From the NCBI GenBank assembly GCA_963790305.1, contig CAWBOC010000002.1:160001-224000 (forward strand): DNA of 64,000 bases. The letters are read 5' to 3'. Position 1 is the stretch's first letter, and every line of letters begins with the position of its first letter. Below the pieces are notes generated by a model that saw only the letters and a program-made list of their open reading frames with translations, was not told where the DNA came from and did no database searches. This stretch comes from an uncultured Gemmatimonadaceae bacterium (GTDB taxonomy: Bacteria > Gemmatimonadota > Gemmatimonadetes > Gemmatimonadales > Gemmatimonadaceae). The position numbers were made by a program, and so were the translations under genes. Positions 1 to 64,000 of this stretch are shown piece after piece.

Positions 1-1
1 T

Positions 2-202
2 CTCGAGGCGCGTCCTCCCGCGGATACCTTCGTGGCGTTTGCTGGTGTGGTCGAGCGTCCGGCGGTAATCAATGCGGCCGACGAAGTCGTGCGAACCCCG
101 TCGCTGGCGCCGGTCCTGGTGCTCGCGTTGGGCGGTGTCGCGCCGAGAGATCCTGCTGCTCGTGAGGTTTTTGAGTTAGGCCGCAGTCTGATGCGCACTT
201 AA
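2..202 (+). CDS. serB: C-terminal fragment of HAD-family phosphoserine phosphatase (truncated by window edge)
   Basis: My translation of frame 2 reads LEARPPADTFVAFAGVVERPAVINAAD...LMRT*, resembling the PSP C-terminus after the GDGxxD motif; lies directly upstream of aminotransferase and serA. Confidence 0.6.
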   Translation, partial: LEARPPADTFVAFAGVVERPAVINAADEVVRTPSLAPVLVLALGGVAPRDPAAREVFELGRSLMRT

Positions 203-222
203 TTGCCCCTGACCTTTCTTGA

Positions 223-1305
223 ATGTTCGGAAAATTCTTCCTCCCCGGTCCCACAGAAGTCCGTCCCGAGATTCTCGCCGCGCAAACGCGGCCCATGATC
301 GGCCATCGCGGCAAGGCGATGGAGGAGCTGATCGCGTCACTCGCCCCGGGGCTCCAGTACGTCTTTCGGACGACACGCCCGGTGTACATCTCGTCGTCGT
401 CAGCGACCGGTCTCATGGAAGCGGCGGTGCGCAATGGCGCGCGCCGCAAGGTGCTGTCACTGGTAAACGGCGCCTTCAGCGAGCGCTTTCATCGCATCGC
501 GGTCGCCTGTGGTCTCGAGGCGGATGTGCTCGAGGTGCCGCTCGGCGAAGGTCATTCCCCGGACATGCTCGAGCATGCGCTGCGTCGCGCGGACTACGAC
601 GCCGTCACTGTCGTGCATTCGGAGACGTCGACCGGAGTGTTGAATCCGATCGCCGAGCTGGCGAAGGTGACGCACGCACGCGGTGATGTCGTGCTGCTCG
701 TCGACAGCGTCACCGGCATCGCCGGCTCGCCGGTGGAGACCAATGCGTGGGAGCTCGACTTCGTTCTCACCGGATCCCAAAAGGCGCTCGCGCTTCCTCC
801 CGGGCTCGCACTCGGTGTGGCGCGACCATCCCTGCTCGAGCGCGCGAAGGCCAAGAAGGACCGCGGCATTTACTTCGACTTCATCGAGTTCGAGAAGAAC
901 ATCGTCAAGAACCAGACGCCGAATACCCCGGCCCTTCCACTCTTCTACGCGCTCGCCGCGCAGCTCGAGGCCATTCGTCGCGAAACGATCGAAGCGCGGT
1001 GGGAGCGGCACGCCGCCATGGCCCACCGCACGTGGGCGTGGGCCGATGAAATGAAAGCACGCGGATTCGACATTCGCGTGCTCGCCCCTGAGGGCTATCG
1101 CTCATCGACTGTCACCTGCCTGACAATGCCCTCAGGACACACGGGATCGGCAGTCACATCGGCGCTCAAGCAGCGCGGCTTCACGATTGCTTCCGGGTAC
1201 GGCGGCCTCAAGGATGCGACCATTCGCATCGGTCACATGGGCGATCATACGGTGGCGGAGCTCGACGTGCTCCTCGCCGAGCTCGAGCAGGTGCTCGGGA
1301 CGTGA
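223..1305 (+). CDS. Class V PLP-dependent aminotransferase (AGT/serine-glyoxylate type; probable phosphoserine aminotransferase role)
   Basis: PGPT, VHSETSTG, VDSV, TGSQKALALPPG (PLP lysine), RIGHMG; GTGA overlap with serA. Confidence 0.9.
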   Translation: MFGKFFLPGPTEVRPEILAAQTRPMIGHRGKAMEELIASLAPGLQYVFRTTRPVYISSSSATGLMEAAVRNGARRKVLSLVNGAFSERFHRIAVACGLEADVLEVPLGEGHSPDMLEHALRRADYDAVTVVHSETSTGVLNPIAELAKVTHARGDVVLLVDSVTGIAGSPVETNAWELDFVLTGSQKALALPPGLALGVARPSLLERAKAKKDRGIYFDFIEFEKNIVKNQTPNTPALPLFYALAAQLEAIRRETIEARWERHAAMAHRTWAWADEMKARGFDIRVLAPEGYRSSTVTCLTMPSGHTGSAVTSALKQRGFTIASGYGGLKDATIRIGHMGDHTVAELDVLLAELEQVLGT

Positions 1306-2903
1306 GTGAATCGTTCAAGGTCCTCGTCGCGGACGCGATCGCCGCTGACGGTCTCGCTCCGTTGCGTGATGACGCGCGATTCGATCTGATCTCCAAACCT
1401 GGGCTGTCGGGTGACGCGCTGGCGACGGCAATGGCGGACGTCAATGCCGTGCTCGTCCGCAGCGCGACGAAGATCACGCGGGAATCGCTGGCGAAAGCCG
1501 AGCGACTCAAGGTCATCGGCCGCGCTGGAGTCGGCGTCGATACGATCGACGTCGACGCGGCGACGGAGAAGGGAATCGCCGTGCTCACGGCGCCGTCGGG
1601 AAACACGATATCGGCCTGCGAGCTCACCTTTGCGCTGCTGCTCGCGCTCGTCAGGCGCGTACCCGCCGCCGACCGGTCAATGCACGACGGCGCGTGGGAT
1701 CGCAAGAGCTTCGGCGGCGTCGAGCTCTACGGAAAGACGCTCGGCCTGGTGGGTGCAGGGCGGATTGGGGGAGAGGTGGCGAAGCGCGCCCGCGCGTTCG
1801 GCATGCGCGTATTGGTCTACGATCCCTATCTCACCGATGAGCGGGCGCGGGCGCTCGACGCACAGCTCATGAGCCTGGACGACGTTCTCGCTCGAGCCGA
1901 CGTCATCTCGTTGCACGTCCCACTCACCGAGGGCACGCAGGGCCTCATCGGCCGGGAGCGTCTTGCGCGGATGAAGCGCGGCGCGCTGGTGGTCAATGCT
2001 GCGCGAGGCGGCGTGATCGACGAGACCGCACTGGTCGAAGCGCTGCGTGAGAAGCGCATCGGGGGCGCCGCTCTGGATGTGTTCGAGCAGGAGCCGCTGC
2101 CCAAGGATCATCCCCTTCGCGCGCTCGACAACGTCGTGCTCACACCGCATCTCGGCGCCTCCACCGAGGAGGCGCAGCAGAACGTTGCGCTCGAGATCGC
2201 GGAAGCGGTTCGGGCCGCGCTCGCCAATGGCGACTTCTCGCGTGCCGTGAACGCCCCCGCGGTGGGTAGCGAAGAGATGCGACGGCTCCGGCCCCTGCTC
2301 GAGCTTGCCGAGCGATTGGGGCGGCTCGCGTCGACGATGCTGGATGGTGCGCCGGAGATGGCCGAGGTTCGCTACGCTGGCGGCGCCGATGAGGAAGCCC
2401 TGCGACCGTTGGCGGCGTCAGCCCTCGTCGGTCTGCTCTCGGCGATCGTTGGGCGCACGAACGTGAACTTCGTGAACGCGAGCCATCTCGCGAAGGCACG
2501 GGGGCTCGAGGTGCGTCGCACGAGGCTCGGTCCGCATCCCGCGTTCGCGGAGTTCGTCGAGCTGCGCGCCGCTAGTCGCGACCGCGAGGTACGGGTCTCG
2601 GGGGCGCTACTCGGAGGTGGGCATCCGCGCATCGTGCGCATCGGCGAGTACCACGTCGACGTGGTGCCGAAGGGAACGCTCGTGATCCTGCGCAATCGCA
2701 ATGTGCCGGGCGTCATCGGTCGCGTCGGCACGCTGCTGGGCAACGCCGGGATCAACATCGGCGAATACCACCAGGCGCGACTCGAAGCGGGCGGTGAGGC
2801 GATTGCCGCGATCAGCGTGGACGGGCGGCTCGACTCCGACGTGGTGGCGCGCTTGCGTGCGCTGCCGGAGGTCATCGACGCTCGTCAGGCGCAGCTCGAG
2901 TAA
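1302..2903 (+). CDS. serA: D-3-phosphoglycerate dehydrogenase (long form with ASB and ACT domains)
   Basis: RAGVGVD, GAGRIG, NAARGG, DVFEQEP, TPHLGASTEEAQ, C-terminal ACT (NVPGVIG). Confidence 0.95.
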   Translation: MSESFKVLVADAIAADGLAPLRDDARFDLISKPGLSGDALATAMADVNAVLVRSATKITRESLAKAERLKVIGRAGVGVDTIDVDAATEKGIAVLTAPSGNTISACELTFALLLALVRRVPAADRSMHDGAWDRKSFGGVELYGKTLGLVGAGRIGGEVAKRARAFGMRVLVYDPYLTDERARALDAQLMSLDDVLARADVISLHVPLTEGTQGLIGRERLARMKRGALVVNAARGGVIDETALVEALREKRIGGAALDVFEQEPLPKDHPLRALDNVVLTPHLGASTEEAQQNVALEIAEAVRAALANGDFSRAVNAPAVGSEEMRRLRPLLELAERLGRLASTMLDGAPEMAEVRYAGGADEEALRPLAASALVGLLSAIVGRTNVNFVNASHLAKARGLEVRRTRLGPHPAFAEFVELRAASRDREVRVSGALLGGGHPRIVRIGEYHVDVVPKGTLVILRNRNVPGVIGRVGTLLGNAGINIGEYHQARLEAGGEAIAAISVDGRLDSDVVARLRALPEVIDARQAQLE

Positions 2904-3327
2904 CCGACCGTGCGGGCGGGTCGCCGCACGGCTTTCGCCACGCGAGAATGGGGCTCTCGGGGGGTGTGACGCGGCCGTCGGCGACGAACGCGTAGGCAAT
3001 GCCCCGAACCGTATCGCCCTCAGCTGGCTGCCGCTCCAGGTTGATCCCCACGCCGACCGGCCACCAGGTGGGATAGAGAACGAGGCCGGGACCGCCGATG
3101 CGCGCGAACGAGGCGGCATCGTGCCGCGGCGCTCCATCCGTCGTCGACGCTTCGGGCGGTGGCGGTGAACCACGCGCGGTATACCTGGAGTGCCCGGCCG
3201 CCGTCCAGTCGAGCGAGGGTGACCACGCTCCGAACACGAATCCCCAGCACTCGTTAGGGCGCGGGTCGGGCGACTGGGCGGAGAGAGGGTTCGCGACCAT
3301 GGCGAGCAAAAGCGCGCCAAGGTACAC
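2872..3327 (-). CDS. Hypothetical secreted protein
   Basis: GTG at 3327 opens signal-peptide-like YLGALLLAMVANPLSAQ; 3' end overlaps serA by 32 bp. Confidence 0.55.
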   Translation of the reverse strand: MYLGALLLAMVANPLSAQSPDPRPNECWGFVFGAWSPSLDWTAAGHSRYTARGSPPPPEASTTDGAPRHDAASFARIGGPGLVLYPTWWPVGVGINLERQPAEGDTVRGIAYAFVADGRVTPPESPILAWRKPCGDPPARSVTRAAPDERR

Positions 3328-3398
3328 GAGGATGTCCAGGTCGTCGAGGTGATCGAGGATGAAGTCACCTCGATCACCTCGACATCCTCGATCACCTC
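3327..3398. repeat. Inverted tandem-repeat hairpin, 9-mer CGAGGTGAT / ATCACCTCG family
   Basis: cgaggatgt-ccaggtcgt-cgaggtgat-cgagg ... cctcgatca-cctcgacat-cctcgatca-cctc. Confidence 0.85.
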
Positions 3399-3404
3399 TG
3401 CTTC

Positions 3405-3851
3405 TCACGGTCCAATCACCTTCGCGAAACGTCGCCCGGTGTATTCGTAGCCGAGGTGCTGATAGAACGCGTGGGCGTCGGCGCGACGCTCCGCGCTCGT
3501 GACCATGATGCGGCCGCACTGCCAGACGCGCGCTTCGTCCTCCGCCCGCGCGATGAGCAGCCGTCCCACCCCCGCCCGCCGATCGCGTTCCGTGACCACC
3601 AGGGCGATGATCATGGCGACGTCGCTCAGCGACGTGAGCACCGGCATGCAATGCAGTCCCAGCACGCCCAGCACCGTCGCTTCGCGCTCGGCGACGAAGA
3701 CGCGCGATCCCTCGTGGACGAGCAGGCGGGCGAGCCGCGTGCGCACCCCGTCGGGCTGCGATGGATAGCCGAGCTCCCCGAGAAGCGCTGCGATCGCGCC
3801 GGCGTCCTCGATGATGGCGTCACGGACGCGAAAGGTGCTCGAGGTGCTCAA
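3405..3851 (-). CDS. GNAT family N-acetyltransferase
   Basis: ALVV..DRRAGVGRLL acetyl-CoA motif; AHAFYQHLGY. Confidence 0.9.
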   Translation of the reverse strand: MSTSSTFRVRDAIIEDAGAIAALLGELGYPSQPDGVRTRLARLLVHEGSRVFVAEREATVLGVLGLHCMPVLTSLSDVAMIIALVVTERDRRAGVGRLLIARAEDEARVWQCGRIMVTSAERRADAHAFYQHLGYEYTGRRFAKVIGP

Positions 3852-3889
3852 GGTGCTCGAGGGACTGCAGTTCGCACCTCGAGCACCTT
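3832..3889. repeat. Inverted tandem-repeat hairpin, 9-mer AGGTGCTCG family
   Basis: aggtgctcg x3, then gcacctcgagcacctt (perfect 16-bp complement of 3832-3847). Confidence 0.85.
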
Positions 3890-4653
3890 CATCTGCTCCT
3901 CATCCAATGCAGGAACGCTCGCTCGTCAGGCGTCAACGCGTCCGCGCCTTCCGCGGTCACCTTCGCACGAAGGCGGTCGAGCTCCTCGAGGGTCAGCGCA
4001 TGAAGCCCGTCGCGCTTGATGGAATCGAAGTCCGGGGCGCCGGTGCTCACGATGGGAGTGCGCGTTCCGAAGGTCGCGACCTCCATGCGCTTCTTGAACT
4101 TCTGCCGGTCGGAGCGCGCATCGAGCCAGCGAAGATAGAGGTACGCCGCCGCGTAGCCGCCGAGGTGTGCCCAGTGGGCGATCGATCCCCCGACGCTGCC
4201 AGTGCCCGACCACAGCGAGTACAGCGTCGTCACCACCACGAGGACCCGCGCCTCGACGGGCAGAATGCCCCAGATCATGATGCGATCGTGCGGCCAGAAC
4301 ATCGCGTAGGCGAGAAAAACTCCGAAAGTCGCACCAGAGGCGCCCACGATGAAGACGTTGGGCGTGAGGAACGACAGGAGGGCGCCGCCGAGCCCGCTCA
4401 GCAGGTAGAGCACGATGAATCGCGGACTGCCCAGGCGCTCTTCCACGCGCGGACCGAAGAAGTACAGGCTCAGCATGTTGAAGAACAGATGCCAGGGCCC
4501 GGCGTGCAGGAACATGTACGTGAACGCCGTCCACGGTTGCTGAAAGACGTCGCGCGCACGGAAGGCCAGCAGGGCGGGGATCTCTGGCATCGCCGCGCCT
4601 AACGCGAACATCACGACATTGGCGGCGAGCAGCCGCGCGACCCACGGCGTCAT
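3889..4653 (-). CDS. Rhomboid family intramembrane serine protease
   Basis: YMFLH, HLFFNM, GASG (Ser), AHWAHLGG (His). Confidence 0.93.
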   Translation of the reverse strand: MTPWVARLLAANVVMFALGAAMPEIPALLAFRARDVFQQPWTAFTYMFLHAGPWHLFFNMLSLYFFGPRVEERLGSPRFIVLYLLSGLGGALLSFLTPNVFIVGASGATFGVFLAYAMFWPHDRIMIWGILPVEARVLVVVTTLYSLWSGTGSVGGSIAHWAHLGGYAAAYLYLRWLDARSDRQKFKKRMEVATFGTRTPIVSTGAPDFDSIKRDGLHALTLEELDRLRAKVTAEGADALTPDERAFLHWMRSR

Positions 4654-4663
4654 GCCGCCGGTG

Positions 4664-4954
4664 TCAGCGAGCGGGCGGTTGAGATCCCGCCAGCCCGGAG
4701 GTGCGATCGGCCAACAGCTTCGTGGTGAATCGCTGCCCTTCCGAGATGCGCTCGACTTCGACCGCGATCGCATCGACGCCGGCCTCGAGGCGGCCCAGCC
4801 GCTCTTCGATTCTGGAGAGGTTCGGCGAGCCCCCCGAATCGCGTCGGTCGAGCCGACGCGCGATCACGCGCACCAGCGGAAGCCCGAGGACGGTGATCAC
4901 AATGGCGGGGAGCAGCATTTCCATTGTGTTGAGAAAGACGAGCTCGAGTGGCAT
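4664..4954 (-). CDS. Small single-TM protein with coiled-coil tail
   Basis: Hydrophobic N-terminus then ERLGRLEAGVDAIAVEVERISEGQRFTTKLL; coding-like codon bias. Confidence 0.75.
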   Translation of the reverse strand: MPLELVFLNTMEMLLPAIVITVLGLPLVRVIARRLDRRDSGGSPNLSRIEERLGRLEAGVDAIAVEVERISEGQRFTTKLLADRTSGLAGSQPPAR

Positions 4955-5136
4955 CGACGGCTCCGGACATGCTCAGGAGGGGGTGTCAGGCGCGTAGCGT
5001 ACATCGCATACGGGCGGGATGCAACGTTGGTGACACTACTGCCATCGCCGCTCGAAGTTTCGATGGAGCAGGGGATACCGACGGCACCGCGTGACGATTC
5101 CCGCGAGGTACAATCCCGAGCTAGATTCCGCACCAC

Positions 5137-6204
5137 ATGAGCTGGAACGAACTCCTCGCGTATCGGTGGCTCGGGAATCCGGTCGAGCAATGGCTGCTCG
5201 CCGCCGTGTTCATCATCCTCTCCACCGTGCTGTTGTGGGCGCTGAAGCGCCTCGCGGTGAGCCGCCTCTCCAGGTTCACCGCGCACACACGCACCGAGTT
5301 CGACGATCTCCTCGTCGTGCTGCTGAGCCGCACGCGAGTGATGCTCATCTTCATTGCCACGATTTCACCCGCCACGGCGCTTCTGGAATTCTCCCCGGGT
5401 GCGCACAACGTGCTGCGGGTCGTCTCGGTCGTGGCCCTCCTGGCGCAGATCGCCATCTGGGGAAACACGTTCATCACCTTCTGGACCGATCGATACGTTC
5501 GACGAGGAGACGGTGGAAGCGCAGGGACGACCGCGCTGTCGACGCTGGCGGTGCTCGCGCGAATCGCGATGGGCGGGCTGCTCATCCTCTTCCTGCTCGA
5601 CAACCTCGGCATCGACGTTACCGCGCTGCTCGCCGGCCTCGGGATCGGTGGGCTCATCATCGCCCTCGCCCTGCAGAACATGGTTGGCGACGTGCTGGCG
5701 GCGATGGGGATCCTCGTGGGCAAGCCGTTCGTCGTCGGCGACTTCATCGAGGCGCAGGGGATGATGGGGACCGTCGAATCGGTCGGATTGCGAGCGACGC
5801 GAATGCGCACACTCAGCGGTGATGAGCTGATCTTTCCCAACAGGAAACTGCTCGAGGGTACGATCAGGAATCACACGCGCATGACCGAGCGGCGCGTCGA
5901 TTTTCGCATCGCCGTCGCGTACGGCACGGCCCCTGAGAAGCTCGAGCGGATTCCCGGGATTGCACGGGCGGCCGTGAGCCAGCATCCCCTCGTTCGCTTC
6001 GACCGCGCCCACTTCCGCACGCTGCGCGACTGGTCGCTGGAGTTCGACGTCATCTACGTCATCGCGTCAGGGGACTTCACCGTGTACGCCGACATTCAGC
6101 AGCAGATCAATCTGGAGCTGATGCGTCGGCTGGATGCGGAAGGGATCCCCCTGGCGATGCCGACGCAGATCGTCGAGCTACAGACGATGAGCAAGGAGCA
6201 ATGA
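5137..6204 (+). CDS. mscS: Mechanosensitive channel of small conductance family
   Basis: LLAGLGIGGLIIALALQ, PFVVGDFI, GTVESVGLRATRMRT, FPN. Confidence 0.92.
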   Translation: MSWNELLAYRWLGNPVEQWLLAAVFIILSTVLLWALKRLAVSRLSRFTAHTRTEFDDLLVVLLSRTRVMLIFIATISPATALLEFSPGAHNVLRVVSVVALLAQIAIWGNTFITFWTDRYVRRGDGGSAGTTALSTLAVLARIAMGGLLILFLLDNLGIDVTALLAGLGIGGLIIALALQNMVGDVLAAMGILVGKPFVVGDFIEAQGMMGTVESVGLRATRMRTLSGDELIFPNRKLLEGTIRNHTRMTERRVDFRIAVAYGTAPEKLERIPGIARAAVSQHPLVRFDRAHFRTLRDWSLEFDVIYVIASGDFTVYADIQQQINLELMRRLDAEGIPLAMPTQIVELQTMSKEQ

Positions 6205-6233
6205 GGAGGAATTTCCAATCGACATCCTCCTCC

Positions 6234-6701
6234 TCATTTCTCAGTGCCCAACAATTCAACCTTCCACTCGACGGGAATCCCAGGATCGAGAGAGTCGCGG
6301 ACCGAGCAGTACTTGGTCACCGCCAGCTCCACGGCCCGCTCCGCGTGCTCGCGCTCGATGCCGGCCCCAGTGATGCGGAAGGTGAGCAGGATCCGACGCA
6401 CCTTGCGAGGGACGCGGTCATCGGCGCGCTCCCCAACGACGTCGATCTCCAGCGATTTCACCGGTGTTCGGCGCTTGGCGAGGATGCTGACGACGTCGAT
6501 CGACGAACACGCGCCGAGCGCGCTGAGCAGGACATCGACCGGGCTCTGCGCCACCTTGCCGTGCCCATCCACGCGCAGCGTCGGCCCGCCTGGGCGACCA
6601 GCCTCGAACTCCTCGTCCCCGCGCCAACGAATCACGACGTGATTCGGCGGTCGCACCGCGGCCGGCGCCGACGCCACGGCTGACTTCTCGTCCGGCGTCA
6701 C
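6234..6701 (-). CDS. OsmC/YhfA family protein
   Basis: [13 protein letters not shown] and KYCSV cysteine pair; GTGA overlap with upstream sulfurtransferase. Confidence 0.9.
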
Positions 6702-7594
6702 TTCTCGATCGGCGCTCTCACCGAGTTTCCCCACTCCGTCCACGAGCCGTCGTAGTTGCGCACCTTCTCGTAGCCCAGCAAGTACGAGAGCACGAACCAG
6801 GTGTGCGATGAGCGCTCGCCAATGCGACAGTACGCGACGACATCATCGGATTTCTGGAGCCCCGCATCCCGCTCGTACAGTTGGCGAAGCTCGTCCGCGC
6901 TCTTGAAGGACCCATCCGGGTTTGCAGCGCGCGCCCAGGGGACGTTCTTCGCGCCGGGAATGTGTCCACCGCGGAGCACGCCCTCCTGGGGATACTCCGC
7001 CATATGCGTGCGCTGGCCGCTGAACTCCTCCGGCGAGCGGACATCGATGAGCGGACGGCGTCCCCGCATGTGCTCGAGGACCTCGTCCTTGAACGCGCGA
7101 ATACGCGAATCCTCCCGCTTGGGCGCCCGGTAGCGGGTCGGTGAAAACGTCTTCACCTCTGTGACCATCGGCCGTCCTTCCTTCTCCCACTTCGTCCGGC
7201 CGCCGTCGAGGATGCGGGCGTTCGTGAAGCCGAAGAGCTGGAACACCCAGAAGGCGTAGGTCGCCCACCAGTTGTTTTTGTCCCCGTAAAAAATGACGGT
7301 CGTGCTCTCGTCGATTCCTTTCGAGCGAAGCAGCTCCTCGAATTTCTCGGACGCGATGTAGTCGCGCACCACCGGATCGTTCAAATCGGCGTGCCAATCG
7401 ACCTTCTGCGCGTTCGGGATGTGTCCCGTGTCGAAGAGGAGCACGTCCTCATCGCTCTCCAGGATCCGGATGCTCGGGTCATCGAGATGTGCGGCGAGCC
7501 ATTCCGTGGTCACGAGCACCTCGGGTCGCGCATAGCCCTTTCGCGTGGTCTCGGCGTCGAGGCTCATGCCCGGCTCAGCAGCGGTGGAGGTCAT
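6698..7594 (-). CDS. Two-domain rhodanese/thiosulfate sulfurtransferase
   Basis: GHIP in both domains, active loop [16 protein letters not shown]. Confidence 0.95.
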
Positions 7595-7810
7595 GGTTCC
7601 CTCCCATCAATGGGGTTCTGCGTAGTGGTATGGAGCAGAGTCAGGCGTGTCAAGCTGGCGAGGCATTTCGGGGCGTCCTATACTCCCTCAACCGACGACG
7701 AAAACAGGAACGCCGACGGAGGGCGGAGGTGTTCATCGGGGTACAGACCCTGGTGTGCCCCTATGGTTCAAACGCCTTCACTCTCGTTTCGCGTTCCATC
7801 CAACCCCCGT

Positions 7811-9025
7811 ATGGTGACCGACCTGCGCGACCAGCTTCAGGCCTCGCTTGGTGACGCCTATCGGCTCGAACGCGAGCTGGGGGGCGGAGGAATGTCGCGC
7901 GTGTTCGTCGCCAAGGAGAAGGCGCTCGACCGGCGCGTGGTGATCAAGGTGCTGCCGCCGGAGCTCACCGGTACGCTCAGTATCGAGCGGTTTCGCCGGG
8001 AGATTCAACTGGCCGCGCGCGTGCACCATCCGCACGTGGTGCCCGTGCTGCTCGTCGGACAGGCGGATGGGGTGCTGTACTACACGATGCCGTACATCGA
8101 AGGGGAATCGCTGCGCGACCGGCTGGACCGCGAGGGACGCCTTTCGATCGATGATGTAATTCGCATCATGCGCGACGTCGCCGACGCGCTCAGCCACGCC
8201 CACGCGCTCGGCGTCATCCATCGGGATGTGAAGCCGGACAACATCCTCCTCGTCAGGCACCACGGGCTCGTCACCGATTTCGGTGTCGCGAAGGCATTGC
8301 GACAGTCACGGCAGCCGGAGGACCGGCGTGCGCGTGGACGCACGCCCTCTCACGGCATGGCACTGGGCACGCCGGCATACATGGCCCCGGAGCAGGCGGC
8401 CGCTGATCCAACCATCGACCACCGCGCCGACATCTATGCGCTCGGGTGCGTCGCGTATGAGATGCTGGCCGGGAAGCCGCCATTCACCGATCGGCCCCTG
8501 CAGAAGATTCTCGCCGCGCAGGTCGCCGAGCGACCAGTCACGATCTCGAAGCTGCGTCCCGACGTGAGCCCGGCACTCGAGAAGATCGTGATGCGGTGCC
8601 TGGAGAAGAATCCTGCGCAGCGATGGGTCGACGCCGACGACCTCACCGATGAGCTGAACACGCTCATGGCGCACAGCATCTCGCTGGCGAGCACCGGCGG
8701 GCAGGCGATCCTGCCGCGGCGTGTGCGAAGCCGGAGGGCCATCGTTGCCTATCTGGGATCGTCGATCGTCGTCGTCGCCGCGGCGCGTCTGGTGCGCGAC
8801 ATGTTCTCGCTGCCCGATTGGGTGCCCACCGGCGCCATGCTGATCATGGCGCTCGGTCTCCCCATCGTTCTGTTCACCGCGTTCCTCCACAGCTCCGCTC
8901 CGACCGGGGGCCCTTTTCGTCTTCGGGCCCGGCGCATCCTCACCTGGAAGACGACGGCGTTAGGCGCGTGGGTGGCGATCGGCCTGTTCGCGCTGGCGGT
9001 GGCGATTTATGCCATCGCGGAATGA
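7811..9025 (+). CDS. Hanks-type Ser/Thr protein kinase with C-terminal TM helices
   Basis: LGGGGMSRV, VIK, HRDVKPDN, DFG, GTPAYMAPE, DIYALG; start set at ATG 7811. Confidence 0.93.
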   Translation: MVTDLRDQLQASLGDAYRLERELGGGGMSRVFVAKEKALDRRVVIKVLPPELTGTLSIERFRREIQLAARVHHPHVVPVLLVGQADGVLYYTMPYIEGESLRDRLDREGRLSIDDVIRIMRDVADALSHAHALGVIHRDVKPDNILLVRHHGLVTDFGVAKALRQSRQPEDRRARGRTPSHGMALGTPAYMAPEQAAADPTIDHRADIYALGCVAYEMLAGKPPFTDRPLQKILAAQVAERPVTISKLRPDVSPALEKIVMRCLEKNPAQRWVDADDLTDELNTLMAHSISLASTGGQAILPRRVRSRRAIVAYLGSSIVVVAAARLVRDMFSLPDWVPTGAMLIMALGLPIVLFTAFLHSSAPTGGPFRLRARRILTWKTTALGAWVAIGLFALAVAIYAIAE

Positions 9026-9034
9026 CACAATTCA

Positions 9035-9095
9035 GAATGCGGAATACGGAATGCGGTGTGAGGAGCTACTCCGTTCGCATTCCGCATTCCGCATT
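9035..9095. repeat. Inverted tandem-repeat hairpin, 7-mer GAATGCG / CGCATTC family
   Basis: gaatgcg-gaatacg-gaatgcg ... cgcattc-cgcattc-cgcatt between convergent genes. Confidence 0.85.
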
Positions 9096-9100
9096 GCTCT

Positions 9101-9445
9101 CTAGGCGATCGGCACTCCGTTCGCTACGGAACCATCCACGCGCAACAAGACCACGTCCCCCTCGGCCGCGCACGCGCCGAGCACGAGGACTTCGCTCGCG
9201 AAGCCGGCGATGCGGCGCGGGGGAAAGTTGACGACCGCTACCACCTGTCGGCCGACGAGCGCCTCCGGCGTGTAGTGCAGCGTGATCTGCGCGCTCGATC
9301 GCTTCACCCCGATCTCGGGGCCAAAGTCGATCGCCAGCTTGATCAATGGTTTCCGCGCCTGCGGAAAGGGCTCCGCGCTGACGACCGTGCCGACGCGTAT
9401 GTCGATCTTCTGGAAGTCATCCAGAGTGGCCAGGGACTCGAACAA
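9101..9445 (-). CDS. csaA: tRNA-binding/export chaperone CsaA
   Basis: [39 protein letters not shown]. Confidence 0.92.
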
Positions 9446-9456
9446 TTCTCGTTCCT

Positions 9457-9690
9457 CTATTCGACTCGCTCGAGCTCATGAGCGAGAAACTCGGCCATCC
9501 AGAGCGCCCGCCCATCGTCGGTGCAGCGCTCCACCAGGTAGATCCCGTCAGCAACCTCTTCGACGACCATTCCGATCTCGCCGATACGCGGCTGCCGTGG
9601 TGGGTCGAGCGAGCTGTCAATGACGCGGTCGTCCCCCTCGAGGTTGACGATTCGCACCTGGTCCCGTGGATAGAAGGACGGGGATGGCAT
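9457..9690 (-). CDS. Small hypothetical protein
   Basis: Compact ORF co-oriented with csaA, coding-like composition. Confidence 0.6.
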
Positions 9691-9794
9691 CAGGGGAACA
9701 ATGGAAGCGCTCCGGCTTACCGGCCAGTGCCCGCGCCAACGGCGGACACTACATTGAATTCCTCACACCTCCCTTCTCGTTCCCTGTAATCTGA

Positions 9795-10118
9795 ATGGGC
9801 CAGTACAAGTACCACGTGTTCGTGTGCACGTCGGGGAAGGAGTGCCCGAAGCAGGGATCCGAGGAGGTGCACCGGGCGCTCAAGAAATGCGTTGGGGCCA
9901 CCGGCCTGAAGGGGCTCGTGCGCGTGAATCACGCGGGATGCATGAACCAATGTGGGCACGGCCCCATGGTCGTGGTCTATCCCGAAGACACCTGGTACGC
10001 GGGCGTCGACGTCGCGGGCGCGAACCGCATCGTGCTCGAGCATCTCATCGGCGGTACGCCGGTCGAGGAGTATCGCTATGTCGCTCCCCCGGGAGACAAC
10101 AAGCTCACGGATGATTGA
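9795..10118 (+). CDS. Thioredoxin-like [2Fe-2S] ferredoxin
   Basis: HVFVCxxxxxC ... GCMNQCGHGPMVVVYPE..WY. Confidence 0.92.
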   Translation: MGQYKYHVFVCTSGKECPKQGSEEVHRALKKCVGATGLKGLVRVNHAGCMNQCGHGPMVVVYPEDTWYAGVDVAGANRIVLEHLIGGTPVEEYRYVAPPGDNKLTDD

Positions 10119-11241
10119 TCGCGCGTCGACCGCGGCTGGGCTTCGGGTCACGGGCGGCGCGATGGTCTATCGGCTGTTCGACGTGGGGTACGAGATCCAG
10201 CTCGACCGCGCGCTGGCGTTGCTGGAAGGCAAGGCGCCGGTGCGCGAGCGCCCGCTGCGCGGCGAAGCGCAAGCGATGCAGATCGCCAATCCGCCGGTGA
10301 GCGTCACGCTCGGCGAAGACCGAGTCGTCATCGACGACCGCTCGTATGACGCGACGATGTCGGCGCGGATCTTCGACTTCGGGGTCGTGTCGCTGCGACT
10401 TCGCGTCGACGCGGGCGCCGCGATTGGGTGGGAGCAGTACTCACGCTTCGGCAATGCCGTGGACGTCGGCACCGACCTCGCGCCGCTCTTTCAGCGGCAT
10501 CTGCAGACGTTGTTCGAGCGCATCCAGCCAGCGATCGAGCGCCCCGCGATTGCCCCGGTCTCGGAAGACTACGTCGTGTTTCGCATTCGCCGTCTCGAGG
10601 ACGCGAACGGTCGCATCGCCTCAGCCGACGCGCTCGGCGACAATGACATCATCCCGCTGCTGCTCAACGAATCCCGACCGCTGTCGGCGGCGGCGCGCCG
10701 CGAGCTGCTCCCACACCGCTTTTCATATTACGGAGACGATCTCACGATCCTCACCTGGGACAACGCGCTCGTCCTCGAGCCGGTGGCCGAAGATACCGAC
10801 GTGCAGTACATCCTGGAGTTCGCCAACGCGCAGCTGCTCGAGCTCCGCTTCTACAATGCGGTGCTCGACACCGAGCTCACGCGCATGTACGACCGTATCT
10901 CCGAGGCGCGCGCCAAGCCCGCCCGATTCTTTCGCCGGCGCTTCACGAATCTGCTGACGCGGCTGCTGTCGATCGTCGCCGATTCCACCGAGCTGGTGGA
11001 GCGCGCGGAGAACTCCCTCAAGGTGACGGACGACGTCTACCTCGCGCGCATCTATTCCGCGGCGCTCGAGATTTTCCGCGGCCGCGCCTGGCGCGCGGGG
11101 ATCGATCGAAAGCTGACGATCATCCGCGAGACCTACGCGATGCTCAACGCCGAGGGCCAGGCCGCTCGCGGCGAGGCGCTCGAGCTGGCGATTGTGCTGC
11201 TGTTCGTGCTGGAGATCGTGTTGGCGTCGTTCGTGAGGTGA
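10111..11241 (+). CDS. Conserved hypothetical protein with C-terminal TM (RMD1/DUF155-like)
   Basis: IFDFGVVS, helical core, C-terminal LELAIVLLFVLEI; overlaps ferredoxin stop. Confidence 0.75.
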   Translation: MIDRASTAAGLRVTGGAMVYRLFDVGYEIQLDRALALLEGKAPVRERPLRGEAQAMQIANPPVSVTLGEDRVVIDDRSYDATMSARIFDFGVVSLRLRVDAGAAIGWEQYSRFGNAVDVGTDLAPLFQRHLQTLFERIQPAIERPAIAPVSEDYVVFRIRRLEDANGRIASADALGDNDIIPLLLNESRPLSAAARRELLPHRFSYYGDDLTILTWDNALVLEPVAEDTDVQYILEFANAQLLELRFYNAVLDTELTRMYDRISEARAKPARFFRRRFTNLLTRLLSIVADSTELVERAENSLKVTDDVYLARIYSAALEIFRGRAWRAGIDRKLTIIRETYAMLNAEGQAARGEALELAIVLLFVLEIVLASFVR

Positions 11242-11375
11242 GGTGCTCGAGGTAGGCGAGGTGCTCGATGTGCTCGAGGTGCAAAAGCAAACGGGGCCGC
11301 CGAAGCGACCCCGTTCGTGTTCATCCCCTGAGAACCTCGAGCACCTCGAGCACCGCGACTACCTCGAGCACCTCA
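11239..11375. repeat. Inverted tandem-repeat hairpin, 9-mer GAGGTGCTC family, 42-bp arms
   Basis: 11239-11280 is the near-perfect reverse complement of 11334-11375. Confidence 0.9.
11290..11315 (-). terminator. Intrinsic terminator nested in the repeat hairpin loop
   Basis: aacggggccgc-cgaa-gcgaccccgtt; A-rich left flank gives a U-rich tail on the minus strand. Confidence 0.7.
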
Positions 11376-11377
11376 GG

Positions 11378-11839
11378 TTAGTCATCGAGATCTCCGCACG
11401 CGACAATCGTCTGCAGGTTCGTCGGCGAGGCGTGCACGTTGATGATGTAATCCTTCGCCTCATCGAGCGAGTAGTTCAGGACCGTGTTGGCCGACGCCGT
11501 GCCGTCGTTGGCGACGACGATCGGCGGGTACCACGACGCCTCGCCGAAGATGCCCATGTCGTTGTCGCAGGTCCCCAAATGCACGTGCCACGGGAGCCGT
11601 TGGCCGGCCATCGCGTTGGCGAGGTTGACGGTAACCGTCGTCTTGCCGTTGGCCACGACCGCCTTGAACGATCCTGTGATCGCCGAGCCGCCACGTGGGC
11701 TGAGCGACCCGCTCCAATCTTCGCCCTGCTTTGTCGGGGACTCAATGTCTACGTCGAGTGCGCCCGTAGCCTCGTTGGCGTGCGTGCGAACGCAACCAAC
11801 GACCGCGAAGGCCGCCATCGTGAGAATCATGCGACGCAT
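11378..11839 (-). CDS. CHRD/Cu-Zn SOD-like lipoprotein
   Basis: Lipobox VVGC, WHVHLGTC, INVHAS, VACGDL. Confidence 0.75.
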   Translation of the reverse strand: MRRMILTMAAFAVVGCVRTHANEATGALDVDIESPTKQGEDWSGSLSPRGGSAITGSFKAVVANGKTTVTVNLANAMAGQRLPWHVHLGTCDNDMGIFGEASWYPPIVVANDGTASANTVLNYSLDEAKDYIINVHASPTNLQTIVACGDLDD

Positions 11840-11996
11840 AAACGCTCCTCATGTTTCTGGTCGAACGTCCTGCGTGTATGCAGGCCGCCGGTCAGGGAAT
11901 AGGCAGTTTGTGCGCCAAATCCTGCCCCTTTTGTCGAGTTTTTGCCGCGGGTCCTAAGGCCTCGACGTGATGGCCGTCACCAACAGCGCCGAGGGG

Positions 11997-12830
11997 CTAC
12001 GCCGAGCGCGCGGTGGGCCGGGAGAGGGTCTGATCGAGCCACGCGGCGACCTCGGCGGCGATGCGGTCCCACCCCGCTTCCCAGATGAGGAAGTGCGCAT
12101 TGCCCGCGTACGCCCGAAAGGGCGCTTCGTACTTTCGCGCGACCCTTCGCTGGATGCGGGGCGGGATTGCGACGTCGTCCGCACCGGCGACAACCAGCAC
12201 GGGGGAGGTCACCCGTTTCTCGTCGATCGCGATGCGGCCGAACGTGATATCGCGGCCGACGCGACCGCTGGCGGGCGTCCAGAGCGGCAAGAACGACGCG
12301 ACCTCGGCAGGATCCACTCTGTTGAGGAAGAGATCCGCCGCATCTCGTGGATTGACGGTGATCGCGCGCGAGGTGAGCATCGCCCAAACGTGCTTGAGCT
12401 CGCGTCGGAACAATGGCCAGCTGAGCAGGGGGATTCCGCGGGGTGGCACCGAGCTCAGCAGAATCGTCGCCCCCGGTGAGATGGACTCCGCTGCTTTTTG
12501 CACGACGAGACCGCCCATGGAGTGCCCAACGAGTATGAGGGGCGCTCCAGGATGTCTCTGGCGGATGCCGGCGGACGCATCGCGGACGTCGGCGACGTAG
12601 TCCATCACCGACACCTGCCCGAAATTCTCCACGGGCCGGCTTCCATGATGCCCACGCAGGTTGAGCGCGTACGCGGGGTGGCCGCGTGCGCCGAAAAACT
12701 TCAGCCACTTCGCGAAGTACCACGCTCCGCCCATGATGCCGTGCACCATGACCACCGGTGGCTGTGACGCGCGCGCGGGGACAGAGACGTCGAGCGTCAG
12801 ATCGCCAATGCTGATGTTATGACCCATCAC
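11997..12830 (-). CDS. Alpha/beta fold hydrolase
   Basis: VHG, NLRGHHGS, GHSMGG nucleophile elbow, GADD, NAH. Confidence 0.9.
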   Translation of the reverse strand: MMGHNISIGDLTLDVSVPARASQPPVVMVHGIMGGAWYFAKWLKFFGARGHPAYALNLRGHHGSRPVENFGQVSVMDYVADVRDASAGIRQRHPGAPLILVGHSMGGLVVQKAAESISPGATILLSSVPPRGIPLLSWPLFRRELKHVWAMLTSRAITVNPRDAADLFLNRVDPAEVASFLPLWTPASGRVGRDITFGRIAIDEKRVTSPVLVVAGADDVAIPPRIQRRVARKYEAPFRAYAGNAHFLIWEAGWDRIAAEVAAWLDQTLSRPTARSA

Positions 12831-12877
12831 GTTACCTCGCGTATCTTCCCGTCAACTCTCACGCGACTCGCATCTGC

Positions 12878-13183
12878 ATGGAGCCTTACGCTCGACATGT
12901 GCTCGTGTGCACCGGCGGCTTCTGCTCGCCAGACCGCGACGGCCGCGCGCTGTACGCGTTGCTTCCCACGCTCCTCGAGCGGGAAGGCCTGCTCTTCGGC
13001 CCCACCAGGGTGAAGCGCGGCGAGACCCCGTGCCTCGGCGTCTGCAGCGGCGGGCCGATCGTCGTCGTGTACCCCGAGGGGATATGGTATGGAAACGTGA
13101 CGCCCATGCTCCTCGAGCGGATCGTGACTGAGCATCTTCGCGACGGTCGGGTCATCGCGGAAGCAGTGATCCATACACTCTAG
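12878..13183 (+). CDS. Second thioredoxin-like [2Fe-2S] ferredoxin
   Basis: HVLVCTGGFC ... CLGVCSGGPIVVVYPEGIWY. Confidence 0.9.
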   Translation: MEPYARHVLVCTGGFCSPDRDGRALYALLPTLLEREGLLFGPTRVKRGETPCLGVCSGGPIVVVYPEGIWYGNVTPMLLERIVTEHLRDGRVIAEAVIHTL

Positions 13184-13215
13184 GTTGTCGAGGTCATCCT
13201 CGACCGCCTTCGCCG

Positions 13216-14049
13216 TCACACCGGGGCGAGTGCGCGCAGCCGAGCTACGCGCTCCTCCGTCGACGGATGCGTCGAGAAAAGCTTCGCGAACCCCGAGCCT
13301 GTCGCCGCCAGCGGATTCACCTGCGCCAGCGGCGCCGCGGCGGGCGATACGTGCATGGGAATGCGGCGCGAGTACGCGTCGAGCTTTTGCAGCGCGCTCG
13401 CGAGTGGGATGGGTTGCCCGGTGATTTGCGCGCCGACGGCATCGGCCTTGAACTCGCGCTGACGACTGATCGCGAACTGGATCATCATCGCCGCGATCGG
13501 CGCCACCACGATCATGACGATCGTCGCCAGCGGATTCGAGTTCTCGTCGTCCCGACCACCGAAAAACATCAGCATGAAGCCGAGGTTCGAGATGGCGCCC
13601 GCCATCGTCGCCGCGATCGTCTGGAGCAGCATGTCGCGGTTCTTGATGTGCGCGAGCTCGTGCGCGAGCACCCCTTCCAGCTCGTCCTTGCCAACGAGCT
13701 TGAGGAGCCCGGCGGTCACGCAGACGACCGACTTCTCCGGCGAGCGCCCCGTCGCGAACGCGTTCGGCTGCTCATGCGGCGCGATGGCGACGAGCGGCAT
13801 CGGCAGGCCGGCCCGCTGGCGCAGGCGATCCACCATCGCGTACAGCTCGGGCGCTTGCGACGCATCGACGACCTGCGCGCGATACATCCGCAGTACCATG
13901 TTCGTCGACGCGAAGTACATGACGAAGTTGCCGAGCGCCGAGACGACCAGCATCGTCACCAGCCCGCTCTGGCCGCCGAAGTAGGCACCCAGCGCGGCCA
14001 GCAGCCCGGTGAGCGCCGCCATCAGCGTGAACACTTTCACATTGTTCAT
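13216..14049 (-). CDS. htpX: Zinc metalloprotease HtpX (M48)
   Basis: PNAFATGR, HELAH, SRQREFKAD, FSTHP; start MNNVKVF. Confidence 0.95.
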   Translation of the reverse strand: MNNVKVFTLMAALTGLLAALGAYFGGQSGLVTMLVVSALGNFVMYFASTNMVLRMYRAQVVDASQAPELYAMVDRLRQRAGLPMPLVAIAPHEQPNAFATGRSPEKSVVCVTAGLLKLVGKDELEGVLAHELAHIKNRDMLLQTIAATMAGAISNLGFMLMFFGGRDDENSNPLATIVMIVVAPIAAMMIQFAISRQREFKADAVGAQITGQPIPLASALQKLDAYSRRIPMHVSPAAAPLAQVNPLAATGSGFAKLFSTHPSTEERVARLRALAPV

Positions 14050-14287
14050 CGAAGTCTCCTGGACCCTGGATGTGCGAAAGGCGAGCCTCGCGCATCCGGA
14101 TATGAATCCGACTGTGCAAAGGTCTCGCCTTGTCCCAGAGGGACCCGCGGGAGCCGTGCGCCCGTGATGTGAGCGCAGTCCTGACGACTCGCGCGCGCGG
14201 ACACCGTCCGCGTAGCTACTCCCCTTCGACGCGAAATCTAACGGGATGCACAGCCCACGGGTATCACCCGAGACCAAACGGATCGCG

Positions 14288-15757
14288 CTACGGCCGTTCC
14301 TTCTCTTTTTTGGGCTTCGGCAGCTTGGGAAGCCTTGGCTCCATGCGCGTCCAGAGGACAATCGTTCCGCACCCGCTTGGACTCCAGTACTCGACCGGCG
14401 CCTGCGTGCTGCTCGTGTAGACCTCGATTGCCTCGAGCGAGTTCACCGACGCCAGAAAATCGAGATCCTCCCCCGAGCCGAGCCGATGGCCGTCCAGGAA
14501 CACCGTCGGTCGACATGGGCCGGACATGTTGTCGCCACGCGCAAACGTCACCACGTCACTTCCCTGAGTCGCGTAGACGCGGACACCTGGCACCCGCCGC
14601 AGTACATCGGTCACGCGCGACGCGGCACTTCGCTCGAGCTCGTCGCGCATGATGAAGTGCCCGAACCCGCGCCGGCGCCGCTGCTCGATCTCCGACTGGC
14701 GACGCGAATACAGGGTCCGCGCGGTCACACGCACCGCGTCCAGCATGCGCACCGGCTTTTCGAGCACGACGTCCACCGACGTCGCTGAGCGCGCTGCCAA
14801 ATGCACGGGGAGCTGTTGGGGCGCAAAGCCAATGCGCCGCACCTCCAGCGCGTGCGTTCCAACCGGCAGGCTCGCGATCTCGAAGCGGCCCGACGCGTCC
14901 GTTCGCCCCGTGATCCCGGTGCGCCACACCTCGAGGATCGCATCGGTCACCGGTTGGCCGGACTGGTTGCGCACGGTACCGCTGAGGCGCCCGGGACCGC
15001 GCAACAGCGTATCCATGCGCGCGCCGCCCTCCGCGGCTTCACCCCGGAGCGTGACGAAAGTCGACCCCTCGCCGAGAGCGAGATCGCGTCGCACGATCGC
15101 GCGCGAGGTGATCGTCACCTCGAGGCGACCCGTGGCTCGCTGCTCGGAGCGTGCCTGAATCGAGACGTCACCCGATGACGGAAGGCCGCACAGAGCGTAC
15201 GAGCCGCCCGCGCCCGTCGTCGTTCGCGCGGCCTGCCGCTCGACGCTGAAGCGCTCGCCGATGACGAGGTCCACCCATTGCGCCGTGACGGTCACGTTCG
15301 CCTGTGGCAGGGCCGTATCCGGGTCTCGAACCTCTCCGACGATGACGGATGACGAGTCGAACGGCGGCAATCCGGGGCAAAGCGCGGCGATGATTCTCTC
15401 GGCGGCGGGAAGTCCGAGCTCTACGCGCTCCGGATCGCGCGCGCCGAGCGTGACGCGACGCACCGGTGCCTGCACGGCGAGGGAATCCACGACCGAGTGA
15501 AAGAAGCTCACGAAGTACTCACCCGGGACGACGGAGTCGATGCGGTAGCGACCCCGCGAGTCGGTGACGGCCGATCGCGCCAGCTGCAGCGCATTCGTAC
15601 GGACGAGCTGCACGAGTGCACTGGCGAGCGGGCGCCTGGCAACACTGTCGTAGACCTCGCCGACGACCGAGATGTGCCGACCGGCGGCGGGCTCTTGCGC
15701 CAGAAGGACGGTCGGCGCGACCAACAGCGCGCAGGCGAGGGAAAGGCGAGCGATCAT
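14288..15757 (-). CDS. Secreted protein with multiple carboxypeptidase-regulatory-like domains and a C-terminal plug-like domain
   Basis: Signal peptide, repeated TDxxGRY/F motifs, DVLRRVPGV, EAIEVY...CGTIVLWT; too short for a beta-barrel. Confidence 0.8.
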   Translation of the reverse strand: MIARLSLACALLVAPTVLLAQEPAAGRHISVVGEVYDSVARRPLASALVQLVRTNALQLARSAVTDSRGRYRIDSVVPGEYFVSFFHSVVDSLAVQAPVRRVTLGARDPERVELGLPAAERIIAALCPGLPPFDSSSVIVGEVRDPDTALPQANVTVTAQWVDLVIGERFSVERQAARTTTGAGGSYALCGLPSSGDVSIQARSEQRATGRLEVTITSRAIVRRDLALGEGSTFVTLRGEAAEGGARMDTLLRGPGRLSGTVRNQSGQPVTDAILEVWRTGITGRTDASGRFEIASLPVGTHALEVRRIGFAPQQLPVHLAARSATSVDVVLEKPVRMLDAVRVTARTLYSRRQSEIEQRRRRGFGHFIMRDELERSAASRVTDVLRRVPGVRVYATQGSDVVTFARGDNMSGPCRPTVFLDGHRLGSGEDLDFLASVNSLEAIEVYTSSTQAPVEYWSPSGCGTIVLWTRMEPRLPKLPKPKKEKERP

Positions 15758-15825
15758 TGGGCACCGCAATCGGCGGGAATACCTAACAGGAGTGTCCCCA
15801 TTTATTGGCCGTGTGACGGACGACG

Positions 15826-16134
15826 TCAAGGGTTTCGGGTGCCTCGCTTTGCGAGCTCCTCTCTCACCGCCCGAAGGTGGCGAGGCCAGACGTGCGCGGC
15901 GTATCGAAAGAAGTTGTCGCGCGCCTCCGCGTCCTCAGCGAGATACTCGGCCAGCGTCCGGTGGCCCTTGAGTACGTTGCACGGGCCACAGGCCGTCACT
16001 ATGTTGCCCGCCGTGCGGTCGCCCCCGCGCAGACGCGGCTGCACGTGATCGAGCGTCAGTGCCGCCGCCGGGTGCACGCGCCCGCAGTAGACGCACCTGA
16101 ATCCGTCCCGCGCGAAAATCTCCTCACGCGTCAT
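15826..16134 (-). CDS. Small HNH endonuclease (McrA-like)
   Basis: RDGFRCVYCG, TLDHVQPRLRGG, NIVTACGPCN; AGGAGG 7 nt before ATG 16134. Confidence 0.9.
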   Translation of the reverse strand: MTREEIFARDGFRCVYCGRVHPAAALTLDHVQPRLRGGDRTAGNIVTACGPCNVLKGHRTLAEYLAEDAEARDNFFRYAAHVWPRHLRAVREELAKRGTRNP

Positions 16135-16459
16135 GGCTGAACCTCCTGATTCGCGTCGCGCGATCGTGCGAGCGGCGCGACGCTTTCTTCTCGATCCCTC
16201 GACGGACGGCGTGCCTCCCGCCCCGGAGGACGTGCCGCCGCGTCTTACCCCTGCCGCCCTCGACCAGGTCCGACGCATGTCCCGCTCCCGCGAACGCATC
16301 CTCGCCAACCTCAATGACATGTACCGCGAGGCGTTCGAGCGCGCCAAGGCGACGCAAGACCAATCGCAGATGGCCGCGCTCGACTTCGCCTATCGGCGTG
16401 AGCAGCTGTACTTCGAGATTCTGCTGGATATCCGAGACGGGCTCGAACGGCCGAGGTGA
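16133..16459 (+). CDS. Hypothetical helical protein (alternative start 16277)
   Basis: Strong codon bias; amphipathic ILANLNDMYREAF...YFEILLDIRD. Confidence 0.7.
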   Translation: MAEPPDSRRAIVRAARRFLLDPSTDGVPPAPEDVPPRLTPAALDQVRRMSRSRERILANLNDMYREAFERAKATQDQSQMAALDFAYRREQLYFEILLDIRDGLERPR

Positions 16460-16545
16460 TCGAGGACGTCGAGGTAGTCGAGGTGAGAGCACCCTCGACG
16501 ACCTCACCTCGATTACCTCGACATCCTCGATAACCTCGACCACCT
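16452..16545. repeat. Inverted tandem-repeat hairpin, 9-mer TCGAGGnnn family
   Basis: cgaggtgat-cgaggacgt-cgaggtagt-cgaggtg ... cctcgatta-cctcgacat-cctcgataa-cctcgacca. Confidence 0.88.
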
Positions 16546-16553
16546 TTGCCAGG

Positions 16554-18236
16554 GTGAACCTCAGGTATCTGCTGGCGCCGCTCACCTTCCTAATCGCGAC
16601 AAGCTGTGCCAGCGCTCCAGTGACTCAATCTCCCATCACGCTCGCCGTCGTGAACGCGCGCGCGTGGACTGGCGATCCCAGGCGACCGTGGGCTGACGCC
16701 ATCGCGGTCGAGGGAGAGCGAATCGCAGCAGTGGGCTCGAGCGCGGAAGTCCGGAAGCTCGCCGGGACCACCGCGAGAGTGATCGATGCGCGTGGGATGA
16801 TGATCGTTCCCGGCTTCATCGATTCGCACATCCATTTCATCGATGGCGGATTCGGCCTGGCGGCGGTCCAGCTCCGTGACGCGAAGACCCCATCGGAGTT
16901 CATCGCACGCATCAAGGCGTTCGCCGCCTCCGCCCCTCCCGGGACGTGGATCACCGAAGGCAATTGGGACCACGAGCTGTGGGGTGGCGAGCTGCCGCGG
17001 CGTGACTGGATCGATTCGATCACCACGAACATTCCGGTGTGGGTGCAGCGTCTCGACGGCCACATGGGGCTCGCCAACAGTGCGGCCCTGCGCGCGGCGG
17101 GCATTACCAGCGCCACACCCGACGTCAGCGGTGGGACCATCGTCCGGGGAGCGAGCGGGGAGCCCACGGGGATCCTCAAGGACAACGCGACGGAGCTGAT
17201 CGCGCGTGTCATTCCGCCGCCGACGGACGAGCAGATGCAGCGCGCGCTGGACGCGGCGATGCGTTTTGTGGCCGAGCAGGGCGTCACGTCGGTGCACCAC
17301 ATGGGTACCTGGCGTGAGCTGGCGGCCTTCGAGCGCGCCAACGGGGCGGGGCGATTGCGCACGCGCATCTACGCGGCGGTTCCGCTGTCGTCGTGGCAGC
17401 GACTCCGCGATACCGTTGCCGCGCGTGGCCGCGGCGATCCCTGGCTCAAACGCGGTGTGCTCAAAGCGTACGTCGACGGCTCGCTCGGCTCGCACACGGC
17501 GGCGTTCTTCGAGCCGTTCACCGACGCGCCCAACGATCGTGGCCTGCTCGTGAGTACTCCCGAGGACCTGTACGCGTGGGTGTCAGGAGCCGATAGAGCG
17601 GGCCTTCACGTCGCGGTGCACGCCATCGGCGATCGCGCCATCAATCTGATCCTCGGCATCTTCGAGCGCGTGGCGAAGGAAAACGGAGCGCGCGATCGGC
17701 GCTTCCGCGTGGAGCACGCCCAGCACATAGCGCCCGCGGACATCTCACGGTTCGCCGCGTTGAGCGTCATCCCGAGCATGCAGCCCTATCACGCGATCGA
17801 TGACGGTCGTTGGGCCGACAGGGTGATCGGCGCCGAGCGCTCTCGCACGACGTACGCGTTTCGCTCGCTGCTCGACGCGCGCGCACGACTCGCGTTCGGC
17901 AGCGACTGGTACGTCGCGCCGCCGACCCCACTCGAGGGGATCTATGCGGCTGTCACCCGTCGGACGATCGACGAAAAGCAGCCAGGCGGATGGGTGCCGG
18001 AGCAGAAGATCACTGTGGAGGAGGCGCTCCGCGCGTACACCATGGGTGCGGCGTACGCGGAGTTTGCCGAGGAGGAAAAGGGTTCGCTGGTCCGCGGAAA
18101 GCTCGCGGACTTCGTCCTCATCGACCGCGATCTCACCCGGATTCCGCCGGAAACCATTCGCGATGCGCGCGTGATGATGACGGTCGTGGGGGGCCGGGTG
18201 GTCTTCGATCGACAGCCCGATGGAGAGAGACGATGA
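16554..18236 (+). CDS. Amidohydrolase 3 family (YtcJ-like), exported
   Basis: PGFIDSHIH, DGH, DGSLGS, HAIGD, RVEHAQ, GSDW, GKLADFV; GTG start placed after the repeat. Confidence 0.92.
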   Translation: MNLRYLLAPLTFLIATSCASAPVTQSPITLAVVNARAWTGDPRRPWADAIAVEGERIAAVGSSAEVRKLAGTTARVIDARGMMIVPGFIDSHIHFIDGGFGLAAVQLRDAKTPSEFIARIKAFAASAPPGTWITEGNWDHELWGGELPRRDWIDSITTNIPVWVQRLDGHMGLANSAALRAAGITSATPDVSGGTIVRGASGEPTGILKDNATELIARVIPPPTDEQMQRALDAAMRFVAEQGVTSVHHMGTWRELAAFERANGAGRLRTRIYAAVPLSSWQRLRDTVAARGRGDPWLKRGVLKAYVDGSLGSHTAAFFEPFTDAPNDRGLLVSTPEDLYAWVSGADRAGLHVAVHAIGDRAINLILGIFERVAKENGARDRRFRVEHAQHIAPADISRFAALSVIPSMQPYHAIDDGRWADRVIGAERSRTTYAFRSLLDARARLAFGSDWYVAPPTPLEGIYAAVTRRTIDEKQPGGWVPEQKITVEEALRAYTMGAAYAEFAEEEKGSLVRGKLADFVLIDRDLTRIPPETIRDARVMMTVVGGRVVFDRQPDGERR

Positions 18237-18649
18237 CGACCATTCGTGTGCGGGTGCTGGTGGCGGCGATCCTCGTCGCGGGATGCGCCCAACCGGAGGA
18301 AGAACCCCCGGCCGTCCAACAGCCTCCGGTACAGAGTCGTGGTACGCGCGAAGCGCGAATCCGCGAGCTCGAGCAGCAGGCCCGAGCCCTCGCCAGGACC
18401 GATGGCTGCGACCAGGTCAATCAATGCACGTCGGCGCCGGTGGGCGCGAAGGGGTGCGGTGGCCCGCGGAGCTACCTCGTCTACTGCAAGGCGACGACGG
18501 ATGAGGCGGCGCTGTTGCGCGTCCTCGATGAGCTGCAGCGCGCGGAGGCGGAGTACAATCGCGTGGAGCAGATCGCGTCCGATTGCATGATGGTCATGCC
18601 GCCCGAGGTCAGGCTCGAGGGGCGCACCTGCTCGGCCGCGACGCCCTAG
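18233..18649 (+). CDS. Cysteine-rich hypothetical lipoprotein
   Basis: ATGA overlap; lipobox VAGC; GAKGCGGPRSYLVY. Confidence 0.75.
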   Translation: MTTIRVRVLVAAILVAGCAQPEEEPPAVQQPPVQSRGTREARIRELEQQARALARTDGCDQVNQCTSAPVGAKGCGGPRSYLVYCKATTDEAALLRVLDELQRAEAEYNRVEQIASDCMMVMPPEVRLEGRTCSAATP

Positions 18650-18667
18650 TCCAGCGCCTCGAGTCCG

Positions 18668-21001
18668 TCACTTCCGTGCCGCGCCCACTCGCCTGACGAG
18701 GGCCTCGAAACGCGGCTCACCCCGCAGCGACCGCAACTGCGGATCGATGCCGAGAAAGACCATCGAGTGGGACCGCTCGGTGTACGCGCGTTCGAGCAGA
18801 TCGAGCGCGCGATCACGCGCGCCGACCGCGAGGTGAATCTTGGCGACCTCGTACGTGGGCACGTAGGATCGTGAGGAGCGATCCTCGAGCTCGCGCAGCA
18901 ACGCGGTCGCGCCCGCGGTGTCGCCCGCTGTGGCGCGGGTGCGCGCGAGGGAAGCGACGAATAGGGTACTGCGATTGGTGAGTGCGACCGCACGCTCGAG
19001 CAGTGTGAGCGCCTCGGCCGCACGCCCGATCTCCTGGAGCGACCAGCCACGCCAGAGCAGGGCGACGGCATAGTCCGGATCCAGCTCGAGCGTCAGCCGA
19101 CACTGCTCCGCGGCTCGCTCGAAGTCGCCGGCATAGTACAGCACCCAGCCGTGCGCCGCGCTGGCAATGAGCGAAAGCGGATCGATTTCCTGGGCCCGAT
19201 TCATCGCCCGCTCAGCGTCGTCGAATCGAGCGCGCGCGGTCAGGAAGTTCGCGTGCCACTGATGCGCCGTCGAGTACCTCGGTCCCACCTCGATCGCGCG
19301 CGTGAACCACTCCTCGGCGCGCGACCAGTTCCAGTTGTAGTACAGCTCGACGTACCCGAGGGTCGCGTATGGTTGCACGAGTGTCGAGTCGAGCGCCATC
19401 GCCCGTCGGGCGGCGCGCTCCGCGCGTGGGAACGCCTCACGAGGCGGCAAATAATCGTAGAAGCCCAGAACGGCGTTCGCGTCCGCGAGGCCCGCGTGAG
19501 CGAGCGCGTACGTCGAATCCTTGTCGATAGCCTGCGCGAAGTACGCGGCCGCGGAATTGAGCCCCTCTTCGGTGCGACGATACCATGAGTACCGCCCTTT
19601 CATATACAGAGCGTGGCGACCGCGCAGGTAGAGATTGTACGCCTCGAGGTCGGTGTCGCGCCGTGCCGTGGCCGCCGAATCGGCACGCCCCATCAGCGTT
19701 CCCTTGAGCGTCTCGACGATGGATCGTGAGATCTCCTCCTGAATGACGAATACGTCTTCGAGCTTGCGCTCGTACGTGCGCGACCAGAGCTGATAGCCAT
19801 CGCGCGCGTTGGAGAGGCGAGCCGTGATGCGAAGCGTACCGTCGGCGGCGCGGACACTGCCGTCGAGGACGGTCGCGACACCGAGCTGTTCGCCGACGTC
19901 GCGAACGTCGAGCGTTTTTCCCTTGAACGAGAACGACGAGGTGCGCGATGCGACCTGCATACCCTGAACGCGGCCGAGCGTGTTGATCAGCTCCTCGGTC
20001 ATCCCGTCGCTGAAGTACTCGTGATCGTGCGCGGGGCTGAGATCGACGAATGGAAGGACGGCGACACTGGCGCTGGCGGCCCTGTCTCCCTCCGAGGCGC
20101 GCCCGCGGGCCACTACGGCGATAGCGATCACGGTGGCGATCGCGGCGGTCGCGGCCGCGACCGGCCACGTTCGACGCGACCGAACTGACGGTTGCGCGGT
20201 GACGATCGCTGGAGCCTGGTGCTCTTGCCGGTTCGGGTCGAGGGTGACTGTCGAAGGCGCGGACACCGGCGTTGGCGCAACGGGGGCAATGGGCTGCGCA
20301 CGCATTGACGCGGCAAGCTCGGCGACCGCCGCGTCCGGCTCGGTGCCGAATTCATCGGCGAGCAACGTTGCATGCACCCGAGCATGCTGCAGCGCCGCGG
20401 CACGATCCCCTGAGCGGTCGAGCGCACGCATGAGGCGGACGGCGATGCGCGAGCTATACGGATCGTGCGCCGCGAGCGCACGCCACCATCGCACGGCATC
20501 GACCGCATCACCACGACGCTCTGCGCCCTCACCCAACGCTTCCAGGGCGCGCGCATAGGCGCGGCCAAGACGATCGCGCTCGGCAGCCGCCCACCGCTCG
20601 AACTCCTCGGCCCCGGCGAGGAAGAACCCATCCAGGAAAGGCCCACCGTACGCATCAGCCGCACCCTGCCATTCGCCGCGATCGATCGCGTCCTCGAATG
20701 CGCCAACATCGCTCGGCAGCACGTCGGCCGAGAGGCGCAGGTCTTCCCCCGTGCTGGCAATGGCCTCCCCGCCGAGCGCCTGGTTCACCCGGTAAATGGA
20801 ATCGGACAGCAGAGGACGGCCGTGCTCGGCGTCCTGCTCCGGCCACAGATACGCGATGAGTTTGTCTCGACTCACTCCACGCGCGCGCGCGACGGCGAGC
20901 ATCGCGAGGAGCGCGATGCGTCGCCGCTGCGCGGCGCGACCGGCCATGGGACCCGAGGGCGTCTGAATCGACGCGCCGCCGAGCAGCTTGAGTGAGAACA
21001 C
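18668..21001 (-). CDS. SARP/BTAD transcriptional regulator with TM segment, TolB-like and TPR domains
   Basis: LKLLGG...VSRDKLIAYLWP (wHTH), YGGPFLDG..FERW (BTAD), SVAVLPF...YFSDGMTEELI, TPR repeats. Confidence 0.88.
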   Translation of the reverse strand: MFSLKLLGGASIQTPSGPMAGRAAQRRRIALLAMLAVARARGVSRDKLIAYLWPEQDAEHGRPLLSDSIYRVNQALGGEAIASTGEDLRLSADVLPSDVGAFEDAIDRGEWQGAADAYGGPFLDGFFLAGAEEFERWAAAERDRLGRAYARALEALGEGAERRGDAVDAVRWWRALAAHDPYSSRIAVRLMRALDRSGDRAAALQHARVHATLLADEFGTEPDAAVAELAASMRAQPIAPVAPTPVSAPSTVTLDPNRQEHQAPAIVTAQPSVRSRRTWPVAAATAAIATVIAIAVVARGRASEGDRAASASVAVLPFVDLSPAHDHEYFSDGMTEELINTLGRVQGMQVASRTSSFSFKGKTLDVRDVGEQLGVATVLDGSVRAADGTLRITARLSNARDGYQLWSRTYERKLEDVFVIQEEISRSIVETLKGTLMGRADSAATARRDTDLEAYNLYLRGRHALYMKGRYSWYRRTEEGLNSAAAYFAQAIDKDSTYALAHAGLADANAVLGFYDYLPPREAFPRAERAARRAMALDSTLVQPYATLGYVELYYNWNWSRAEEWFTRAIEVGPRYSTAHQWHANFLTARARFDDAERAMNRAQEIDPLSLIASAAHGWVLYYAGDFERAAEQCRLTLELDPDYAVALLWRGWSLQEIGRAAEALTLLERAVALTNRSTLFVASLARTRATAGDTAGATALLRELEDRSSRSYVPTYEVAKIHLAVGARDRALDLLERAYTERSHSMVFLGIDPQLRSLRGEPRFEALVRRVGAARK

Positions 21002-21010
21002 GTTACGCGT

Positions 21011-21065
21011 GGCGAGAGCGGGGCGAGAGACGGGCGAGAGCCCGCCGATGCCGCTCCGACATGAT
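21011..21065 (+). promoter_or_regulatory. Three GGCGAGAG direct repeats at 11-bp period plus candidate -10 (CATGAT)
   Basis: Copies start at 21011, 21022, 21033; CATGAT at 21060-21065; between BTAD gene and divergent operon. Confidence 0.6.
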
Positions 21066-21116
21066 ACGCGCGCCCCGGCTTCGGGCAAGCCATCTCACCG
21101 CTCTAGAGGAGTGTCT

Positions 21117-21698
21117 ATGCGTTCACCCATCAGCCCCAAAGCGGCCATGCCCCTTCTCGCCGCTAGCGTGGTCGCCATCGCGGTATCCTGCAGCGATCGC
21201 CCCGAGCCGACGAGCGCGGGGGGCGAAACGGATCACGTTCATGTTGCCGCGACGCAGGTCGGTGCGCCGCTTCCCGGACTCGGACCCAAGCTGGCTGAGC
21301 TTCAGAGCTCGACCGCGCGCTACCACGATTTCGCCGCCGCGCAGGCCGACGGCTATACCGTCCAGGTCACCGGCTGCATGGAGGATGCGTCCCGCGGAGG
21401 AATGGGCTACCACTACGCGAAGGGCGCTCTCATCGATGGGCAGGTCATCGAAGCGCGTCCCGAGGTCCTGCTGTACGAGCCTCAGGGGAAGGGAAAGCCA
21501 CGCCTCGTCGGTGTCGAGTTCATCATCCCCTTTACCGCCTGGACGGGGGCGGAGCCCCCGGTTCTGTATGGTCAGTCGTTCGCGCGAAACGAGACCTTTC
21601 AGGTGTGGGCCCTTCACGTCTGGGTCTGGCGCGCCAACCGCGGCGGGGTGTTCGCAGACTGGAATCCCGCCGTTGACTGCGACCGCGACAACGCCTAA
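21117..21698 (+). CDS. Hypothetical exported lipoprotein
   Basis: GAGGAG RBS, AVSC lipobox, GGMGYHY, PEVLLYEP, LVGVEF, WALHVW. Confidence 0.8.
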   Translation: MRSPISPKAAMPLLAASVVAIAVSCSDRPEPTSAGGETDHVHVAATQVGAPLPGLGPKLAELQSSTARYHDFAAAQADGYTVQVTGCMEDASRGGMGYHYAKGALIDGQVIEARPEVLLYEPQGKGKPRLVGVEFIIPFTAWTGAEPPVLYGQSFARNETFQVWALHVWVWRANRGGVFADWNPAVDCDRDNA

Positions 21699-21709
21699 CA
21701 GGAGCCTAC

Positions 21710-21991
21710 ATGCCCAGGTACTTGATCGAGCGGGATCTCACCGGAGCCGGTCAGCTCACCGCGGATGAGCTCCGCGGCATCTCGACGAAGTCATGTCAGG
21801 TGCTTCGCGAGCTCGGGCCGGAGATCCAGTGGGTTCAGAGCTACGTCACCGACGACAAGATCTATTGCGTGTACATTGCCGCCACCGAACGCCTCATTCG
21901 CGAGCACGCGAAGCGTGGCGGGTTTCCGTGCAACCGGGTGAGCGAGGTGCGGGCGGGGATTGATCCGACGACGGCGGAATTACGGCAGTGA
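21710..21991 (+). CDS. DUF4242 family protein
   Basis: MPRYLIER, WVQSYV..DKIYCVY, HAKRGGFP; AGGAG RBS. Confidence 0.88.
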   Translation: MPRYLIERDLTGAGQLTADELRGISTKSCQVLRELGPEIQWVQSYVTDDKIYCVYIAATERLIREHAKRGGFPCNRVSEVRAGIDPTTAELRQ

Positions 21992-22076
21992 GGAGTGGAG
22001 AGTGGGGAGTGGGGAGTGGGGAGCTCGATCATCGAATTCCTCACTCCCCACTCTTCACTCCTCACTCCTCACTCCT
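21987..22076. repeat. Inverted tandem-repeat hairpin, 7-mer G(G/A)GGAGT / ACTCC(C/T)C family
   Basis: agtgagg-agtggag-agtgggg x3 ... tcactcc-ccactct-tcactcc x3. Confidence 0.9.
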
Positions 22077-23217
22077 TCTGGCTCGTCGTCTCCACCGGCA
22101 TCTCGAACTTCACCGGGAGCTGCACCAGTTGGCGCACACGCTGGCCGGCGAGCACGGCGGGGTGGAAGCGGGCGTTCTGGAGGGCACGACGCACGGCATC
22201 GGTGAACAGTGCGTGGCTCGTGGAGATCGCCGACATACTCTCGATGACCACGACTCCGGTGGTGTCGACGACGAACTCCACCAGAACCTGCCCGGTCACG
22301 CGCTCGCGAAAGAGTGAATCGGGGTACGCGGGCCGGATGCTCGCGCTGCTGTCGGTGCGGGCGACCGCGTCAACCTGATCCGCGGTGAAAAGCTGGCGTT
22401 CCTCGACCTGCCTGGTGAGCTCCACCGGCTGGGTCGCGGGGCGTCGAGCCTTGCGCCGGCGCTCCTCGAACCCTGTCCAGATGACGATGGCGCCGCACGA
22501 CCCGCCGCCACGCACCCATTGAAACTCCGGCGGAACCGTTGCGACGCCCAGGTACACTTCGATCGCCTCGATGATGTACGGGTCGAGAGCATCGAGGTCG
22601 AACTCGCCGGCCGTCGCCGGGAACCCATCGAGCCACACGAGGGGCGCGCACCGCATCCCGCGAAAGCGGACGACGTTGGTGAAGGTCGACGAATAGATGC
22701 GTGCGCCAGGGACGCTGCGGAACAAGTCGGTCACCTGGGCCGGATTTCGCTGATCGATTTGATCGCGCGTGATGAAATGGCCGCCTGACGAGCGCGATCG
22801 CCGCTGGTAGAATCCGGCCAGCCGGCCATGGTCCTCGAACCGGCGGTCGCCGCGAACGATGACGGCGGCGAGCGATTGCGCGAGCGGGGTGACGATGACC
22901 GACATCGACGCCGCCTCGTCCGGTCCGATCACGATGGTTCCGACGGTGGGGATGAAGCCCAGCCGCCGCACCCCGATGCTGATGGTCCCCGCGGGAACGT
23001 TCGTTAGGCGGAACTGGCCCTGCGGATTGGTGTGCGCTCGCAGGCCGGTGCCCACGATGGTGATCTCCGCGCCCGCAATCCCGGCACCGGAAGAGTCGCG
23101 CACCACTCCCGCGACGGTCCCGCGAGCCTCGCGATCCTGGGCACGAACCGACGCGGGGCCGAGCGCGAGCGCTCCCCCTGCCAGGCCAATGGCGGCCACG
23201 CCGCAGAAACGACGCAT
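22069..23217 (-). CDS. Carboxypeptidase-regulatory-like + plug-like + TonB C-terminal domain protein
   Basis: Signal peptide, TNPQGQF, EAIEVY..CGAIVIWT, PAYP...GQVLVEFVVDTTG, RFHPA. Confidence 0.85.
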   Translation of the reverse strand: MRRFCGVAAIGLAGGALALGPASVRAQDREARGTVAGVVRDSSGAGIAGAEITIVGTGLRAHTNPQGQFRLTNVPAGTISIGVRRLGFIPTVGTIVIGPDEAASMSVIVTPLAQSLAAVIVRGDRRFEDHGRLAGFYQRRSRSSGGHFITRDQIDQRNPAQVTDLFRSVPGARIYSSTFTNVVRFRGMRCAPLVWLDGFPATAGEFDLDALDPYIIEAIEVYLGVATVPPEFQWVRGGGSCGAIVIWTGFEERRRKARRPATQPVELTRQVEERQLFTADQVDAVARTDSSASIRPAYPDSLFRERVTGQVLVEFVVDTTGVVVIESMSAISTSHALFTDAVRRALQNARFHPAVLAGQRVRQLVQLPVKFEMPVETTSQKE

Positions 23218-23353
23218 GGGACCACCTCCGCCTGCGAGGGTAGGGGCGGGGAAAGGGGGGCGCAAGGGGCGGGGCCGTCAGCGCAGTGTAAAGGCAGGTC
23301 AACAGCTGACGACAAGGGGCAACGTCTGACACCTGACGTCTTCAGGTGTTGCT

Positions 23354-24277
23354 CTACGGCGTGATATCGATCCCGTAGTGAAGCTCGAGATACCGGTTGA
23401 TCACACCAGCCAGTCCGGCCGCGAACCTCGCCCGGTTCTCTTCCGTATCTCGCACCCCGATCCGGTTCGACTCGATCTGCACCCCGCAGATCGTCCCACC
23501 CGCGCGACACCCGTGCATGGAGGTGTTGAACCCGCCCGAGAAGTACTCGTCGCTCCCCGGATCGGGCGTCGCATCGCTCGGAACGGCAGGGAAGCCTTCC
23601 GATTCGAGGAGCGCGCCCAGACTCGCCGGCCCGCGCAGCAGCTCGGCGAACGAAAGAGGCGAGCGCACCGACAGTGTCCGTATGCTGCTCTGAACTTCGT
23701 ATGCCGGCTGGCTGTCGAGCGAGTCGTCCGGTTGCCGAAGCTCCTCGGAGCCAAGCAAATAGCCGAGCTCCAGGCGCTGGATGGCGTGTCCGTGGCCGTG
23801 AAGGTCGAGGTAGAGGCCGCCCGCGTAGCGCTGGCTGACAGCGCTCCTCGCGTCGGTGAGAAAGCGATGAAACTCCTGCCAGGCAATCGCTGCCTCGGCG
23901 TCTCCTTGCGCGCCCTCGGTGAGATCGCGGTTCGCGTCCAGCTTCACGCGATGCAGGCGGACGATCACCACGTGCGCGTGCTTCCCGGTGAGCCTCACGA
24001 GCGCGGAATCGACCGCGCGCGCCAGCTCCCCCGTGTTCAGATCGGTGACGGTGGTGCCATACGTCCGATCGGGAATCTCATCGGGACGAAGCGAGCCGCC
24101 ATGAGGCGCCGAGAGGATGACCGGCAGCTCGCCGGCGATGTACTCGATGTACTGGTTGCGCCCGAAATACGACGTGCCCGGCGTGTAGCGTGTGGTGTCG
24201 ACCGGCTGTCGCGGCGACGACGGCGAGGCGCACGCGGCCAGCAGCGCTACGAGCCCGAACGACGAGCGTCCGCTCAG
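23354..24277 (-). CDS. N-formylglutamate amidohydrolase-like lipoprotein
   Basis: LLAAC lipobox, [24 protein letters not shown]; start uncertain (CTG overlapping upstream TGA). Confidence 0.7.
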
Positions 24278-26386
24278 AACGCGGCGATCTCCTGAAAGAC
24301 GCGCTTGAAGTCGTCGATCTGCGGCAGGATCGCGTCCTCCAGCGATGGCGCATACCCGACGAAGGTGTCGGTGGACGCGATTCGCATCACCTGGGGCGTC
24401 CAGCCAGGCGAAGCACTCCTGCGCGATCGCGGCCGCGATCTCCGCGCCGTAGCCCCAGGAGAGCGAATCCTCGTACGCAACGACGACGCGATTCGTCTTC
24501 TTCGTCGAGCTGAACACCGCCTCACGGTCCCAGGGCAGGAGCGTGCGCAGGTCGATCACTTCGACGTCGGGCCCACCGCTCTCCGCGACCTGGTTCGCGG
24601 CCACGAGCGCGCGCTGCACGGTCGCCCCGTAGGTGACGACGGTGATGTCCTTCCCCTCACGAACCACCTTCGCCTTGCCGAACGGGATCATGAAGTTCGG
24701 CCCGGGATACCGCGATTTGTTGTACGTCTGTCGGTAGAGATGCTTGTGCTCGAGGAAGATCACCGGGTCGTCACACCGAATCGCCGTGCGCAGCAGCCCA
24801 TTCGCATCGAGCGCCGTGGCGGGACAGACGACCCGAAGTCCGGGCGTATGCGTGAAGAGCGAGGCGCCGGTCTGCGAGTGATAGACCGCTCCACGGATGT
24901 AGCCGCCGTACGTCGTGCGGATGACGACCGGGGCGGAGAACGCATTGTTCGAGCGCCAGCGCATCGTCGCGAGCTCATCGCGAATCTGCATGTACGCCGG
25001 CCAGATGTAGTCGAAGAACTGAATCTCGACGACCGGCTTGAACCCACGAATCGCCAGACCGATCGCGCGCCCGACGATGTTCGCCTCGGCCAGCGGCGAG
25101 TTGTACACGCGAGTGCCGCCGAACTCCTTCTGCAGCCCCCACGTCACTTTGAAGACGCCGCCCTTGCCCTTCACCTTGCCCATGTGCTGCTCGCGCGAGA
25201 TGTCGGCGACATCTTCGCCGAAGACGAGGATGCGCTCGTCGCGGCGCATCTCGTCCTTCATGCATGCGTTGAGCAGGTCGACCATGGTCGTCGGCTCGCC
25301 CGCGTACTGCGGGTCGTCCTCCGTGTCGAACGCATCGCTCGCCGGATCGACGTCGGGCGAATACACGGCGAAGTACACCGTGTCGGCCGCCGGCTGCGGC
25401 TGGGCGAGCGCGTCGTCGGTCGCTGCCAGCACCTCGGCGTCGGTCTCCTGACGGAGGCGCTCGAGCTCGTCCTCCGTCGCGATCCCTTCCGCGACCAGCC
25501 AGCGAGGAAAGGTGATGATGGGATCGCGCTGCGCCTCCGCCTCACGCTCCTCGGGCGGCTTGTACAGGATCTCGTCGTCGGAAAGCGAGTGCGAGTACGG
25601 ACGAATGACGCGAGCGTGGACGAAAGCCGGTCCCTTGCGTCGGCGCGCGTGGTCGACCGCCTTCTTCATCACGTCGTAGGAGGCGAGCAGATCGCACCCG
25701 TCCACTTCCTGGATGAAGAGATTCGGGAATCCGCTGACGAGCTTCGAGATCGAGCCGCCGGCGGTGTTCACCTCGACCGGGACGGAGATCGCGTAGCCGT
25801 TATCCTCGACGAGGTACACGATCGGCAGCGACAGATTGCAGGCGGTGTTGAGCGACTCCCAGAACTCGCCCTCGCTGGTCGTGCCATCGCCGGTGGTGAC
25901 GAGGACGATCTCGTCCTTCTGGAAACCTTCGGTGATGCCCAACGTCTTGGCGCGGACGATCGCCTCGGCCGACCCGACCGCCTGGAGAAACTGGGTTCCC
26001 GTGGGCGACGAGGTCGAGACGATGTTGAGCTCTTTCTTCCCCCAGTGGCTCGGCATCTGGCGTCCGCCCGAGTTGGGATCGATCGCGGCGCCCACGGCGG
26101 AGTAGAGCATCTCGGCGGCCGTCATGCCGAGCTGAAGGCAAAGGGCGCGGTCGCGGTAGTACATGTAGAACCAGTCGTGCGCCGGCCGCGTGACCATTCC
26201 GGCGGCGGTCAGAATCGCTTCGTGCCCCGCGCCGGAGATCTGAAAGAAGATCTTGTTCTGCCGCTTGAGCTGGATCTCCTTGTCGTCGATCCGGCGCGAG
26301 AGATACATCGTGCGGTATGCCGCAACGAGTAGCGCGGGACTGAGTTCGGAGCCCGCCTTACGCTCCGAGCGCGTTTGAGTTGCCAT
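24274..26386 (-). CDS. 2-oxoacid dehydrogenase E1 alpha/beta fusion, with 1-nt frameshift near 24390
   Basis: [15 protein letters not shown] (TPP), HSLSDD, GEDV, SPLAE, EIQFFDY, DLRTL; natural C-terminus [24 protein letters not shown] is in another frame. Confidence 0.9.
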
Positions 26387-26404
26387 GTCGATCAAGATAG
26401 TAGA

Positions 26405-26512
26405 CGGAATGCGGAATGCGGAATGCGGATTGCGAGTAGGACCTTCCGGGCGGTGAGGCTCATGACGCCTCGACGGTCTCATATACGAATCCGCATTCCG
26501 CATTCCGCATTC
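26405..26512. repeat. Inverted tandem-repeat hairpin, 7-mer CGGAATG / CATTCCG family
   Basis: cggaatg x3-cggatt ... aatccg-cattccg x2-cattc between divergent genes. Confidence 0.9.
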
Positions 26513-26526
26513 GCTTTGGGGGCCCC

Positions 26527-27012
26527 ATGGCCACGCCGGCGGTCACGCACTGCATTTTCTGCGACATAATCAAAGGGGCCGCCGAGGTATCGGTGTGCTA
26601 CGAGGACACCGAATCGATCGCGTTCATGGACATCCAACCGGTGAACGCAGGCCACGTTCTTGTCGTCTCCCGGCAACACTTCGAGTCCTTCCTCGACCTG
26701 CCGAAGAGTCTCGGGACGCACCTGTTCCAGGTGGCGATGCAGCTCGCGCCGGCCATTCGCAAGGTATCGGGGGCGAATGGGATGAACGTCATCGTATCCA
26801 GTGGGGCCGCGGCGGGGCAGGACGTGTATCACTTCCACATCCATTTGATCCCGCGCCGGGAGGGGGACGGGTTCGACGTGCGTCTCCCCTTCGCGGAGTC
26901 CGAGGTGCCTGACCGGACGGTGCTGGACATGATGGCGGCGCGGATCATTGGGGCGTTACGGGACCCGACACGCGTGCGTCCGGCCCCTCGCCAGGCGGCG
27001 GCCGTTCCGTGA
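26527..27012 (+). CDS. HIT family hydrolase
   Basis: [24 protein letters not shown]. Confidence 0.95.
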
Positions 27013-27300
27013 CCTTTTCGGGGGTGCCACCGTCGAAAATATGAAAGGCGGACGCGCCGCGCCCTTGCGCCCCGACGTTCCGCTTCGCATTCGTAAGGCG
27101 CGCGGCGACCACGCCCCGTGGGCACCCGCGCCGATCAACGACTGGAGGCACATGAGCGTCGATCGACGACCCTCTTCCGACCCAGAACACCGTCGGCCAA
27201 CCGTCGTCGCCACACGCTGGTGCGCTCCACCCACCACGACACCTCGCCCCGCCCGGGTTCCCCATCCGGCGCGGGGCGACGTGCTTTTCGGCGAGGTGCA

Positions 27301-27702
27301 ATGTCTCGGCACGGCATTCATCGCATCTGCCTCCCCCGCGCGCCGCGTGGACTTCTCCGGCGGCGTCGTTCCCACCTTCGCCACGTCGACTTCAAGCGAG
27401 CGCTCAAGCGCGCCGTAATGCGCGACTGCGGCCGGCGCTGCGTCTACTGCGGCGCCTGGCTCGAGCATGATCATGCGACTATCGATCACGTGCACCCGCG
27501 CGCGCGGGGAGGTATCACCGCGTACGGCAACCTCGTTGCCGCCTGCGCCCCGTGCAACCGATTGAAGGGTGACATGCTGCCGCACGATTTCTTCGTGCGG
27601 TATCCGCTGGCGGGGATGAACTTCCTGTTATACGCTCGCGTCGTTCATCGCGCCTTGAAGCGGGGCGCGCGGAGAGCGGTGAGTCTCGCGTTGGCGGCTT
27701 GA
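27301..27702 (+). CDS. Small HNH endonuclease
   Basis: RDCGRRCVYCG, TIDHVHPRARGG, NLVAACAPCN; GAGGTG just upstream of ATG 27301. Confidence 0.88.
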   Translation: MSRHGIHRICLPRAPRGLLRRRRSHLRHVDFKRALKRAVMRDCGRRCVYCGAWLEHDHATIDHVHPRARGGITAYGNLVAACAPCNRLKGDMLPHDFFVRYPLAGMNFLLYARVVHRALKRGARRAVSLALAA

Positions 27703-27705
27703 ACT

Positions 27706-27833
27706 AGGGGTCAGGAGTCAGGGGTCGGGGATCAGGGGGTGTCCGGGCAAAGGGTTCAGGAGTCGCGCGAGCCGTACTCCTCGAACCTTCGCCCTGACAC
27801 CCCCTGATCCCTGACCCCTGACTCCTGACCCCT
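27706..27833. repeat. Long inverted repeat (~58-bp arms) with outer 7-mer AGGGGTC / GACCCCT units
   Basis: aggggtcaggagtcaggggtcggggatcagggggtgtc... pairs with ...gacaccccctgatccctgacccctgactcctgacccct. Confidence 0.92.
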
Positions 27834-27840
27834 CGTCCGC

Positions 27841-29682
27841 TCAGTAGTCGACCGGGCGCAAATAGCTCTCCCCAATGGCATTCGGACTCACCATCGCGAC
27901 CGTCGGAAGGCGGCGCTTCCAGTGCGTTCCCTCGAGGCGCTGCCTGACGAGCTCCACTTCCTTGGCCTCGAAGCCGCGCGCCACCAGCTCCGCGGGCGCG
28001 TAGCCGCTCAGCAGCCACTGCAGAATCCGATCGGCCTTCTCGTAGGTGATCCCGAAATCGCCCTCGTCGGTCTGGCCGTGTACGAGGTCGGCCGTCGCCG
28101 GCTTTTCGACGATCGTCTTCGGAACCCCGAGATGACGTGCCAGCTGCCACACCTGGGTCTTGAACAGGTCGCCGAGCGGGTTCACTGGCGGCGAATCGTC
28201 CGCGTGCCAGGTGAAATATCCGAACAGCCGCTCCGTCTTGTTCCCCGTGCCTAACGGAATGGCCTGGTGCTTCGACGACAGGTCGAACAGCGCGATCATC
28301 CGAACGCGCGCCATCACGTTGCCGCGGCGACCCGGGGACGCGTCCGACTCGGCGGTGAGGTAGCCGTCCACCGCCGGTGAGATATCGAGCGTTCTCCCGG
28401 TGATGCCAAGCGCATCGATGACGAGCTGCGCGTGCTCCAGGCTCTCCTTGCTCGACGTGCGGTACGGCAGTCGCACGCCAATGACGTTTTCCGGGCCAAG
28501 CGCGCGCGCCGCGAGATACGCGGTGACCGCCGAGTCGACGCCGCCGGAAATGCCGATGATCCCCTTCGTAAAGCCGCGACGCTTCACTTCCTCCTGGATG
28601 AAGTGGACCAACCACTTCTCGGTGAGCTCACCGTCGATGTCGAGAGGCGGCGGCCCGCCCCCACCTTCCAGCGGAGTGGCCTGCACCACCCGCAGCGGTC
28701 CCCGCGCGGGCGGCTCCACATCGGGGTGCACCAACGCGTGATCGCCATTCTCGCTCGGCGGGTCGAACGCGAGTGGAGAGGCCTCACGAGTCTCCTTCGC
28801 CGTCAGGCTTTCCATGAGATGCGGCATCGCGGTGCGCAGATCGGCCAGCAGCGGCATGTCCGCGCGCGCGCGAGTGAGGTCGGCGAGATCGAGGGGCAGC
28901 GTCACCAGCGCCTCGTCCCACAATGGAGCGCGGGTGCGGATGTCGCCCTTGGGGCCCGAGATGAGCGACGCGCCGGAGAAGATCTTTCCCCCTTCACTCC
29001 CGGCGAGATTCGCGAACGACACGAATACCCCGTGCTCCTCGGCGATATCGCGAATGAGCCGCTCCCATCGCGCGACGCTGGCAGGCCCCGGGATGGCATC
29101 GTCGCGAGGCCACGCGCCGCGCGCTGGCGCCGCACTCGACACGAAGATCACCTGCGCGCCGTCGAGCGCCGCCAGCGTGCCCGACAGCGAATGCCACGCA
29201 TCCTCGCAGACGAGAATCGATGCCCGTCCCCATGGCGTGTCGAAGGCGTGGAACTCGTGACCGCGCTCGACGAATCGCTCCTCGTCGAACAGCCCGTACG
29301 TGGGCAGGAACACCTTGCGATGCACGTGCCGGACGTCAGGCCCCTCGGGCCCGAGCGTGACGTACATGGCGCTATTGAACAGTGTGTTCTGGAAGATCTC
29401 GTAAAAGCCGACGACGACGTCGAGACTCGAAAGCCCATTGGTCGCACCGCGCCACGTCTCCTGGAGATCGCGCGCGAGGGTTCCTGCCGTCACCGCGAGA
29501 TCGCGGACTCCCCCTTCCACGAAGTAGCCGGTGAGCGCGGTCTCGGGGAGATGAAGTACCTGCGGCCGTGGCCGCATCCCGTGCACCTGCGAGAACACCT
29601 CGCCGAGCCGCGTGAGGTTCGCGGCGTAGTCGCCCTTGGCGGGCTTGATCTGGGCGAGGGCTAGATGAACCAATGGCGCCAT
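27841..29682 (-). CDS. nadE: Glutamine-dependent NAD+ synthetase
   Basis: Nitrilase-like domain with E-K-C triad (LPE, HRK, CED) plus GISGGVDS, NVMARVRM, GTGNKTE, GDLFKTQV, QTDE. Confidence 0.95.
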   Translation of the reverse strand: MAPLVHLALAQIKPAKGDYAANLTRLGEVFSQVHGMRPRPQVLHLPETALTGYFVEGGVRDLAVTAGTLARDLQETWRGATNGLSSLDVVVGFYEIFQNTLFNSAMYVTLGPEGPDVRHVHRKVFLPTYGLFDEERFVERGHEFHAFDTPWGRASILVCEDAWHSLSGTLAALDGAQVIFVSSAAPARGAWPRDDAIPGPASVARWERLIRDIAEEHGVFVSFANLAGSEGGKIFSGASLISGPKGDIRTRAPLWDEALVTLPLDLADLTRARADMPLLADLRTAMPHLMESLTAKETREASPLAFDPPSENGDHALVHPDVEPPARGPLRVVQATPLEGGGGPPPLDIDGELTEKWLVHFIQEEVKRRGFTKGIIGISGGVDSAVTAYLAARALGPENVIGVRLPYRTSSKESLEHAQLVIDALGITGRTLDISPAVDGYLTAESDASPGRRGNVMARVRMIALFDLSSKHQAIPLGTGNKTERLFGYFTWHADDSPPVNPLGDLFKTQVWQLARHLGVPKTIVEKPATADLVHGQTDEGDFGITYEKADRILQWLLSGYAPAELVARGFEAKEVELVRQRLEGTHWKRRLPTVAMVSPNAIGESYLRPVDY

Positions 29683-29725
29683 CCCTCGAAAGATGGTCGT
29701 AACGCTGGGAACGGGCCAGTCCACT

Positions 29726-29761
29726 AGATGAACTTCCGCAGACGTCTGCGGAAGTTCATCT
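29726..29761. repeat. Perfect 36-bp palindrome
   Basis: agatgaacttccgcagac|gtctgcggaagttcatct. Confidence 0.95.
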
Positions 29762-31195
29762 CGTGATAAATGCAGGTGGCCTGATCGCCGTCACGCACGA
29801 GGTATCGATCCCCTGTGTGGCACCGCGGCTGATAAACTGGGCAACGATCGTCTCTACACAGGGATCTGCTCCCGCGTGCGCCATCCCCGGCACGACGAGC
29901 ACCGTTGCGTTAGGCAGCCCGCGGGCGACCGCCTCGGCGAATCGCGGAGGGGTCACCGGGTCGAGCGCGCCGACGACGAGCAGCACCGGCACCGGCGCGC
30001 CCGCGCTATTCCTTACGTCCGGTCGTCTCGCGTGCGGCCAGACATCGCACGCGTCCCGGTACATGCGGAGCCGATAGTCACCGAGGAAAGCGCCGCTCGC
30101 ATCGCGCGAAGGACTCATGTCGTCCACGCAGGCCGCGCTCAGGTGTGCGCCGGCATCGATCTGGTCGAATACCACGCGGCTCAGCTCATAGGCGAGCGCC
30201 ACGAACGGTGTCCAGTCGTTCTCGTGCGCCCGGTGGAGAGCCATCGGAATACGACGCGACAGGCGCGTCGAGTAGAGCATGATGCGCAGCCGATCGGCGA
30301 AGACGCCACGAGTCAGGCTGACGGTGATGCTGTCCTTCGACCGTGGATGCTCCACGCGCACGGACAGTGGTCCGCGGTCGAAGCGGGACAGCAGCGTGCT
30401 CAGCTCACGTCGCAGCGCAGGAAAGGAGGTGCGGCAGAACGGGTCGCCGGCGCAGTCCGCGAGGACGCGGTCGAGGGCGCCCTGTGCATCACGCGCGGCG
30501 GTGCGCGGGAGCGAAACGTCGTGAGGAATCGCCCCCTGTAACACGACCGAGCGTACGCGGTTGGAATACCGGGCCAGGTACTCGATGGCAACGCGGGTTC
30601 CGTAGGCGCTGGCGTCGATATCGATGAGCGGAACGCCAAGCCAGCCCCGCACCGCCTCGAGGTCATCGGCGGCGGCTGCGGTCGTGTACTGCGTGAGATC
30701 AGCCCGCCGCGCCAGACGTTGCGCGCACGCACGCACGGAATCCACGCGAAACTGGTCCCCGAGATACGTCGCAACATCCTCTCCGGTCCCGTACAGCTCA
30801 CAGGCAAGGGCGTTCGAGCCACCAGTTCCACGCTGATCGATGAGCACGACGTCGTGCGTCGCGCGTGTGGTCGCGTGGGATCCCGCGACGAGATCGGCGA
30901 GCGTGGTGGCGGCCAGTCCCGGGCCGCCGACGAGGTAAAAGAGCGCGTGACGTGGCGCGCCCGCGGGAGCGCGCGATGGGAGGATCACGACGCGCAGCGA
31001 GATCGTGCGCCCACCGCTCGTCGCGCGAGTCTCCGGCACTTCGACTGTCGCGCACCGCACTTGTTCGTCCAGGCCCGCCACGCGACATGGCGTTGTTGAC
31101 GGCGTCGATTGGGCGAGGCCGACGGTTACCGCACAGGCCCCGATAGCGACCATCGCTACGAGCCAACCTGCGTGACGTCCCGACATGGTCATCAC
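29756..31195 (-). CDS. Secreted alpha/beta hydrolase (TAP-like peptidase family)
   Basis: CATVEVP, GGPG, DQRGTG, DPVTP, GMAH. Confidence 0.85.
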   Translation of the reverse strand: MMTMSGRHAGWLVAMVAIGACAVTVGLAQSTPSTTPCRVAGLDEQVRCATVEVPETRATSGGRTISLRVVILPSRAPAGAPRHALFYLVGGPGLAATTLADLVAGSHATTRATHDVVLIDQRGTGGSNALACELYGTGEDVATYLGDQFRVDSVRACAQRLARRADLTQYTTAAAADDLEAVRGWLGVPLIDIDASAYGTRVAIEYLARYSNRVRSVVLQGAIPHDVSLPRTAARDAQGALDRVLADCAGDPFCRTSFPALRRELSTLLSRFDRGPLSVRVEHPRSKDSITVSLTRGVFADRLRIMLYSTRLSRRIPMALHRAHENDWTPFVALAYELSRVVFDQIDAGAHLSAACVDDMSPSRDASGAFLGDYRLRMYRDACDVWPHARRPDVRNSAGAPVPVLLVVGALDPVTPPRFAEAVARGLPNATVLVVPGMAHAGADPCVETIVAQFISRGATQGIDTSCVTAIRPPAFITR

Positions 31196-31286
31196 TCAAT
31201 CCTGACCGAGCGTGTCGATCGTCACAAGGCATCGGCTGGGCGCAATGATACCATTCGGGTCCCTTCGGGGTATTTTTCCAGATCCA

Positions 31287-33323
31287 ATGACTCGCTCGAC
31301 CGTGACTTCTTATCGCCCGCTCGTTCTGTGCGCGCTCCTGGCGCTTTCAGCGCCGTTGGCGCCTCGGCTCCTCGCGCAGGAAACGGAGAGCACCGAGCCA
31401 TGGCGGCTCATCCAGCCGCCGCAGTCATCGCTCGTCGTGGCGCGCGACGGCTCGCTGATCGGCGAGATCGGCAAGGAATGGCGGACGTCGGTCCCGATCA
31501 AATCGCTGCCGAAGTATGTACCTCAGGCCTTCGTCGCCATCGAGGACCATCGCTTCTACGAGCACGGCGGCGTCGACGTGATCGGCATCGCCGGCGCAAT
31601 CAAGGATGCCGTCACCGGCTCGCCGCGCGGGGCGAGCACCATCACCCAGCAGCTCGTCGGCAACATGCATCCGGAGGAGATCGACCGGCGAGATCGGTCG
31701 CTCAGCCGAAAGGTGCGTGAGCAGCGGGCCGCGATCGAGATGGAGAAGCGATACTCCAAGGATGAGATCCTGGAGGCGTATCTCAACCAGATCGCGTTTG
31801 GGCATGGATGGTACGGCATTGAAGCCGCCGCGCGTCATTACTTTGGCAAACCCGCCTCGCGACTGACGCTCGAAGAGGCCGCCACGCTCGCGGCGCTACC
31901 GAAGGGGCCCGCGATCTATGATCCGATTCGCCACCCTGACCGCGCCAGGAGCCGTCGCGACGAAGTGCTGGGTCGAATGGCGGCGAATGGCTTCATCACG
32001 CGCGCGCAAGCGGATGCGGCGAAGAAGCGTCCGCTGGTCGTCACGCCGAACATGGGGATGTCGGCGCCATCGCCCTATTTCGTCGACGTCGTTCGCTCGC
32101 AAGCGGAGCGTGCAGGCATACCGGTGATGAACGGAGGGTATCGCATCGTCACGACGCTCGATGCGCCGCTGCAAAGCGCGGCAGTCGAGGCGCTCACCGA
32201 GGGCACGCGCCGCGTCGAAGGCCTTCCGGGATACGGCCAGCCCACCTATGAGAAGCGCACTCGCGGTCAGACGGACTATTTGCAGGGCATGGTCGTGTCG
32301 CTCGATGCGCTCACCGGTGAGGTGCGCGCGCTCGTCGGCGGTCGCGACTACGCGGAGTCCCCGTTCAACCGAGCCGTCAACGGCGTCCGACAGCCAGGGT
32401 CGGCGTTCAAGCCGATCGTGTACGCCGCGGCCGTGACAGACAGCATTCCGGCGAACGCGATCGTGCCCGATACGGCGCTCGCGATTCCGCTTCCCGATGG
32501 CACGATGTACGAGCCGGGGAACGCCGACGACGAGTTCCTCGGTCCCATCACCGTGCGAGAGGCGCTGGTGCGGTCGCGCAATCCGGTCGCCGTGCAGCTG
32601 GGCCAGCTGGTGGGGATGGACTCTGTCGCGTCGTTCGCCCGGCGCATGGGTATCGAGTCAGCGGTTGTGCCGGTACCGTCATCGGCCATCGGCGCGTCGT
32701 CCCTCCGACCCATCGAGCTCGTTGCCGCGTATTCCGCGTTTGCGACGTTAGGCGTCGCGGTGGAGCCGCGCTACATCACGCGCATCGAAGACCGCACCGG
32801 TCGCACGGTCTGGACGCCGGAACCGAAGCCGCCGGCGCTAGCGATCGATCCGCGCGTCGCGTTCATCGTGCGTGACATGATGCGCGAAGCAGTGGAGCGG
32901 GGAACGGGCTCGTGGGTGCGACGCCTCGTGGACCCGCGCGTTCCGGTGGCCGGGAAAACGGGGACGACCAACGACAACACCGATGTCTGGTTCGTCGGGA
33001 TGACGCCGGAGCTGGTCGCGGGCGTGTGGCTCGGCTTCGATCGCCCGCGTCCGATCGCGCGCGGTGCCGGCGGCGGCACCTACGCCGCGCCGATCTTCGG
33101 GCAGATGATGGCGAAATACTACGAGGGCCGCGCGGTCGGCACCTGGGCGCCCCCCGCGGGGCTCGTCTCGGCGGAGCTCGACCGGCAGACGGGGCTGCTC
33201 GCCGACGCGTTCACGCCGGTGGAGCGACGCTACGTCGAGTATTTTCTCGAGGGCACGGAGCCAATCGAGCTACGGCCGACGCCTTGGATGATATTTCAGT
33301 ACGGACCATTGGGTGGCGATTGA
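31287..33323 (+). CDS. Class A penicillin-binding protein (PBP1A family)
   Basis: EDHRFYEHGG, GASTITQQ, SAFK, SRN, KTGT. Confidence 0.95.
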   Translation: MTRSTVTSYRPLVLCALLALSAPLAPRLLAQETESTEPWRLIQPPQSSLVVARDGSLIGEIGKEWRTSVPIKSLPKYVPQAFVAIEDHRFYEHGGVDVIGIAGAIKDAVTGSPRGASTITQQLVGNMHPEEIDRRDRSLSRKVREQRAAIEMEKRYSKDEILEAYLNQIAFGHGWYGIEAAARHYFGKPASRLTLEEAATLAALPKGPAIYDPIRHPDRARSRRDEVLGRMAANGFITRAQADAAKKRPLVVTPNMGMSAPSPYFVDVVRSQAERAGIPVMNGGYRIVTTLDAPLQSAAVEALTEGTRRVEGLPGYGQPTYEKRTRGQTDYLQGMVVSLDALTGEVRALVGGRDYAESPFNRAVNGVRQPGSAFKPIVYAAAVTDSIPANAIVPDTALAIPLPDGTMYEPGNADDEFLGPITVREALVRSRNPVAVQLGQLVGMDSVASFARRMGIESAVVPVPSSAIGASSLRPIELVAAYSAFATLGVAVEPRYITRIEDRTGRTVWTPEPKPPALAIDPRVAFIVRDMMREAVERGTGSWVRRLVDPRVPVAGKTGTTNDNTDVWFVGMTPELVAGVWLGFDRPRPIARGAGGGTYAAPIFGQMMAKYYEGRAVGTWAPPAGLVSAELDRQTGLLADAFTPVERRYVEYFLEGTEPIELRPTPWMIFQYGPLGGD

Positions 33324-33345
33324 GACAGATCTCTGAACGGCGAAG

Positions 33346-33443
33346 ATGTCAGATGTCAGAGTACAGAATTCAGAATTCGGAATGCGCCGGTCCAGGACCC
33401 GAGCAGTCTGAATTCTGAATTCTGTACTCTGACATTCTGACAT
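33346..33443. repeat. Inverted tandem-repeat hairpin, ATGTCAG / CAGAATT units
   Basis: atgtcagatgtcagagtacagaattcagaattcgga ... tctgaattctgaattctgtactctgacattctgacat. Confidence 0.9.
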
Positions 33444-33468
33444 TTCTGCGGTTCCCAACCACACGCGC

Positions 33469-34221
33469 ATGCGCACTCTCCTTCTAGTCATGTTGGCGGC
33501 GCTGGCCTGCGCCCGTCAGCCCACGCCGGCTCCCACGCCTTCGGCTCCGTCGATCACGACCGCGGAGCAGCTCGTCACGGCCATGCACGATCGATATGCG
33601 GGCAAGTGGTATTCGACGCTCGCTTTCGTGCAAAAGAACACGCGCTATCTGGGCGATGGGCGGACCGATACGTCGACGTGGAGCGAGGTGCTGAGCTTGC
33701 CGGGGAAGCTGCGCATCGACGTGGAGCCCCGCGCGAATGGCAACGGCAACATCTATCGCAACGATACGGTGTACGTCTTCAACAACCGCCGGCTCGTCAG
33801 GCAGGCGCGTTCGCCGCACCCGCTGCTCCTGCTCGGATTCGACGTCTACTTCATTCCCGTCGAGCGGTCGATCTCCGGGCTCCGCGAGATCGGCTTCGAT
33901 TTGGCGCGCATGCACGAGGCAACCTGGCAAGGACGTCCCGCCTACGTGGTTGGCGCGTCGGCGGGCGATGGTCGTACCCGTCAGTTCTGGATCGATCGCG
34001 AGCGACTCGTCTTCGTGAGAATGATCGAGCCGTCGCGACGCGACACGACGAAGACCGCCGAGATCCGGTTCAACCGGTATTATCAGGTCGGAGACGCCTG
34101 GCTTTCCCCCGAGGTCGAGTTCCTGATCGACGGGGCTCGCGACTTTCTCGAGGAGTACACCGAGATCCGGACGGGGGTGCCGGTCGCGGATTCCGTGTTT
34201 GATCCCGCGCGGTGGAGATGA
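33469..34221 (+). CDS. Hypothetical lipoprotein
   Basis: Lipobox ALAC; PGKLRID, QFWID; good codon bias. Confidence 0.8.
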   Translation: MRTLLLVMLAALACARQPTPAPTPSAPSITTAEQLVTAMHDRYAGKWYSTLAFVQKNTRYLGDGRTDTSTWSEVLSLPGKLRIDVEPRANGNGNIYRNDTVYVFNNRRLVRQARSPHPLLLLGFDVYFIPVERSISGLREIGFDLARMHEATWQGRPAYVVGASAGDGRTRQFWIDRERLVFVRMIEPSRRDTTKTAEIRFNRYYQVGDAWLSPEVEFLIDGARDFLEEYTEIRTGVPVADSVFDPARWR

Positions 34222-34246
34222 GGTAGACCCAGGTAATCAAGGGGTG

Positions 34247-34345
34247 TCGAGGTAATCGAGGTAATCGAGGTAATCGAGGTAATCGAGGTATTCGAGTAGG
34301 CGAGGGGAACGTCACCTCGATCACCTCGATCACCTCGACAACCTC
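34247..34345. repeat. Inverted tandem-repeat hairpin, TCGAGGTAA x5 / ACCTCGATC x3
   Basis: Read directly between convergent genes. Confidence 0.9.
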
Positions 34346-34348
34346 TCC

Positions 34349-34705
34349 CTACTTCGCGTACTTCCCAGCCCCCAGGAAATGCAACGACACGTACACCTCG
34401 TCCCCCTCGACCCAGCTGTCGTGCGGGTCGGACGGGACGTGGAAGAGCGTGCCGGGCAGGAGGTGGTGCACCTTCCCGTCCGCGAACTCCACCGTCGCGT
34501 GACCGGACACGACGAGACCCACGTGCTCGACGCTGCAGCGCTTCGCGCCGACACCGGGACCAACGTGGACCGACCACCGCCAACCCGGCTCGTACGTCGC
34601 GCGGCCGACGGTCATCCCGCCCAATGTGACGAGCTCGAAGCGGCCCTTCTCGAAGTGGCGGACCTCGTCGGGGGTCTCGAAGCGCTTGAGGATGAGGTCG
34701 TACAT
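34349..34705 (-). CDS. Cupin domain protein
   Basis: EPGWRWS, CSVEHVG, PHDSWVEG. Confidence 0.85.
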   Translation of the reverse strand: MYDLILKRFETPDEVRHFEKGRFELVTLGGMTVGRATYEPGWRWSVHVGPGVGAKRCSVEHVGLVVSGHATVEFADGKVHHLLPGTLFHVPSDPHDSWVEGDEVYVSLHFLGAGKYAK

Positions 34706-34815
34706 GGCGGGCTGAATGGGGTTGAGGGGTCGCGGACTACATTTGGCGCCCAGAGCACGGGACTTGCCTTTCTGAGGGCAGGAACTCGAGAATACTGCCG
34801 TTAGAGAGAGAGGAT

Positions 34816-35586
34816 GTGACGATGCGCCGGTCTCCCTTCCTTGGATTGCTGTCCGTCGCACTGATCGCGGCCCTCCCCCTTGGCTGCGGCGACGACGGCC
34901 CCACCGCCCTCGATGATAGCACGGACGGCCCGACGAGCCCGCAGGGGCCGCAGGCGGTGCCTCCGAATCTGGCGCCCACCGCTGTCGCCGGACCAGATCA
35001 GGCTGCGGAGTGCGCGTCGCACGCGGGCTCGAGCGTCACCCTCACCAGCGCCGGCTCGGGCGACAGCGACGGTCAAATTGCGCTGTACGAGTGGTTCGAG
35101 AACGGGAAGCGCATCGCGACCGGTCCCACGCCGACAGTCACGCTCGCGTTCGGCGAGCACACGATTCTGCTTCGCACGACCGACGACGACGGCGGGACGA
35201 ACGACGACGTCGTGGTCGTCGCCATCCGGGACACGCAGGCCCCGACGGTCTCCATGGTGGTGAGCCCCACGAGCCTCTGGCCGCCTAACCACACCATGCA
35301 CGTCGTGGCGCGCGGCGCCTCCGCGAGCGATGTCTGCGACCCCGCACCGGCGCTGCACTTCGCCATCACCAGCGATGAGGCTGCCAATGGGCTTGGCGAC
35401 GGGGACACCGCGCCCGATTGGGCGGTTCAGGCCGCTGGAGCGTCGGTAGCGGACGTGCTCGTGCGCGCGGAGCGTAGCGGCCTGGGGGACGGCCGCCTCT
35501 ACACGATCAGCGCGAGCGCGACCGATCGCGCAGGCAACAGCTCGGCCGCGGCAGTTGGCACGGTGACGGTGCCGCACAACCAGTAG
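34816..35586 (+). CDS. PKD/Ig-like domain lipoprotein
   Basis: PLGC lipobox, PTAVAGPDQ, DSDGQI..YEW, LWPPNH, DGRLYTI. Confidence 0.8.
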   Translation: MTMRRSPFLGLLSVALIAALPLGCGDDGPTALDDSTDGPTSPQGPQAVPPNLAPTAVAGPDQAAECASHAGSSVTLTSAGSGDSDGQIALYEWFENGKRIATGPTPTVTLAFGEHTILLRTTDDDGGTNDDVVVVAIRDTQAPTVSMVVSPTSLWPPNHTMHVVARGASASDVCDPAPALHFAITSDEAANGLGDGDTAPDWAVQAAGASVADVLVRAERSGLGDGRLYTISASATDRAGNSSAAAVGTVTVPHNQ

Positions 35587-35589
35587 CCG

Positions 35590-36393
35590 TCACGGCACCG
35601 AGTCGAGCACGCGCCGCTTTCCCATCGCATCAATGTCGAACGCGACGGCCTGGCGCCGTCGCGCTTCGGCGCCGCGAACCGTCGCCAGGGCTGTGTAGTA
35701 CTCCAGGTACGCGAACGACGAGATTCCCCCTCGCACGAACTCGTAGCTCGTCACCAGCTCGCGCCACTTGGCGAGCTGATCGCTGACGTCGACGTACAGG
35801 TACGCCTGAAACTGCTCGGCGTCTTCCCAGTTTTCCGCATACCAGAGACGCGTGCCACAATGCGCGGGCTCACCCTTCGAGCCCGCCTGGATCGCCGCCA
35901 GCAGCACCGCGTCGACCACGATGGCGTGCGCGGCCGCGTGATCGCGGTGAATGCTCTCCCGCCAATGCGTGATGATGAGCGTCGGCTTCACCTGACGGAT
36001 GACGTCGGCGACGTAGCGCCTGGCCTCGTCGGTGTTGGGCACTTCGCCATCGCGATACGGGGCGAAGATGACCTCCCCGCCTAACTGGCTCGCGGCTGCC
36101 TCCGCTTCCTTACGCTTCTGCGCGCCGTAGGCGGCGGCGGCGAGCTTGGGATTCCCGCGCTCGCCGAGGCTCAGGTGGAGAATGACGACGCGGTCGCCGA
36201 GCTGCCGCTGCTTGAGGAGCACCGCACCGGCAGTGAGCTCCATGTCGCCGGCGTGCGCGCCGACCGCCAGGATCGTTCGTGGGGCCTGCTGCGCAACCGC
36301 CGACGGCGCAAGCAGGCCGAGCACAAAGAGGGGAGCGAGGAACGAGGACGCAGCAATGCGCTTCCTTCCCCGTTCCTCACTCCTCGTTCTCAT
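35590..36393 (-). CDS. PIG-L family deacetylase, exported
   Basis: GAHAGDME, GERG, RKEA, HRDH; signal peptide. Confidence 0.88.
   Translation of the reverse strand: MRTRSEERGRKRIAASSFLAPLFVLGLLAPSAVAQQAPRTILAVGAHAGDMELTAGAVLLKQRQLGDRVVILHLSLGERGNPKLAAAAYGAQKRKEAEAAASQLGGEVIFAPYRDGEVPNTDEARRYVADVIRQVKPTLIITHWRESIHRDHAAAHAIVVDAVLLAAIQAGSKGEPAHCGTRLWYAENWEDAEQFQAYLYVDVSDQLAKWRELVTSYEFVRGGISSFAYLEYYTALATVRGAEARRRQAVAFDIDAMGKRRVLDSVP
36328..36391. repeat. Degenerate 7-mer (GAGGAAC / GTTCCTC) inverted tandem repeat inside the PIG-L 5' end
   Basis: gaggggagcgaggaacgagga ... ttccccgttcctcactcctcgttctc. Confidence 0.65.
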
Positions 36394-36470
36394 GAGAACA
36401 GGACCTCGCATCCCGCGGCGTTCGTGCACATCGGCACCAGCTCGATTCCGCGATAGGCTCACGGAGATGC

Positions 36471-36890
36471 TCAGAAACCTTCGGGCTCGAAGTTGGCCAC
36501 GAGATATGCGATGACCGCTACGGGCACCATCGCGAACAACGTCGCCTTCCCGTCGAGGCGTCGACGATGCACACGATCGGGTGCATCCGGGAGATAGCTG
36601 GTGCGACCCCGGAGTGCGTGCTCTCCGTGCGGCCGTTCGGCAGAGACGAGGTAGCTCTCACCCAGCACGAGTGTATCGCCGCGAAGAGCTACGACGCGTC
36701 CCATCACCGCGCTGACACTCCGATATGTTGCCGGGCCGCTGTCCGTCACGATCGATAGAGGGGTAGTCGTGGGAACGTCGATCCGAACTCGCGATCCTGG
36801 TGAGAGGTCACCGGCGGTGGCGGGGACGTAATGATGGCAGCCGGTGAACAGTGCCATCATGACGACGGCGGTTAGCCAACGTCGAGGCAT
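36471..36890 (-). CDS. Hypothetical lipoprotein
   Basis: GGAGGT RBS, FTGC lipobox, C-terminal hydrophobic helix. Confidence 0.7.
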   Translation of the reverse strand: MPRRWLTAVVMMALFTGCHHYVPATAGDLSPGSRVRIDVPTTTPLSIVTDSGPATYRSVSAVMGRVVALRGDTLVLGESYLVSAERPHGEHALRGRTSYLPDAPDRVHRRRLDGKATLFAMVPVAVIAYLVANFEPEGF

Positions 36891-36935
36891 CGATACCTCC
36901 CGTTAGGGTTACAGTGCCAATGTACAGACCCCGCG

Positions 36936-38324
36936 TCACCGTACCCAGTCATTCACGCGCAGGTCCGGCATGGTCCCCACCGTGGCGAGAAGCGTGTCGA
37001 GATCCTTTCGCTGGAACAGCCTGCCGCGCAAGAGGACCGCGGCGATGCGCCGGGTGTTGGTGATGTCGTCGAGAGGATTGGCGTCCAGCAGGACGAGATC
37101 CGCGACCTTGCCCGCCGCGATCGTCCCCACCGAGTCGGCGAGGCCCAGCCACTCGGCCGGCTTCCGCGTCGCGCTCTGGAGCGCTTCGAGCGGACTCATC
37201 CCGACCGAGTCGACGAACAGGCGGAGCTCCTCGTGCAGCGACAGGCCCGGGAAAATGTTCAGCACTGCGACATCGGATCCGGCCATGATCCGTACCCCGG
37301 CCTCGCGCATCTCGCGCATGTGCTTGAGCGCGATGGGCCATGCGCGGTCGAAGTATTCCCGTCGCTGCGGTGTGATTTCCTCGACCTGCTCGCGCCAGTC
37401 GAGAATCATGAAGCGGGAGAGGTACGGCCGCAGCGGGTGCGTGCCCCGGGTCGTGTCGGACACGAGCGCGCGAAAGTAATCCAGTGGACGGAACACCGAC
37501 TCGGTGGCGACGACCATCGTCGGCACCACGCCGACATCGCGAGCGGAGAGCTGCCGCCAAAAAGCCATTCGCTCCTCACGCGGCAGCGAGTCGAGCGCGA
37601 TCGGGAAACCATGCTCGGCGCCATCCTGGCCCGCCTCGAGGAACTCCGCGGGAGAGGTGGTCACCACGTGTCCCACCAACCGCTTCCCATGCGCGTGTGC
37701 GGCGGCAGCCAACGCCAGGTACGTCGCACGGTCCTGCACCGTGCGGATCTTGAAGTGATCGATCTCGAGCGCGGCCAGCGAGTCGATGACCCGACGGGCG
37801 TCGTTAGGTGATGCGACGGGAACGCGGGCGCGCTCGAACGGCTCGACGCGCTCTTCGGGCGGGTCGCGACGCATGCGCTCGATGTTCCGGAGCGATTCGA
37901 GATACGGTCCCGCGATCAGCATCCGCGGCCCGACGCGCCCACCGGTCCGGATCTCCCGTCGCCAGCGCAGCACTTCGGCGTGCTCGCTCCCCTGGTCGCG
38001 TATGGTCGTCACGCCGTGCACGACGAACAGTCCCAGCGCCGAGGCGCGGCTCTTCGAGGTGTGGGCATGCATCTCGAAGAGACCCGGGATCAGGAATTTG
38101 CCAGTGCCATCCACGACGACCGCGTCCGACGGAGCGCTCACATCCGCCGCCGAGCCGATCTCGGCGATTCGGCCGTCGCGCACCACTACGGTCTGGCCCG
38201 CAGCCACGCCCGCTCCGGTCATGGGGATAACCGTCACGTTGCGAATGGCGAGAGACGTCTGCCGTGCGGCACACCCCGACAGACCAGCGAGCGCGATGGT
38301 GAAGACCACGACGTGTCGGATCAC
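36936..38324 (-). CDS. Amidohydrolase family lipoprotein
   Basis: PGLFEMHAH, GVTTIRD, AGSD, GKVADLVLL. Confidence 0.9.
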   Translation of the reverse strand: MIRHVVVFTIALAGLSGCAARQTSLAIRNVTVIPMTGAGVAAGQTVVVRDGRIAEIGSAADVSAPSDAVVVDGTGKFLIPGLFEMHAHTSKSRASALGLFVVHGVTTIRDQGSEHAEVLRWRREIRTGGRVGPRMLIAGPYLESLRNIERMRRDPPEERVEPFERARVPVASPNDARRVIDSLAALEIDHFKIRTVQDRATYLALAAAAHAHGKRLVGHVVTTSPAEFLEAGQDGAEHGFPIALDSLPREERMAFWRQLSARDVGVVPTMVVATESVFRPLDYFRALVSDTTRGTHPLRPYLSRFMILDWREQVEEITPQRREYFDRAWPIALKHMREMREAGVRIMAGSDVAVLNIFPGLSLHEELRLFVDSVGMSPLEALQSATRKPAEWLGLADSVGTIAAGKVADLVLLDANPLDDITNTRRIAAVLLRGRLFQRKDLDTLLATVGTMPDLRVNDWVR

Positions 38325-39175
38325 AACGCTCCCCCTTCGAGGGTCTTACTCGCGATCACCAGCAGGTGTGCGCTACAGCCGATCACCGATTGCTCCGTCT
38401 CCAGGAGTCGCGCCACGTGCAGAAGGGCGGCGCGCTGATCTGCATTTGCCCAGCGGTCAACGAAATCAGGCAGAATCCAGCCCGGCCCCTCAACACCATA
38501 GACTCCATGCACCGCGAGGCCCGCTTGCTCCGCTTCCGCACGCAAGTCTTCGGGCGGATGGAAGTAGGCGGTCGTGAAGTAGTCGATGCGCTCAGTGGCA
38601 TTGCGGTGTTGTCCGTCTCGAACATCGCGCTCGACGATGCTCGCAAAGCGGGCATCGGCGAAGAGGTTGCGTGAGAGACCGTCGAGCGCTGACGCCCATC
38701 TCGAGATGCCGGCCGCGATGAGCACGCCACCGGGCTGAAGCACGCGGGCCGCCTCTCGTAGCGCCGCGTGCCGGTCGGTCGCGTCGACAAGATGGTAAAG
38801 CGGGCCGAGCAGGAGCACGAGTGCGGCGGTGGCGTCGGCGAATGGCAGCCCGCGTGCATCGCCCACGCGGCACGAGGCGAGTGGGGGATTCGCGTGTGCG
38901 TTGCGACGGCGTGCTTCGTCCACCAGGCGCGGGACAGCGTCGATGAGATGGACCGTGTACCCACGCTCGGCCATCCAAAAGGCGTAGGGGCCCGCCGCGC
39001 CGCCAATGTCGAGCACTGTCGCGGGCGCGGGCGGGGCGTGGCGCTCGATCAGCTCACGCGTCCGCGCTTCTTCGAGCTGGAAGGGCCCCTGCGCGAGGCG
39101 GGATTCTTCGGGCGTGCGGTCATAGAAGGCGGCAATGGCGGGATCGAGGCCCGCAGGCGGTTGCTCGGCCATCAC
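38321..39175 (-). CDS. Class I SAM-dependent methyltransferase
   Basis: VLDIGGAAG, GDAR, LGPLYHL, RVLQPGG. Confidence 0.9.
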   Translation of the reverse strand: MMAEQPPAGLDPAIAAFYDRTPEESRLAQGPFQLEEARTRELIERHAPPAPATVLDIGGAAGPYAFWMAERGYTVHLIDAVPRLVDEARRRNAHANPPLASCRVGDARGLPFADATAALVLLLGPLYHLVDATDRHAALREAARVLQPGGVLIAAGISRWASALDGLSRNLFADARFASIVERDVRDGQHRNATERIDYFTTAYFHPPEDLRAEAEQAGLAVHGVYGVEGPGWILPDFVDRWANADQRAALLHVARLLETEQSVIGCSAHLLVIASKTLEGGAL

Positions 39176-39972
39176 AGTGGAGGGTGGCGATCGATGCCCA
39201 CTTCTCGGCGGGCGAGTAGGGCTCCGTTCTCCCGATGGAAAAGGAGAAGTCGACGCGATCGGGTCGATCCGGACGATCCGGACGATGCGAAGGCGACGGT
39301 ATCACCCCGTATTGCGATCGAGTCTATCACGTTGAAATGACCGGACTGATAATCGTAGAGATCGCGCACGCTCCAATCATAGACGCCGGTCTCGAGATTC
39401 ACCCGACCAACAAATCCCATTGCCGACACGTAGGCGGCGTTGCCGTCGATGAGGGGTGGGCCGATGTTGAAGCTCGGTATGTGCGCGTGCCACCGTTGTC
39501 GAAGCGTCCGCCTCTCGAGGCGTGTAACCGTGGCGGCTCCGCTCTCGCCGTCGGTGATCTGGAAGGCGAGAAGCACATCGCCCGCGAGTGTGCGCACCAG
39601 AAGTAGTTCCATCGCCATGCTCGCCGTGTCCTGCCAATCGAGCTTGAACGGTTGTGCCGCGTCTGCATTCACGCGAAGGCCCCTGCCATCGCGCTCGAGT
39701 TGGTAAATCCCGTCGGAGAGAGCGAAGCAAAACCGTTCGGGCTCCACCTGCGGATCGGTCCCACGGCCAATCGCTGCGTGAAAGGCGAGCGTGTCGCCTG
39801 GTGGAAGCGAATCAATGGTCGGGCAGTCGAGTGCGCTCGTCGACTGAGGGGTTTCGCTCGCGACAGCCGTGGTGACTGGCGTGTCGGGCCGGTCCGCAGA
39901 TTTGGATGAATCGCTGCGGGGGCAGCCGATCAGGAATGCCAATATTGCGACGAGGCGCGTGACCAAGGGCAC
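39172..39972 (-). CDS. Hypothetical lipoprotein, beta-rich
   Basis: LIGC lipobox; GTGA overlap with methyltransferase. Confidence 0.6.
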   Translation of the reverse strand: MPLVTRLVAILAFLIGCPRSDSSKSADRPDTPVTTAVASETPQSTSALDCPTIDSLPPGDTLAFHAAIGRGTDPQVEPERFCFALSDGIYQLERDGRGLRVNADAAQPFKLDWQDTASMAMELLLVRTLAGDVLLAFQITDGESGAATVTRLERRTLRQRWHAHIPSFNIGPPLIDGNAAYVSAMGFVGRVNLETGVYDWSVRDLYDYQSGHFNVIDSIAIRGDTVAFASSGSSGSTRSRRLLLFHRENGALLARREVGIDRHPPL

Positions 39973-40044
39973 CCTGCTTCGGAGCGGGGGTCGGGAAGCC
40001 TGATCGTCGTCACCTTAACGGCCCCTCGCTCTCAATGCCACCCT

Positions 40045-42249
40045 TCAGTAGCGATAGTAGTCCACCGCTATCCTGAGTCCGCCGGCGGGGTCGCGACGCC
40101 AGATCACGAGAAACTCCACCACCGACGTGCGATCGCCGTTCGGCCCGGTCGTCACGAGCGTCGACCGCCCGATCTGATACGGATTGTCGGGGTGTCCGCC
40201 GACGTCGATCACGTCGAGCTTCCAGGACTTGGCGTTGCGGATGCCGGTCCAATACTTGTCCACCGCTGCACGCCCCTGGACGAGCTCGCCACGTTCGCCG
40301 TCGATGCGCGCGTCGTCGGTATAGAAGCGAGCGACGGCGAGCATGTCGCCCGAGTTGAATGCGGCGACCATGGAGTCGTTGACAGCCTGGATCTCGGCGC
40401 GCAGGGCCGGATTCTGCACCGGCGCACGCACGACAGGTGAGGTCGCGGTAGGCGGACGCTCGCCGCGCTCCGCATGCGAAAACTCCCAGAGCACGTTCAC
40501 GATCTTCCATTCCCCGTTCACGCGCGCGAGGTGCATGAGGTCGATCCAGTCCGTCATCCGTGCGCGCACACTCGCTGCGTTGCCGAAGATCTCGAGTATT
40601 TCGATTTCACGTCGACGCAGCGCCTCTGGCGTCTCCTTGCCCCAGCCGCGCCGAGTTCCCTGAACCAGAGTCATCGCCGTCTGGTTCTCCATGCGGTTCG
40701 CACCGCGCTCGGGGTCGGGCCGCCAGATGCGCTTGGCCAGGTCGGCATGAACGGCGCGCTCCATCCGCGCGGCGTCGCCGGTGTACCAGCCATCCACGTA
40801 GTCCAGCGCGGCGGCTCTGATCGCCGCACTATCGACCGACGCGCCCGTCATGGGAACGCGCTCCAGCACCTGCCAGGAGCCCCACGTCAGGTGCGTGATG
40901 CGTCCGAGTGAGTCCTCGCGAAATCCGAACCGTCGCGCGCCATCCTCACTCGTGAAGAGGCGTGGACTGACCTCCACGAACTTGGCGCCGAATGCCGACA
41001 GCGTTCCGTCCTGGTTGGCGAGGACGTCAGTCTCGAACACCGGCCGGGGACTGGCGCAGGTATGACAGACGATGTTGCCACGATAGTGGCCCGCATAACG
41101 AGCGACCGCGCGGGCCGCGGCTTCCCGCGACGGGTGCATCGAGACCGGGCGCGTGCCAGCGCCTGGATTCCGCACCGGCGCAACGCGATCGAGCACCGCA
41201 CGCGTGACCGTGTGGCGGAGATTGCTCCCCTCACGGTGGCCGGCGACGAACACGCCGAGCTTCCGCGCTGGCAACAGCGTAAGGAGCGAGGAGAAGCCGG
41301 CAACGTCGCCGCCGTGCTGTACACCCCGCTCGTCGTTTCCTCGCTGGATCTGCTGCCACCCGAGCCCATAACCGGGGAGCATCGGATGCATCGTGACCTG
41401 CTCGCGCTGCATCTCGCGAGTCATCCGCTCACTCAAGATCGCGCTGCGTCCCCCGAGCTGTGCGACCATGAAGCGCGCCATGTCCAACGCCGTGCTGTTG
41501 ACCGATGACGCTGGCGTCGTGTGATACCATTCCCACGGCGCACGTACGGCGCTGTCCCCTTCGACGTCGTAAGGTATTGCCGTCTGCGAGCGAAAGGCCT
41601 CCGCGACCGTGATCGACGTCCGCGTCATGGCGAGCGGGCGCCAGATGCTGTCGACGAGATAGCGCTCGAAAGGGAGTCCCGAGACATCCTCGACGATGAC
41701 GCCGGCCAGCGCGATTCCGTACGTCGAGTACGCCGTCGCCGCGCCCGGTGGCGCGTACTGCACGAGCCGCGGGCGGAGATATTCCCGTAACGGCTGGAGG
41801 CTCGCCTCTCCGTCCGCGAGCGGACCCGGGCGGATCTCGTCCAGGGCCGCCGTGTGCGTCAGCAGATGCCGAACGGTCGTCGGCGTGCGATAGCGCGACC
41901 GGATCCGCAGGTCGCGCAGATAGGTGTTGACGCCGGAGTCGAAGTGGATGCGTCCGCGATCGGCCAGCTGCGCGACCGCAACGGCGGTCATGACCTTGCT
42001 GATCGATCCGATGCGGACAATCGTCGAGTCGGTCATCGGGCGCCGGCTCTCGATGTCGGCGAGGCCGTAGCCTTTCGAGAAGATCACTCGCCCACCATTC
42101 ACCACCGTCACCACCGCGCCCGGAATCCGCTCGGCGGCCATCGCCGCTGGCACAACCGAATCCAGCAGCGATCCCAAACCGGATGGGCTCTGCGCCGACG
42201 CGGCCCGCGTCAGGCAGCAGACGAGAAGAGCAGCGCTAAGCTTTGTCAT
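40045..42249 (-). CDS. Beta-lactamase-family serine hydrolase fused to two NTF2-like domains (lumazine-binding-like and DUF4440-like)
   Basis: SISK, LLTHT, YST, HGG; then DYVDGWYTGD..MERAVH; then AFNSGD...FY..WRR. Confidence 0.85.
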   Translation of the reverse strand: MTKLSAALLVCCLTRAASAQSPSGLGSLLDSVVPAAMAAERIPGAVVTVVNGGRVIFSKGYGLADIESRRPMTDSTIVRIGSISKVMTAVAVAQLADRGRIHFDSGVNTYLRDLRIRSRYRTPTTVRHLLTHTAALDEIRPGPLADGEASLQPLREYLRPRLVQYAPPGAATAYSTYGIALAGVIVEDVSGLPFERYLVDSIWRPLAMTRTSITVAEAFRSQTAIPYDVEGDSAVRAPWEWYHTTPASSVNSTALDMARFMVAQLGGRSAILSERMTREMQREQVTMHPMLPGYGLGWQQIQRGNDERGVQHGGDVAGFSSLLTLLPARKLGVFVAGHREGSNLRHTVTRAVLDRVAPVRNPGAGTRPVSMHPSREAAARAVARYAGHYRGNIVCHTCASPRPVFETDVLANQDGTLSAFGAKFVEVSPRLFTSEDGARRFGFREDSLGRITHLTWGSWQVLERVPMTGASVDSAAIRAAALDYVDGWYTGDAARMERAVHADLAKRIWRPDPERGANRMENQTAMTLVQGTRRGWGKETPEALRRREIEILEIFGNAASVRARMTDWIDLMHLARVNGEWKIVNVLWEFSHAERGERPPTATSPVVRAPVQNPALRAEIQAVNDSMVAAFNSGDMLAVARFYTDDARIDGERGELVQGRAAVDKYWTGIRNAKSWKLDVIDVGGHPDNPYQIGRSTLVTTGPNGDRTSVVEFLVIWRRDPAGGLRIAVDYYRY

Positions 42250-42341
42250 GCCACAACTTCAGCGGCGGCTCACCTACGCAACAGATGGAATGGGATGAAC
42301 TGGCCTCGCCGTGGAGCAAGCAGCAAAGCAACGGCTTCTTG

Positions 42342-42411
42342 AACGCAGAGGACGCAGAGGCGCAGAGGACGCAGAGGGAACAACCTCCGCGTCCTCCGCG
42401 TCCTCTGCGTT
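42342..42411. repeat. Inverted tandem-repeat hairpin, 9-mer ACGCAGAGG / CCTCYGCGT family
   Basis: aacgcagagg-acgcagagg-cgcagagg-acgcagagg ... cctccgcgt-cctccgcgt-cctctgcgtt. Confidence 0.9.
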
Positions 42412-42425
42412 AAAAAAAAGGCTCC

Positions 42426-43142
42426 TCACTTTGCCTTCAGAAGCATCCGGAGCTTGGAGCTGTGCGTCCGACTCGAGGTGATTCGGGAACCATCCTTCAT
42501 CGTCAGCACGTACTGGCCGTGCACATGCGGCTCGAGGGTCGCGACGCAATCCACGTTGACGATCGCGGAACGATGCACGCGGACGAACCTGCTCGGATCG
42601 AGCCTCGCCTCCACGGATTTCAGCGTCTCCCGGACGAGATGCCGCCGCCCGCCGCTATGCAGGCGTGCGTAGTTCCCTTCGCCGGCGATCCACTCCACAT
42701 CGGCAGCGCGCACGAGCGTCACCTTCGACGCCGAGCGCACGACGAATCGCGCCTCGGGTCGCGGACGCTCGCTGACGCGGGCGCGCGCGCGCGCCAGCGC
42801 TGCGCGGAACCGCGCGCGATCGAATGGCTTGAGGAGGTAGTCGACCGCGCTCACGTCGAACGCGCGGAGCGCGTACCCATCGTAGGCCGTCACCACGACG
42901 ATGAAGGGCCGCTCCTCGGGAGTGAGCCGGGATTCGAGCAGCTGCACGAGACTGAACCCGTCCATCTCGGGCATCTGGACGTCGAGGAAGAGCACCTGCG
43001 GCGCCGATTCGAGGATTCCCGTCAGCGCTTCCTCGCCTGTGCAGTACTCGCCGACGAGCGTGACGTCGGCCTCGTCGGCCACCAGCGCACGGATTCGTTC
43101 GCGTCCCAGGGGCTCGTCGTCGACCAGTGCGACGCGCAGCAT
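42426..43142 (-). CDS. LytTR family response regulator
   Basis: VDDEP, FLDVQMP, TAYD, DYLLKPF, FVRVHRSAIVN. Confidence 0.95.
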   Translation of the reverse strand: MLRVALVDDEPLGRERIRALVADEADVTLVGEYCTGEEALTGILESAPQVLFLDVQMPEMDGFSLVQLLESRLTPEERPFIVVVTAYDGYALRAFDVSAVDYLLKPFDRARFRAALARARARVSERPRPEARFVVRSASKVTLVRAADVEWIAGEGNYARLHSGGRRHLVRETLKSVEARLDPSRFVRVHRSAIVNVDCVATLEPHVHGQYVLTMKDGSRITSSRTHSSKLRMLLKAK

Positions 43143-43143
43143 C

Positions 43144-44232
43144 TCAGGCGGCGGCTGTGCGGAAGGGGATGTCGACGGCGACGAGCAACCCGCCCTCCTC
43201 GCCATTGGTGAGCTGGAGCGAGTGATCCGCGCCGTACCGCTCGCGCAGCCGCTCCCGCGTATTCGTTAGGCCGATCCCCTCGCGCGGAAAGCCGTTGCCC
43301 TGAAGGGCGGCGCCAGGACCGTCGTCCGAGACTGACAGGTGGAGACGCTCGCCGTCTCGCCTGGCCTGAATCGTCACGCGGCCACACCCCTGACGGGATC
43401 CGATGCCGTGCTGCAGCGCGTTCTCGACCAGCGGCTGGAGCACGAACCGCGGCACGAGCGCGCCATTTGTCTCGGTCGCGATCCGCACGTCGAGCGTGAG
43501 ACGGTCCTCGAATCGCACCCGCGCGATGTCGAGGTACGCGTCCAGCAGCTCCAGTTCCTCGGCCAGCGGAACCTCGGGGCGGTCGCGACCGTCCAGCGTA
43601 CGGCGCAGCAGATCGCCGAGGCGCGCGAGCATGGTGTCGGCCGCTTCGACGTCGCGGTGCATGAGCGTCGAGATGGCGTGCAGCGTATTGAACAGGAAGT
43701 GCGGCTGTAGCTGCGCCGTCAGTGTCTCGAGGCGCGCTTCGGCCAGCCGGGTCTCGAGGCGTGCGGCGCGCGCGGTGTCCTCCATGGCGCGGTGGTTGAA
43801 CTCGACGGCATGGATGACCGCGAACATGGCGGCGAATGCCATGAACTCGGTGACGATGTTGCCGACGATCAGGTTGCCGACGACGGCGCTGCGGTAGTCG
43901 GGGATGAGCCACCCGACGATCGCCGCGTACATGAAGTACTTGATCGGGACACACGCGAGCGCGACGACCATCTGCACGCCCACCGAGCGCCACCAGCGAG
44001 CGCGCTCCCACGGGATCGCGCGCACGACCCAGAAGAACAACGGGGTAAAGATCGCGCACGTGTACCAGTCGGCGAGGCGGTCGATCACCACCTGCGACCA
44101 CGGTACGGGACGACCGTCGCGCATGAAGTAGATGGACGTCTGGGCCGCCGAGAGCAGCCCGAGCACGGTCCAGATGGCGAAGCCGAGTAGCCACCGGAGC
44201 GAGCGGCGGCCCGGTGCGGCAGGAGGAGACAT
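43144..44232 (-). CDS. LytS/YehU-type sensor histidine kinase
   Basis: TM helices, QLQPHFLFNTL, QPLVENA, DDGPG, GIGL.N. Confidence 0.95.
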   Translation of the reverse strand: MSPPAAPGRRSLRWLLGFAIWTVLGLLSAAQTSIYFMRDGRPVPWSQVVIDRLADWYTCAIFTPLFFWVVRAIPWERARWWRSVGVQMVVALACVPIKYFMYAAIVGWLIPDYRSAVVGNLIVGNIVTEFMAFAAMFAVIHAVEFNHRAMEDTARAARLETRLAEARLETLTAQLQPHFLFNTLHAISTLMHRDVEAADTMLARLGDLLRRTLDGRDRPEVPLAEELELLDAYLDIARVRFEDRLTLDVRIATETNGALVPRFVLQPLVENALQHGIGSRQGCGRVTIQARRDGERLHLSVSDDGPGAALQGNGFPREGIGLTNTRERLRERYGADHSLQLTNGEEGGLLVAVDIPFRTAAA

Positions 44233-44315
44233 CCCGAAAGAATCTGACCGGCGAGCGGGGCGAGGCAAGCACTGCTCATCCCGTCGGACGGCCACTTCGT
44301 CTCAGGCGCGCCGGC

Positions 44316-45062
44316 TTACCTCCAGATGGAAGCGGCGGCGAGGCTGGCGCGCTCCCTCCACCGTTGCTCGTTCACGCCGGCGATGAGAAGCCAGAGGATA
44401 GTGGCTATCGCGCCCAGGAAGCCAACTCCGGCAACGACAGGGAACAGTCGCATGCCCAGCGGGGGCGACAGAAACGTCAGCCAACCCACGCTTCCGATCA
44501 ACGTCAGGACACCGAGGAAGCGAGGCAGAAAGGTCGATTTGAAGACGAGGTATCCCTTCACGATTCCATAGAATCCGAAAAACGCGAGCGCCATTCCGGC
44601 GGCCTGATCGTTCACCCGCAGGAATACGAGCGCGAGGGCATTCAGCTGGTCGGCATTGAATGCGCTCAGGGCCTGTGAGTTACCGCCGAGGACGAGCAGC
44701 GGCGCGAAGTAGAAAAGCCGACTGAGCGTCTTGATCGTGCAACCGACGAGACTGAAGACCGCCGCGAGGAGGGAAGCGCTTCTGCTGACCGGCTTGAGCA
44801 GGTAGTAGAAGAGCACCGTCATTGCGATCTGGGCGGCCATCTCGACGAGGTAGATGGTGAACCCGAGCTGGAAGAGCGGCCTCTGCGTCGTGATGTTGGC
44901 CGCGGTGGCGGCGGCGTCGCCCGCTACCACGAGCCGTTCGCTGATGAACAACTGGGCGACGATGCCTCCCACGATCGTGAGCAGGTAGAACACGCCCGTG
45001 ATTCGGGCCATGGTTCGGGGCGAGAGCTCGGCAATCCCTTTCATCGCAACGGGTGCACTCAT
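44316..45062 (-). CDS. DUF4386-like membrane protein
   Basis: ARITGVFYL, DAAATAANI, STFLPRFLG, LWLLIAGV. Confidence 0.8.
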   Translation of the reverse strand: MSAPVAMKGIAELSPRTMARITGVFYLLTIVGGIVAQLFISERLVVAGDAAATAANITTQRPLFQLGFTIYLVEMAAQIAMTVLFYYLLKPVSRSASLLAAVFSLVGCTIKTLSRLFYFAPLLVLGGNSQALSAFNADQLNALALVFLRVNDQAAGMALAFFGFYGIVKGYLVFKSTFLPRFLGVLTLIGSVGWLTFLSPPLGMRLFPVVAGVGFLGAIATILWLLIAGVNEQRWRERASLAAASIWR

Positions 45063-45727
45063 GCTGGCATCCTCCCCGCAACGCCCTTCGTGAGCAGCCA
45101 AAGCGCGAGCGCAACCTCGAACACCAGCATCGGCAGCCACATCAGCATCGCGATCGGGCCGTGGAGGAATCCGGCGTAGATGACCGGCAGACAAACCACC
45201 AGCAGCACCAATGCGCCAACGCCGAGCCATGCGAGAGGGATTGGGATCATTCGTCCCCGCAGAAGAAGCCACGAGAACAGCGTGCTCCCCACGGCGAAGA
45301 AAGTCGCGGGGAGGGCGACATCGTCCCTCAGCAGGTAGCCAGCAAGGGTGTGCGCTGCCGCCGTCGCGGATGCGTCCGCTCCCGTCGACGTCGCCAGCGA
45401 GAACACGGTGAGGATGCCGGGGATGGAAAGGCCGCCAATGATCCCCTCGCCGACGCGACAGGTGAGACCAAGCATTGCCAGGTCGTTGTCCTCGTCACGC
45501 GTGATCGCCCACAGCGTGACGCCCAGCACGAGTGCCGAGAAAGCCTGAACGAATCCGAGCAGGACCACGATGCCCACGGTGGTCTCGTGTCCCCCGATGC
45601 TCGCGAGCTTTTCTGCGATGGCATCTCCGCGGGTCGCCTGGCGAAACAGCACCATGCTGGTGATGCCAGCCGCGATGTAGACGAGAAACGTCGAACCGGC
45701 GATTCGGGCGTTCGTGGTGCGCGTCAT
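45059..45727 (-). CDS. DUF4386-like membrane protein (paralog)
   Basis: ARIAG, RMIPIPLAWLG, FEVALALWLLTKGV; ATGA overlap with the next gene. Confidence 0.8.
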   Translation of the reverse strand: MTRTTNARIAGSTFLVYIAAGITSMVLFRQATRGDAIAEKLASIGGHETTVGIVVLLGFVQAFSALVLGVTLWAITRDEDNDLAMLGLTCRVGEGIIGGLSIPGILTVFSLATSTGADASATAAAHTLAGYLLRDDVALPATFFAVGSTLFSWLLLRGRMIPIPLAWLGVGALVLLVVCLPVIYAGFLHGPIAMLMWLPMLVFEVALALWLLTKGVAGRMPA

Positions 45728-46004
45728 GGTCCCCTCGAGGCTGCGCGGAGGCCGCCACGCCAATGAAGCCGTTCACCGACGCGGCAGGCTTGAAGTCGGC
45801 CCTATGGGAAGGCCATACGAGGGCGTCCGCGCAAAGTTTCGAGAGGTCTGTGGGTGCCGGTGATCGCGGGAGTCTGCGTGGGTGATGCGTTCGGCAGAAC
45901 TCAGCGGGGCGCGCGGGCTCGGATCGAACCGTCAATGCCACCGGGGGCGTGATCGCCGGGAGAGAGCTCTCCCTCCTGGCCACTTCGAGCATATAAGGCA
46001 CCCG

Positions 46005-46023
46005 GGGACTTGCGGCAAGGCCC
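46005..46023. promoter_or_regulatory. Rifamycin-[17 protein letters not shown] (RAE)-like 19-bp inverted repeat
   Basis: GGGACTTGCGGCAAGGCCC, 67 bp upstream of a Rox-like monooxygenase; matches the actinobacterial RAE as I recall it. Confidence 0.75.
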
Positions 46024-46090
46024 AGGTCGTGTCGCAGAATCGTCGGCCGAAACAATCGGCCGAAGCCAGAACCTACGGAGAGGGGTGGCG

Positions 46091-47590
46091 ATGATCGAGC
46101 ATGCAGTGGTGATCGCCGGCGGAGGTCCGACAGGGCTGATGCTGGCAGGCGAGCTGGCGTTGGCGCGGGTCGACGTCGCGATTGTCGAGCGGCGCCCAAG
46201 CCAGCACCTCGCCGGCTCGCGCGCGGGCGGCCTGCACTCACGCACCATCGAGGTCCTCGATCAACGCGGCATCGCGGATCGGTTCCTCTCGGAGGGACAG
46301 GTGGCTCAGGTTGCGGGGTTCGCCAGCGTCCGTTTGGACATCAGCGACTTCCCCACCCGACACAATTACGGGCTCGGGCTGTGGCAGAACCACATCGAGC
46401 GCATCCTGGCCGGCTGGGTCGGCGAGCTGGCGGTGCCGATCTATTACGCCAGTGAAGTCACAGGCTTCACGCAGGACGACACCGGCGTCAATGTCCAGCG
46501 GTCCGACGGCCGGTCGCTACGAGCGCAGTATCTCGTCGGGTGCGACGGAGGACGCAGTCTGATCCGGAAGGCAGCCGGCATCGACTTCCCGGGGTGGGAT
46601 CCGACGACCAGCAGCCTGATCGCCCAGGTCGAGATGACGGAGGAGCCGGAATTGGGCATCCGCCGCACTCCCTCGGGCATGCACGCCCTCGGCAAGGTCG
46701 AGTACGAGATCAAAGACGGCCAGGTGGTCTACAAGCCAGGGGGGACGGTTGGCGTCATGCTGACCGAGTCGCACGTCGGACGCACGAGCGAGCCCACCCT
46801 GCGCGATCTCAGCGAGGGTCTCATCGCGGTTTACGGCACTGATTACGGGATCCACAGTCCCACCTTCATCTCCCGGTTCACCGACATGACTCGTCAGGCA
46901 GCGACCTACCGCCAGGGACGGGTGCTGCTGGCCGGCGACGCGGCGCACGTGCATTCCCCGGTCGGTGGACAGGGCCTCAACACGGGCGTGCAGGATGCGG
47001 TGAACCTGGGATGGAAGCTGGCGCAGGTCGTCAAAGGAATATCGCCCGAACGCCTCCTGGATACCTACCACGCCGAGCGCCATCCGATCGCTGCACGCGT
47101 GCTGCGCAACACGATGGCGCAAGTCGCGCTCATGCGCGTCGACGATCGCGTCGAGGCGTTGCGCGACACCGTGTCCGAGCTGCTGAGCATGGACGAGCCG
47201 CGTAAGCGATTCGCCGCGATGATGTCCGGTCTGGACATTCGGTACGAGCTCGGCGAGGGACACCCGCTGCTGGGCCGACGCATGCCCGACCTCGACCTCG
47301 GCACGCCTAACGGGCCGCGGCGGGTCTTCACCCTGCTGCACGATGCCCGACCGGTGCTGCTCAACCTCGGTGCGCCAGGCGTCTTCGACATCACTCCGTG
47401 GCGTGATCGCGTTCAAATGGTCGACGCGAAATACGATGGGCCGTGGGAGCTTCCGGCCCTCGGGGCGGTCACGCCTCCCACCGCCGTGTTGGTTCGACCC
47501 GACGGATACGTGGCCTGGGTGGGAGACCTGGCCCAGGTGGGGCTCGTCGACGCGCTCACCACCTGGTTCGGACCGCCTGCTGCGCCGTAG
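46091..47590 (+). CDS. Class A FAD-dependent monooxygenase, rifampin monooxygenase (Rox)-like
   Basis: GGGPTG, EVLDQRG, GCDGGRS, GTDYGIHSP, GDAAHVH..GGQGLN, LVRPDGYVAW, WFG. Confidence 0.88.
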   Translation: MIEHAVVIAGGGPTGLMLAGELALARVDVAIVERRPSQHLAGSRAGGLHSRTIEVLDQRGIADRFLSEGQVAQVAGFASVRLDISDFPTRHNYGLGLWQNHIERILAGWVGELAVPIYYASEVTGFTQDDTGVNVQRSDGRSLRAQYLVGCDGGRSLIRKAAGIDFPGWDPTTSSLIAQVEMTEEPELGIRRTPSGMHALGKVEYEIKDGQVVYKPGGTVGVMLTESHVGRTSEPTLRDLSEGLIAVYGTDYGIHSPTFISRFTDMTRQAATYRQGRVLLAGDAAHVHSPVGGQGLNTGVQDAVNLGWKLAQVVKGISPERLLDTYHAERHPIAARVLRNTMAQVALMRVDDRVEALRDTVSELLSMDEPRKRFAAMMSGLDIRYELGEGHPLLGRRMPDLDLGTPNGPRRVFTLLHDARPVLLNLGAPGVFDITPWRDRVQMVDAKYDGPWELPALGAVTPPTAVLVRPDGYVAWVGDLAQVGLVDALTTWFGPPAAP

Positions 47591-47599
47591 CGGGCCGAG

Positions 47600-48067
47600 C
47601 TACCGCGGCCGAAGCTCCCAGAGCACGTTGACGATGACCCACCGGTCGTTCCACCGGGCGACGTGCAGGTAATCGACCCAGCTGTCGGCGTCGACCCGCA
47701 CGCTGGCCGTGTTGCCGAAGATGTCGAGGATGCGAACGTCCTTGCGTTGCTCGGCGACCGGCGTGTCCTTCCCACCGCCGCCACGCGTATTGACGACGAG
47801 CGTCATCGCGCTCTGGTGCCCGAGCACGCGGCGTCCGCGCTGGTCGGTATTCATGATTCGCTTCGCCAGATCCGGGTGAACCGCGCGCTCCATGCGCTCG
47901 GCGTTCCCGGTGTACCAGCCCTCGATGTAATCGAGCGCAGGGGCTCGGATCGCCGCGCTGTCGGCCGCGGACTGTGCGGGCACCATGGTGGGGAGTGCGA
48001 GCGTTGCGATCCAGGCGATCGTGATCGAGATGCGCCTGCTGCGTGGGATGGCGTTGCTTGCTGGCAT
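47600..48067 (-). CDS. Secreted NTF2-like (lumazine-binding-like) protein
   Basis: Signal peptide; LDYIEGWYTGNAERMERAVHPDLAKR; WVIVNVLWE. Confidence 0.85.
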   Translation of the reverse strand: MPASNAIPRSRRISITIAWIATLALPTMVPAQSAADSAAIRAPALDYIEGWYTGNAERMERAVHPDLAKRIMNTDQRGRRVLGHQSAMTLVVNTRGGGGKDTPVAEQRKDVRILDIFGNTASVRVDADSWVDYLHVARWNDRWVIVNVLWELRPR

Positions 48068-48104
48068 GTTGGCGCCCGAAGTGATGGGTTGGTGTGAGGT
48101 GTGG

Positions 48105-48797
48105 CTATCGAAGCCAAAGGTATCGGCGCGCGTTGCTCGGAGGCAGCGGCGGGACCGGGGGGACGGGAGCAGTCGCGGGGCTCAATTCCCAGAGGGGTCG
48201 GTCAGCATCGGATGGGTCTCCTCTCTCGATCACGCCCCCGTGCTCGATCGATTGCGTGACGCGCGCATCGCCCCAATACGTGATGTTCCCACCCTCCACG
48301 ACGCTGGCGACCAACGCGGTGAACGGCCTCACGAAAATCCTGCCGCCACTCAGCACCGAGGCGGTGACGCTCCCTACCGACATCGACCGGATGTCGACAC
48401 CGCCGCCATTGTCGACGTCGACGCGAATCTCCGCCTGACGCGGGAAGCCGCCCCGGCTCTGGATCATTCCTCCTTGAGCGACGGAGACGCGCGCGACCTC
48501 CGGAGTGAGAATCTCGATCTCAATGTCGTACCCTCGGCCGCACTTGCTCTTGCATTTGTCGATCACCAGCTCGCCTCCCGACGCGACGGTGACCTGCGTG
48601 TGCTCGGGGCTGCCTCTGAGGAAGGTCACGCGCTGGGTCGACCCATACCGAAGGAACACCTTGCCGCCGTGCCGCAGCTCGACGGAGCGGAACGGCGCAA
48701 CTGCCACCGACATGGGTTCCGACTGGGCCGCCGCCTGACCGGAGGGGATTCCGGAAAGCACCAGCACCCCGCAGACCCGCGCAACGATGGATGTCAT
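48105..48797 (-). CDS. GIN/DUF2807-like beta-helix exported protein
   Basis: AGGAG RBS, signal peptide, PFRSVEL, repeated V.xGG motifs, ITYWGD. Confidence 0.7.
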   Translation of the reverse strand: MTSIVARVCGVLVLSGIPSGQAAAQSEPMSVAVAPFRSVELRHGGKVFLRYGSTQRVTFLRGSPEHTQVTVASGGELVIDKCKSKCGRGYDIEIEILTPEVARVSVAQGGMIQSRGGFPRQAEIRVDVDNGGGVDIRSMSVGSVTASVLSGGRIFVRPFTALVASVVEGGNITYWGDARVTQSIEHGGVIERGDPSDADRPLWELSPATAPVPPVPPLPPSNARRYLWLR

Positions 48798-48822
48798 GAT
48801 CTTCTCCTGTGGTCGCCGCTCG

Positions 48823-48875
48823 CGATACCTTGTCATTCGACAATACGGCGGCTGTTGTCGAACGTCAAGGTATCG
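48823..48875 (-). promoter_or_regulatory. Sigma70-type promoter TTGACG-N17-TATTGT overlapped by a 21-bp inverted repeat
   Basis: -35 at 48863-48868 and -10 at 48840-48845 on minus strand; arms 48823-48843 and 48855-48875 match 19/21. Confidence 0.65.
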
Positions 48876-48896
48876 GCCACAACGAGTACTACGCGC

Positions 48897-49295
48897 TTAC
48901 CGGCGGTCGAATTCCCACACGTTGTCCTGGTCGCGTCCGGCTCCGCGAATCCGCTCCGTAGCCCGTAGTCGGCGCCCCCCGTCGGTGAGCTGGTAGCGCC
49001 ACGTCATGACCACGGCGGCCTCCGGCGAACCCATCCGGTTCTCGGTGACGAGCGCCTCTTGCTCCCAGTAGCAGCGGGAACTGTCGTGCGCGCTCACCAC
49101 GCTCTCATGGCCATCCGTGAGGCGCTCGAAGCTGAACTCGACCGCGTCAGCGGCGCTGGCGAACCTTGCCGAGCAGCGAAATCGCGGCTCATCGTGCTCG
49201 ATGCGGAGCACGGCGGTCTCGATCGCCGCAGCGCTGGCGCTGAGCGCGCTCGCTTGTCGGTTCAGGACGTAGTCGCCCGAATAGTTGGGCTTCAC
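48897..49295 (-). CDS. Hypothetical protein (lipocalin-like beta barrel)
   Basis: GGAGG RBS; PNYSGDYVLN..S N-terminal motif. Confidence 0.65.
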   Translation of the reverse strand: MKPNYSGDYVLNRQASALSASAAAIETAVLRIEHDEPRFRCSARFASAADAVEFSFERLTDGHESVVSAHDSSRCYWEQEALVTENRMGSPEAAVVMTWRYQLTDGGRRLRATERIRGAGRDQDNVWEFDRR

Positions 49296-49431
49296 GGTGT
49301 CCCTCCGAGTTACAAGGGTGTAGCTGACGTCACCTGGGTGTCAGCAGATTATTCCCTGTGTGATGACTTGCCCTAGGAGAGTGCCCCTGGATTTCCCGCT
49401 CTTCACCTTTGGAAACGACTAAGAGGAGCCC

Positions 49432-49818
49432 GTGAGAAACGCGATCGTGACGGAGAAAGCCCCAAAGCCGGTTGGTCCGTATTCGCAGGCCGTCGTCGAG
49501 GGAGATTTCATTTTCGTTGCCGGGCAGGGATGCATCAATCCAAAGACCGGGATGCTGGAGCTTGGTGACGTGCGGTCGGAGACGAAGCGGACCTTTGAGA
49601 ATTTGCAGGCGATTCTCCAGGCTGCAGGCTCCTCACTCGATCACGTCGTGAAGTGCAACGTGTATCTTCGCGACATCAACGATTTCGCCGCGATGAACGA
49701 AGTGTACGCGACGTTCTTCTCGGCGCCGTTTCCGGCGCGCACCACGATCCAGGCTGGCGCGCTTCCGGGTGGGATCGCCGTGGAGATCGAGTGCATTGCG
49801 AAGAAGGGCGCTCGATAG
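49432..49818 (+). CDS. RidA/YjgF/UK114 family imine deaminase
   Basis: APKPVGPYSQA, NEVY..FF..FPART, VEIECIA; GAGGAG RBS. Confidence 0.95.
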   Translation: MRNAIVTEKAPKPVGPYSQAVVEGDFIFVAGQGCINPKTGMLELGDVRSETKRTFENLQAILQAAGSSLDHVVKCNVYLRDINDFAAMNEVYATFFSAPFPARTTIQAGALPGGIAVEIECIAKKGAR

Positions 49819-49886
49819 GCGGGCCCGGCCGCGTTACGCCACGGCGATGAACTCGCGTCGCATCAACAGTGACATGGCGGGCTTGG

Positions 49887-50759
49887 CTACGGGAGGCGGC
49901 GGACCGAGACCGGGTCCTTCCGCTTCACGCCGAACCTCGAGGCGAAATTGCCCTGGTTGACGGAGAACGAGAGCACGCCTCGTGAGTGCATCACGGCAAG
50001 GGCCTGACCACGCGGCACGTCGCTGAACGTGCTGCGCCAGGGCAGCCGCACGGCGCGAGAGCCGACGCGCACTTCCAGCGAGTCTCCGAGGTGTGCCTGG
50101 AGCGAATCGAGCAATGCCGGTCGAATGTCGGTCACCACGTTGCCGTACGGGTCCTCGACGTACCGGACCGTCCCCTCAATGCGCCCTCCGCCGAGCCGCG
50201 CGGGCCGCACGTCGAGCATCACCGGCGTGATCGGAGGCCCGAGGGAATCGAGCGGTGTGCCGGCGGCGAGGTGCGCCGCGACCGGCGCGAAGATGTCTCG
50301 GCCATGGAAGGTGAACGACGTCTGCTCGGCACGGAAATACCGCGTGTCGCGCAGCTCGACGGCCCGCTCGACTCCTTCCGTCTGCATAACGAGCGTGAAC
50401 AGGCCGTTATCGGGGCCAACGAGCAGGTGCCCGCGCCTGGTCAGGACCGCGATGGGCTTGCGCTCGCTGCCGACGCCCGGGTCGACGACCGCGACGGCCA
50501 CCGTGCCCGGCGGGTAGAAGGGGAGCGCCTGCTCGAGCACTTCGCCCGCGATCTCGATGTCGTAGGGCGGAACGTCGTGCGTGAGGTCGACCACCGGAGC
50601 GCCGGGAGCGATGCTCAGCATCACCCCTTTGCACGCCGCTACGGCGCCGTCTCTGATCCCGAAATCACTGAGGAAGAGAATGGAGGCCGATGCGCGGCGC
50701 GCACTGTCGGCTGAACACCCTGTCGCGGCGACGATCGCGAGGATCGCCACCGCGCGCAT
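49887..50759 (-). CDS. SAM hydroxide adenosyltransferase / chlorinase-fluorinase superfamily (DUF62) protein
   Basis: SDFG, DLTH, VVDPGVGSER, GPDNG, TFHGRDIFAP, D.YGN. Confidence 0.92.
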   Translation of the reverse strand: MRAVAILAIVAATGCSADSARRASASILFLSDFGIRDGAVAACKGVMLSIAPGAPVVDLTHDVPPYDIEIAGEVLEQALPFYPPGTVAVAVVDPGVGSERKPIAVLTRRGHLLVGPDNGLFTLVMQTEGVERAVELRDTRYFRAEQTSFTFHGRDIFAPVAAHLAAGTPLDSLGPPITPVMLDVRPARLGGGRIEGTVRYVEDPYGNVVTDIRPALLDSLQAHLGDSLEVRVGSRAVRLPWRSTFSDVPRGQALAVMHSRGVLSFSVNQGNFASRFGVKRKDPVSVRRLP

Positions 50760-50767
50760 CCTTCCGC

Positions 50768-51163
50768 TCAAGGCGTGCCCGCGCGCATCTCCTCGAGCGC
50801 GAGCTGCATGTACATGAACGCGGCTGCCTCGTCGGTCATCGGCTGCTGGCGAAATGAATCGAGCCATGCCGTGATTCGAGTATCGGCGGGAGCGATCGCG
50901 CGCTCCAGCTCGGCGCGTTCGGCCGGGGTCGCGCGATCTACGGCCGCGTTCCGGTCGACATCATCGCCAATGCCCCAGCGCTCGGCGAGCGGCACCAAAT
51001 GCCGGAGATCCTCGGGGACGTTGTTGACGTTGAGCTCGGCCGTCGTCGCTCCACCTGGAGAGCTCTGTGAGGACGTGTCATCCGCGGCCGTTCCACAGGC
51101 GACCACAGCCGCGAGAAGAAACGTTAGGCGGAGGGCGGAGCGAGCGAAGCTGGGGAGCGTCAT
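50768..51163 (-). CDS. Hypothetical lipoprotein
   Basis: GGAGG RBS, VVAC lipobox, VPEDLRHLVPLAERWGIGDD. Confidence 0.7.
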   Translation of the reverse strand: MTLPSFARSALRLTFLLAAVVACGTAADDTSSQSSPGGATTAELNVNNVPEDLRHLVPLAERWGIGDDVDRNAAVDRATPAERAELERAIAPADTRITAWLDSFRQQPMTDEAAAFMYMQLALEEMRAGTP

Positions 51164-51171
51164 CCTGCCTC

Positions 51172-52566
51172 CTAGGAGCCGGGCTCGGGTGGACCGCGCG
51201 GACGCGGAGGCGGCCAGTGCGGCATCGCCAGCTCGGTCGTCCACCGCGTCCAATCGGCCGCGAGCTCCCTGACCTTGTCCGGGTACCTGCCCGCAAGGTC
51301 CGTGGCCTCAGCAATGTCGTCCTTCAGATTGAAGAGGGCCGCTCCGGTCAGGTCAGTCACGACGGCGGAATCGGTCTGTGCGCTGCGCGCACCGACCTTC
51401 ACCAGCTTCCAGTCTCCTTTGCGAATCGCCATCGACCCACCGTAGCGCCAGTAGAGTGCATCGTGGGGCGATCCGGCACGGTCGCCGGTGAGGAAGGGAA
51501 GAAGGTTTACGCCATCCAGCCGTCGCTCCGGCAATGGTTTCACGCCGGCTGCCGCCAGCGCCGTCGGCAACACATCGATCTGCATGACCGGCCGAGCGTC
51601 CGTTGTCCCCTCGTTCAAACGACCCTTCCATCGAACGATGAACGGAACGCGGATCCCGCCCTCCAACGTCTCCCCTTTCGAGCCCCTGAGGGGTGTGTTG
51701 CGCGAGCCGTTGATGCCTCCCGCGGTCGTCGGGCCGCCGTTGTCACTGAAGAAAAAGATCATCGTGTGATCGTCGAGCTGCTCCTTCTGAAGCGCGCCAA
51801 GTGTGCGACCGATGCCCTCGTCCATGGCTGACAGCATTGCGGCGTACGTGCGCCGCTGCGGGTCGGTGATCCCGGCGAAGCGCGCGACGTACTTCTCCGT
51901 GACCTCGAGCGGCACGTGCACGGCATTGAATGCCAGGTAAAGCAGGAAGGGTTGTGCGCGGTTCCGATGAATGAACTCCACGGCGCGGGTGGCGAGCTCG
52001 TCCGTCAGATACTGCATCTCCGACGCGCGCGCGCGTCCATCGTACACCGGGTTGGGACCCGCCGCCTGCGGACTCATGTATGAATGCGCGCCGGCGAGAA
52101 AGCCAAAGAACTCGTCGAATCCTCTCTCCATGGGGTGGAGCCGCGGGGCGAACCCGAGATGCCACTTCCCGAACAGCGCGGTGCGATATCCCGCGCCCTT
52201 GAGATAGTCCGCGATCGTGCGCTCCTCGAGACTCAAGCCCAGGTCACTGCCGATCGCGCTGAGGCCGACGTTGAATTCGTGGCCGAAGCGCTGCTGGTAT
52301 CGCCCGGTCATGAGCCCCGCGCGGGTTGGACTGCACACCGGTGCGCTTACGTACGCATCGGTGAAGCGGACCCCGCCTCGTGCGAGCGCGTCAATGTTGG
52401 GGGTCGGGATGTCGATTCCGCCGTAGGCACCGACGTCACCGTACCCCATGTCGTCCGCGACGATAATGACGATGTTCGGCGGCCGGCGCTGGGCGCGCGC
52501 GTCCGCGCAGAGCGTCATCATCCCCACGGCCGCCACGGCCGCCAGCGCAAGTCCAGGGATTCTCAT
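51172..52566 (-). CDS. Cys-type sulfatase (arylsulfatase A-like)
   Basis: PNIVIIVADDMG, CSPTRAGLMTG, GKWHLG, SDNGG, EGGIRVP. Confidence 0.95.
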   Translation of the reverse strand: MRIPGLALAAVAAVGMMTLCADARAQRRPPNIVIIVADDMGYGDVGAYGGIDIPTPNIDALARGGVRFTDAYVSAPVCSPTRAGLMTGRYQQRFGHEFNVGLSAIGSDLGLSLEERTIADYLKGAGYRTALFGKWHLGFAPRLHPMERGFDEFFGFLAGAHSYMSPQAAGPNPVYDGRARASEMQYLTDELATRAVEFIHRNRAQPFLLYLAFNAVHVPLEVTEKYVARFAGITDPQRRTYAAMLSAMDEGIGRTLGALQKEQLDDHTMIFFFSDNGGPTTAGGINGSRNTPLRGSKGETLEGGIRVPFIVRWKGRLNEGTTDARPVMQIDVLPTALAAAGVKPLPERRLDGVNLLPFLTGDRAGSPHDALYWRYGGSMAIRKGDWKLVKVGARSAQTDSAVVTDLTGAALFNLKDDIAEATDLAGRYPDKVRELAADWTRWTTELAMPHWPPPRPRGPPEPGS

Positions 52567-52604
52567 GACATGCCGTCCTGCCGAAGCTGCGCGAGAGCGC
52601 CTCG

Positions 52605-53261
52605 TTAGGGACCAGCCCGCTCGCGCGCGGTCGGGAAGGGAGCCGCGGGGTAGGGGCCAATTTTCTCCACCGTGTACTCGCTCGCCCAGAAGTCTGGCGG
52701 CCCTTCGCTGTCGGCCACGCGGTTGCTCACCGGTTTCACGCCGCGTTTGAGATATGCGGCGATGTCACGCAGCTCCTGGTCGGACATGTGCCGAAACGCC
52801 GGCCACGGCATGGGGATGGCGAGGTACTTTGGATGCGCCGGGAAGTTGCCCTGACCTGGCGTCGTCGACGTGATCGTGACGTCCGGCGTCTCACCAGGGC
52901 GCAAGCCGTAGCGCAGTGCGTTGAAGATCTGGCGCTCACTGAACCGCCCGAGACCCGTCATGTTGTCGGGTGTCAGATTGCGCGGCCGTGTCTTGAATGG
53001 CCCGATCTTGAACTCCTGCGCGGTGTCTCGCACTCCGACAAGCCAGCCATCCGTATTCGGATTCGAGAAGCCGCCATGGCAATCTCCGCACGCGTGGCCG
53101 ATCACCAGGGCCCGGCCACGGAGGACCTGCTCGTCGGCCGCCAGGGTTGCTGACGCATCGTCGGCTCCAAAGCTCGCGAATACAGAGCCAACGAGGGCGG
53201 CGACGACGACGAGACCCAGCAATAGCGGTGCTGACCTGCTCAGTGAGCGTAGCGATCCCAC
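52605..53261 (-). CDS. Exported monoheme cytochrome c
   Basis: CGDCH, NLTPD..TGLG, MPW; AAGGAGG RBS. Confidence 0.85.
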   Translation of the reverse strand: MGSLRSLSRSAPLLLGLVVVAALVGSVFASFGADDASATLAADEQVLRGRALVIGHACGDCHGGFSNPNTDGWLVGVRDTAQEFKIGPFKTRPRNLTPDNMTGLGRFSERQIFNALRYGLRPGETPDVTITSTTPGQGNFPAHPKYLAIPMPWPAFRHMSDQELRDIAAYLKRGVKPVSNRVADSEGPPDFWASEYTVEKIGPYPAAPFPTARERAGP

Positions 53262-53298
53262 GGGATCCTCCTTGCGTCAGTGATGAGGCATCTCCCCT

Positions 53299-54705
53299 TC
53301 ATTTCGGGCGCTTCGTGCTCCTGGCGTCGGCGTTTCGCTCTTCGGTCACTTCGAGAATCCCCATCATGCCGTGATCCTCGTGGTCCAGGATGTGGCAGTG
53401 GAACATCCACTTGCCCGGGAAGTTCGCGTAGCGGACGATGAAGCGCGCCGAGCCGTGCTTGGGCACGTTCACCACATCCTTCCACGCACGGAACGGCTCG
53501 GGCGCGCCATTGCGATCGAGGACCTGGAACTGGAATCCGTGCAGGTGAAACGGATGGTCCATGCCGACGAGATTCTCGATCTCCCAGATCTCGGTGGCGC
53601 CCAGCTTTGCGGCCACGTCCACGCGACTGTGGTCCATCATCTGACCGTTGATCATCCCCTGCGTGAGCACCATGAGACGCGTAGCGCTCGACTGCGTGGT
53701 GTCCAGCGCCGGAACGGGACGTAGCACGTCCGGCAGCGGTGCGACGGTGATCGGTCGCCGTTTCGTGTACTGCACGGTGAGCAGCTCGCGCGTGCGATTC
53801 CACGTGTGCGGGCGCGTCTGCGGGATGTAGCGATCGTAGGGGAGCGCCTGGAGCGCAGTCCGCTCGCCCGGCGCTCCCATTCCCCTCACGAGGAGCTCCA
53901 CCCGCTCGGCGTTCGCGACCACGATCTCATCGACTTCCACCGCCCGCTCGAAGAGCCCGCCATCGCTGCCAACGTGCAGCAGCTTGTGGCCGGGAAGTGA
54001 AAGCCTGTACACGCGTGCGGCCGACGCGTTGATCACCCGCCACCGCTGCACCTCTCCCGCGCGAATGCTGATCGTCGGCATCACCTTGCCGTTCACGAAG
54101 ACAATGTCGCCCTCGCGCCCATTTTCGCGGTCGACGATTCCCGCTGGCGAGAGCGACGCGGGCAGATCGATCGAGTTGTCGGCCCCGAACCGGTTGTCGG
54201 AGATGACGATCAGCTTTTCGGGAATCCCCCGCAGCGGATCATCGGATGCCCGGACGATGACGGCACCGTAGAGTCCCTTCGCTATCTGATAGCCGGTCCG
54301 ATGGTGCGGGTGTGGATGATACCAGTACGTCCCTGCGGTTCCGGGCCGGATGGTGAAGACGTAGTCGTACGTCTCCCCGGGCGCGACTGGGTGGAACGGG
54401 CTGCCATCGGACGTGAACGGGAGGTGCAGCCCGTGCCAATGAATGGTGGTCGGTTCCGGGAGGGCGTTTCGGAAGTGCACCGTCACCCGGTCACCTTCCC
54501 GAAACTCCAGCGTGGGCCCGGGAAATTGCCCGTTGTAGGCAAAGATTTCCGTCGGCGCGCCCGGCACGAGCGACAGCCGGGTGGGCGCGGCGGTGAGCGT
54601 CACCTCGACCCGCCTCTGCGCCAGAGCGGGCCACGGACACATCGACGTCAGACCAACGAGCACCAACCCGCGGCAGAGCGTCGTCGCTCGGCGGTTGAGC
54701 GCCAT
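53299..54705 (-). CDS. Multicopper oxidase
   Basis: IHWHG, WYHPH, HPFHLHG, HCHILDHEDHGMM. Confidence 0.95.
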   Translation of the reverse strand: MALNRRATTLCRGLVLVGLTSMCPWPALAQRRVEVTLTAAPTRLSLVPGAPTEIFAYNGQFPGPTLEFREGDRVTVHFRNALPEPTTIHWHGLHLPFTSDGSPFHPVAPGETYDYVFTIRPGTAGTYWYHPHPHHRTGYQIAKGLYGAVIVRASDDPLRGIPEKLIVISDNRFGADNSIDLPASLSPAGIVDRENGREGDIVFVNGKVMPTISIRAGEVQRWRVINASAARVYRLSLPGHKLLHVGSDGGLFERAVEVDEIVVANAERVELLVRGMGAPGERTALQALPYDRYIPQTRPHTWNRTRELLTVQYTKRRPITVAPLPDVLRPVPALDTTQSSATRLMVLTQGMINGQMMDHSRVDVAAKLGATEIWEIENLVGMDHPFHLHGFQFQVLDRNGAPEPFRAWKDVVNVPKHGSARFIVRYANFPGKWMFHCHILDHEDHGMMGILEVTEERNADARSTKRPK

Positions 54706-55034
54706 GGTGGGAATCTCGGCGGGGAGCCGTCGGGCGAGCGGAATGCCCGTGCGACTCGTCAGGCAGCTTCAGCGAACGGAGGGCGCACCGTTGCGCCCGG
54801 CGCAAGAAAATGCGTGATCCGGTGGATTTCGGAAAGGCCCAACCTACCCGGAAGCGGCGCTCGCCCGCTCCCCGCGGGTCCCGGCCGACGGAGAGTTGCG
54901 GCCCACGCGCCAGCCCGTAGCTTAGCAGCACCGGCGCGCTCATCCGCGCAGGTCTCCCGGAAGGCCTCCCGACGGTGCGATTCCCCGTCAGTGGAGGCGT
55001 ACAGCAGCTCGCCCGTTCTCGCCACGAGGTGCTC

Positions 55035-58000
55035 ATGAGTACGCGCAGTCTGATTCGCGCGGTCGGGTTGACCGCATCGTTGGGGATGTTCGCCAGCGGC
55101 ATCGCTGGCGCCCAGGAACAGCAGGGGACCATCACCGGCCGCGTCACTGACGCGTCGACGAGCGAGCCTATCGCGGCCGCGCAGATCAGCGTGGTCGGAA
55201 CGGCGATTGGTGCCGGAACCAACAGCGAGGGGCGCTACACCATCCGCGGTGTTCGCCCCGGCATCGTCGAGTTGCGTGTGCTGCGGGTGGGCTACGCCGA
55301 GCGGAAACAGTCAGTGACCGTTGCCGCGGGACAACCGACCACCGCGGACTTCGTGATGACCGTTGCCCCGATCTCGCTGGCTCCGGTCGTCACGACGGCC
55401 ACCGGCGAGCAGCGGCGCGTCGAGCTCGGTAACTCGATTGGAAACGTCGACGCGGCGAAGCTCACGGAGGAGAAGCCCATCACGAACATCGGCGATCTCC
55501 TCGCCTCACGCGTCTCCGGAGTCACCGTGACTCCCGGCGTACAGACGGGCGCGGGCATCCGCATCCGGATCCGCGGGACGAGCTCGCTCTCGCTCACCAA
55601 CAATCCGATCTACGTCATCGACGGAATCCGCGTCGAAGGCACCACCGGCGCCTCGTCGGTGAGCGTGGGCGGGACGACGGTGAGTCGCGTCGGCGACATC
55701 AACCCGGAAGAGATCGAATCGATCGAGATCGTCAAAGGTCCCTCGGCGGCAACGCTCTACGGCACCGACGCCGCGAACGGCGTCGTGGTGATTCGCACCA
55801 AGCGTGGGGTCGCGGGTCGCCCGCAGTGGACGTACTACACCGAGCAGACGGCCATTACCGATCGCAACGATTACCCCACGGCCTATCGCGCGTGGCGTAC
55901 CGGTACGACTGGCACGACGAACTCGACGCCCGCGAACACGGTTCAGTGCTTCCTGAGCCAGGTGCTGACGGCGGCGTGCACGCAGGACAGCGTCACCAGC
56001 TTCAACCTGCACGAGGACGACGAGACGACGCCGTACGGAGTCGGCTATCGCCAGCAACACGGCTTGCAGCTGGCCGGCGGCTCCGAGGCCGTCCGTTACT
56101 TCGTGCACGGCGAGTGGGAGGATGAGGATGGTGTGACCAAGCTGCCGAAGTTCGAGGAGCGGTATCTGGCCGCGCGCGGACTGTCGCTCCGGGACGAGCA
56201 ACAGGATCCCAACCATTTGCGGCGCATCACGGGTCGCGCCAACATCAGCTTCGCCCCCCGCGACAACCTCGACCTTGCCGTGCACGCCGGATACACGTCG
56301 CTCGACATCCGGTTGCCGATGAGCGATGACTCGGGCACCCCCGGCATTGCGGCGAACACGTACGGAGGACCGGGCTTCAAGTACAACGTGAACGCCGCGG
56401 GGGACACCCTCTATGGCTGGCGCGAGTTTACCCCGCGCGACGTCTACGAGGCCGTGACCGAGCAGAACATCGAGCGCCTCATCAGCTCCGTCTCGGCGAA
56501 CTGGCGCCCGCGCGAGTGGTTGGCCGTGCGCAGCAATTTCGGCGTCGACTACATCAATCGCGTTGATCTGCAACTGTGTCGCTTCAGCGAGTGCACGAAC
56601 ACCACCGACCGCGCGGGCTTCAAGGAAGACAATCGGACCAACTACTTCCTGTACACGCTGGACGCGGGCGCAACGGCCACTCGCCAGCTGACCACCGCCC
56701 TCGAATCCCAGACGACGGCCGGCCTTCAGGTCACCCGAAACGCGTTCAATCGCAATGGCGCGCGCGGCGAACAGCTGCCACCTGGCGCCACGACGGTGGG
56801 CACGGGAAGCGTCATCCGCGCCGATGAAGCCACCACCGAGAGCCGGACGGTCGGAGCCTTTATCGAGCAGCGCATGGCATTCCGCGACCGCCTGTTCGTG
56901 ACCGGCGCGATCCGCTCGGATCGCAACAGCGCCTTCGGTGCCGACTTCAAGACGGTGTTCTACCCCAAGTTCTCGGTGTCGTGGATCCTGTCGGACGAGC
57001 CGTTTTTCCCGGCGATCGGGTGGCTCGACCAGTTCCGGTTCCGCACCGCGTACGGGGCGTCGGGCGTGCAGCCCGGGACCACCGACGCGGTGCAGTTCTA
57101 CACCAGCACCCGCACGATCGGCGAGAGCGGCGAAGTCACGGGTGTCGCCTACAGCACGTTAGGCAACCGCGACCTCAAACCGGAACGATCCAATGAGTGG
57201 GAGGGCGGGTTCGACGCCAGCTTCTTCAACAGCCGGTTGAACACGGAGATCACCTACTACCGAAAGATTTCCAAGGATGCGCTCGTCAGCCGTACGCTTC
57301 CGCCGTCCATCGGGACGGGCGCCACGACACGCTTCGAAAACCTGGGAGAAGTACGCAACTCCGGGTGGGAGGCGATGATCGACGCCCAGATTCTCGATCT
57401 CGATCAGTTCGGGTGGAACCTGACGGTCACGGGGTCGACGAACAGCAACAAGCTCGTCAGCCTCGGCGGCGTGCCACCGGTCATTACCAGCAGCACCCTC
57501 CGGCAGGTCGAGGGGTATCCGCTCAATGGATGGTGGTCGCGGCGCCTGGTCAGCTATAACGACGCCAACCGCGATGGCATCATTGCGGCCAGCGAGATCC
57601 AGGTGAGTGCCGACGTCCAATTCCACGGCTACTCATCCCCCCGTCGCGAAGCCGCCTTCACCAATTCACTCAGCTTCCTGAACCGTCGGCTGCGGCTCTC
57701 CGCGATGATGGATTACAAGGGTGGGCACCTGGTCTACAACAACAGCGAGCGCATCCGCTGCGCCAGCCGGTTCAACTGCGCGGGCCTCGTCTCTCGCAAT
57801 GCCTCGCTGTTCGAGCAGGCGCGGACGGTGATGGTGCGAGAGGACCCGAGCCGGTCGGTCGCGGGATTCTTCGAGAAGGGCGACTTCCTCCGCTTCCGCG
57901 AGCTCGCGCTCACGTTCACTCCCTCAGAGCAATTGGCCTCCCGCCTGTTCCGCGGCAGGAGCATCAGCGCCACGGTCGCGGCCCGCAACCTGGGAATGCT

Positions 58001-58121
58001 CTGGACCGAGTACACGGGCGTCGATCCGGAAGCGTTCGGAACCACCGGCGATGCCCCGTCCTCGTTCCAGGCATTCGGCCCGCCCACGTACCTGTCGTTC
58101 CGCCTCAACCTCGGCTTCTAG
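55035..58121 (+). CDS. SusC/RagA-like TonB-dependent outer membrane receptor
   Basis: IRIRG, PIYVIDG, IESIEIVKGPSAATLYG..AANGVV.I.TK, C-terminal F. Confidence 0.93.
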   Translation: MSTRSLIRAVGLTASLGMFASGIAGAQEQQGTITGRVTDASTSEPIAAAQISVVGTAIGAGTNSEGRYTIRGVRPGIVELRVLRVGYAERKQSVTVAAGQPTTADFVMTVAPISLAPVVTTATGEQRRVELGNSIGNVDAAKLTEEKPITNIGDLLASRVSGVTVTPGVQTGAGIRIRIRGTSSLSLTNNPIYVIDGIRVEGTTGASSVSVGGTTVSRVGDINPEEIESIEIVKGPSAATLYGTDAANGVVVIRTKRGVAGRPQWTYYTEQTAITDRNDYPTAYRAWRTGTTGTTNSTPANTVQCFLSQVLTAACTQDSVTSFNLHEDDETTPYGVGYRQQHGLQLAGGSEAVRYFVHGEWEDEDGVTKLPKFEERYLAARGLSLRDEQQDPNHLRRITGRANISFAPRDNLDLAVHAGYTSLDIRLPMSDDSGTPGIAANTYGGPGFKYNVNAAGDTLYGWREFTPRDVYEAVTEQNIERLISSVSANWRPREWLAVRSNFGVDYINRVDLQLCRFSECTNTTDRAGFKEDNRTNYFLYTLDAGATATRQLTTALESQTTAGLQVTRNAFNRNGARGEQLPPGATTVGTGSVIRADEATTESRTVGAFIEQRMAFRDRLFVTGAIRSDRNSAFGADFKTVFYPKFSVSWILSDEPFFPAIGWLDQFRFRTAYGASGVQPGTTDAVQFYTSTRTIGESGEVTGVAYSTLGNRDLKPERSNEWEGGFDASFFNSRLNTEITYYRKISKDALVSRTLPPSIGTGATTRFENLGEVRNSGWEAMIDAQILDLDQFGWNLTVTGSTNSNKLVSLGGVPPVITSSTLRQVEGYPLNGWWSRRLVSYNDANRDGIIAASEIQVSADVQFHGYSSPRREAAFTNSLSFLNRRLRLSAMMDYKGGHLVYNNSERIRCASRFNCAGLVSRNASLFEQARTVMVREDPSRSVAGFFEKGDFLRFRELALTFTPSEQLASRLFRGRSISATVAARNLGMLWTEYTGVDPEAFGTTGDAPSSFQAFGPPTYLSFRLNLGF

Positions 58122-58133
58122 GACACCGATCCG

Positions 58134-59531
58134 ATGATTTCATACACGAGGACACGTTCGATTCTCACGCGACTGCGTCGCTCGGCGGCGGTGGCGTCAT
58201 TCACGGTCGTCGCCGCGGGGGCCCTCCCACTGGCGAGCTGCTCGCCGGATGACTTTCTGACGATCACGGACCCGGACATCATCAATCCGGACGACGTGCA
58301 GTCGGCGGCGGGAGCCAACGCGGTACGACTCGGCGCAATATCTCGATTCAAGATGGCCACCAGTGGAGCACCGCCCACCGGAGCCGATACGTCGAGCCTG
58401 TTTCTGCTCGGTGGATTGTTCGCTGATGAATGGATCAATGGCGACTCGTTCATTGCGCGTCAGGAGATCGACCAGCGTGTCATTACCCCGGAAAACACCT
58501 TTCTGACGGTCGCCAACCGCATCCTCCACCGTGCACGGTTCAACGCCGAGCTCGCGGTCGAGCTGCTCGCGGAATGGGTTCCCAACGCTCCCGCATGGCA
58601 GGTTGGCGAGATGCATCTCATTCAGGCGTACGTGGCGAACATCCTGGCCGAGCATTATTGCGACGGTCTGGTGTTCAGCGATGTCGTCGACGGTCGGGAG
58701 GTGTACGGATCCCCAATCACGGTGGTGGAAACGTTCGAGCGCGCCCTCGAGCACGCGAACGACGGGCTCGCGTTGACCTTTGGAACGGACACGACATCGC
58801 TGCGCGTGCAGCGGTCGCTGCAAGTGATCAAGGGGCGCATCCTGCTGAACCTGAATCGTCCGGCCGAGGCGGCGACCGCGGTGGCGGGTGTCCCTGCGAA
58901 CTTCGCGCACAACAACGTCCACAGCGCGACGACGAGCATCAATGGTGTCTGGCAATACAACAACCTGGCGCGCCGTTACAGTGTCGGGAGTGCCGAGGGT
59001 GGCAACGGCATCAACTTCGCCACCGCCGGGGATCCACGACTTCCGGTGTGCGTCGGTGGTACGACCGGGTGCATCACGCAGGCGATAAAGGACGACCTGT
59101 CGTCGCCCATACACGTCCAGAGAAAATGGCCGAACATCGACAGTCCCGTGGCCATTATCACTGGCGTTGAGGCACGGATGATTCGCGCCGAGGCGTCGCT
59201 CCGCGCTGGGAACTTCGCGGCGGCGTTGGACACGCTCAACGCCGCGCGGACGACGGTCACGGGCCTCGCAGCGCTGACTGACCCCGGCACTGATTCGGCC
59301 CGGGTGAGCTTGCTCTTCCGCGAGCGTGCCTTCTGGATGTTCGGAACCGGAACCCGTGTCGGTGATCTTCGCCGACTCATCCGCCAATACGGCCGCGCGC
59401 AGAACACCGTCTTTCCGACCGGCATCTGGCACAAGGGCGGAAATTACGGCAGCGATGTCAACATGCCCGTTCCGCAGGCCGAGCTGAACAACCCGAACGT
59501 GGAGCAGTTCTGCATGAACCGGAATGCGTAG
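58134..59531 (+). CDS. SusD/RagB-like lipoprotein
   Basis: LASC lipobox, MIRAEA, RERAFW..G.R.GDLRR, PVPQAE. Confidence 0.85.
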   Translation: MISYTRTRSILTRLRRSAAVASFTVVAAGALPLASCSPDDFLTITDPDIINPDDVQSAAGANAVRLGAISRFKMATSGAPPTGADTSSLFLLGGLFADEWINGDSFIARQEIDQRVITPENTFLTVANRILHRARFNAELAVELLAEWVPNAPAWQVGEMHLIQAYVANILAEHYCDGLVFSDVVDGREVYGSPITVVETFERALEHANDGLALTFGTDTTSLRVQRSLQVIKGRILLNLNRPAEAATAVAGVPANFAHNNVHSATTSINGVWQYNNLARRYSVGSAEGGNGINFATAGDPRLPVCVGGTTGCITQAIKDDLSSPIHVQRKWPNIDSPVAIITGVEARMIRAEASLRAGNFAAALDTLNAARTTVTGLAALTDPGTDSARVSLLFRERAFWMFGTGTRVGDLRRLIRQYGRAQNTVFPTGIWHKGGNYGSDVNMPVPQAELNNPNVEQFCMNRNA

Positions 59532-61668
59532 CTGGCTGTTGGCGGCCACGCTCGTGGCCGCCGCGGTCCCCGCCGCGCCAGCTCAGGTACCTGACGATGT
59601 CCCTGAGCTGGCGCGACGCGTAGAGGTTCGGCGCACGACATTCGGCGTTCCCCACATCAAGGCCGAGGATCTTCGCGCCGCCGCCTATGCGCTTGCGTAC
59701 GTCCAGCTCGAGGACCACGGCGCACGGGTCGCGATCGGGCTTCTCCGGGCGCGCGGCGAGATGGGTCGTTGGTTCGGGCGCGACAGCATCGAGAGCGACT
59801 ACACGGCCAAGCGAGACTACGCGCTGGCGGTCGAGCGGTACGCGCAAATCGATCAACCGACGCGCGACGTGTACGAGGGATTTGCGGCGGGTGTCAACAG
59901 ATACGTCGCGCTGCATCCCGATGAGTTTCCATCCGGGTTCGCGCCCAACTTCACCGGCTACGACGTCGCTGCGCGTGACGTGAGCTCGGCGTCGCCGGCG
60001 CAGGCGCGGCGGTTTCTCGCCCGATTCGAGCCGCCCCGGCAACGCGGACCAGGCGACGTCGCGCCGCCGTCCGATGAAGGCGTCGATGCCATCGAGGAGG
60101 GATCGAACGCATGGGCGTTCGCGCCCAGCCGCACGAAATCGGGGCGCGCGATTCTTCTTCGCAACCCGCACCTCTCGTGGACCGCGGGATACTACGAGGC
60201 GCACGTCACCGTGCCGGGCGTGCTCGATTTCTACGGTGATTTCCGGATCGGCGGGCCCTTTGGTGTCATCGGTGGCTTCAATCGCCACCTCGGTTGGGCG
60301 ACGACGAACAACGCGCCGGACCTCGATGAGATCTACGCGCTCGAGGTCGATCCGACGCTCCCGGACCATTTCGTGTTCAATGGGACGTCGCTTCCCGTGC
60401 AGCGGGAGCTCGTCACCGTCGCGTTCCGGAATGGCCCCGGCGTGTCCACCGAGACTCGTGAGGTGTGGCGAACGCCGCTCGGGCCGGTCATTCACCGCGA
60501 CAGCGGCAAAGTGTTCGTGCTTCGTGCCGCCGCCGAAGGCGAACACCGCGCGGGCGAGCAGTTCCTGCGGATGATGCGAGCGCAATCGCTCGCCGAGTGG
60601 AAGGACGCGATGCGCGTTCGGGCGCGCGTGAACTCCAATTTCACCTACGCCGATCGCGCCGGAAACATCTTCTACGTGTGGAACGCGTCGATTCCGGCGC
60701 TGCCGCACCCCAGCGGGGGCGACACGACCGCGGTGCCGGCGCGCGGGATGGACGAGGTGTGGACTCGTTATGTGCCGTTCGACTCGCTGCCGCAGCTGCT
60801 CAATCCGCGAGGTGGCTACGTCCGGAACGAGAACGACCCGCCCTATCACACCAATCTCCGACAGGTGCTCGACCGCTCCCGGTATCCGGCGAACTTTCCG
60901 GAGCCACTGCTGCGTCTGCGCAGCCAGCTCAGCCTCGCCCTCGTCGACCCGCCGCGGAAGCTGAGCCTCGAAGACGTCGTCGCGCTCAAGCATTCGTACC
61001 GGATGCTGCTTGCCGATCGCGTGAAGAACGACCTCGTCGCGGCGGTCCGCGCTTCGTCGCCCACACCGCCGGTGAGCGAGGCGATTGCGCTCCTTGCCCA
61101 GTGGGACAACACCGCGGGCCACACGAGCCGCGGCGGCGTGCTCTTCGAGGTCTGGTGGCGCAAGTACGTCGAAGGAGCCGACCCCGACACGATGTACGCA
61201 CAGCCGTGGTCCGTCGACGCGCCGGCCACCACGCCGCGGGGACTCAAGCATCCCGCGCGCGCCATTGAGGCGTTCACGTGGGCGGTCGAGGAAACGACGC
61301 GTCGTCACGCGCGGTACGACGTCGCCTGGGGCGATGTTCACCGCGTCCGCATCGGGACCGTCGACGTGCCCGTCGGCGGCTGCGGCGGAGCGCTCGGCTG
61401 CTTCCGCGTGCTCAACTTCAGAACCGATCCTGACGGAAAACGCTCGGTCGTGGGCGGCGACGGCTGGGTCATCGCCGTCGAGTTCACCGATACGCCGCGC
61501 GCGTACTCGGTGCTGGCGTACGGCGAGAGCGCACGCGAGGACTCGCCGCACCACGCCGATCAGGCCGAGATGTTCGCCCGCGGCGAGATGAAGCGCGTCG
61601 CGTTTACCGAGCGTGACATCGAGGCGCAGACGATACGCCGCTACCGGCCGGGCGCGATCGCTCCCTGA
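59524..61668 (+). CDS. Penicillin acylase family Ntn-hydrolase (S45)
   Basis: FGVPHI, GSNAWAF (beta-subunit Ser), NPHL, YAD..GNI. Confidence 0.93.
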   Translation: MRSWLLAATLVAAAVPAAPAQVPDDVPELARRVEVRRTTFGVPHIKAEDLRAAAYALAYVQLEDHGARVAIGLLRARGEMGRWFGRDSIESDYTAKRDYALAVERYAQIDQPTRDVYEGFAAGVNRYVALHPDEFPSGFAPNFTGYDVAARDVSSASPAQARRFLARFEPPRQRGPGDVAPPSDEGVDAIEEGSNAWAFAPSRTKSGRAILLRNPHLSWTAGYYEAHVTVPGVLDFYGDFRIGGPFGVIGGFNRHLGWATTNNAPDLDEIYALEVDPTLPDHFVFNGTSLPVQRELVTVAFRNGPGVSTETREVWRTPLGPVIHRDSGKVFVLRAAAEGEHRAGEQFLRMMRAQSLAEWKDAMRVRARVNSNFTYADRAGNIFYVWNASIPALPHPSGGDTTAVPARGMDEVWTRYVPFDSLPQLLNPRGGYVRNENDPPYHTNLRQVLDRSRYPANFPEPLLRLRSQLSLALVDPPRKLSLEDVVALKHSYRMLLADRVKNDLVAAVRASSPTPPVSEAIALLAQWDNTAGHTSRGGVLFEVWWRKYVEGADPDTMYAQPWSVDAPATTPRGLKHPARAIEAFTWAVEETTRRHARYDVAWGDVHRVRIGTVDVPVGGCGGALGCFRVLNFRTDPDGKRSVVGGDGWVIAVEFTDTPRAYSVLAYGESAREDSPHHADQAEMFARGEMKRVAFTERDIEAQTIRRYRPGAIAP

Positions 61669-61691
61669 ATGGGAGCCAGCGAAGCGCCCGC

Positions 61692-62207
61692 TCAGAACGC
61701 GATTCGCCCTCCGATCGATAGCGACCCTTCGCTCATCGGCACGACGGAGAGGCGCATCGGCACCGCCGCGTCGCCCCAGCGCTCGAAGCTGCCGACCAGG
61801 AGTCCGATGACGCTACCGCCCACCACGCCAGTGACGGCGCCAAGCACGGCGGCCCCCCGCTTGTCGACCCAGTAGCCATTGTCGTTGCCCGCCGCGTATC
61901 CGACCACGCCGCCGATCGCCAGACCAAGGAGAGCGCCCCATCCCGCATTTGCGCCGCGACGGGTGCCACGGCTGACCTCGAGGCGCTGAACGAGCGAGCG
62001 CGAGATCGTGATGTCACCTCCGCCGCGCTGACGGCGGACCATCAATGCCGAGTCGCTCACCGCGATCAGTTGCCCGACTATCACCGGCGATGGGTCCGCG
62101 GGCGTGATCCTTACTCGTGCACCCCGGGGAAGGTCCTGGGCTGTCTGCGCCGACGCCACTTCGACAACCGCCAGCAGCGCGAGCAGGACCATTGATATCG
62201 CTCTCAT
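61692..62207 (-). CDS. Hypothetical exported protein with glycine-zipper helices
   Basis: GGAGG RBS, signal peptide, GxxxG repeats. Confidence 0.7.
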   Translation of the reverse strand: MRAISMVLLALLAVVEVASAQTAQDLPRGARVRITPADPSPVIVGQLIAVSDSALMVRRQRGGGDITISRSLVQRLEVSRGTRRGANAGWGALLGLAIGGVVGYAAGNDNGYWVDKRGAAVLGAVTGVVGGSVIGLLVGSFERWGDAAVPMRLSVVPMSEGSLSIGGRIAF

Positions 62208-62323
62208 GGTGACCTCCGCATGAGGACGCCGACAACCTAGAAGGCTGGCGACCCCGGCGGTCTACGTCATTGTACGTAGCAGTCATTGCGTCCCAGCGCC
62301 GGCCGTGTGCAGTATTGCCCGCC

Positions 62324-62449
62324 ATGAGCAACGATCCACGCGTGCCGCGGTCGCGCAGCTGGGTGAGCCTGGTCCTTCGCGACATTCAGTTCTGGATCCC
62401 GGTCGCGGTGCTGATCGGCGGACTGTTCGTCCTGCGCTGGATTCATTGA
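62324..62449 (+). CDS. 41-aa single-TM small protein
   Basis: MSNDPRVPRSRSWVSLVLRDIQFWIPVAVLIGGLFVLRWIH*; stop overlaps TTG start of the transporter. Confidence 0.65.
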   Translation: MSNDPRVPRSRSWVSLVLRDIQFWIPVAVLIGGLFVLRWIH

Positions 62450-63735
62450 CCCACCCCGCGGCGTCGACGGTCGACCCATCCCGCCTCCGCCGTTTGCAGG
62501 GGCTCGGGATGATCTGCGGTCTGACCGCCGGAGCGTGGTTAGGCGCCGCGGAGGCGCCAACCAAGCTCGTGACGACCGGCGTGTCTCCCTTCGTCGTCTC
62601 GCTCGCCATGGTGGTCGGCGTGTTCCTCGCCCGGTGGAGCGTGCCCGCCCTCATTCACGGCACCTCGTACATCGGCGCCGATCTTCGTCAGGCGCCGCAC
62701 CTCATCGTGTGGGGCGTGCTCGCCGGGTGCCTGTGGGCGGTCGCGAATACGCTCACGATCTTCGCCGTGCGCGACGTCGGGCTCAGCATCGCGTTCCCGC
62801 TCTGGAACAGCAACAGCCTGCTCGGGATCCTGTGGGGGGTCGTACTGTTCAAGGAGCTGCGGGGGGCAGACTGGCGGCGGTGGGCCGGCGTGCTCGGCGG
62901 CGCGCTGCTGATGTTCGCCGGTGCAACGGCGCTCGCCGTCGCGTCATCGAGCCAGGTCGCGGGGCGCGATGCGTTGCGAGGGATGATCGCCGCGCTCGCC
63001 GCCGGTGTGCTCTGGGGCACGATGTACATCCCCTATCGCAAGGCGTACCTGACGGGCATGAGCCCGCTCTCATTCATCACCTTCTTCACCCTGGGCGAGC
63101 TCGGGATGATGGGAACGCTCGCCGTGGTGTACACCGGCGGCGTCACTCCACTCTGGCAGGAGCTCGCCGCGACTCGGCAAGTGCTGTTCTGGTTCCTCCT
63201 CGGCGGATTCGTCTGGGTCATTGGCGACCTGTTTCAGCAGTATGCCGTGAAGTACGCGGGAATCACGCGCGGCATTCCGCTGTCGAACACGAATCAGCTC
63301 TGGGGTTTGCTCTGGGGAGTGCTCGTCTTCGGGGAGCTGCTTGGCGGAACGCGCGCGCTGTACACGCAGGTGATCGGGGGGTCGCTGGTGATGGCGATAG
63401 GCGCGGGCGTAATCGCCCTCTCGTCGGTGCGCGAGGGCGAGCATCGGCGGTGGCAGGAGGCTGCCGCTCGCGAGAGCGATCGCTACGGTGTCGATCCAGC
63501 CTACACGCGCGCGCGAGCCGCCGGCGAAGAGGTCAGCACGGCGAGACACAAGCGAACGTGGGTGGATTGGCTGGTCGTCGCCCTCGCCACCGCCGTCCTC
63601 ATCGCGTTTGCCGCGATCGCCGAGGCCCCGCGCATTGCGCTGCGATGGGAGTGGGCGGCCGCGCTCACCGGAGTGATGCTCGCGATCCTCGTCGGGTCCG
63701 GGCTCACCCTCTGGCGGACGACGCGATTCAGCTAG
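62446..63735 (+). CDS. GRP/DMT-family sugar transporter
   Basis: Duplicated helix motif GLSIAFPLWNSN..WG..FKEL / GITRGIPLSNTN..WG..FGEL. Confidence 0.85.
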   Translation: MTHPAASTVDPSRLRRLQGLGMICGLTAGAWLGAAEAPTKLVTTGVSPFVVSLAMVVGVFLARWSVPALIHGTSYIGADLRQAPHLIVWGVLAGCLWAVANTLTIFAVRDVGLSIAFPLWNSNSLLGILWGVVLFKELRGADWRRWAGVLGGALLMFAGATALAVASSSQVAGRDALRGMIAALAAGVLWGTMYIPYRKAYLTGMSPLSFITFFTLGELGMMGTLAVVYTGGVTPLWQELAATRQVLFWFLLGGFVWVIGDLFQQYAVKYAGITRGIPLSNTNQLWGLLWGVLVFGELLGGTRALYTQVIGGSLVMAIGAGVIALSSVREGEHRRWQEAAARESDRYGVDPAYTRARAAGEEVSTARHKRTWVDWLVVALATAVLIAFAAIAEAPRIALRWEWAAALTGVMLAILVGSGLTLWRTTRFS

Positions 63736-63740
63736 TAGCA

Positions 63741-63844
63741 GAGGGTGTCGAGGGTGTCGAGGGTGTCGAGGTCGTCGAGGTGATCGAGGGAACGTCGTTG
63801 CCTCTCCTCGATCACCTCGACGACCTCGACACCCTCGACACCCT
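63741..63844. repeat. Inverted tandem-repeat hairpin, 9-mer TCGAGGnnn family, perfect 39-bp stem
   Basis: 63751-63789 is the exact reverse complement of 63806-63844. Confidence 0.93.
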
Positions 63845-64000
63845 TTAGCCTCTCACCGGCGTCAGCACGATGTTGCGATACTCGACGACGCCGTGGTCGC
63901 CCTGGAGCATGAGCGGCCCGGGCGCACCTTCATCGCTGTCGAGCGCCCCACCGGTGATGCCGGGAATTTCCTGATTGGAGATCACCGTCTTTCCGTTCAG
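63845..64000 (-). CDS. C-terminal fragment of DUF1080 (3-keto-disaccharide hydrolase) protein
   Basis: My translation: LNGKTVI...GPLMLQGDHGVVEYRNIVLTPVRG*. Confidence 0.8.
   Translation of the reverse strand: MNGKTVISNQEIPGITGGALDSDEGAPGPLMLQGDHGVVEYRNIVLTPVRG

Follow-up and report, generated by a model that had tools for sequence, protein, structure and literature searches.

The genome of this soil bacterium carries 384 hairpin elements whose arms are tandem arrays of a short word, and 366 of them belong to ten families whose words also form the arms at ten small genes, one family per gene. Six of these genes encode four-helix-bundle proteins (PF05635), and four encode GxxExxY proteins (PF13366). 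About a dozen families were distinguished in total, in a table made by hand with unit variants lumped, and the same ten account for 12 of the 13 loci in the window, the 64,000-nucleotide stretch of DNA analyzed here. These results suggest that the hairpins are probably gene-less members of about ten families, in each of which a small protein recognizes its own arm word and promotes copying or overwriting behind stop codons.

Elements were detected genome-wide as paired TRF arrays lying at most 200 nt apart. Two genomes simulated with an order-5 Markov model yielded 0 and 1 elements, so the real count is far above composition-matched chance; for comparison, mirror pairs numbered 8 and complement-only pairs 46. 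The arm period was 7 in 208 and 9 in 189 of 421 pairs. In the window, all 13 loci of the earlier note were confirmed at the coordinates given there, each with an array of units, a loop, and an array of the reverse-complement unit. The detector recovered ten of them; at 3327, 3832, and 36328, one arm fell under the TRF threshold and the hairpin was plain by eye. The loops had been called unique, which does not always hold, since the inner part has 22 genome matches at 27706 and one match at 11239. Although the assembly contains at least one likely indel error, chance or an assembly artefact is a negligible explanation given the simulated counts and the recurrence of the same sites and families in independently assembled genomes.

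The copies are old. The median identity to the nearest copy was 0.74–0.85 in six families, in which only two elements were at least 95% identical to another copy. When an element's own arm was compared with the arms of other members, self-matching was clear in families E, I, and F and weak in the large families. Among the 13 long-gap arm pairs listed, four were inspected by eye. Outer stems specific to a site were confined to the GxxExxY families and family E, with none in families A, B, C, D, and H; therefore, insertion into the loop of a pre-existing stem was rejected as a general route.

The 5′ arm was the more purine-rich one in 381/384 elements, and the three exceptions resemble chance pairs. 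An inverted repeat reads identically on both strands and family members share descent, so this polarity amounts to approximately 12 independent cases. Elsewhere the polarity is weaker: among armed cassettes, it was found in 20/26 from the phylum and 25/35 across phyla. The rule that the purine-rich arm always comes first thus describes this genome and is a tendency of the lineage rather than a universal property. To call the unit sequences unrelated is too strong, since each unit marks a family found throughout the genome and a single loose frame, G-purine-purine-purine-pyrimidine, accommodates many of the heptamers. One degenerate pattern was sufficient to find hairpins in 43/121 genomes; it had no match in five genomes from other phyla that carry bundle genes but have different units.

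All six PF05635 genes are enclosed by inverted arrays, and such arrays enclose or adjoin each of the four PF13366 genes, with a different unit at every gene. Four of the PF05635 cassettes have 7-mer arms and two have 9-mer arms, and their flanks are protein-coding. Paired arrays were present at 35/74 bundle genes across phyla, 26/32 in the phylum, and 18/25 in the genus, whereas control flanks approximately 1 kb away had none (0/64, 0/29, and 0/22, respectively). The other 39 of the 74 cross-phylum bundle genes had no paired arrays by the detection rule used. On cyanobacterial plasmids, both arms were present at 5/7 loci. GxxExxY genes were enclosed by arrays in only 5/24 loci. One locus, L049 of genome G134 (unpublished), was left out of all counts. 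The GxxExxY proteins belong to the PD-(D/E)XK family, with acidic and ExK residues visible. The Avd model NF033474 gave weak matches, under its cut-off, for two of the six bundle genes. PF05635 is not known to have catalytic activity. The earlier suggestion of a co-occurring nuclease, reverse transcriptase (RT), or RAYT gene was sound in spirit; the partners proved to be the GxxExxY nuclease fold and the bundle (23S-IVS protein, Avd-like), and neither a RAYT nor an RT was found. The finding of one family per small gene elsewhere in the genome supports the common generating mechanism proposed before.

The association was then followed in this genome and eight others of the same genus. Family P had 78–221 matches in the five genomes with its cassette and 0, 0, 0, and 1 in the other four, and family R had 92–190 matches in three cassette holders and 0 in the six others. 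Two further tests, of families G and Q, showed exceptions: G124 had 62 family G matches with no such cassette found, and G121 and G126 had 10 and 13 family Q matches with no cassette. In the protein tree of the genus, seven starred clades each have one common arm family. G128 carries cassette L092 with family H arms at the site of a gene-less family H hairpin in this genome. More broadly, the degenerate hairpin pattern was found in 42/83 genomes with PF05635 and 1/38 without it (within the order, 41/75 and 1/10, among kin that are not independent). The 41 PF05635-positive genomes without a match are to be read against a pattern that covers only some units; conversely, G059 had hairpins and no bundle gene over the cut-off. 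In a blind test of 401 genomes of another class, a single genome had the Xanthomonas heptamer in triple arrays, and its only bundle gene lay between inverted arrays of that heptamer.

Co-occurrence alone cannot separate a driver from a passenger gene. The families could have been spread by host processes or an unrecognized factor, with a single copy in each family having taken up a small gene between its arms. In this assembly, frameshifts or truncations affect the bundle genes of families A, B, and H, which together hold 228/384 elements, so three of the four largest families have a broken gene; family G and the minor families, the latter with 8 classified elements, have none here. Both observations would suit passengers. 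Window orthologues from two query genomes had one split gene per roughly 26,800 aligned residues, and because that single split gene resembles an assembly error, such an error is possible for the three broken bundle genes as well. Families A, B, and H may now be orphans. However, chance would hardly lead each repeat family to take up one gene from the same two protein families, in many phyla as well as on the cyanobacterial plasmids, and the pattern is nearly absent from genomes without the gene. We therefore regard the passenger explanation as improbable.

Seven window loci belong to the 9-mer families A and F. The family A hairpin at 3320..3398 falls inside the minus-strand gene 2872-3408, in frame and within its predicted 5′ end; the GTG of this gene at 3408 overlaps the stop codon of a GNAT gene. 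The hairpin site is empty in G121, G123, and G126 and holds an 8-mer family in G122 and G127. A short family A hairpin at 3832..3885 overlaps the predicted start of that GNAT gene (3405-3851), with no element in 4/8 relatives. These two loci depart from the placement between genes that had been stated for the whole set. In the convergent spacer at 11239..11375, family A arms surround a single-copy inner hairpin that is kept in four relatives under the same or different arm units. The tandem spacer at 16449..16541 (family A) has families R and P in 4/5 relatives seen. Two more family A hairpins occupy convergent spacers at 34242..34343 and 63741..63844; at the latter site in G124, another element has taken the place of the left arm, and the right one persists. 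The family F hairpin at 42336..42417 has the unit repeated beside the GxxExxY gene L008, and other families occupy its site in 3/4 relatives.

The remaining loci have 7-mer arms. A family B hairpin lies between convergent kinase and tRNA-binding genes at 9035..9096, where G124, G125, and G128 have other families. A second one, at 26405..26512, separates divergent dehydrogenase E1 and HIT genes; the same family is present in 5/8 relatives and another in 3/8, in one case nested in decayed family B arms. A family D hairpin occupies a convergent spacer at 21987..22076. The family C hairpin in the convergent HNH/NAD synthase spacer at 27703..27836 has an inner part common to a subfamily, and its site holds the same family in 3/7 relatives and another in 4/7. 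The family E hairpin at 33346..33441 follows a penicillin-binding protein gene in a tandem spacer and is missing from G123 and G128. The degenerate family G hairpin at 36328..36386 is likely a relic, as family G has two pattern matches in this genome, without a cognate gene, and 121 in G125 and 139 in G128.

Tallied by eye, with site 21987 left out, 27 of 71 site-by-genome observations showed a different family, and this occurred at least once at 10/12 sites; 56 of the 71 were still occupied across species. Nested elements and gene-bearing cassettes were also found at orthologous sites. Thus, families follow their cassette across species, and cassettes and hairpins replace or nest in one another at shared sites. 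The comparison of empty and filled sites proposed earlier gave relatives without an element but no clean empty-site junction, and four DNA sequencing runs, which contained only fragments of relatives, showed no strain-level empty allele.

The distribution of the elements relative to genes, based on an in-house simple gene finder, was markedly uneven. Among spacers of at least 40 nt, 127/322 convergent, 199/1374 tandem, and 42/485 divergent spacers were occupied, so the three settings named previously all occur, with convergent spacers occupied most often. Moreover, 257 of 309 elements overlap a stop codon or lie within 15 nt of one. An element in about two in five convergent spacers may shape transcript ends. 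U-tracts were found on the sense strand in 9/101 and 9/98 tandem elements, and among convergent elements in 4 and 1 of 127, and such rarity after the stem speaks against Rho-independent terminators and agrees with the earlier remark that most loci lack U-tails.

This distribution raises the alternative that the hairpins are host-selected RNA signals, 3′-end stabilizers or terminators to which the small proteins bind as regulators. The hairpins would then stay where they are, and slippage, fold-back correction, and gene conversion would alter their arms while the specificity of each protein drifts. The marked preference for convergent spacers and for the vicinity of stop codons, the occupancy across species, and the single-copy inner hairpin at 11239, which lasts while the related 9-mer arm units differ, are all consistent with it. 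In the available text, Avd touches an RNA stem-loop with all five protomers, and RNase III cleaves the element of Coxiella (PMC4990558). However, G-U and A-C mismatches had no clear transcribed-strand preference (388 vs 347, p = 0.14), and RNA tetraloop and loop motifs were flat, with no sense-strand enrichment, in small counts. In addition, 42 elements lie in divergent spacers, and the swaps among 7-, 8-, and 9-mer families, the nested elements, and the empty sites require insertion rather than drift. We therefore consider RNA signals without movement unlikely.

Among the closest known systems is REPIN-RAYT. As in the available text on that system, extragenic hairpins made of two inverted units occur by the hundreds, have diverged, and fall into several families with one single-copy cognate gene each at conserved sites (Bertels and Rainey, 10.1101/2021.07.10.451892), populations track the gene, with the exceptions given above, and different families occupy one orthologous site, the same overwriting that REPORTH describes for REPINs and RAYTs (10.1101/2024.10.14.618302). 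In contrast, the partners here are a four-helix-bundle or PD-(D/E)XK-family protein and not an HUH tyrosine transposase, and the arms are tandem 7-10-mers and not REP palindromes, with the bundle gene within one long inverted repeat. No Y1 HUH transposase (PF01797) or RT (PF00078) was matched in this genome, which is 94% complete, and REPIN-RAYT identity was rejected for want of a cognate RAYT flanked by repeats. The system behaves like REPIN-RAYT, yet does not qualify as one.

Ordinary REPINs or MITEs moved by a RAYT/IS200 or DDE transposase or an RT would account for the size, position, and overwriting of the elements, and Y1 transposases occur in 3/9 genus genomes and RT in 2/5. However, no Y1 gene or RT of these relatives has paired arrays around it, and target-site duplications of 2-8 nt were near shuffled levels (32 vs 23, 5 vs 6, 4 vs 1.3, then 0), with ends taken from stem alignments, so that a self-complementary dinucleotide would be hidden. 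The near-identical recent copies expected of MITEs were likewise lacking at the median identities given above, and both observations speak against MITEs of a DDE transposase. This explanation is very unlikely.

Other described systems share parts of the architecture. The ORF-bearing 23S rRNA intervening sequence (IVS; Coxiella, S23p) has, in the available text, the same protein family, terminal inverted repeats, and heptamers before the start codon (PMC4990558). The six cassettes likewise have a PF05635 ORF inside terminal inverted repeats of heptamers (four) or 9-mers (two), and the window hairpins have no ORF. However, the window elements and six cassettes lie among protein genes and not in a 16S/23S rRNA helix, with no Rfam match in the window and gene-less copies dispersed by the hundreds, and an rRNA IVS was rejected. 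A diversity-generating retroelement was also rejected, as no RT was matched and the Avd model stayed under its cut-off; Avd itself, in the available text, forms a pentameric barrel related to the bundle proteins and binds to a stem-loop of RNA (PMC10053308, 10.1101/2023.10.23.563531). The GTAG/CGTC REP superfamilies are described in the available text as lying 3′ of genes in tandem and convergent spacers, where they may supply the stop codon, with some in ORFs, but they lack tandem-word arms and are tied to tyrosine transposases (Di Nocera et al. 2013, PMC3733652). As for a match to a described repeat class, Rfam offered none in the window, and the inverted heptamer arrays of Xanthomonas are a published precedent for the architecture, with about four units per array and 70 and 75 inverted pairs per genome (Rehm et al. 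2015, PMC4692102). The available text of that study reads the Xanthomonas and Nostoc heptamers as G-quadruplex motifs, one unit per organism, with no link to a partner gene; several units here have no G runs.

Cyanobacterial STRR are similar heptamer repeats, and RAYTs are thought to drive REPINs in much the way proposed here for the small proteins. Each bundle or GxxExxY protein likely recognizes its own arm word and likely drives copying or overwriting of hairpins just 3′ of stop codons. The bundle protein would be a pentamer, judging from its solved relatives 2GSC and 2RLD (five chains per entry), and may engage an arm, with its 3.5 to 5 units, when the single strand, either RNA or single-stranded DNA, is folded. 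Cutting could be performed by GxxExxY for its own families; in the bundle families, the ring could recruit repair or recombination enzymes of the host to do so, as Avd serves reverse transcriptase. Placement behind stop codons would reflect tolerated insertion or a useful transcript 3′ structure. Counting against this reading are the age of the copies, the broken genes of families A, B, and H, the exceptions among families and genomes, the bundle and GxxExxY genes not enclosed by arrays, and the failure to find target-site duplications or clean empty-site junctions.

More tentatively, and with rather less confidence than in the reading for this genome, the system could be a transposase-free counterpart of REPIN-RAYT that is widespread in bacteria. 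An Avd-like pentameric ring would read a 7-9-base word five times per arm and direct hairpin writing or overwriting, and word and protein would co-evolve, with GxxExxY as a second, independent driver. A single origin would then account for the bacterial heptamer excess, the arrays of Xanthomonas and cyanobacteria, and the rRNA IVS that carry an ORF. In the open-access literature, we found no paper linking bundle or GxxExxY genes to dispersed repeats. Two very large families of unknown function, the four helix bundle (TIGR02436) and GxxExxY (TIGR04256), gain specific candidate ligands. Each ligand can be read next to the corresponding gene, and one genome supplies both matched and mismatched pairs. 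If true, this would give a cause for heptamer arrays described without one (PMC4692102, PMC4679880) and a role for the ORF of 23S intervening sequences, whose mobility was only guessed at in the available text (PMC4990558), and a small ring with evolvable repeat specificity may be a possible tool.

The hairpins are real and genome-wide, and their families are individually linked to two families of small genes, the four-helix-bundle genes (PF05635, TIGR02436; bundle genes) and the GxxExxY genes (PF13366, TIGR04256). All 13 loci noted earlier in the window were present in the form described, with tandem units, a loop, and reverse-complement units. Elements were detected as TRF arrays of equal period with reverse-complement units no more than 200 nt apart. 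The source genome (G000; 4.31 Mb in 13 contigs, 66% G+C, 94% complete) contained 421 such array pairs, 208 of period 7 and 189 of period 9, which merged into 384 elements. The tmRNA tag of G000 would fit a Gemmatimonadaceae bacterium. Two order-5 Markov simulations gave 0 and 1 elements, so a composition-matched null, which the earlier note had set against the pattern, does not explain the counts; pairing controls in G000 gave 8 mirror pairs and 46 complement-only pairs. No Rfam match was found in the window. Heptamer repeats are also known from cyanobacteria, as STRR.

The purine-rich arm, said to come always first, did so in 381 of the 384 elements (the independent cases here being about twelve families, not 384 elements), but this did not hold as a rule in armed cassettes (a small gene with its repeat arms) elsewhere, where the counts were 20/26 and 25/35. 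Genes were called with a simple finder of our own; of 381 elements, 368 were intergenic and 12 lay within genes. Occupancy was highest in convergent spacers (39%), followed by tandem (14.5%) and divergent (8.7%) ones. A stop codon was overlapped or lay within 15 nt for 257 of 309 elements. U-tails were rare genome-wide, as the window had suggested. No target-site duplication was seen at the G000 elements, and the copies have diverged (nearest-copy identity, 0.74–0.85).

Profile searches of G000 returned six PF05635 and four PF13366 matches (also TIGR02436 and TIGR04256), and a profile built from these ten genes recovered no additional gene in G000, only a second piece of one. Elements were assigned to families by arm unit in a hand-made table, drawn up after the arms had been inspected and with unit variants lumped. 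Inverted arrays enclose all six bundle genes, with a different unit at each: family A (9-mer; window loci 3327, 3832, 11239, 16452, 34247, and 63741; 81 elements; gene L004), B (7-mer; 9035 and 26405; 93 elements; L006), C (27706; 70 elements; L002), D (21987; 11 elements; L001), E (33346; 15 elements; L003), and H (outside the 13 loci; 54 elements; L005). The GxxExxY gene of family F (42342; 14 elements; L008) stands at the beginning of a contig and is followed by a family F hairpin. Three further GxxExxY families lie outside the 13 loci: I (15 elements; L007) and J (9 elements; L010), each gene being preceded by an arm and followed by a hairpin, and K (4 elements; L009), enclosed by arms. 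These ten families account for 366 of the 384 elements; 8 others fall into two small families without a gene in G000, and 10 are unclassified. By this matching, G000 supplies a cognate gene for 12 of the 13 window loci. For family G (36328), the cognate gene is found in relatives (L261 in G125); in G128, a family G array follows a partial gene that stands at a contig start.

The proposed search for a co-occurring nuclease, reverse transcriptase, or RAYT gene thus yielded PF05635 and PF13366 (PD-(D/E)XK family) partners, but no Y1 transposase or reverse transcriptase was found in the 94% complete G000, and movement of the hairpins by a known enzyme of these kinds is very improbable. Two HNH-domain genes near window hairpins (15826–16347 and 27118–27702) have no enclosing arms, and no link to the hairpins was seen.

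Across the nine genomes of the genus (71–100% complete), 53 of 55 PF05635 matches were catalogued, and a bundle-protein tree was built from 51 rows, after exclusion of a weak match and a short row. Seven starred clades carried one arm family each (P, E, H, Q, R, S, and that of L078/L086), and the family A and family C rows did not form resolved clades. Families P, Q, R, and S occur mainly in relatives. Family P gave 78–221 pattern matches in the five genomes holding its cassette and 0, 0, 0, and 1 in the others; family R gave 190, 132, and 92 in three holders and 0 in six non-holders. Family Q gave 102 and 50 in two holders and 0 in five genomes, and no cassette was found in two genomes with 13 and 10 matches. 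Family G gave 139 and 121 in two holders and 2–11 elsewhere except in G124, where no cassette was found despite 62 matches.

Orthologous sites were tallied by eye for 12 of the 13 window loci (all except 21987). Among 71 site-by-genome observations, 29 showed the same broad family, 27 another, 13 none or a decayed element, and 2 were unclear, and a family swap was seen at 10 of the 12 sites. The comparison of filled and empty sites thus supplied 13 absent or decayed cases but no clean empty junction. In G128, the position of a gene-less G000 hairpin of family H holds a cassette of that family, a G000 site with a family A hairpin carries a family C cassette in four genomes, and family P cassettes occupy a G000 family J hairpin site in four genomes by both flanks and in a fifth by one. 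Three elements were nested (G122 at 11239, G124 at 63741, and G123 at 26405), and at 11239, G000 and four relatives share a single-copy inner hairpin, with the surrounding 9-mer arms in five variants. No arrays were found before the HIT gene in five loci of other genera (L050–L054).

Several individual sites were also inspected. In gene 2872–3408 (minus strand), the predicted N-terminus, which has a signal-peptide-like start, includes an in-frame family A hairpin; the orthologues in G121 and G126 begin without this hairpin, and the arrangement is reminiscent of Rickettsia palindromic elements. At 3405–3885 (minus strand), a hairpin occupies the position of the relatives' GNAT ATG, and the sole possible start in the G000 frame is a TTG inside the hairpin arm. 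One extra base at 24392 creates an ORF of 1049 aa by fusion of the dehydrogenase E1 frame, which measures 703 aa in two relatives; the base is missing from contigs of two public runs and is therefore likely an assembly error. In G128 and G124, a family F GxxExxY cassette (L150, L151) lies directly 3′ of the orthologue of gene 46085–47590; since the G000 cassette stands at the start of contig C5, window 47590–47600 is a rearrangement or assembly breakpoint. Family B and H arms surround 212–299 nt of other sequence at C7:189542–189910, where the insert is apparently a short ORF, and C1:50608–50892, so arms can bear cargo other than the cognate gene. A family C subfamily (C1:154367, C10:17529, and others) forms a T-shaped fold with two inner hairpins and three-base loops of a type very stable in single-stranded DNA; it has no transcript strand bias (7 versus 7).

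Paired inverted arrays were found at 18/25 bundle genes in the genus, 26/32 in the phylum, and 35/74 across phyla (from 27, 35, and 80 loci, the remainder lacking a flank), compared with 0/22, 0/29, and 0/64 control flanks, and at 5/24 GxxExxY loci. Of seven plasmid loci, five had both arms and two the right arm alone within the stretch examined. A degenerate heptamer-hairpin pattern, which misses many units, occurred in 42/83 phylum genomes with PF05635 and 1/38 without, in 41/75 and 1/10 within the order, and in 18/21 genomes with at least six PF05635 genes, related genomes not being independent. In a blind test, the Xanthomonas heptamer of PMC4692102 was sought as a triple array in 401 genomes of another class; one was positive (8 matches), and its sole bundle gene, itself split, lay between inverted arrays of that heptamer. 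In a CRISPR operon on an Anabaena sp. 90 plasmid, an armed bundle cassette (L268) separates cas6 from cas4.

These small proteins probably spread or overwrite the elements in trans, each acting on its own arm word. Each structure entry of a solved relative of the bundle protein contains five chains. A toroidal homopentamer is described for the Xanthomonas protein (PMC4990558), and in the related Avd, all five protomers are reported to contact an RNA stem-loop (PMC10053308, 10.1101/2023.10.23.563531). One arm unit might be bound per subunit, an idea that the median units per arm (3.4–5.3 in bundle families, 2.5–3.8 in GxxExxY families, and 4.3–4.7 at cassettes) fit without proving. GxxExxY, a PD-(D/E)XK family member, retains the acidic residue and ExK motif and, judged from these, could itself cut folded DNA for its own families. 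In a set of bundle-protein sequences biased by the search patterns, certain Q, R, S, E, and G residues are invariant; we know of no activity for this protein, so a host enzyme would likely be the cutter for the bundle families. As to substrate, element position favors transcripts, whereas mismatch symmetry does not. It is unlikely that the hairpins and proteins form a regulatory RNA-protein system that has evolved in situ. Compared with their orthologues, the bundle genes of families A, B, and H carry frameshifts or truncations, which counts against an active role today; for comparison, one split gene, which looks like an assembly indel, was found among 71 orthologue queries from two genomes. 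Among the four large families, conservation is highest in family C, whose gene is intact (0.85 versus 0.74–0.79), which is no more than suggestive. It is rather improbable that the genes are passengers. Trans-acting spread or overwriting is the reading that we prefer.

RAYT genes are described, in the text available, as non-jumping and single-copy, with REPIN populations that shrink without them (10.1101/2021.07.10.451892), and the REPIN at a given position is described as changing along with whichever RAYT predominates (REPORTH, 10.1101/2024.10.14.618302). The hairpin/cassette system works similarly to what is described there (single-copy genes, population tracking, and same-site replacement), but its proteins are unrelated to RAYT, and because no RAYT is present, it is not a REPIN-RAYT member; it is a REPIN-like system with unrelated proteins. 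The cassettes are constructed like the Coxiella intervening sequence, as far as the text available describes it (PMC4990558), but sit outside rRNA. Inverted heptamer architecture is known in Xanthomonas (PMC4692102) and heptamer arrays in Beggiatoaceae (PMC4679880), with no partner gene in the text examined, and no paper tying PF05635 or PF13366 genes to dispersed repeats was found in the literature text available. New here are the one-gene-one-family census in one genome, the genus presence/absence tests with their exceptions, the blind test, and the family swaps at orthologous sites. At one genomic site in six genomes, a fast-evolving bundle gene (L006, L258, L261, L262, L265, and L266) is found with at least three arm words, offering a natural series for specificity residues.

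Follow-up and report, generated by a model that had tools for sequence, protein, structure and literature searches.

A probable RAE ahead of a PRK06834 monooxygenase gene in Gemmatimonadaceae, with two predicted back-to-back promoters

Does the RAE, a rifamycin-responsive element of Actinobacteria reportedly defined by Spanogiannopoulos in 2014, also stand before a gene in another phylum, and how would it work there? The question is raised by a 64,000-nucleotide stretch of Gemmatimonadaceae DNA (the window), in which 67 bp separate a 19-bp imperfect palindrome at 46005–46023 from the downstream ATG (46091) of a class A flavin monooxygenase gene (46091–47590, plus strand, 499 amino acids; hereafter P0001) with a purine-rich ribosome-binding site at 46077–46085 (plus strand). 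A preliminary description of the window had read this pair as an RAE-like element upstream of a Rox-like gene in an apparently non-actinobacterial genome; its position and spacing are as we find them, and its enzyme class agrees with the Pfam domains FAD_binding_3 and Rng_hyd_C. In the available text of three sources, the RAE is an inverted repeat of 19 bp that lies a short way ahead of a single gene (10.1101/2021.05.10.443488, 10.1101/2021.05.10.443476, PMC10719064). Our analysis points to a larger object: a unit of about 90 bp with two predicted promoters, which in the presence of rifamycin likely switches on a PRK06834 monooxygenase that in turn likely hydroxylates and inactivates the drug. 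We assign this reading a probability of roughly 0.55.

Gene context and flanks of the 19-mer

The 19-mer differs from its own reverse complement at three positions. Across the window, nothing but the site itself and its reverse strand matches it (chance mean 0.01), and it is single-copy in the 4.31 Mb genome when up to two mismatches are allowed. It is oriented to the gene and lies well within the 500 bp upstream that define an RAE. On its outward side are two tandem genes for DUF4386 membrane proteins (44316–45727, minus strand), which are context only, their adjacency to the element not being conserved. On the gene side of the unit, a Lumazine_bd_2 gene occupies window 47600–48067; a sequence like it occurs at G000:C2:200480-200838, inside a large open reading frame at window 40045–42249.

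We judged the identity of the element empirically, from the gene context of exact 19-mers and from a flank matrix. A scan of GTDB genomes found at least 119 loci with the exact 19-mer; among the matches listed, 100 were titled actinomycete and 19 otherwise. As assessed by tblastn to representatives, 112 of the 119 listed matches are followed by a helR, rox, rgt, rph, arr or PRK06834-type gene (helR 51, Rox-like 21, rgt-like 18, PRK06834-like 10, rph 6 and arr 6, among the matches listed), and one further listed match has helR on the opposite side. We scanned 15 representative loci of the listed matches against NCBIfam cut-offs, above which came four Rox, one HelR, one Arr and three PRK06834 proteins. 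Three rgt-like representatives had NF000354 as their best match, yet fell below its cut-off; the genes of the second HelR and of the single Rph representative run into the locus edge, and at the threshold applied nothing matched an 80-amino acid Arr piece. That the identical 19-mer stands before rox and helR genes passing NCBIfam cut-offs served, with the flank score given below, as a proxy for a match to the published motif. Among the 19 listed matches outside the actinomycetes, 14 have a gene of a rifamycin-defence class or of PRK06834; they come from Gemmatimonadota (rph, rgt-like and PRK06834), Acidobacteriota (PRK06834 and rgt-like), Gammaproteobacteria (arr and PRK06834) and one unclassified record. 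In three more the flanks score at chance level (−50 to −69), and the last two were placed neither with the defence genes nor with chance.

Because the core was the search key, we scored the flanks alone, using a matrix of 69 non-redundant actinomycete copies with the core left out. The window site scored 55.8 bits, compared with a leave-one-out median of 59.1 for the actinomycete copies, and the next-best score among 8.6 million genome positions was 4.1. A plasmid gene annotated as rox has the same extended element, with a flank score of 79.6. The RAE identity proposed in the preliminary description is thus borne out by the gene context of the exact matches together with the flank score. The loose core pattern alone (one mismatch) gave 33 hits in 301 genomes of the phylum, but the reversed control hit at least as many genomes; we therefore dropped such hits as evidence, and counted copies are flank-scored or gene-anchored only.

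Some individual copies stand apart. In Streptomyces sp. ME19-03-3 (L119:301-619), an exact RAE with an intact −10 box on the gene side (inward, as defined below) precedes an open reading frame that belongs to none of the five known RAE gene classes; judged by eye, its beginning looks like RibD_C-type reductases, but its 65-amino acid piece gave no Pfam hit. A RibD_C-containing cluster is the most recurrent cassette neighbour (7 of 69 loci). Exact RAEs at L098, L100/L270 (Gammaproteobacteria, Xanthomonas sp.) and L118/L269 (Pinirhizobacter) precede arr-like genes and one PRK06834 gene. In Gemmatimonadota and Acidobacteriota, the RAE stands before rph at L008, L033, L136 and L147 and before rgt-like genes at L057, L074, L108 and L117, the last of these being truncated. 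Two Thermoanaerobaculia loci (L021 and L079) have the exact core and keep the outward box, with no known gene after either; L021 has lost the inward side. A core variant with a central TT recurs (L238, L244, L253, L263, L296 and L297), including on alphaproteobacterial plasmids.

Predicted promoters and the proposed sensing of the drug

The preliminary description had confined the element to 19 bp. This core holds, but the description missed an extent of about 90 bp and two predicted opposed promoters. The conserved unit is symmetric about its centre, and each half of the core holds a TTG. On the plus strand, the predicted inward promoter comprises a −35 box, TTGCGG, at 46010–46015 (its TTG 97–100% conserved in gene-first copies), a −10 box, CAGAAT, at 46035–46040, 19 bp from the −35, and a start at about 46047 (46046–46048), which was placed from the −10 position and fits the geometry of Mycobacterium smegmatis helD P2. 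The core thus overlaps the predicted −35 of the gene promoter, a TTG box 19 bp from a conserved −10. On the minus strand, the predicted outward promoter has a −35 box, TTGCCG, at 46013–46018, which overlaps the inward one by 3 bp, a −10 box, TATGCT, at 45988–45993, again at 19 bp, and a predicted start, GG, at 45980–45981 (the +1 base is G in 91% and 87% of copies). Near this start, a perfect 16-bp palindrome at 45958–45973 (minus strand) could form a hairpin in the predicted outward RNA; with no U tract and a folding z of about 0, it is at best a worn terminator.

The box nAnnnT is found at spacer 19 on the inward side in 69/69 actinomycete and 55/62 gene-first copies, and on the outward side in 67/69 and 44/62, where chance would give about 0.03 per site at this GC. 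A(−11) and T(−7) are placed symmetrically, each strand having them 19 bp from its TTG. The first base of the inward box is mostly C, with a pyrimidine start after the box; that of the outward box is T, and the +1 G and a purine-rich stretch (0.83 and 0.74 versus 0.51 and 0.49) come after it. A hairpin with a U tract follows the predicted outward start in 16/69 and 10/60 copies (2.1 and 1.7 in shuffles, 0 on the forward strand), beginning exactly at +1 in six of the eight actinomycete examples listed. Spacing on the outward side varies, and some copies are worn. A box of the form A....T can be taken for a −10 in both orientations; promoter direction was assigned from the TTG spacing, the +1 G and the M. 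smegmatis start sites described below.

No plus-strand TAnnnT lies within 150 bp upstream in the window. A stock sigma-70 and terminator scan returned nothing, the sigma-70 part because its spacers are limited to 16–18, and Rfam gave no match at E values up to 1. In RNA folding, neither the core nor the leader nor the outward RNA stood out (z between −0.65 and 0.16), and we rejected the core as a selected hairpin or cruciform, as it shows no covariation (positions 4/16 complementary at 0.34 versus 0.33 expected). At the predicted inward start, window 46046–46067 contains a short repeat and a small inverted repeat, with CGGCCGA units, which give a 5-bp leader hairpin that folds no better than shuffles. 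The RNA data consisted of 16 runs with shares of at most 0.08, and the four examined gave just short relative fragments.

Published start sites, mapped in log phase without drug, allow the geometry to be compared with M. smegmatis. In tables S2 and S3 of PMC6448022, the helD starts are 2250780 minus (an orphan, in both datasets), 2250785 plus and 2250847 plus. From the orphan minus start to the P2 sense start is 67 nt as listed, against 66 predicted by the motif. The chance of a start within 2 nt is near 0.002 as a genome average, based on a density of about 0.45 starts per kb per strand taken from the table's row number, and is higher in intergenic DNA. According to the available text of a review, the RAE lies about 20 bp below the 2250785 start, over the −35 of helD P2 (PMC10719064). 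This placement fits the back-to-back promoter geometry, the position of the M. smegmatis RAE being taken here from the review's wording and the spacing. For arr, the table gives no start in the sense direction, but one on the minus strand lies 97 nt ahead of the codon (PMC6448022), which implies an RAE-to-ATG gap of 53–54, compared with 51 at a mycobacterial arr locus; the authors attribute this minus-strand start to the neighbour gene that runs divergently. In the start-site table of M. abscessus, neither helD nor arr has a start where one would be expected.

A precedent for sensing without a dedicated factor comes from Bacillus subtilis helD/pps, where, in the available text of PMC12802891, RNA polymerase senses rifampicin by means of two promoters. 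The RAE resembles this system in its sense and antisense promoters, the 19-bp antisense spacer and a short terminated antisense RNA, all predicted here. The B. subtilis promoters, however, converge at a distance of 39 bp and act by transcription interference, whereas those of the RAE are predicted to diverge and to share a −35 region. We found no conserved convergent upstream sense promoter in the actinomycete or the gene-first set, and the unit is not a convergent dual promoter of the B. subtilis type.

We propose that the outward promoter, with T at −12, a purine-rich start and often a tiny hairpin-U RNA, would carry the traffic, and that the inward promoter, with C at −12, a 19-bp spacer and the shared −35 region, would stay weak. 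At sub-inhibitory drug, the outward promoter would trap RNA polymerase that has rifamycin bound and cannot make its RNA longer than 2–3 nt, and this trapped complex would turn the inward promoter on. RNA polymerase itself would then be the sensor, and every phylum that has a sigma-70-type holoenzyme would be able to use the unit. We favour this trapped-polymerase reading, in which polymerase and not a dedicated regulator senses the drug, at about even odds, because no regulator is linked to the element, because it occurs in four phyla, and because B. subtilis offers a precedent. Against such a switch, the −35 boxes overlap, so that a polymerase caught at the outward promoter might equally well obstruct the inward one, and overlapping promoters abolished rifampicin induction in B. 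subtilis, as stated in the available text of PMC12802891.

The main rival retains the same inducible unit but takes the palindrome to be an operator, bound by a dimeric, rifamycin-responsive transcription factor whose gene lies elsewhere, with the outward promoter incidental or co-regulated. An operator is the working hypothesis in the available text of PMC10719064 and PMC12802891; the dyad is sequence-specific without covariation, and its GGG/CCC edges are conserved beyond what a −35 needs, as in an operator. Deletion of half the RAE is described in the published text available as abolishing inducible resistance, but that deletion takes away a −35 too. Moreover, the element occurs in four phyla among the matches listed without a linked regulator, the left neighbours including 1 AraC-type protein among 40 and no neighbour cluster recurring in more than 7/69 loci, and the outward −10 signature is as strict as the gene-side one. 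We therefore regard an operator as unlikely, though ahead of the alternatives discussed below. A divergent partner gene was also considered and rejected: the left neighbours were divergent in 26 loci, same-direction in 15, not called in 17 and too short in 11, and their families are unrelated.

In a wider and distinctly tentative form of the trapped-polymerase reading, the RAE may be a factor-free cross-phylum sensor, built from overlapping divergent promoters and a trapped polymerase, that has spread with rox, rgt, rph, arr and PRK06834 genes into Gemmatimonadota, Acidobacteriota and Proteobacteria. Within that factor-free reading, PRK06834 would be a second, unrecognised family of rifamycin-destroying monooxygenases.

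The monooxygenase and the unit in which it travels

P0001 carries GxGxxG at residue 10, GCDGG at 150 and GDAAH at 282. Its NCBIfam subfamily is PRK06834 (NF005303), on which it scores 918.2 bits over residues 1–497, above the cut-off of 625. On rif_monoox (NF033145), which all four actinomycete Rox controls pass, it scores 468.8 bits, below the cut-off of 800. Among PDB sequences it matches OxyS best (387 bits), then Rox (358). A predicted model (pLDDT 87.7, with low confidence at residues 284–292), which served the fold search only, matched OxyS, MtmOIV and Rox about equally. P0001 resembles Rox/RIFMO (NF033145; PDB 5VQB, 6BRD, 5KOW and 5KOX) in its predicted class A fold (TM-score 0.81–0.84), its 42–47% identity to Rox rows and its linkage to an RAE, but differs in a substrate-domain loop, which has an insertion, and in the replacement of Arg43, Phe69, Pro97 and a conserved strand arginine. 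Its top sequence and fold matches are aromatic-polyketide oxygenases of the OxyS, MtmOIV, PgaE and CabE kind; unlike in the setting of those enzymes, no polyketide biosynthetic genes were seen among the open reading frames of 38000–54000 (six proteins scanned) or among the neighbours of its relatives.

In trees built under LG+G4, PRK06834 and Rox rows formed separate clades, each with 100% support, both in a 108-row quick tree and in a 36-row careful tree, and both free trees parted the two by unstarred branches. A tree constrained to unite PRK06834 and Rox was 30.7 log-likelihood units better than the quick free tree (p-AU 0.72); the backbone of the quick tree is therefore unreliable, and a sister relation of PRK06834 and Rox is not rejected. 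Judged by profile and tree, P0001 is not a canonical member of the Rox family. By the preliminary description's own test, the placement of the enzyme outside the Rox clade weakens its link to rifamycin.

The pocket gives a mixed picture. When P0001 was compared with the 14 residues listed for the rifampicin pocket of Nocardia farcinica RIFMO in the available text of PMC11375879, seven were identical (the equivalents of His46, Val71, Phe74, Phe256, Pro283, Gly285 and Leu341), three were conservative (Leu176 to Ile, Ile215 to Met and Thr284 to Val) and four were changed or unalignable (Arg43, Phe69, Val93 and Arg201), several of these positions varying among Rox too. RIFMO Arg43 corresponds to Gly46, Phe69 to Ala72 and Pro97 to Trp98, and the Arg201 region could not be aligned. 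Where 10 of 11 Rox rows share an arginine, which is important in Rox, P0001 has Gly221; of 71 element-bearing PRK06834 rows, 37 have Arg at this position and 30 have Gly. SaRox (WP_018809167.1), a Rox homologue with just 49% identity to NfRox, degrades rifamycin SV according to the available text of PMC7283461, so rifamycin activity reaches some way out from NfRox. On balance, P0001 probably inactivates rifamycins.

The element and the gene are portable as one unit, in which element, spacing, gene family and co-occurrence are all directly observed. Of 301 genomes of the phylum, 25 yielded PRK06834, at 26 loci, 23 of which have a core (at most four mismatches) 45–104 bp upstream. Of 80 metagenome homologues (74–87% identity), 74 had enough upstream DNA; a core with at most three mismatches lay within 250 bp in 46 of the 74, as opposed to 1/74 and 0/74 in two controls, and just beyond 250 bp in one, leaving 27/74 without a recognisable core nearby. 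Seven of eight congeners have the gene, and in all seven it is accompanied by the core and both −10 boxes, each time at a different site; the phylum, metagenome and congener sets include kin, and these counts are not independent draws. Homology to the congener copies stops at about 45962–45998 and 47577–47611, which delimits the portable unit to 45962–47611 (plus strand). At an empty site in one congener (G315), the genes on either side are joined directly, without window 44305–47599; another genome (G314) keeps a DUF4386 gene but not the unit. Genome G161, which is flagged as unpublished, underlies none of the claims made here.

The orthologue SMa1939 of S. meliloti 1021 (L293, on pSymA), a model strain open to genetics, is 74% identical, has no core within 1834 bp and has its own start site; the gene is present in 44 Sinorhizobium plasmid records. 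Among four other proteobacterial plasmid copies, those of Bosea and Variovorax lack the element and those of Phyllobacterium and Rhizobium have a worn core. On the Bosea plasmid (L294), a broken PRK06834 copy immediately follows a gene annotated as an AAC(3)-I aminoglycoside acetyltransferase. In 11 of 69 copies (L203, L189, L204, L232, L241, L245, L191, L250, L262, L264 and L174), a decayed rgt start lies between the element and the monooxygenase, which suggests either that rgt has been replaced repeatedly or that an operon of rgt and monooxygenase has decayed.

These remnants bear on a second alternative, that the element is inducible but the enzyme oxidises another aromatic polyketide, rifamycin being a cue of actinomycete neighbours or the enzyme having come to lie behind the element when an rgt gene decayed. 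The failure of P0001 on rif_monoox, its top matches to OxyS and MtmOIV, the pocket changes, the 11/69 rgt remnants and the lack of the element in about a third of homologues would all suit this view. However, an intact element stands before orthologues of 56–87% identity at unrelated sites, and 112 of the 119 listed exact matches precede rifamycin-defence classes or PRK06834; with the activity of SaRox, and with sisterhood to Rox not rejected, we consider another substrate improbable. Still less probable is that the Gemmatimonadota element is a passenger, an ordinary weak promoter with no drug response. Some copies are indeed worn, the outward-side spacing is variable, and the outward terminator is worn in the window copy; yet the core and both −10 boxes persist in 7/7 congeners despite differing flanks, and other copies of the element in this phylum stand ahead of rph and rgt-like genes.

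The host is what the preliminary description took it for, a bacterium outside the Actinobacteria. The genome is 94% complete with 0.47% contamination, and its RpoB is 97% identical over 1531 amino acids to that of a Gemmatimonadaceae MAG; compared in pieces, it is about 67–83% identical to two other Gemmatimonadota and 48–72% to Streptomyces. A misbinned actinomycete fragment, which high GC and an actinomycete MAG copy among the nearest homologues might suggest, is next to impossible on a 249-kb contig whose GC equals that of the other contigs, given the low contamination, and is largely refuted by the synteny of the unit's neighbour genes in congeners. In the rifamycin-binding stretch of the host RpoB, the residues look like those of the drug-sensitive wild type when compared with E. 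coli, and the queries used found no helR, rgt, rph or arr in this genome. We consider the unit quite likely to be rifamycin-inducible in this host.

An RAE beyond the Actinobacteria

The element shares with actinobacterial RAEs an identical 19-mer, matching flanks and, among the matches listed, a place before helR, rox, rgt, rph and arr genes. It departs from them in its host, since membership among RAEs has been tied to Actinobacteria and this host is a Gemmatimonadaceae bacterium, and in its downstream gene, which belongs to an uncharacterised monooxygenase clade. It also differs from the RAE as described in the published text available, being a conserved unit of about 90 bp with a second, predicted outward promoter. 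A real RAE outside the Actinobacteria, standing before a non-Rox monooxygenase of likely rifamycin-inactivating function, is the probable interpretation of this locus.

RAE sensing was called mechanism-unknown in a 2021 preprint and was still unresolved in January 2026, in the available text of PMC12802891. Our literature searches on the RAE, whose scope did not extend to subscription papers and theses, returned none that place it outside Actinobacteria or describe an outward promoter. A thesis from the discovering laboratory may describe RAEs in Proteobacteria and sensing by the polymerase.

An overlooked orphan start in the published M. smegmatis data matches the reading as back-to-back promoters, and this reading would make RAE sensing sharply testable. 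PRK06834 monooxygenases fall below the NCBIfam Rox cut-off and are labelled "hypothetical protein". Together with its element, the family would extend inducible rifamycin defence to Gram-negative soil phyla.
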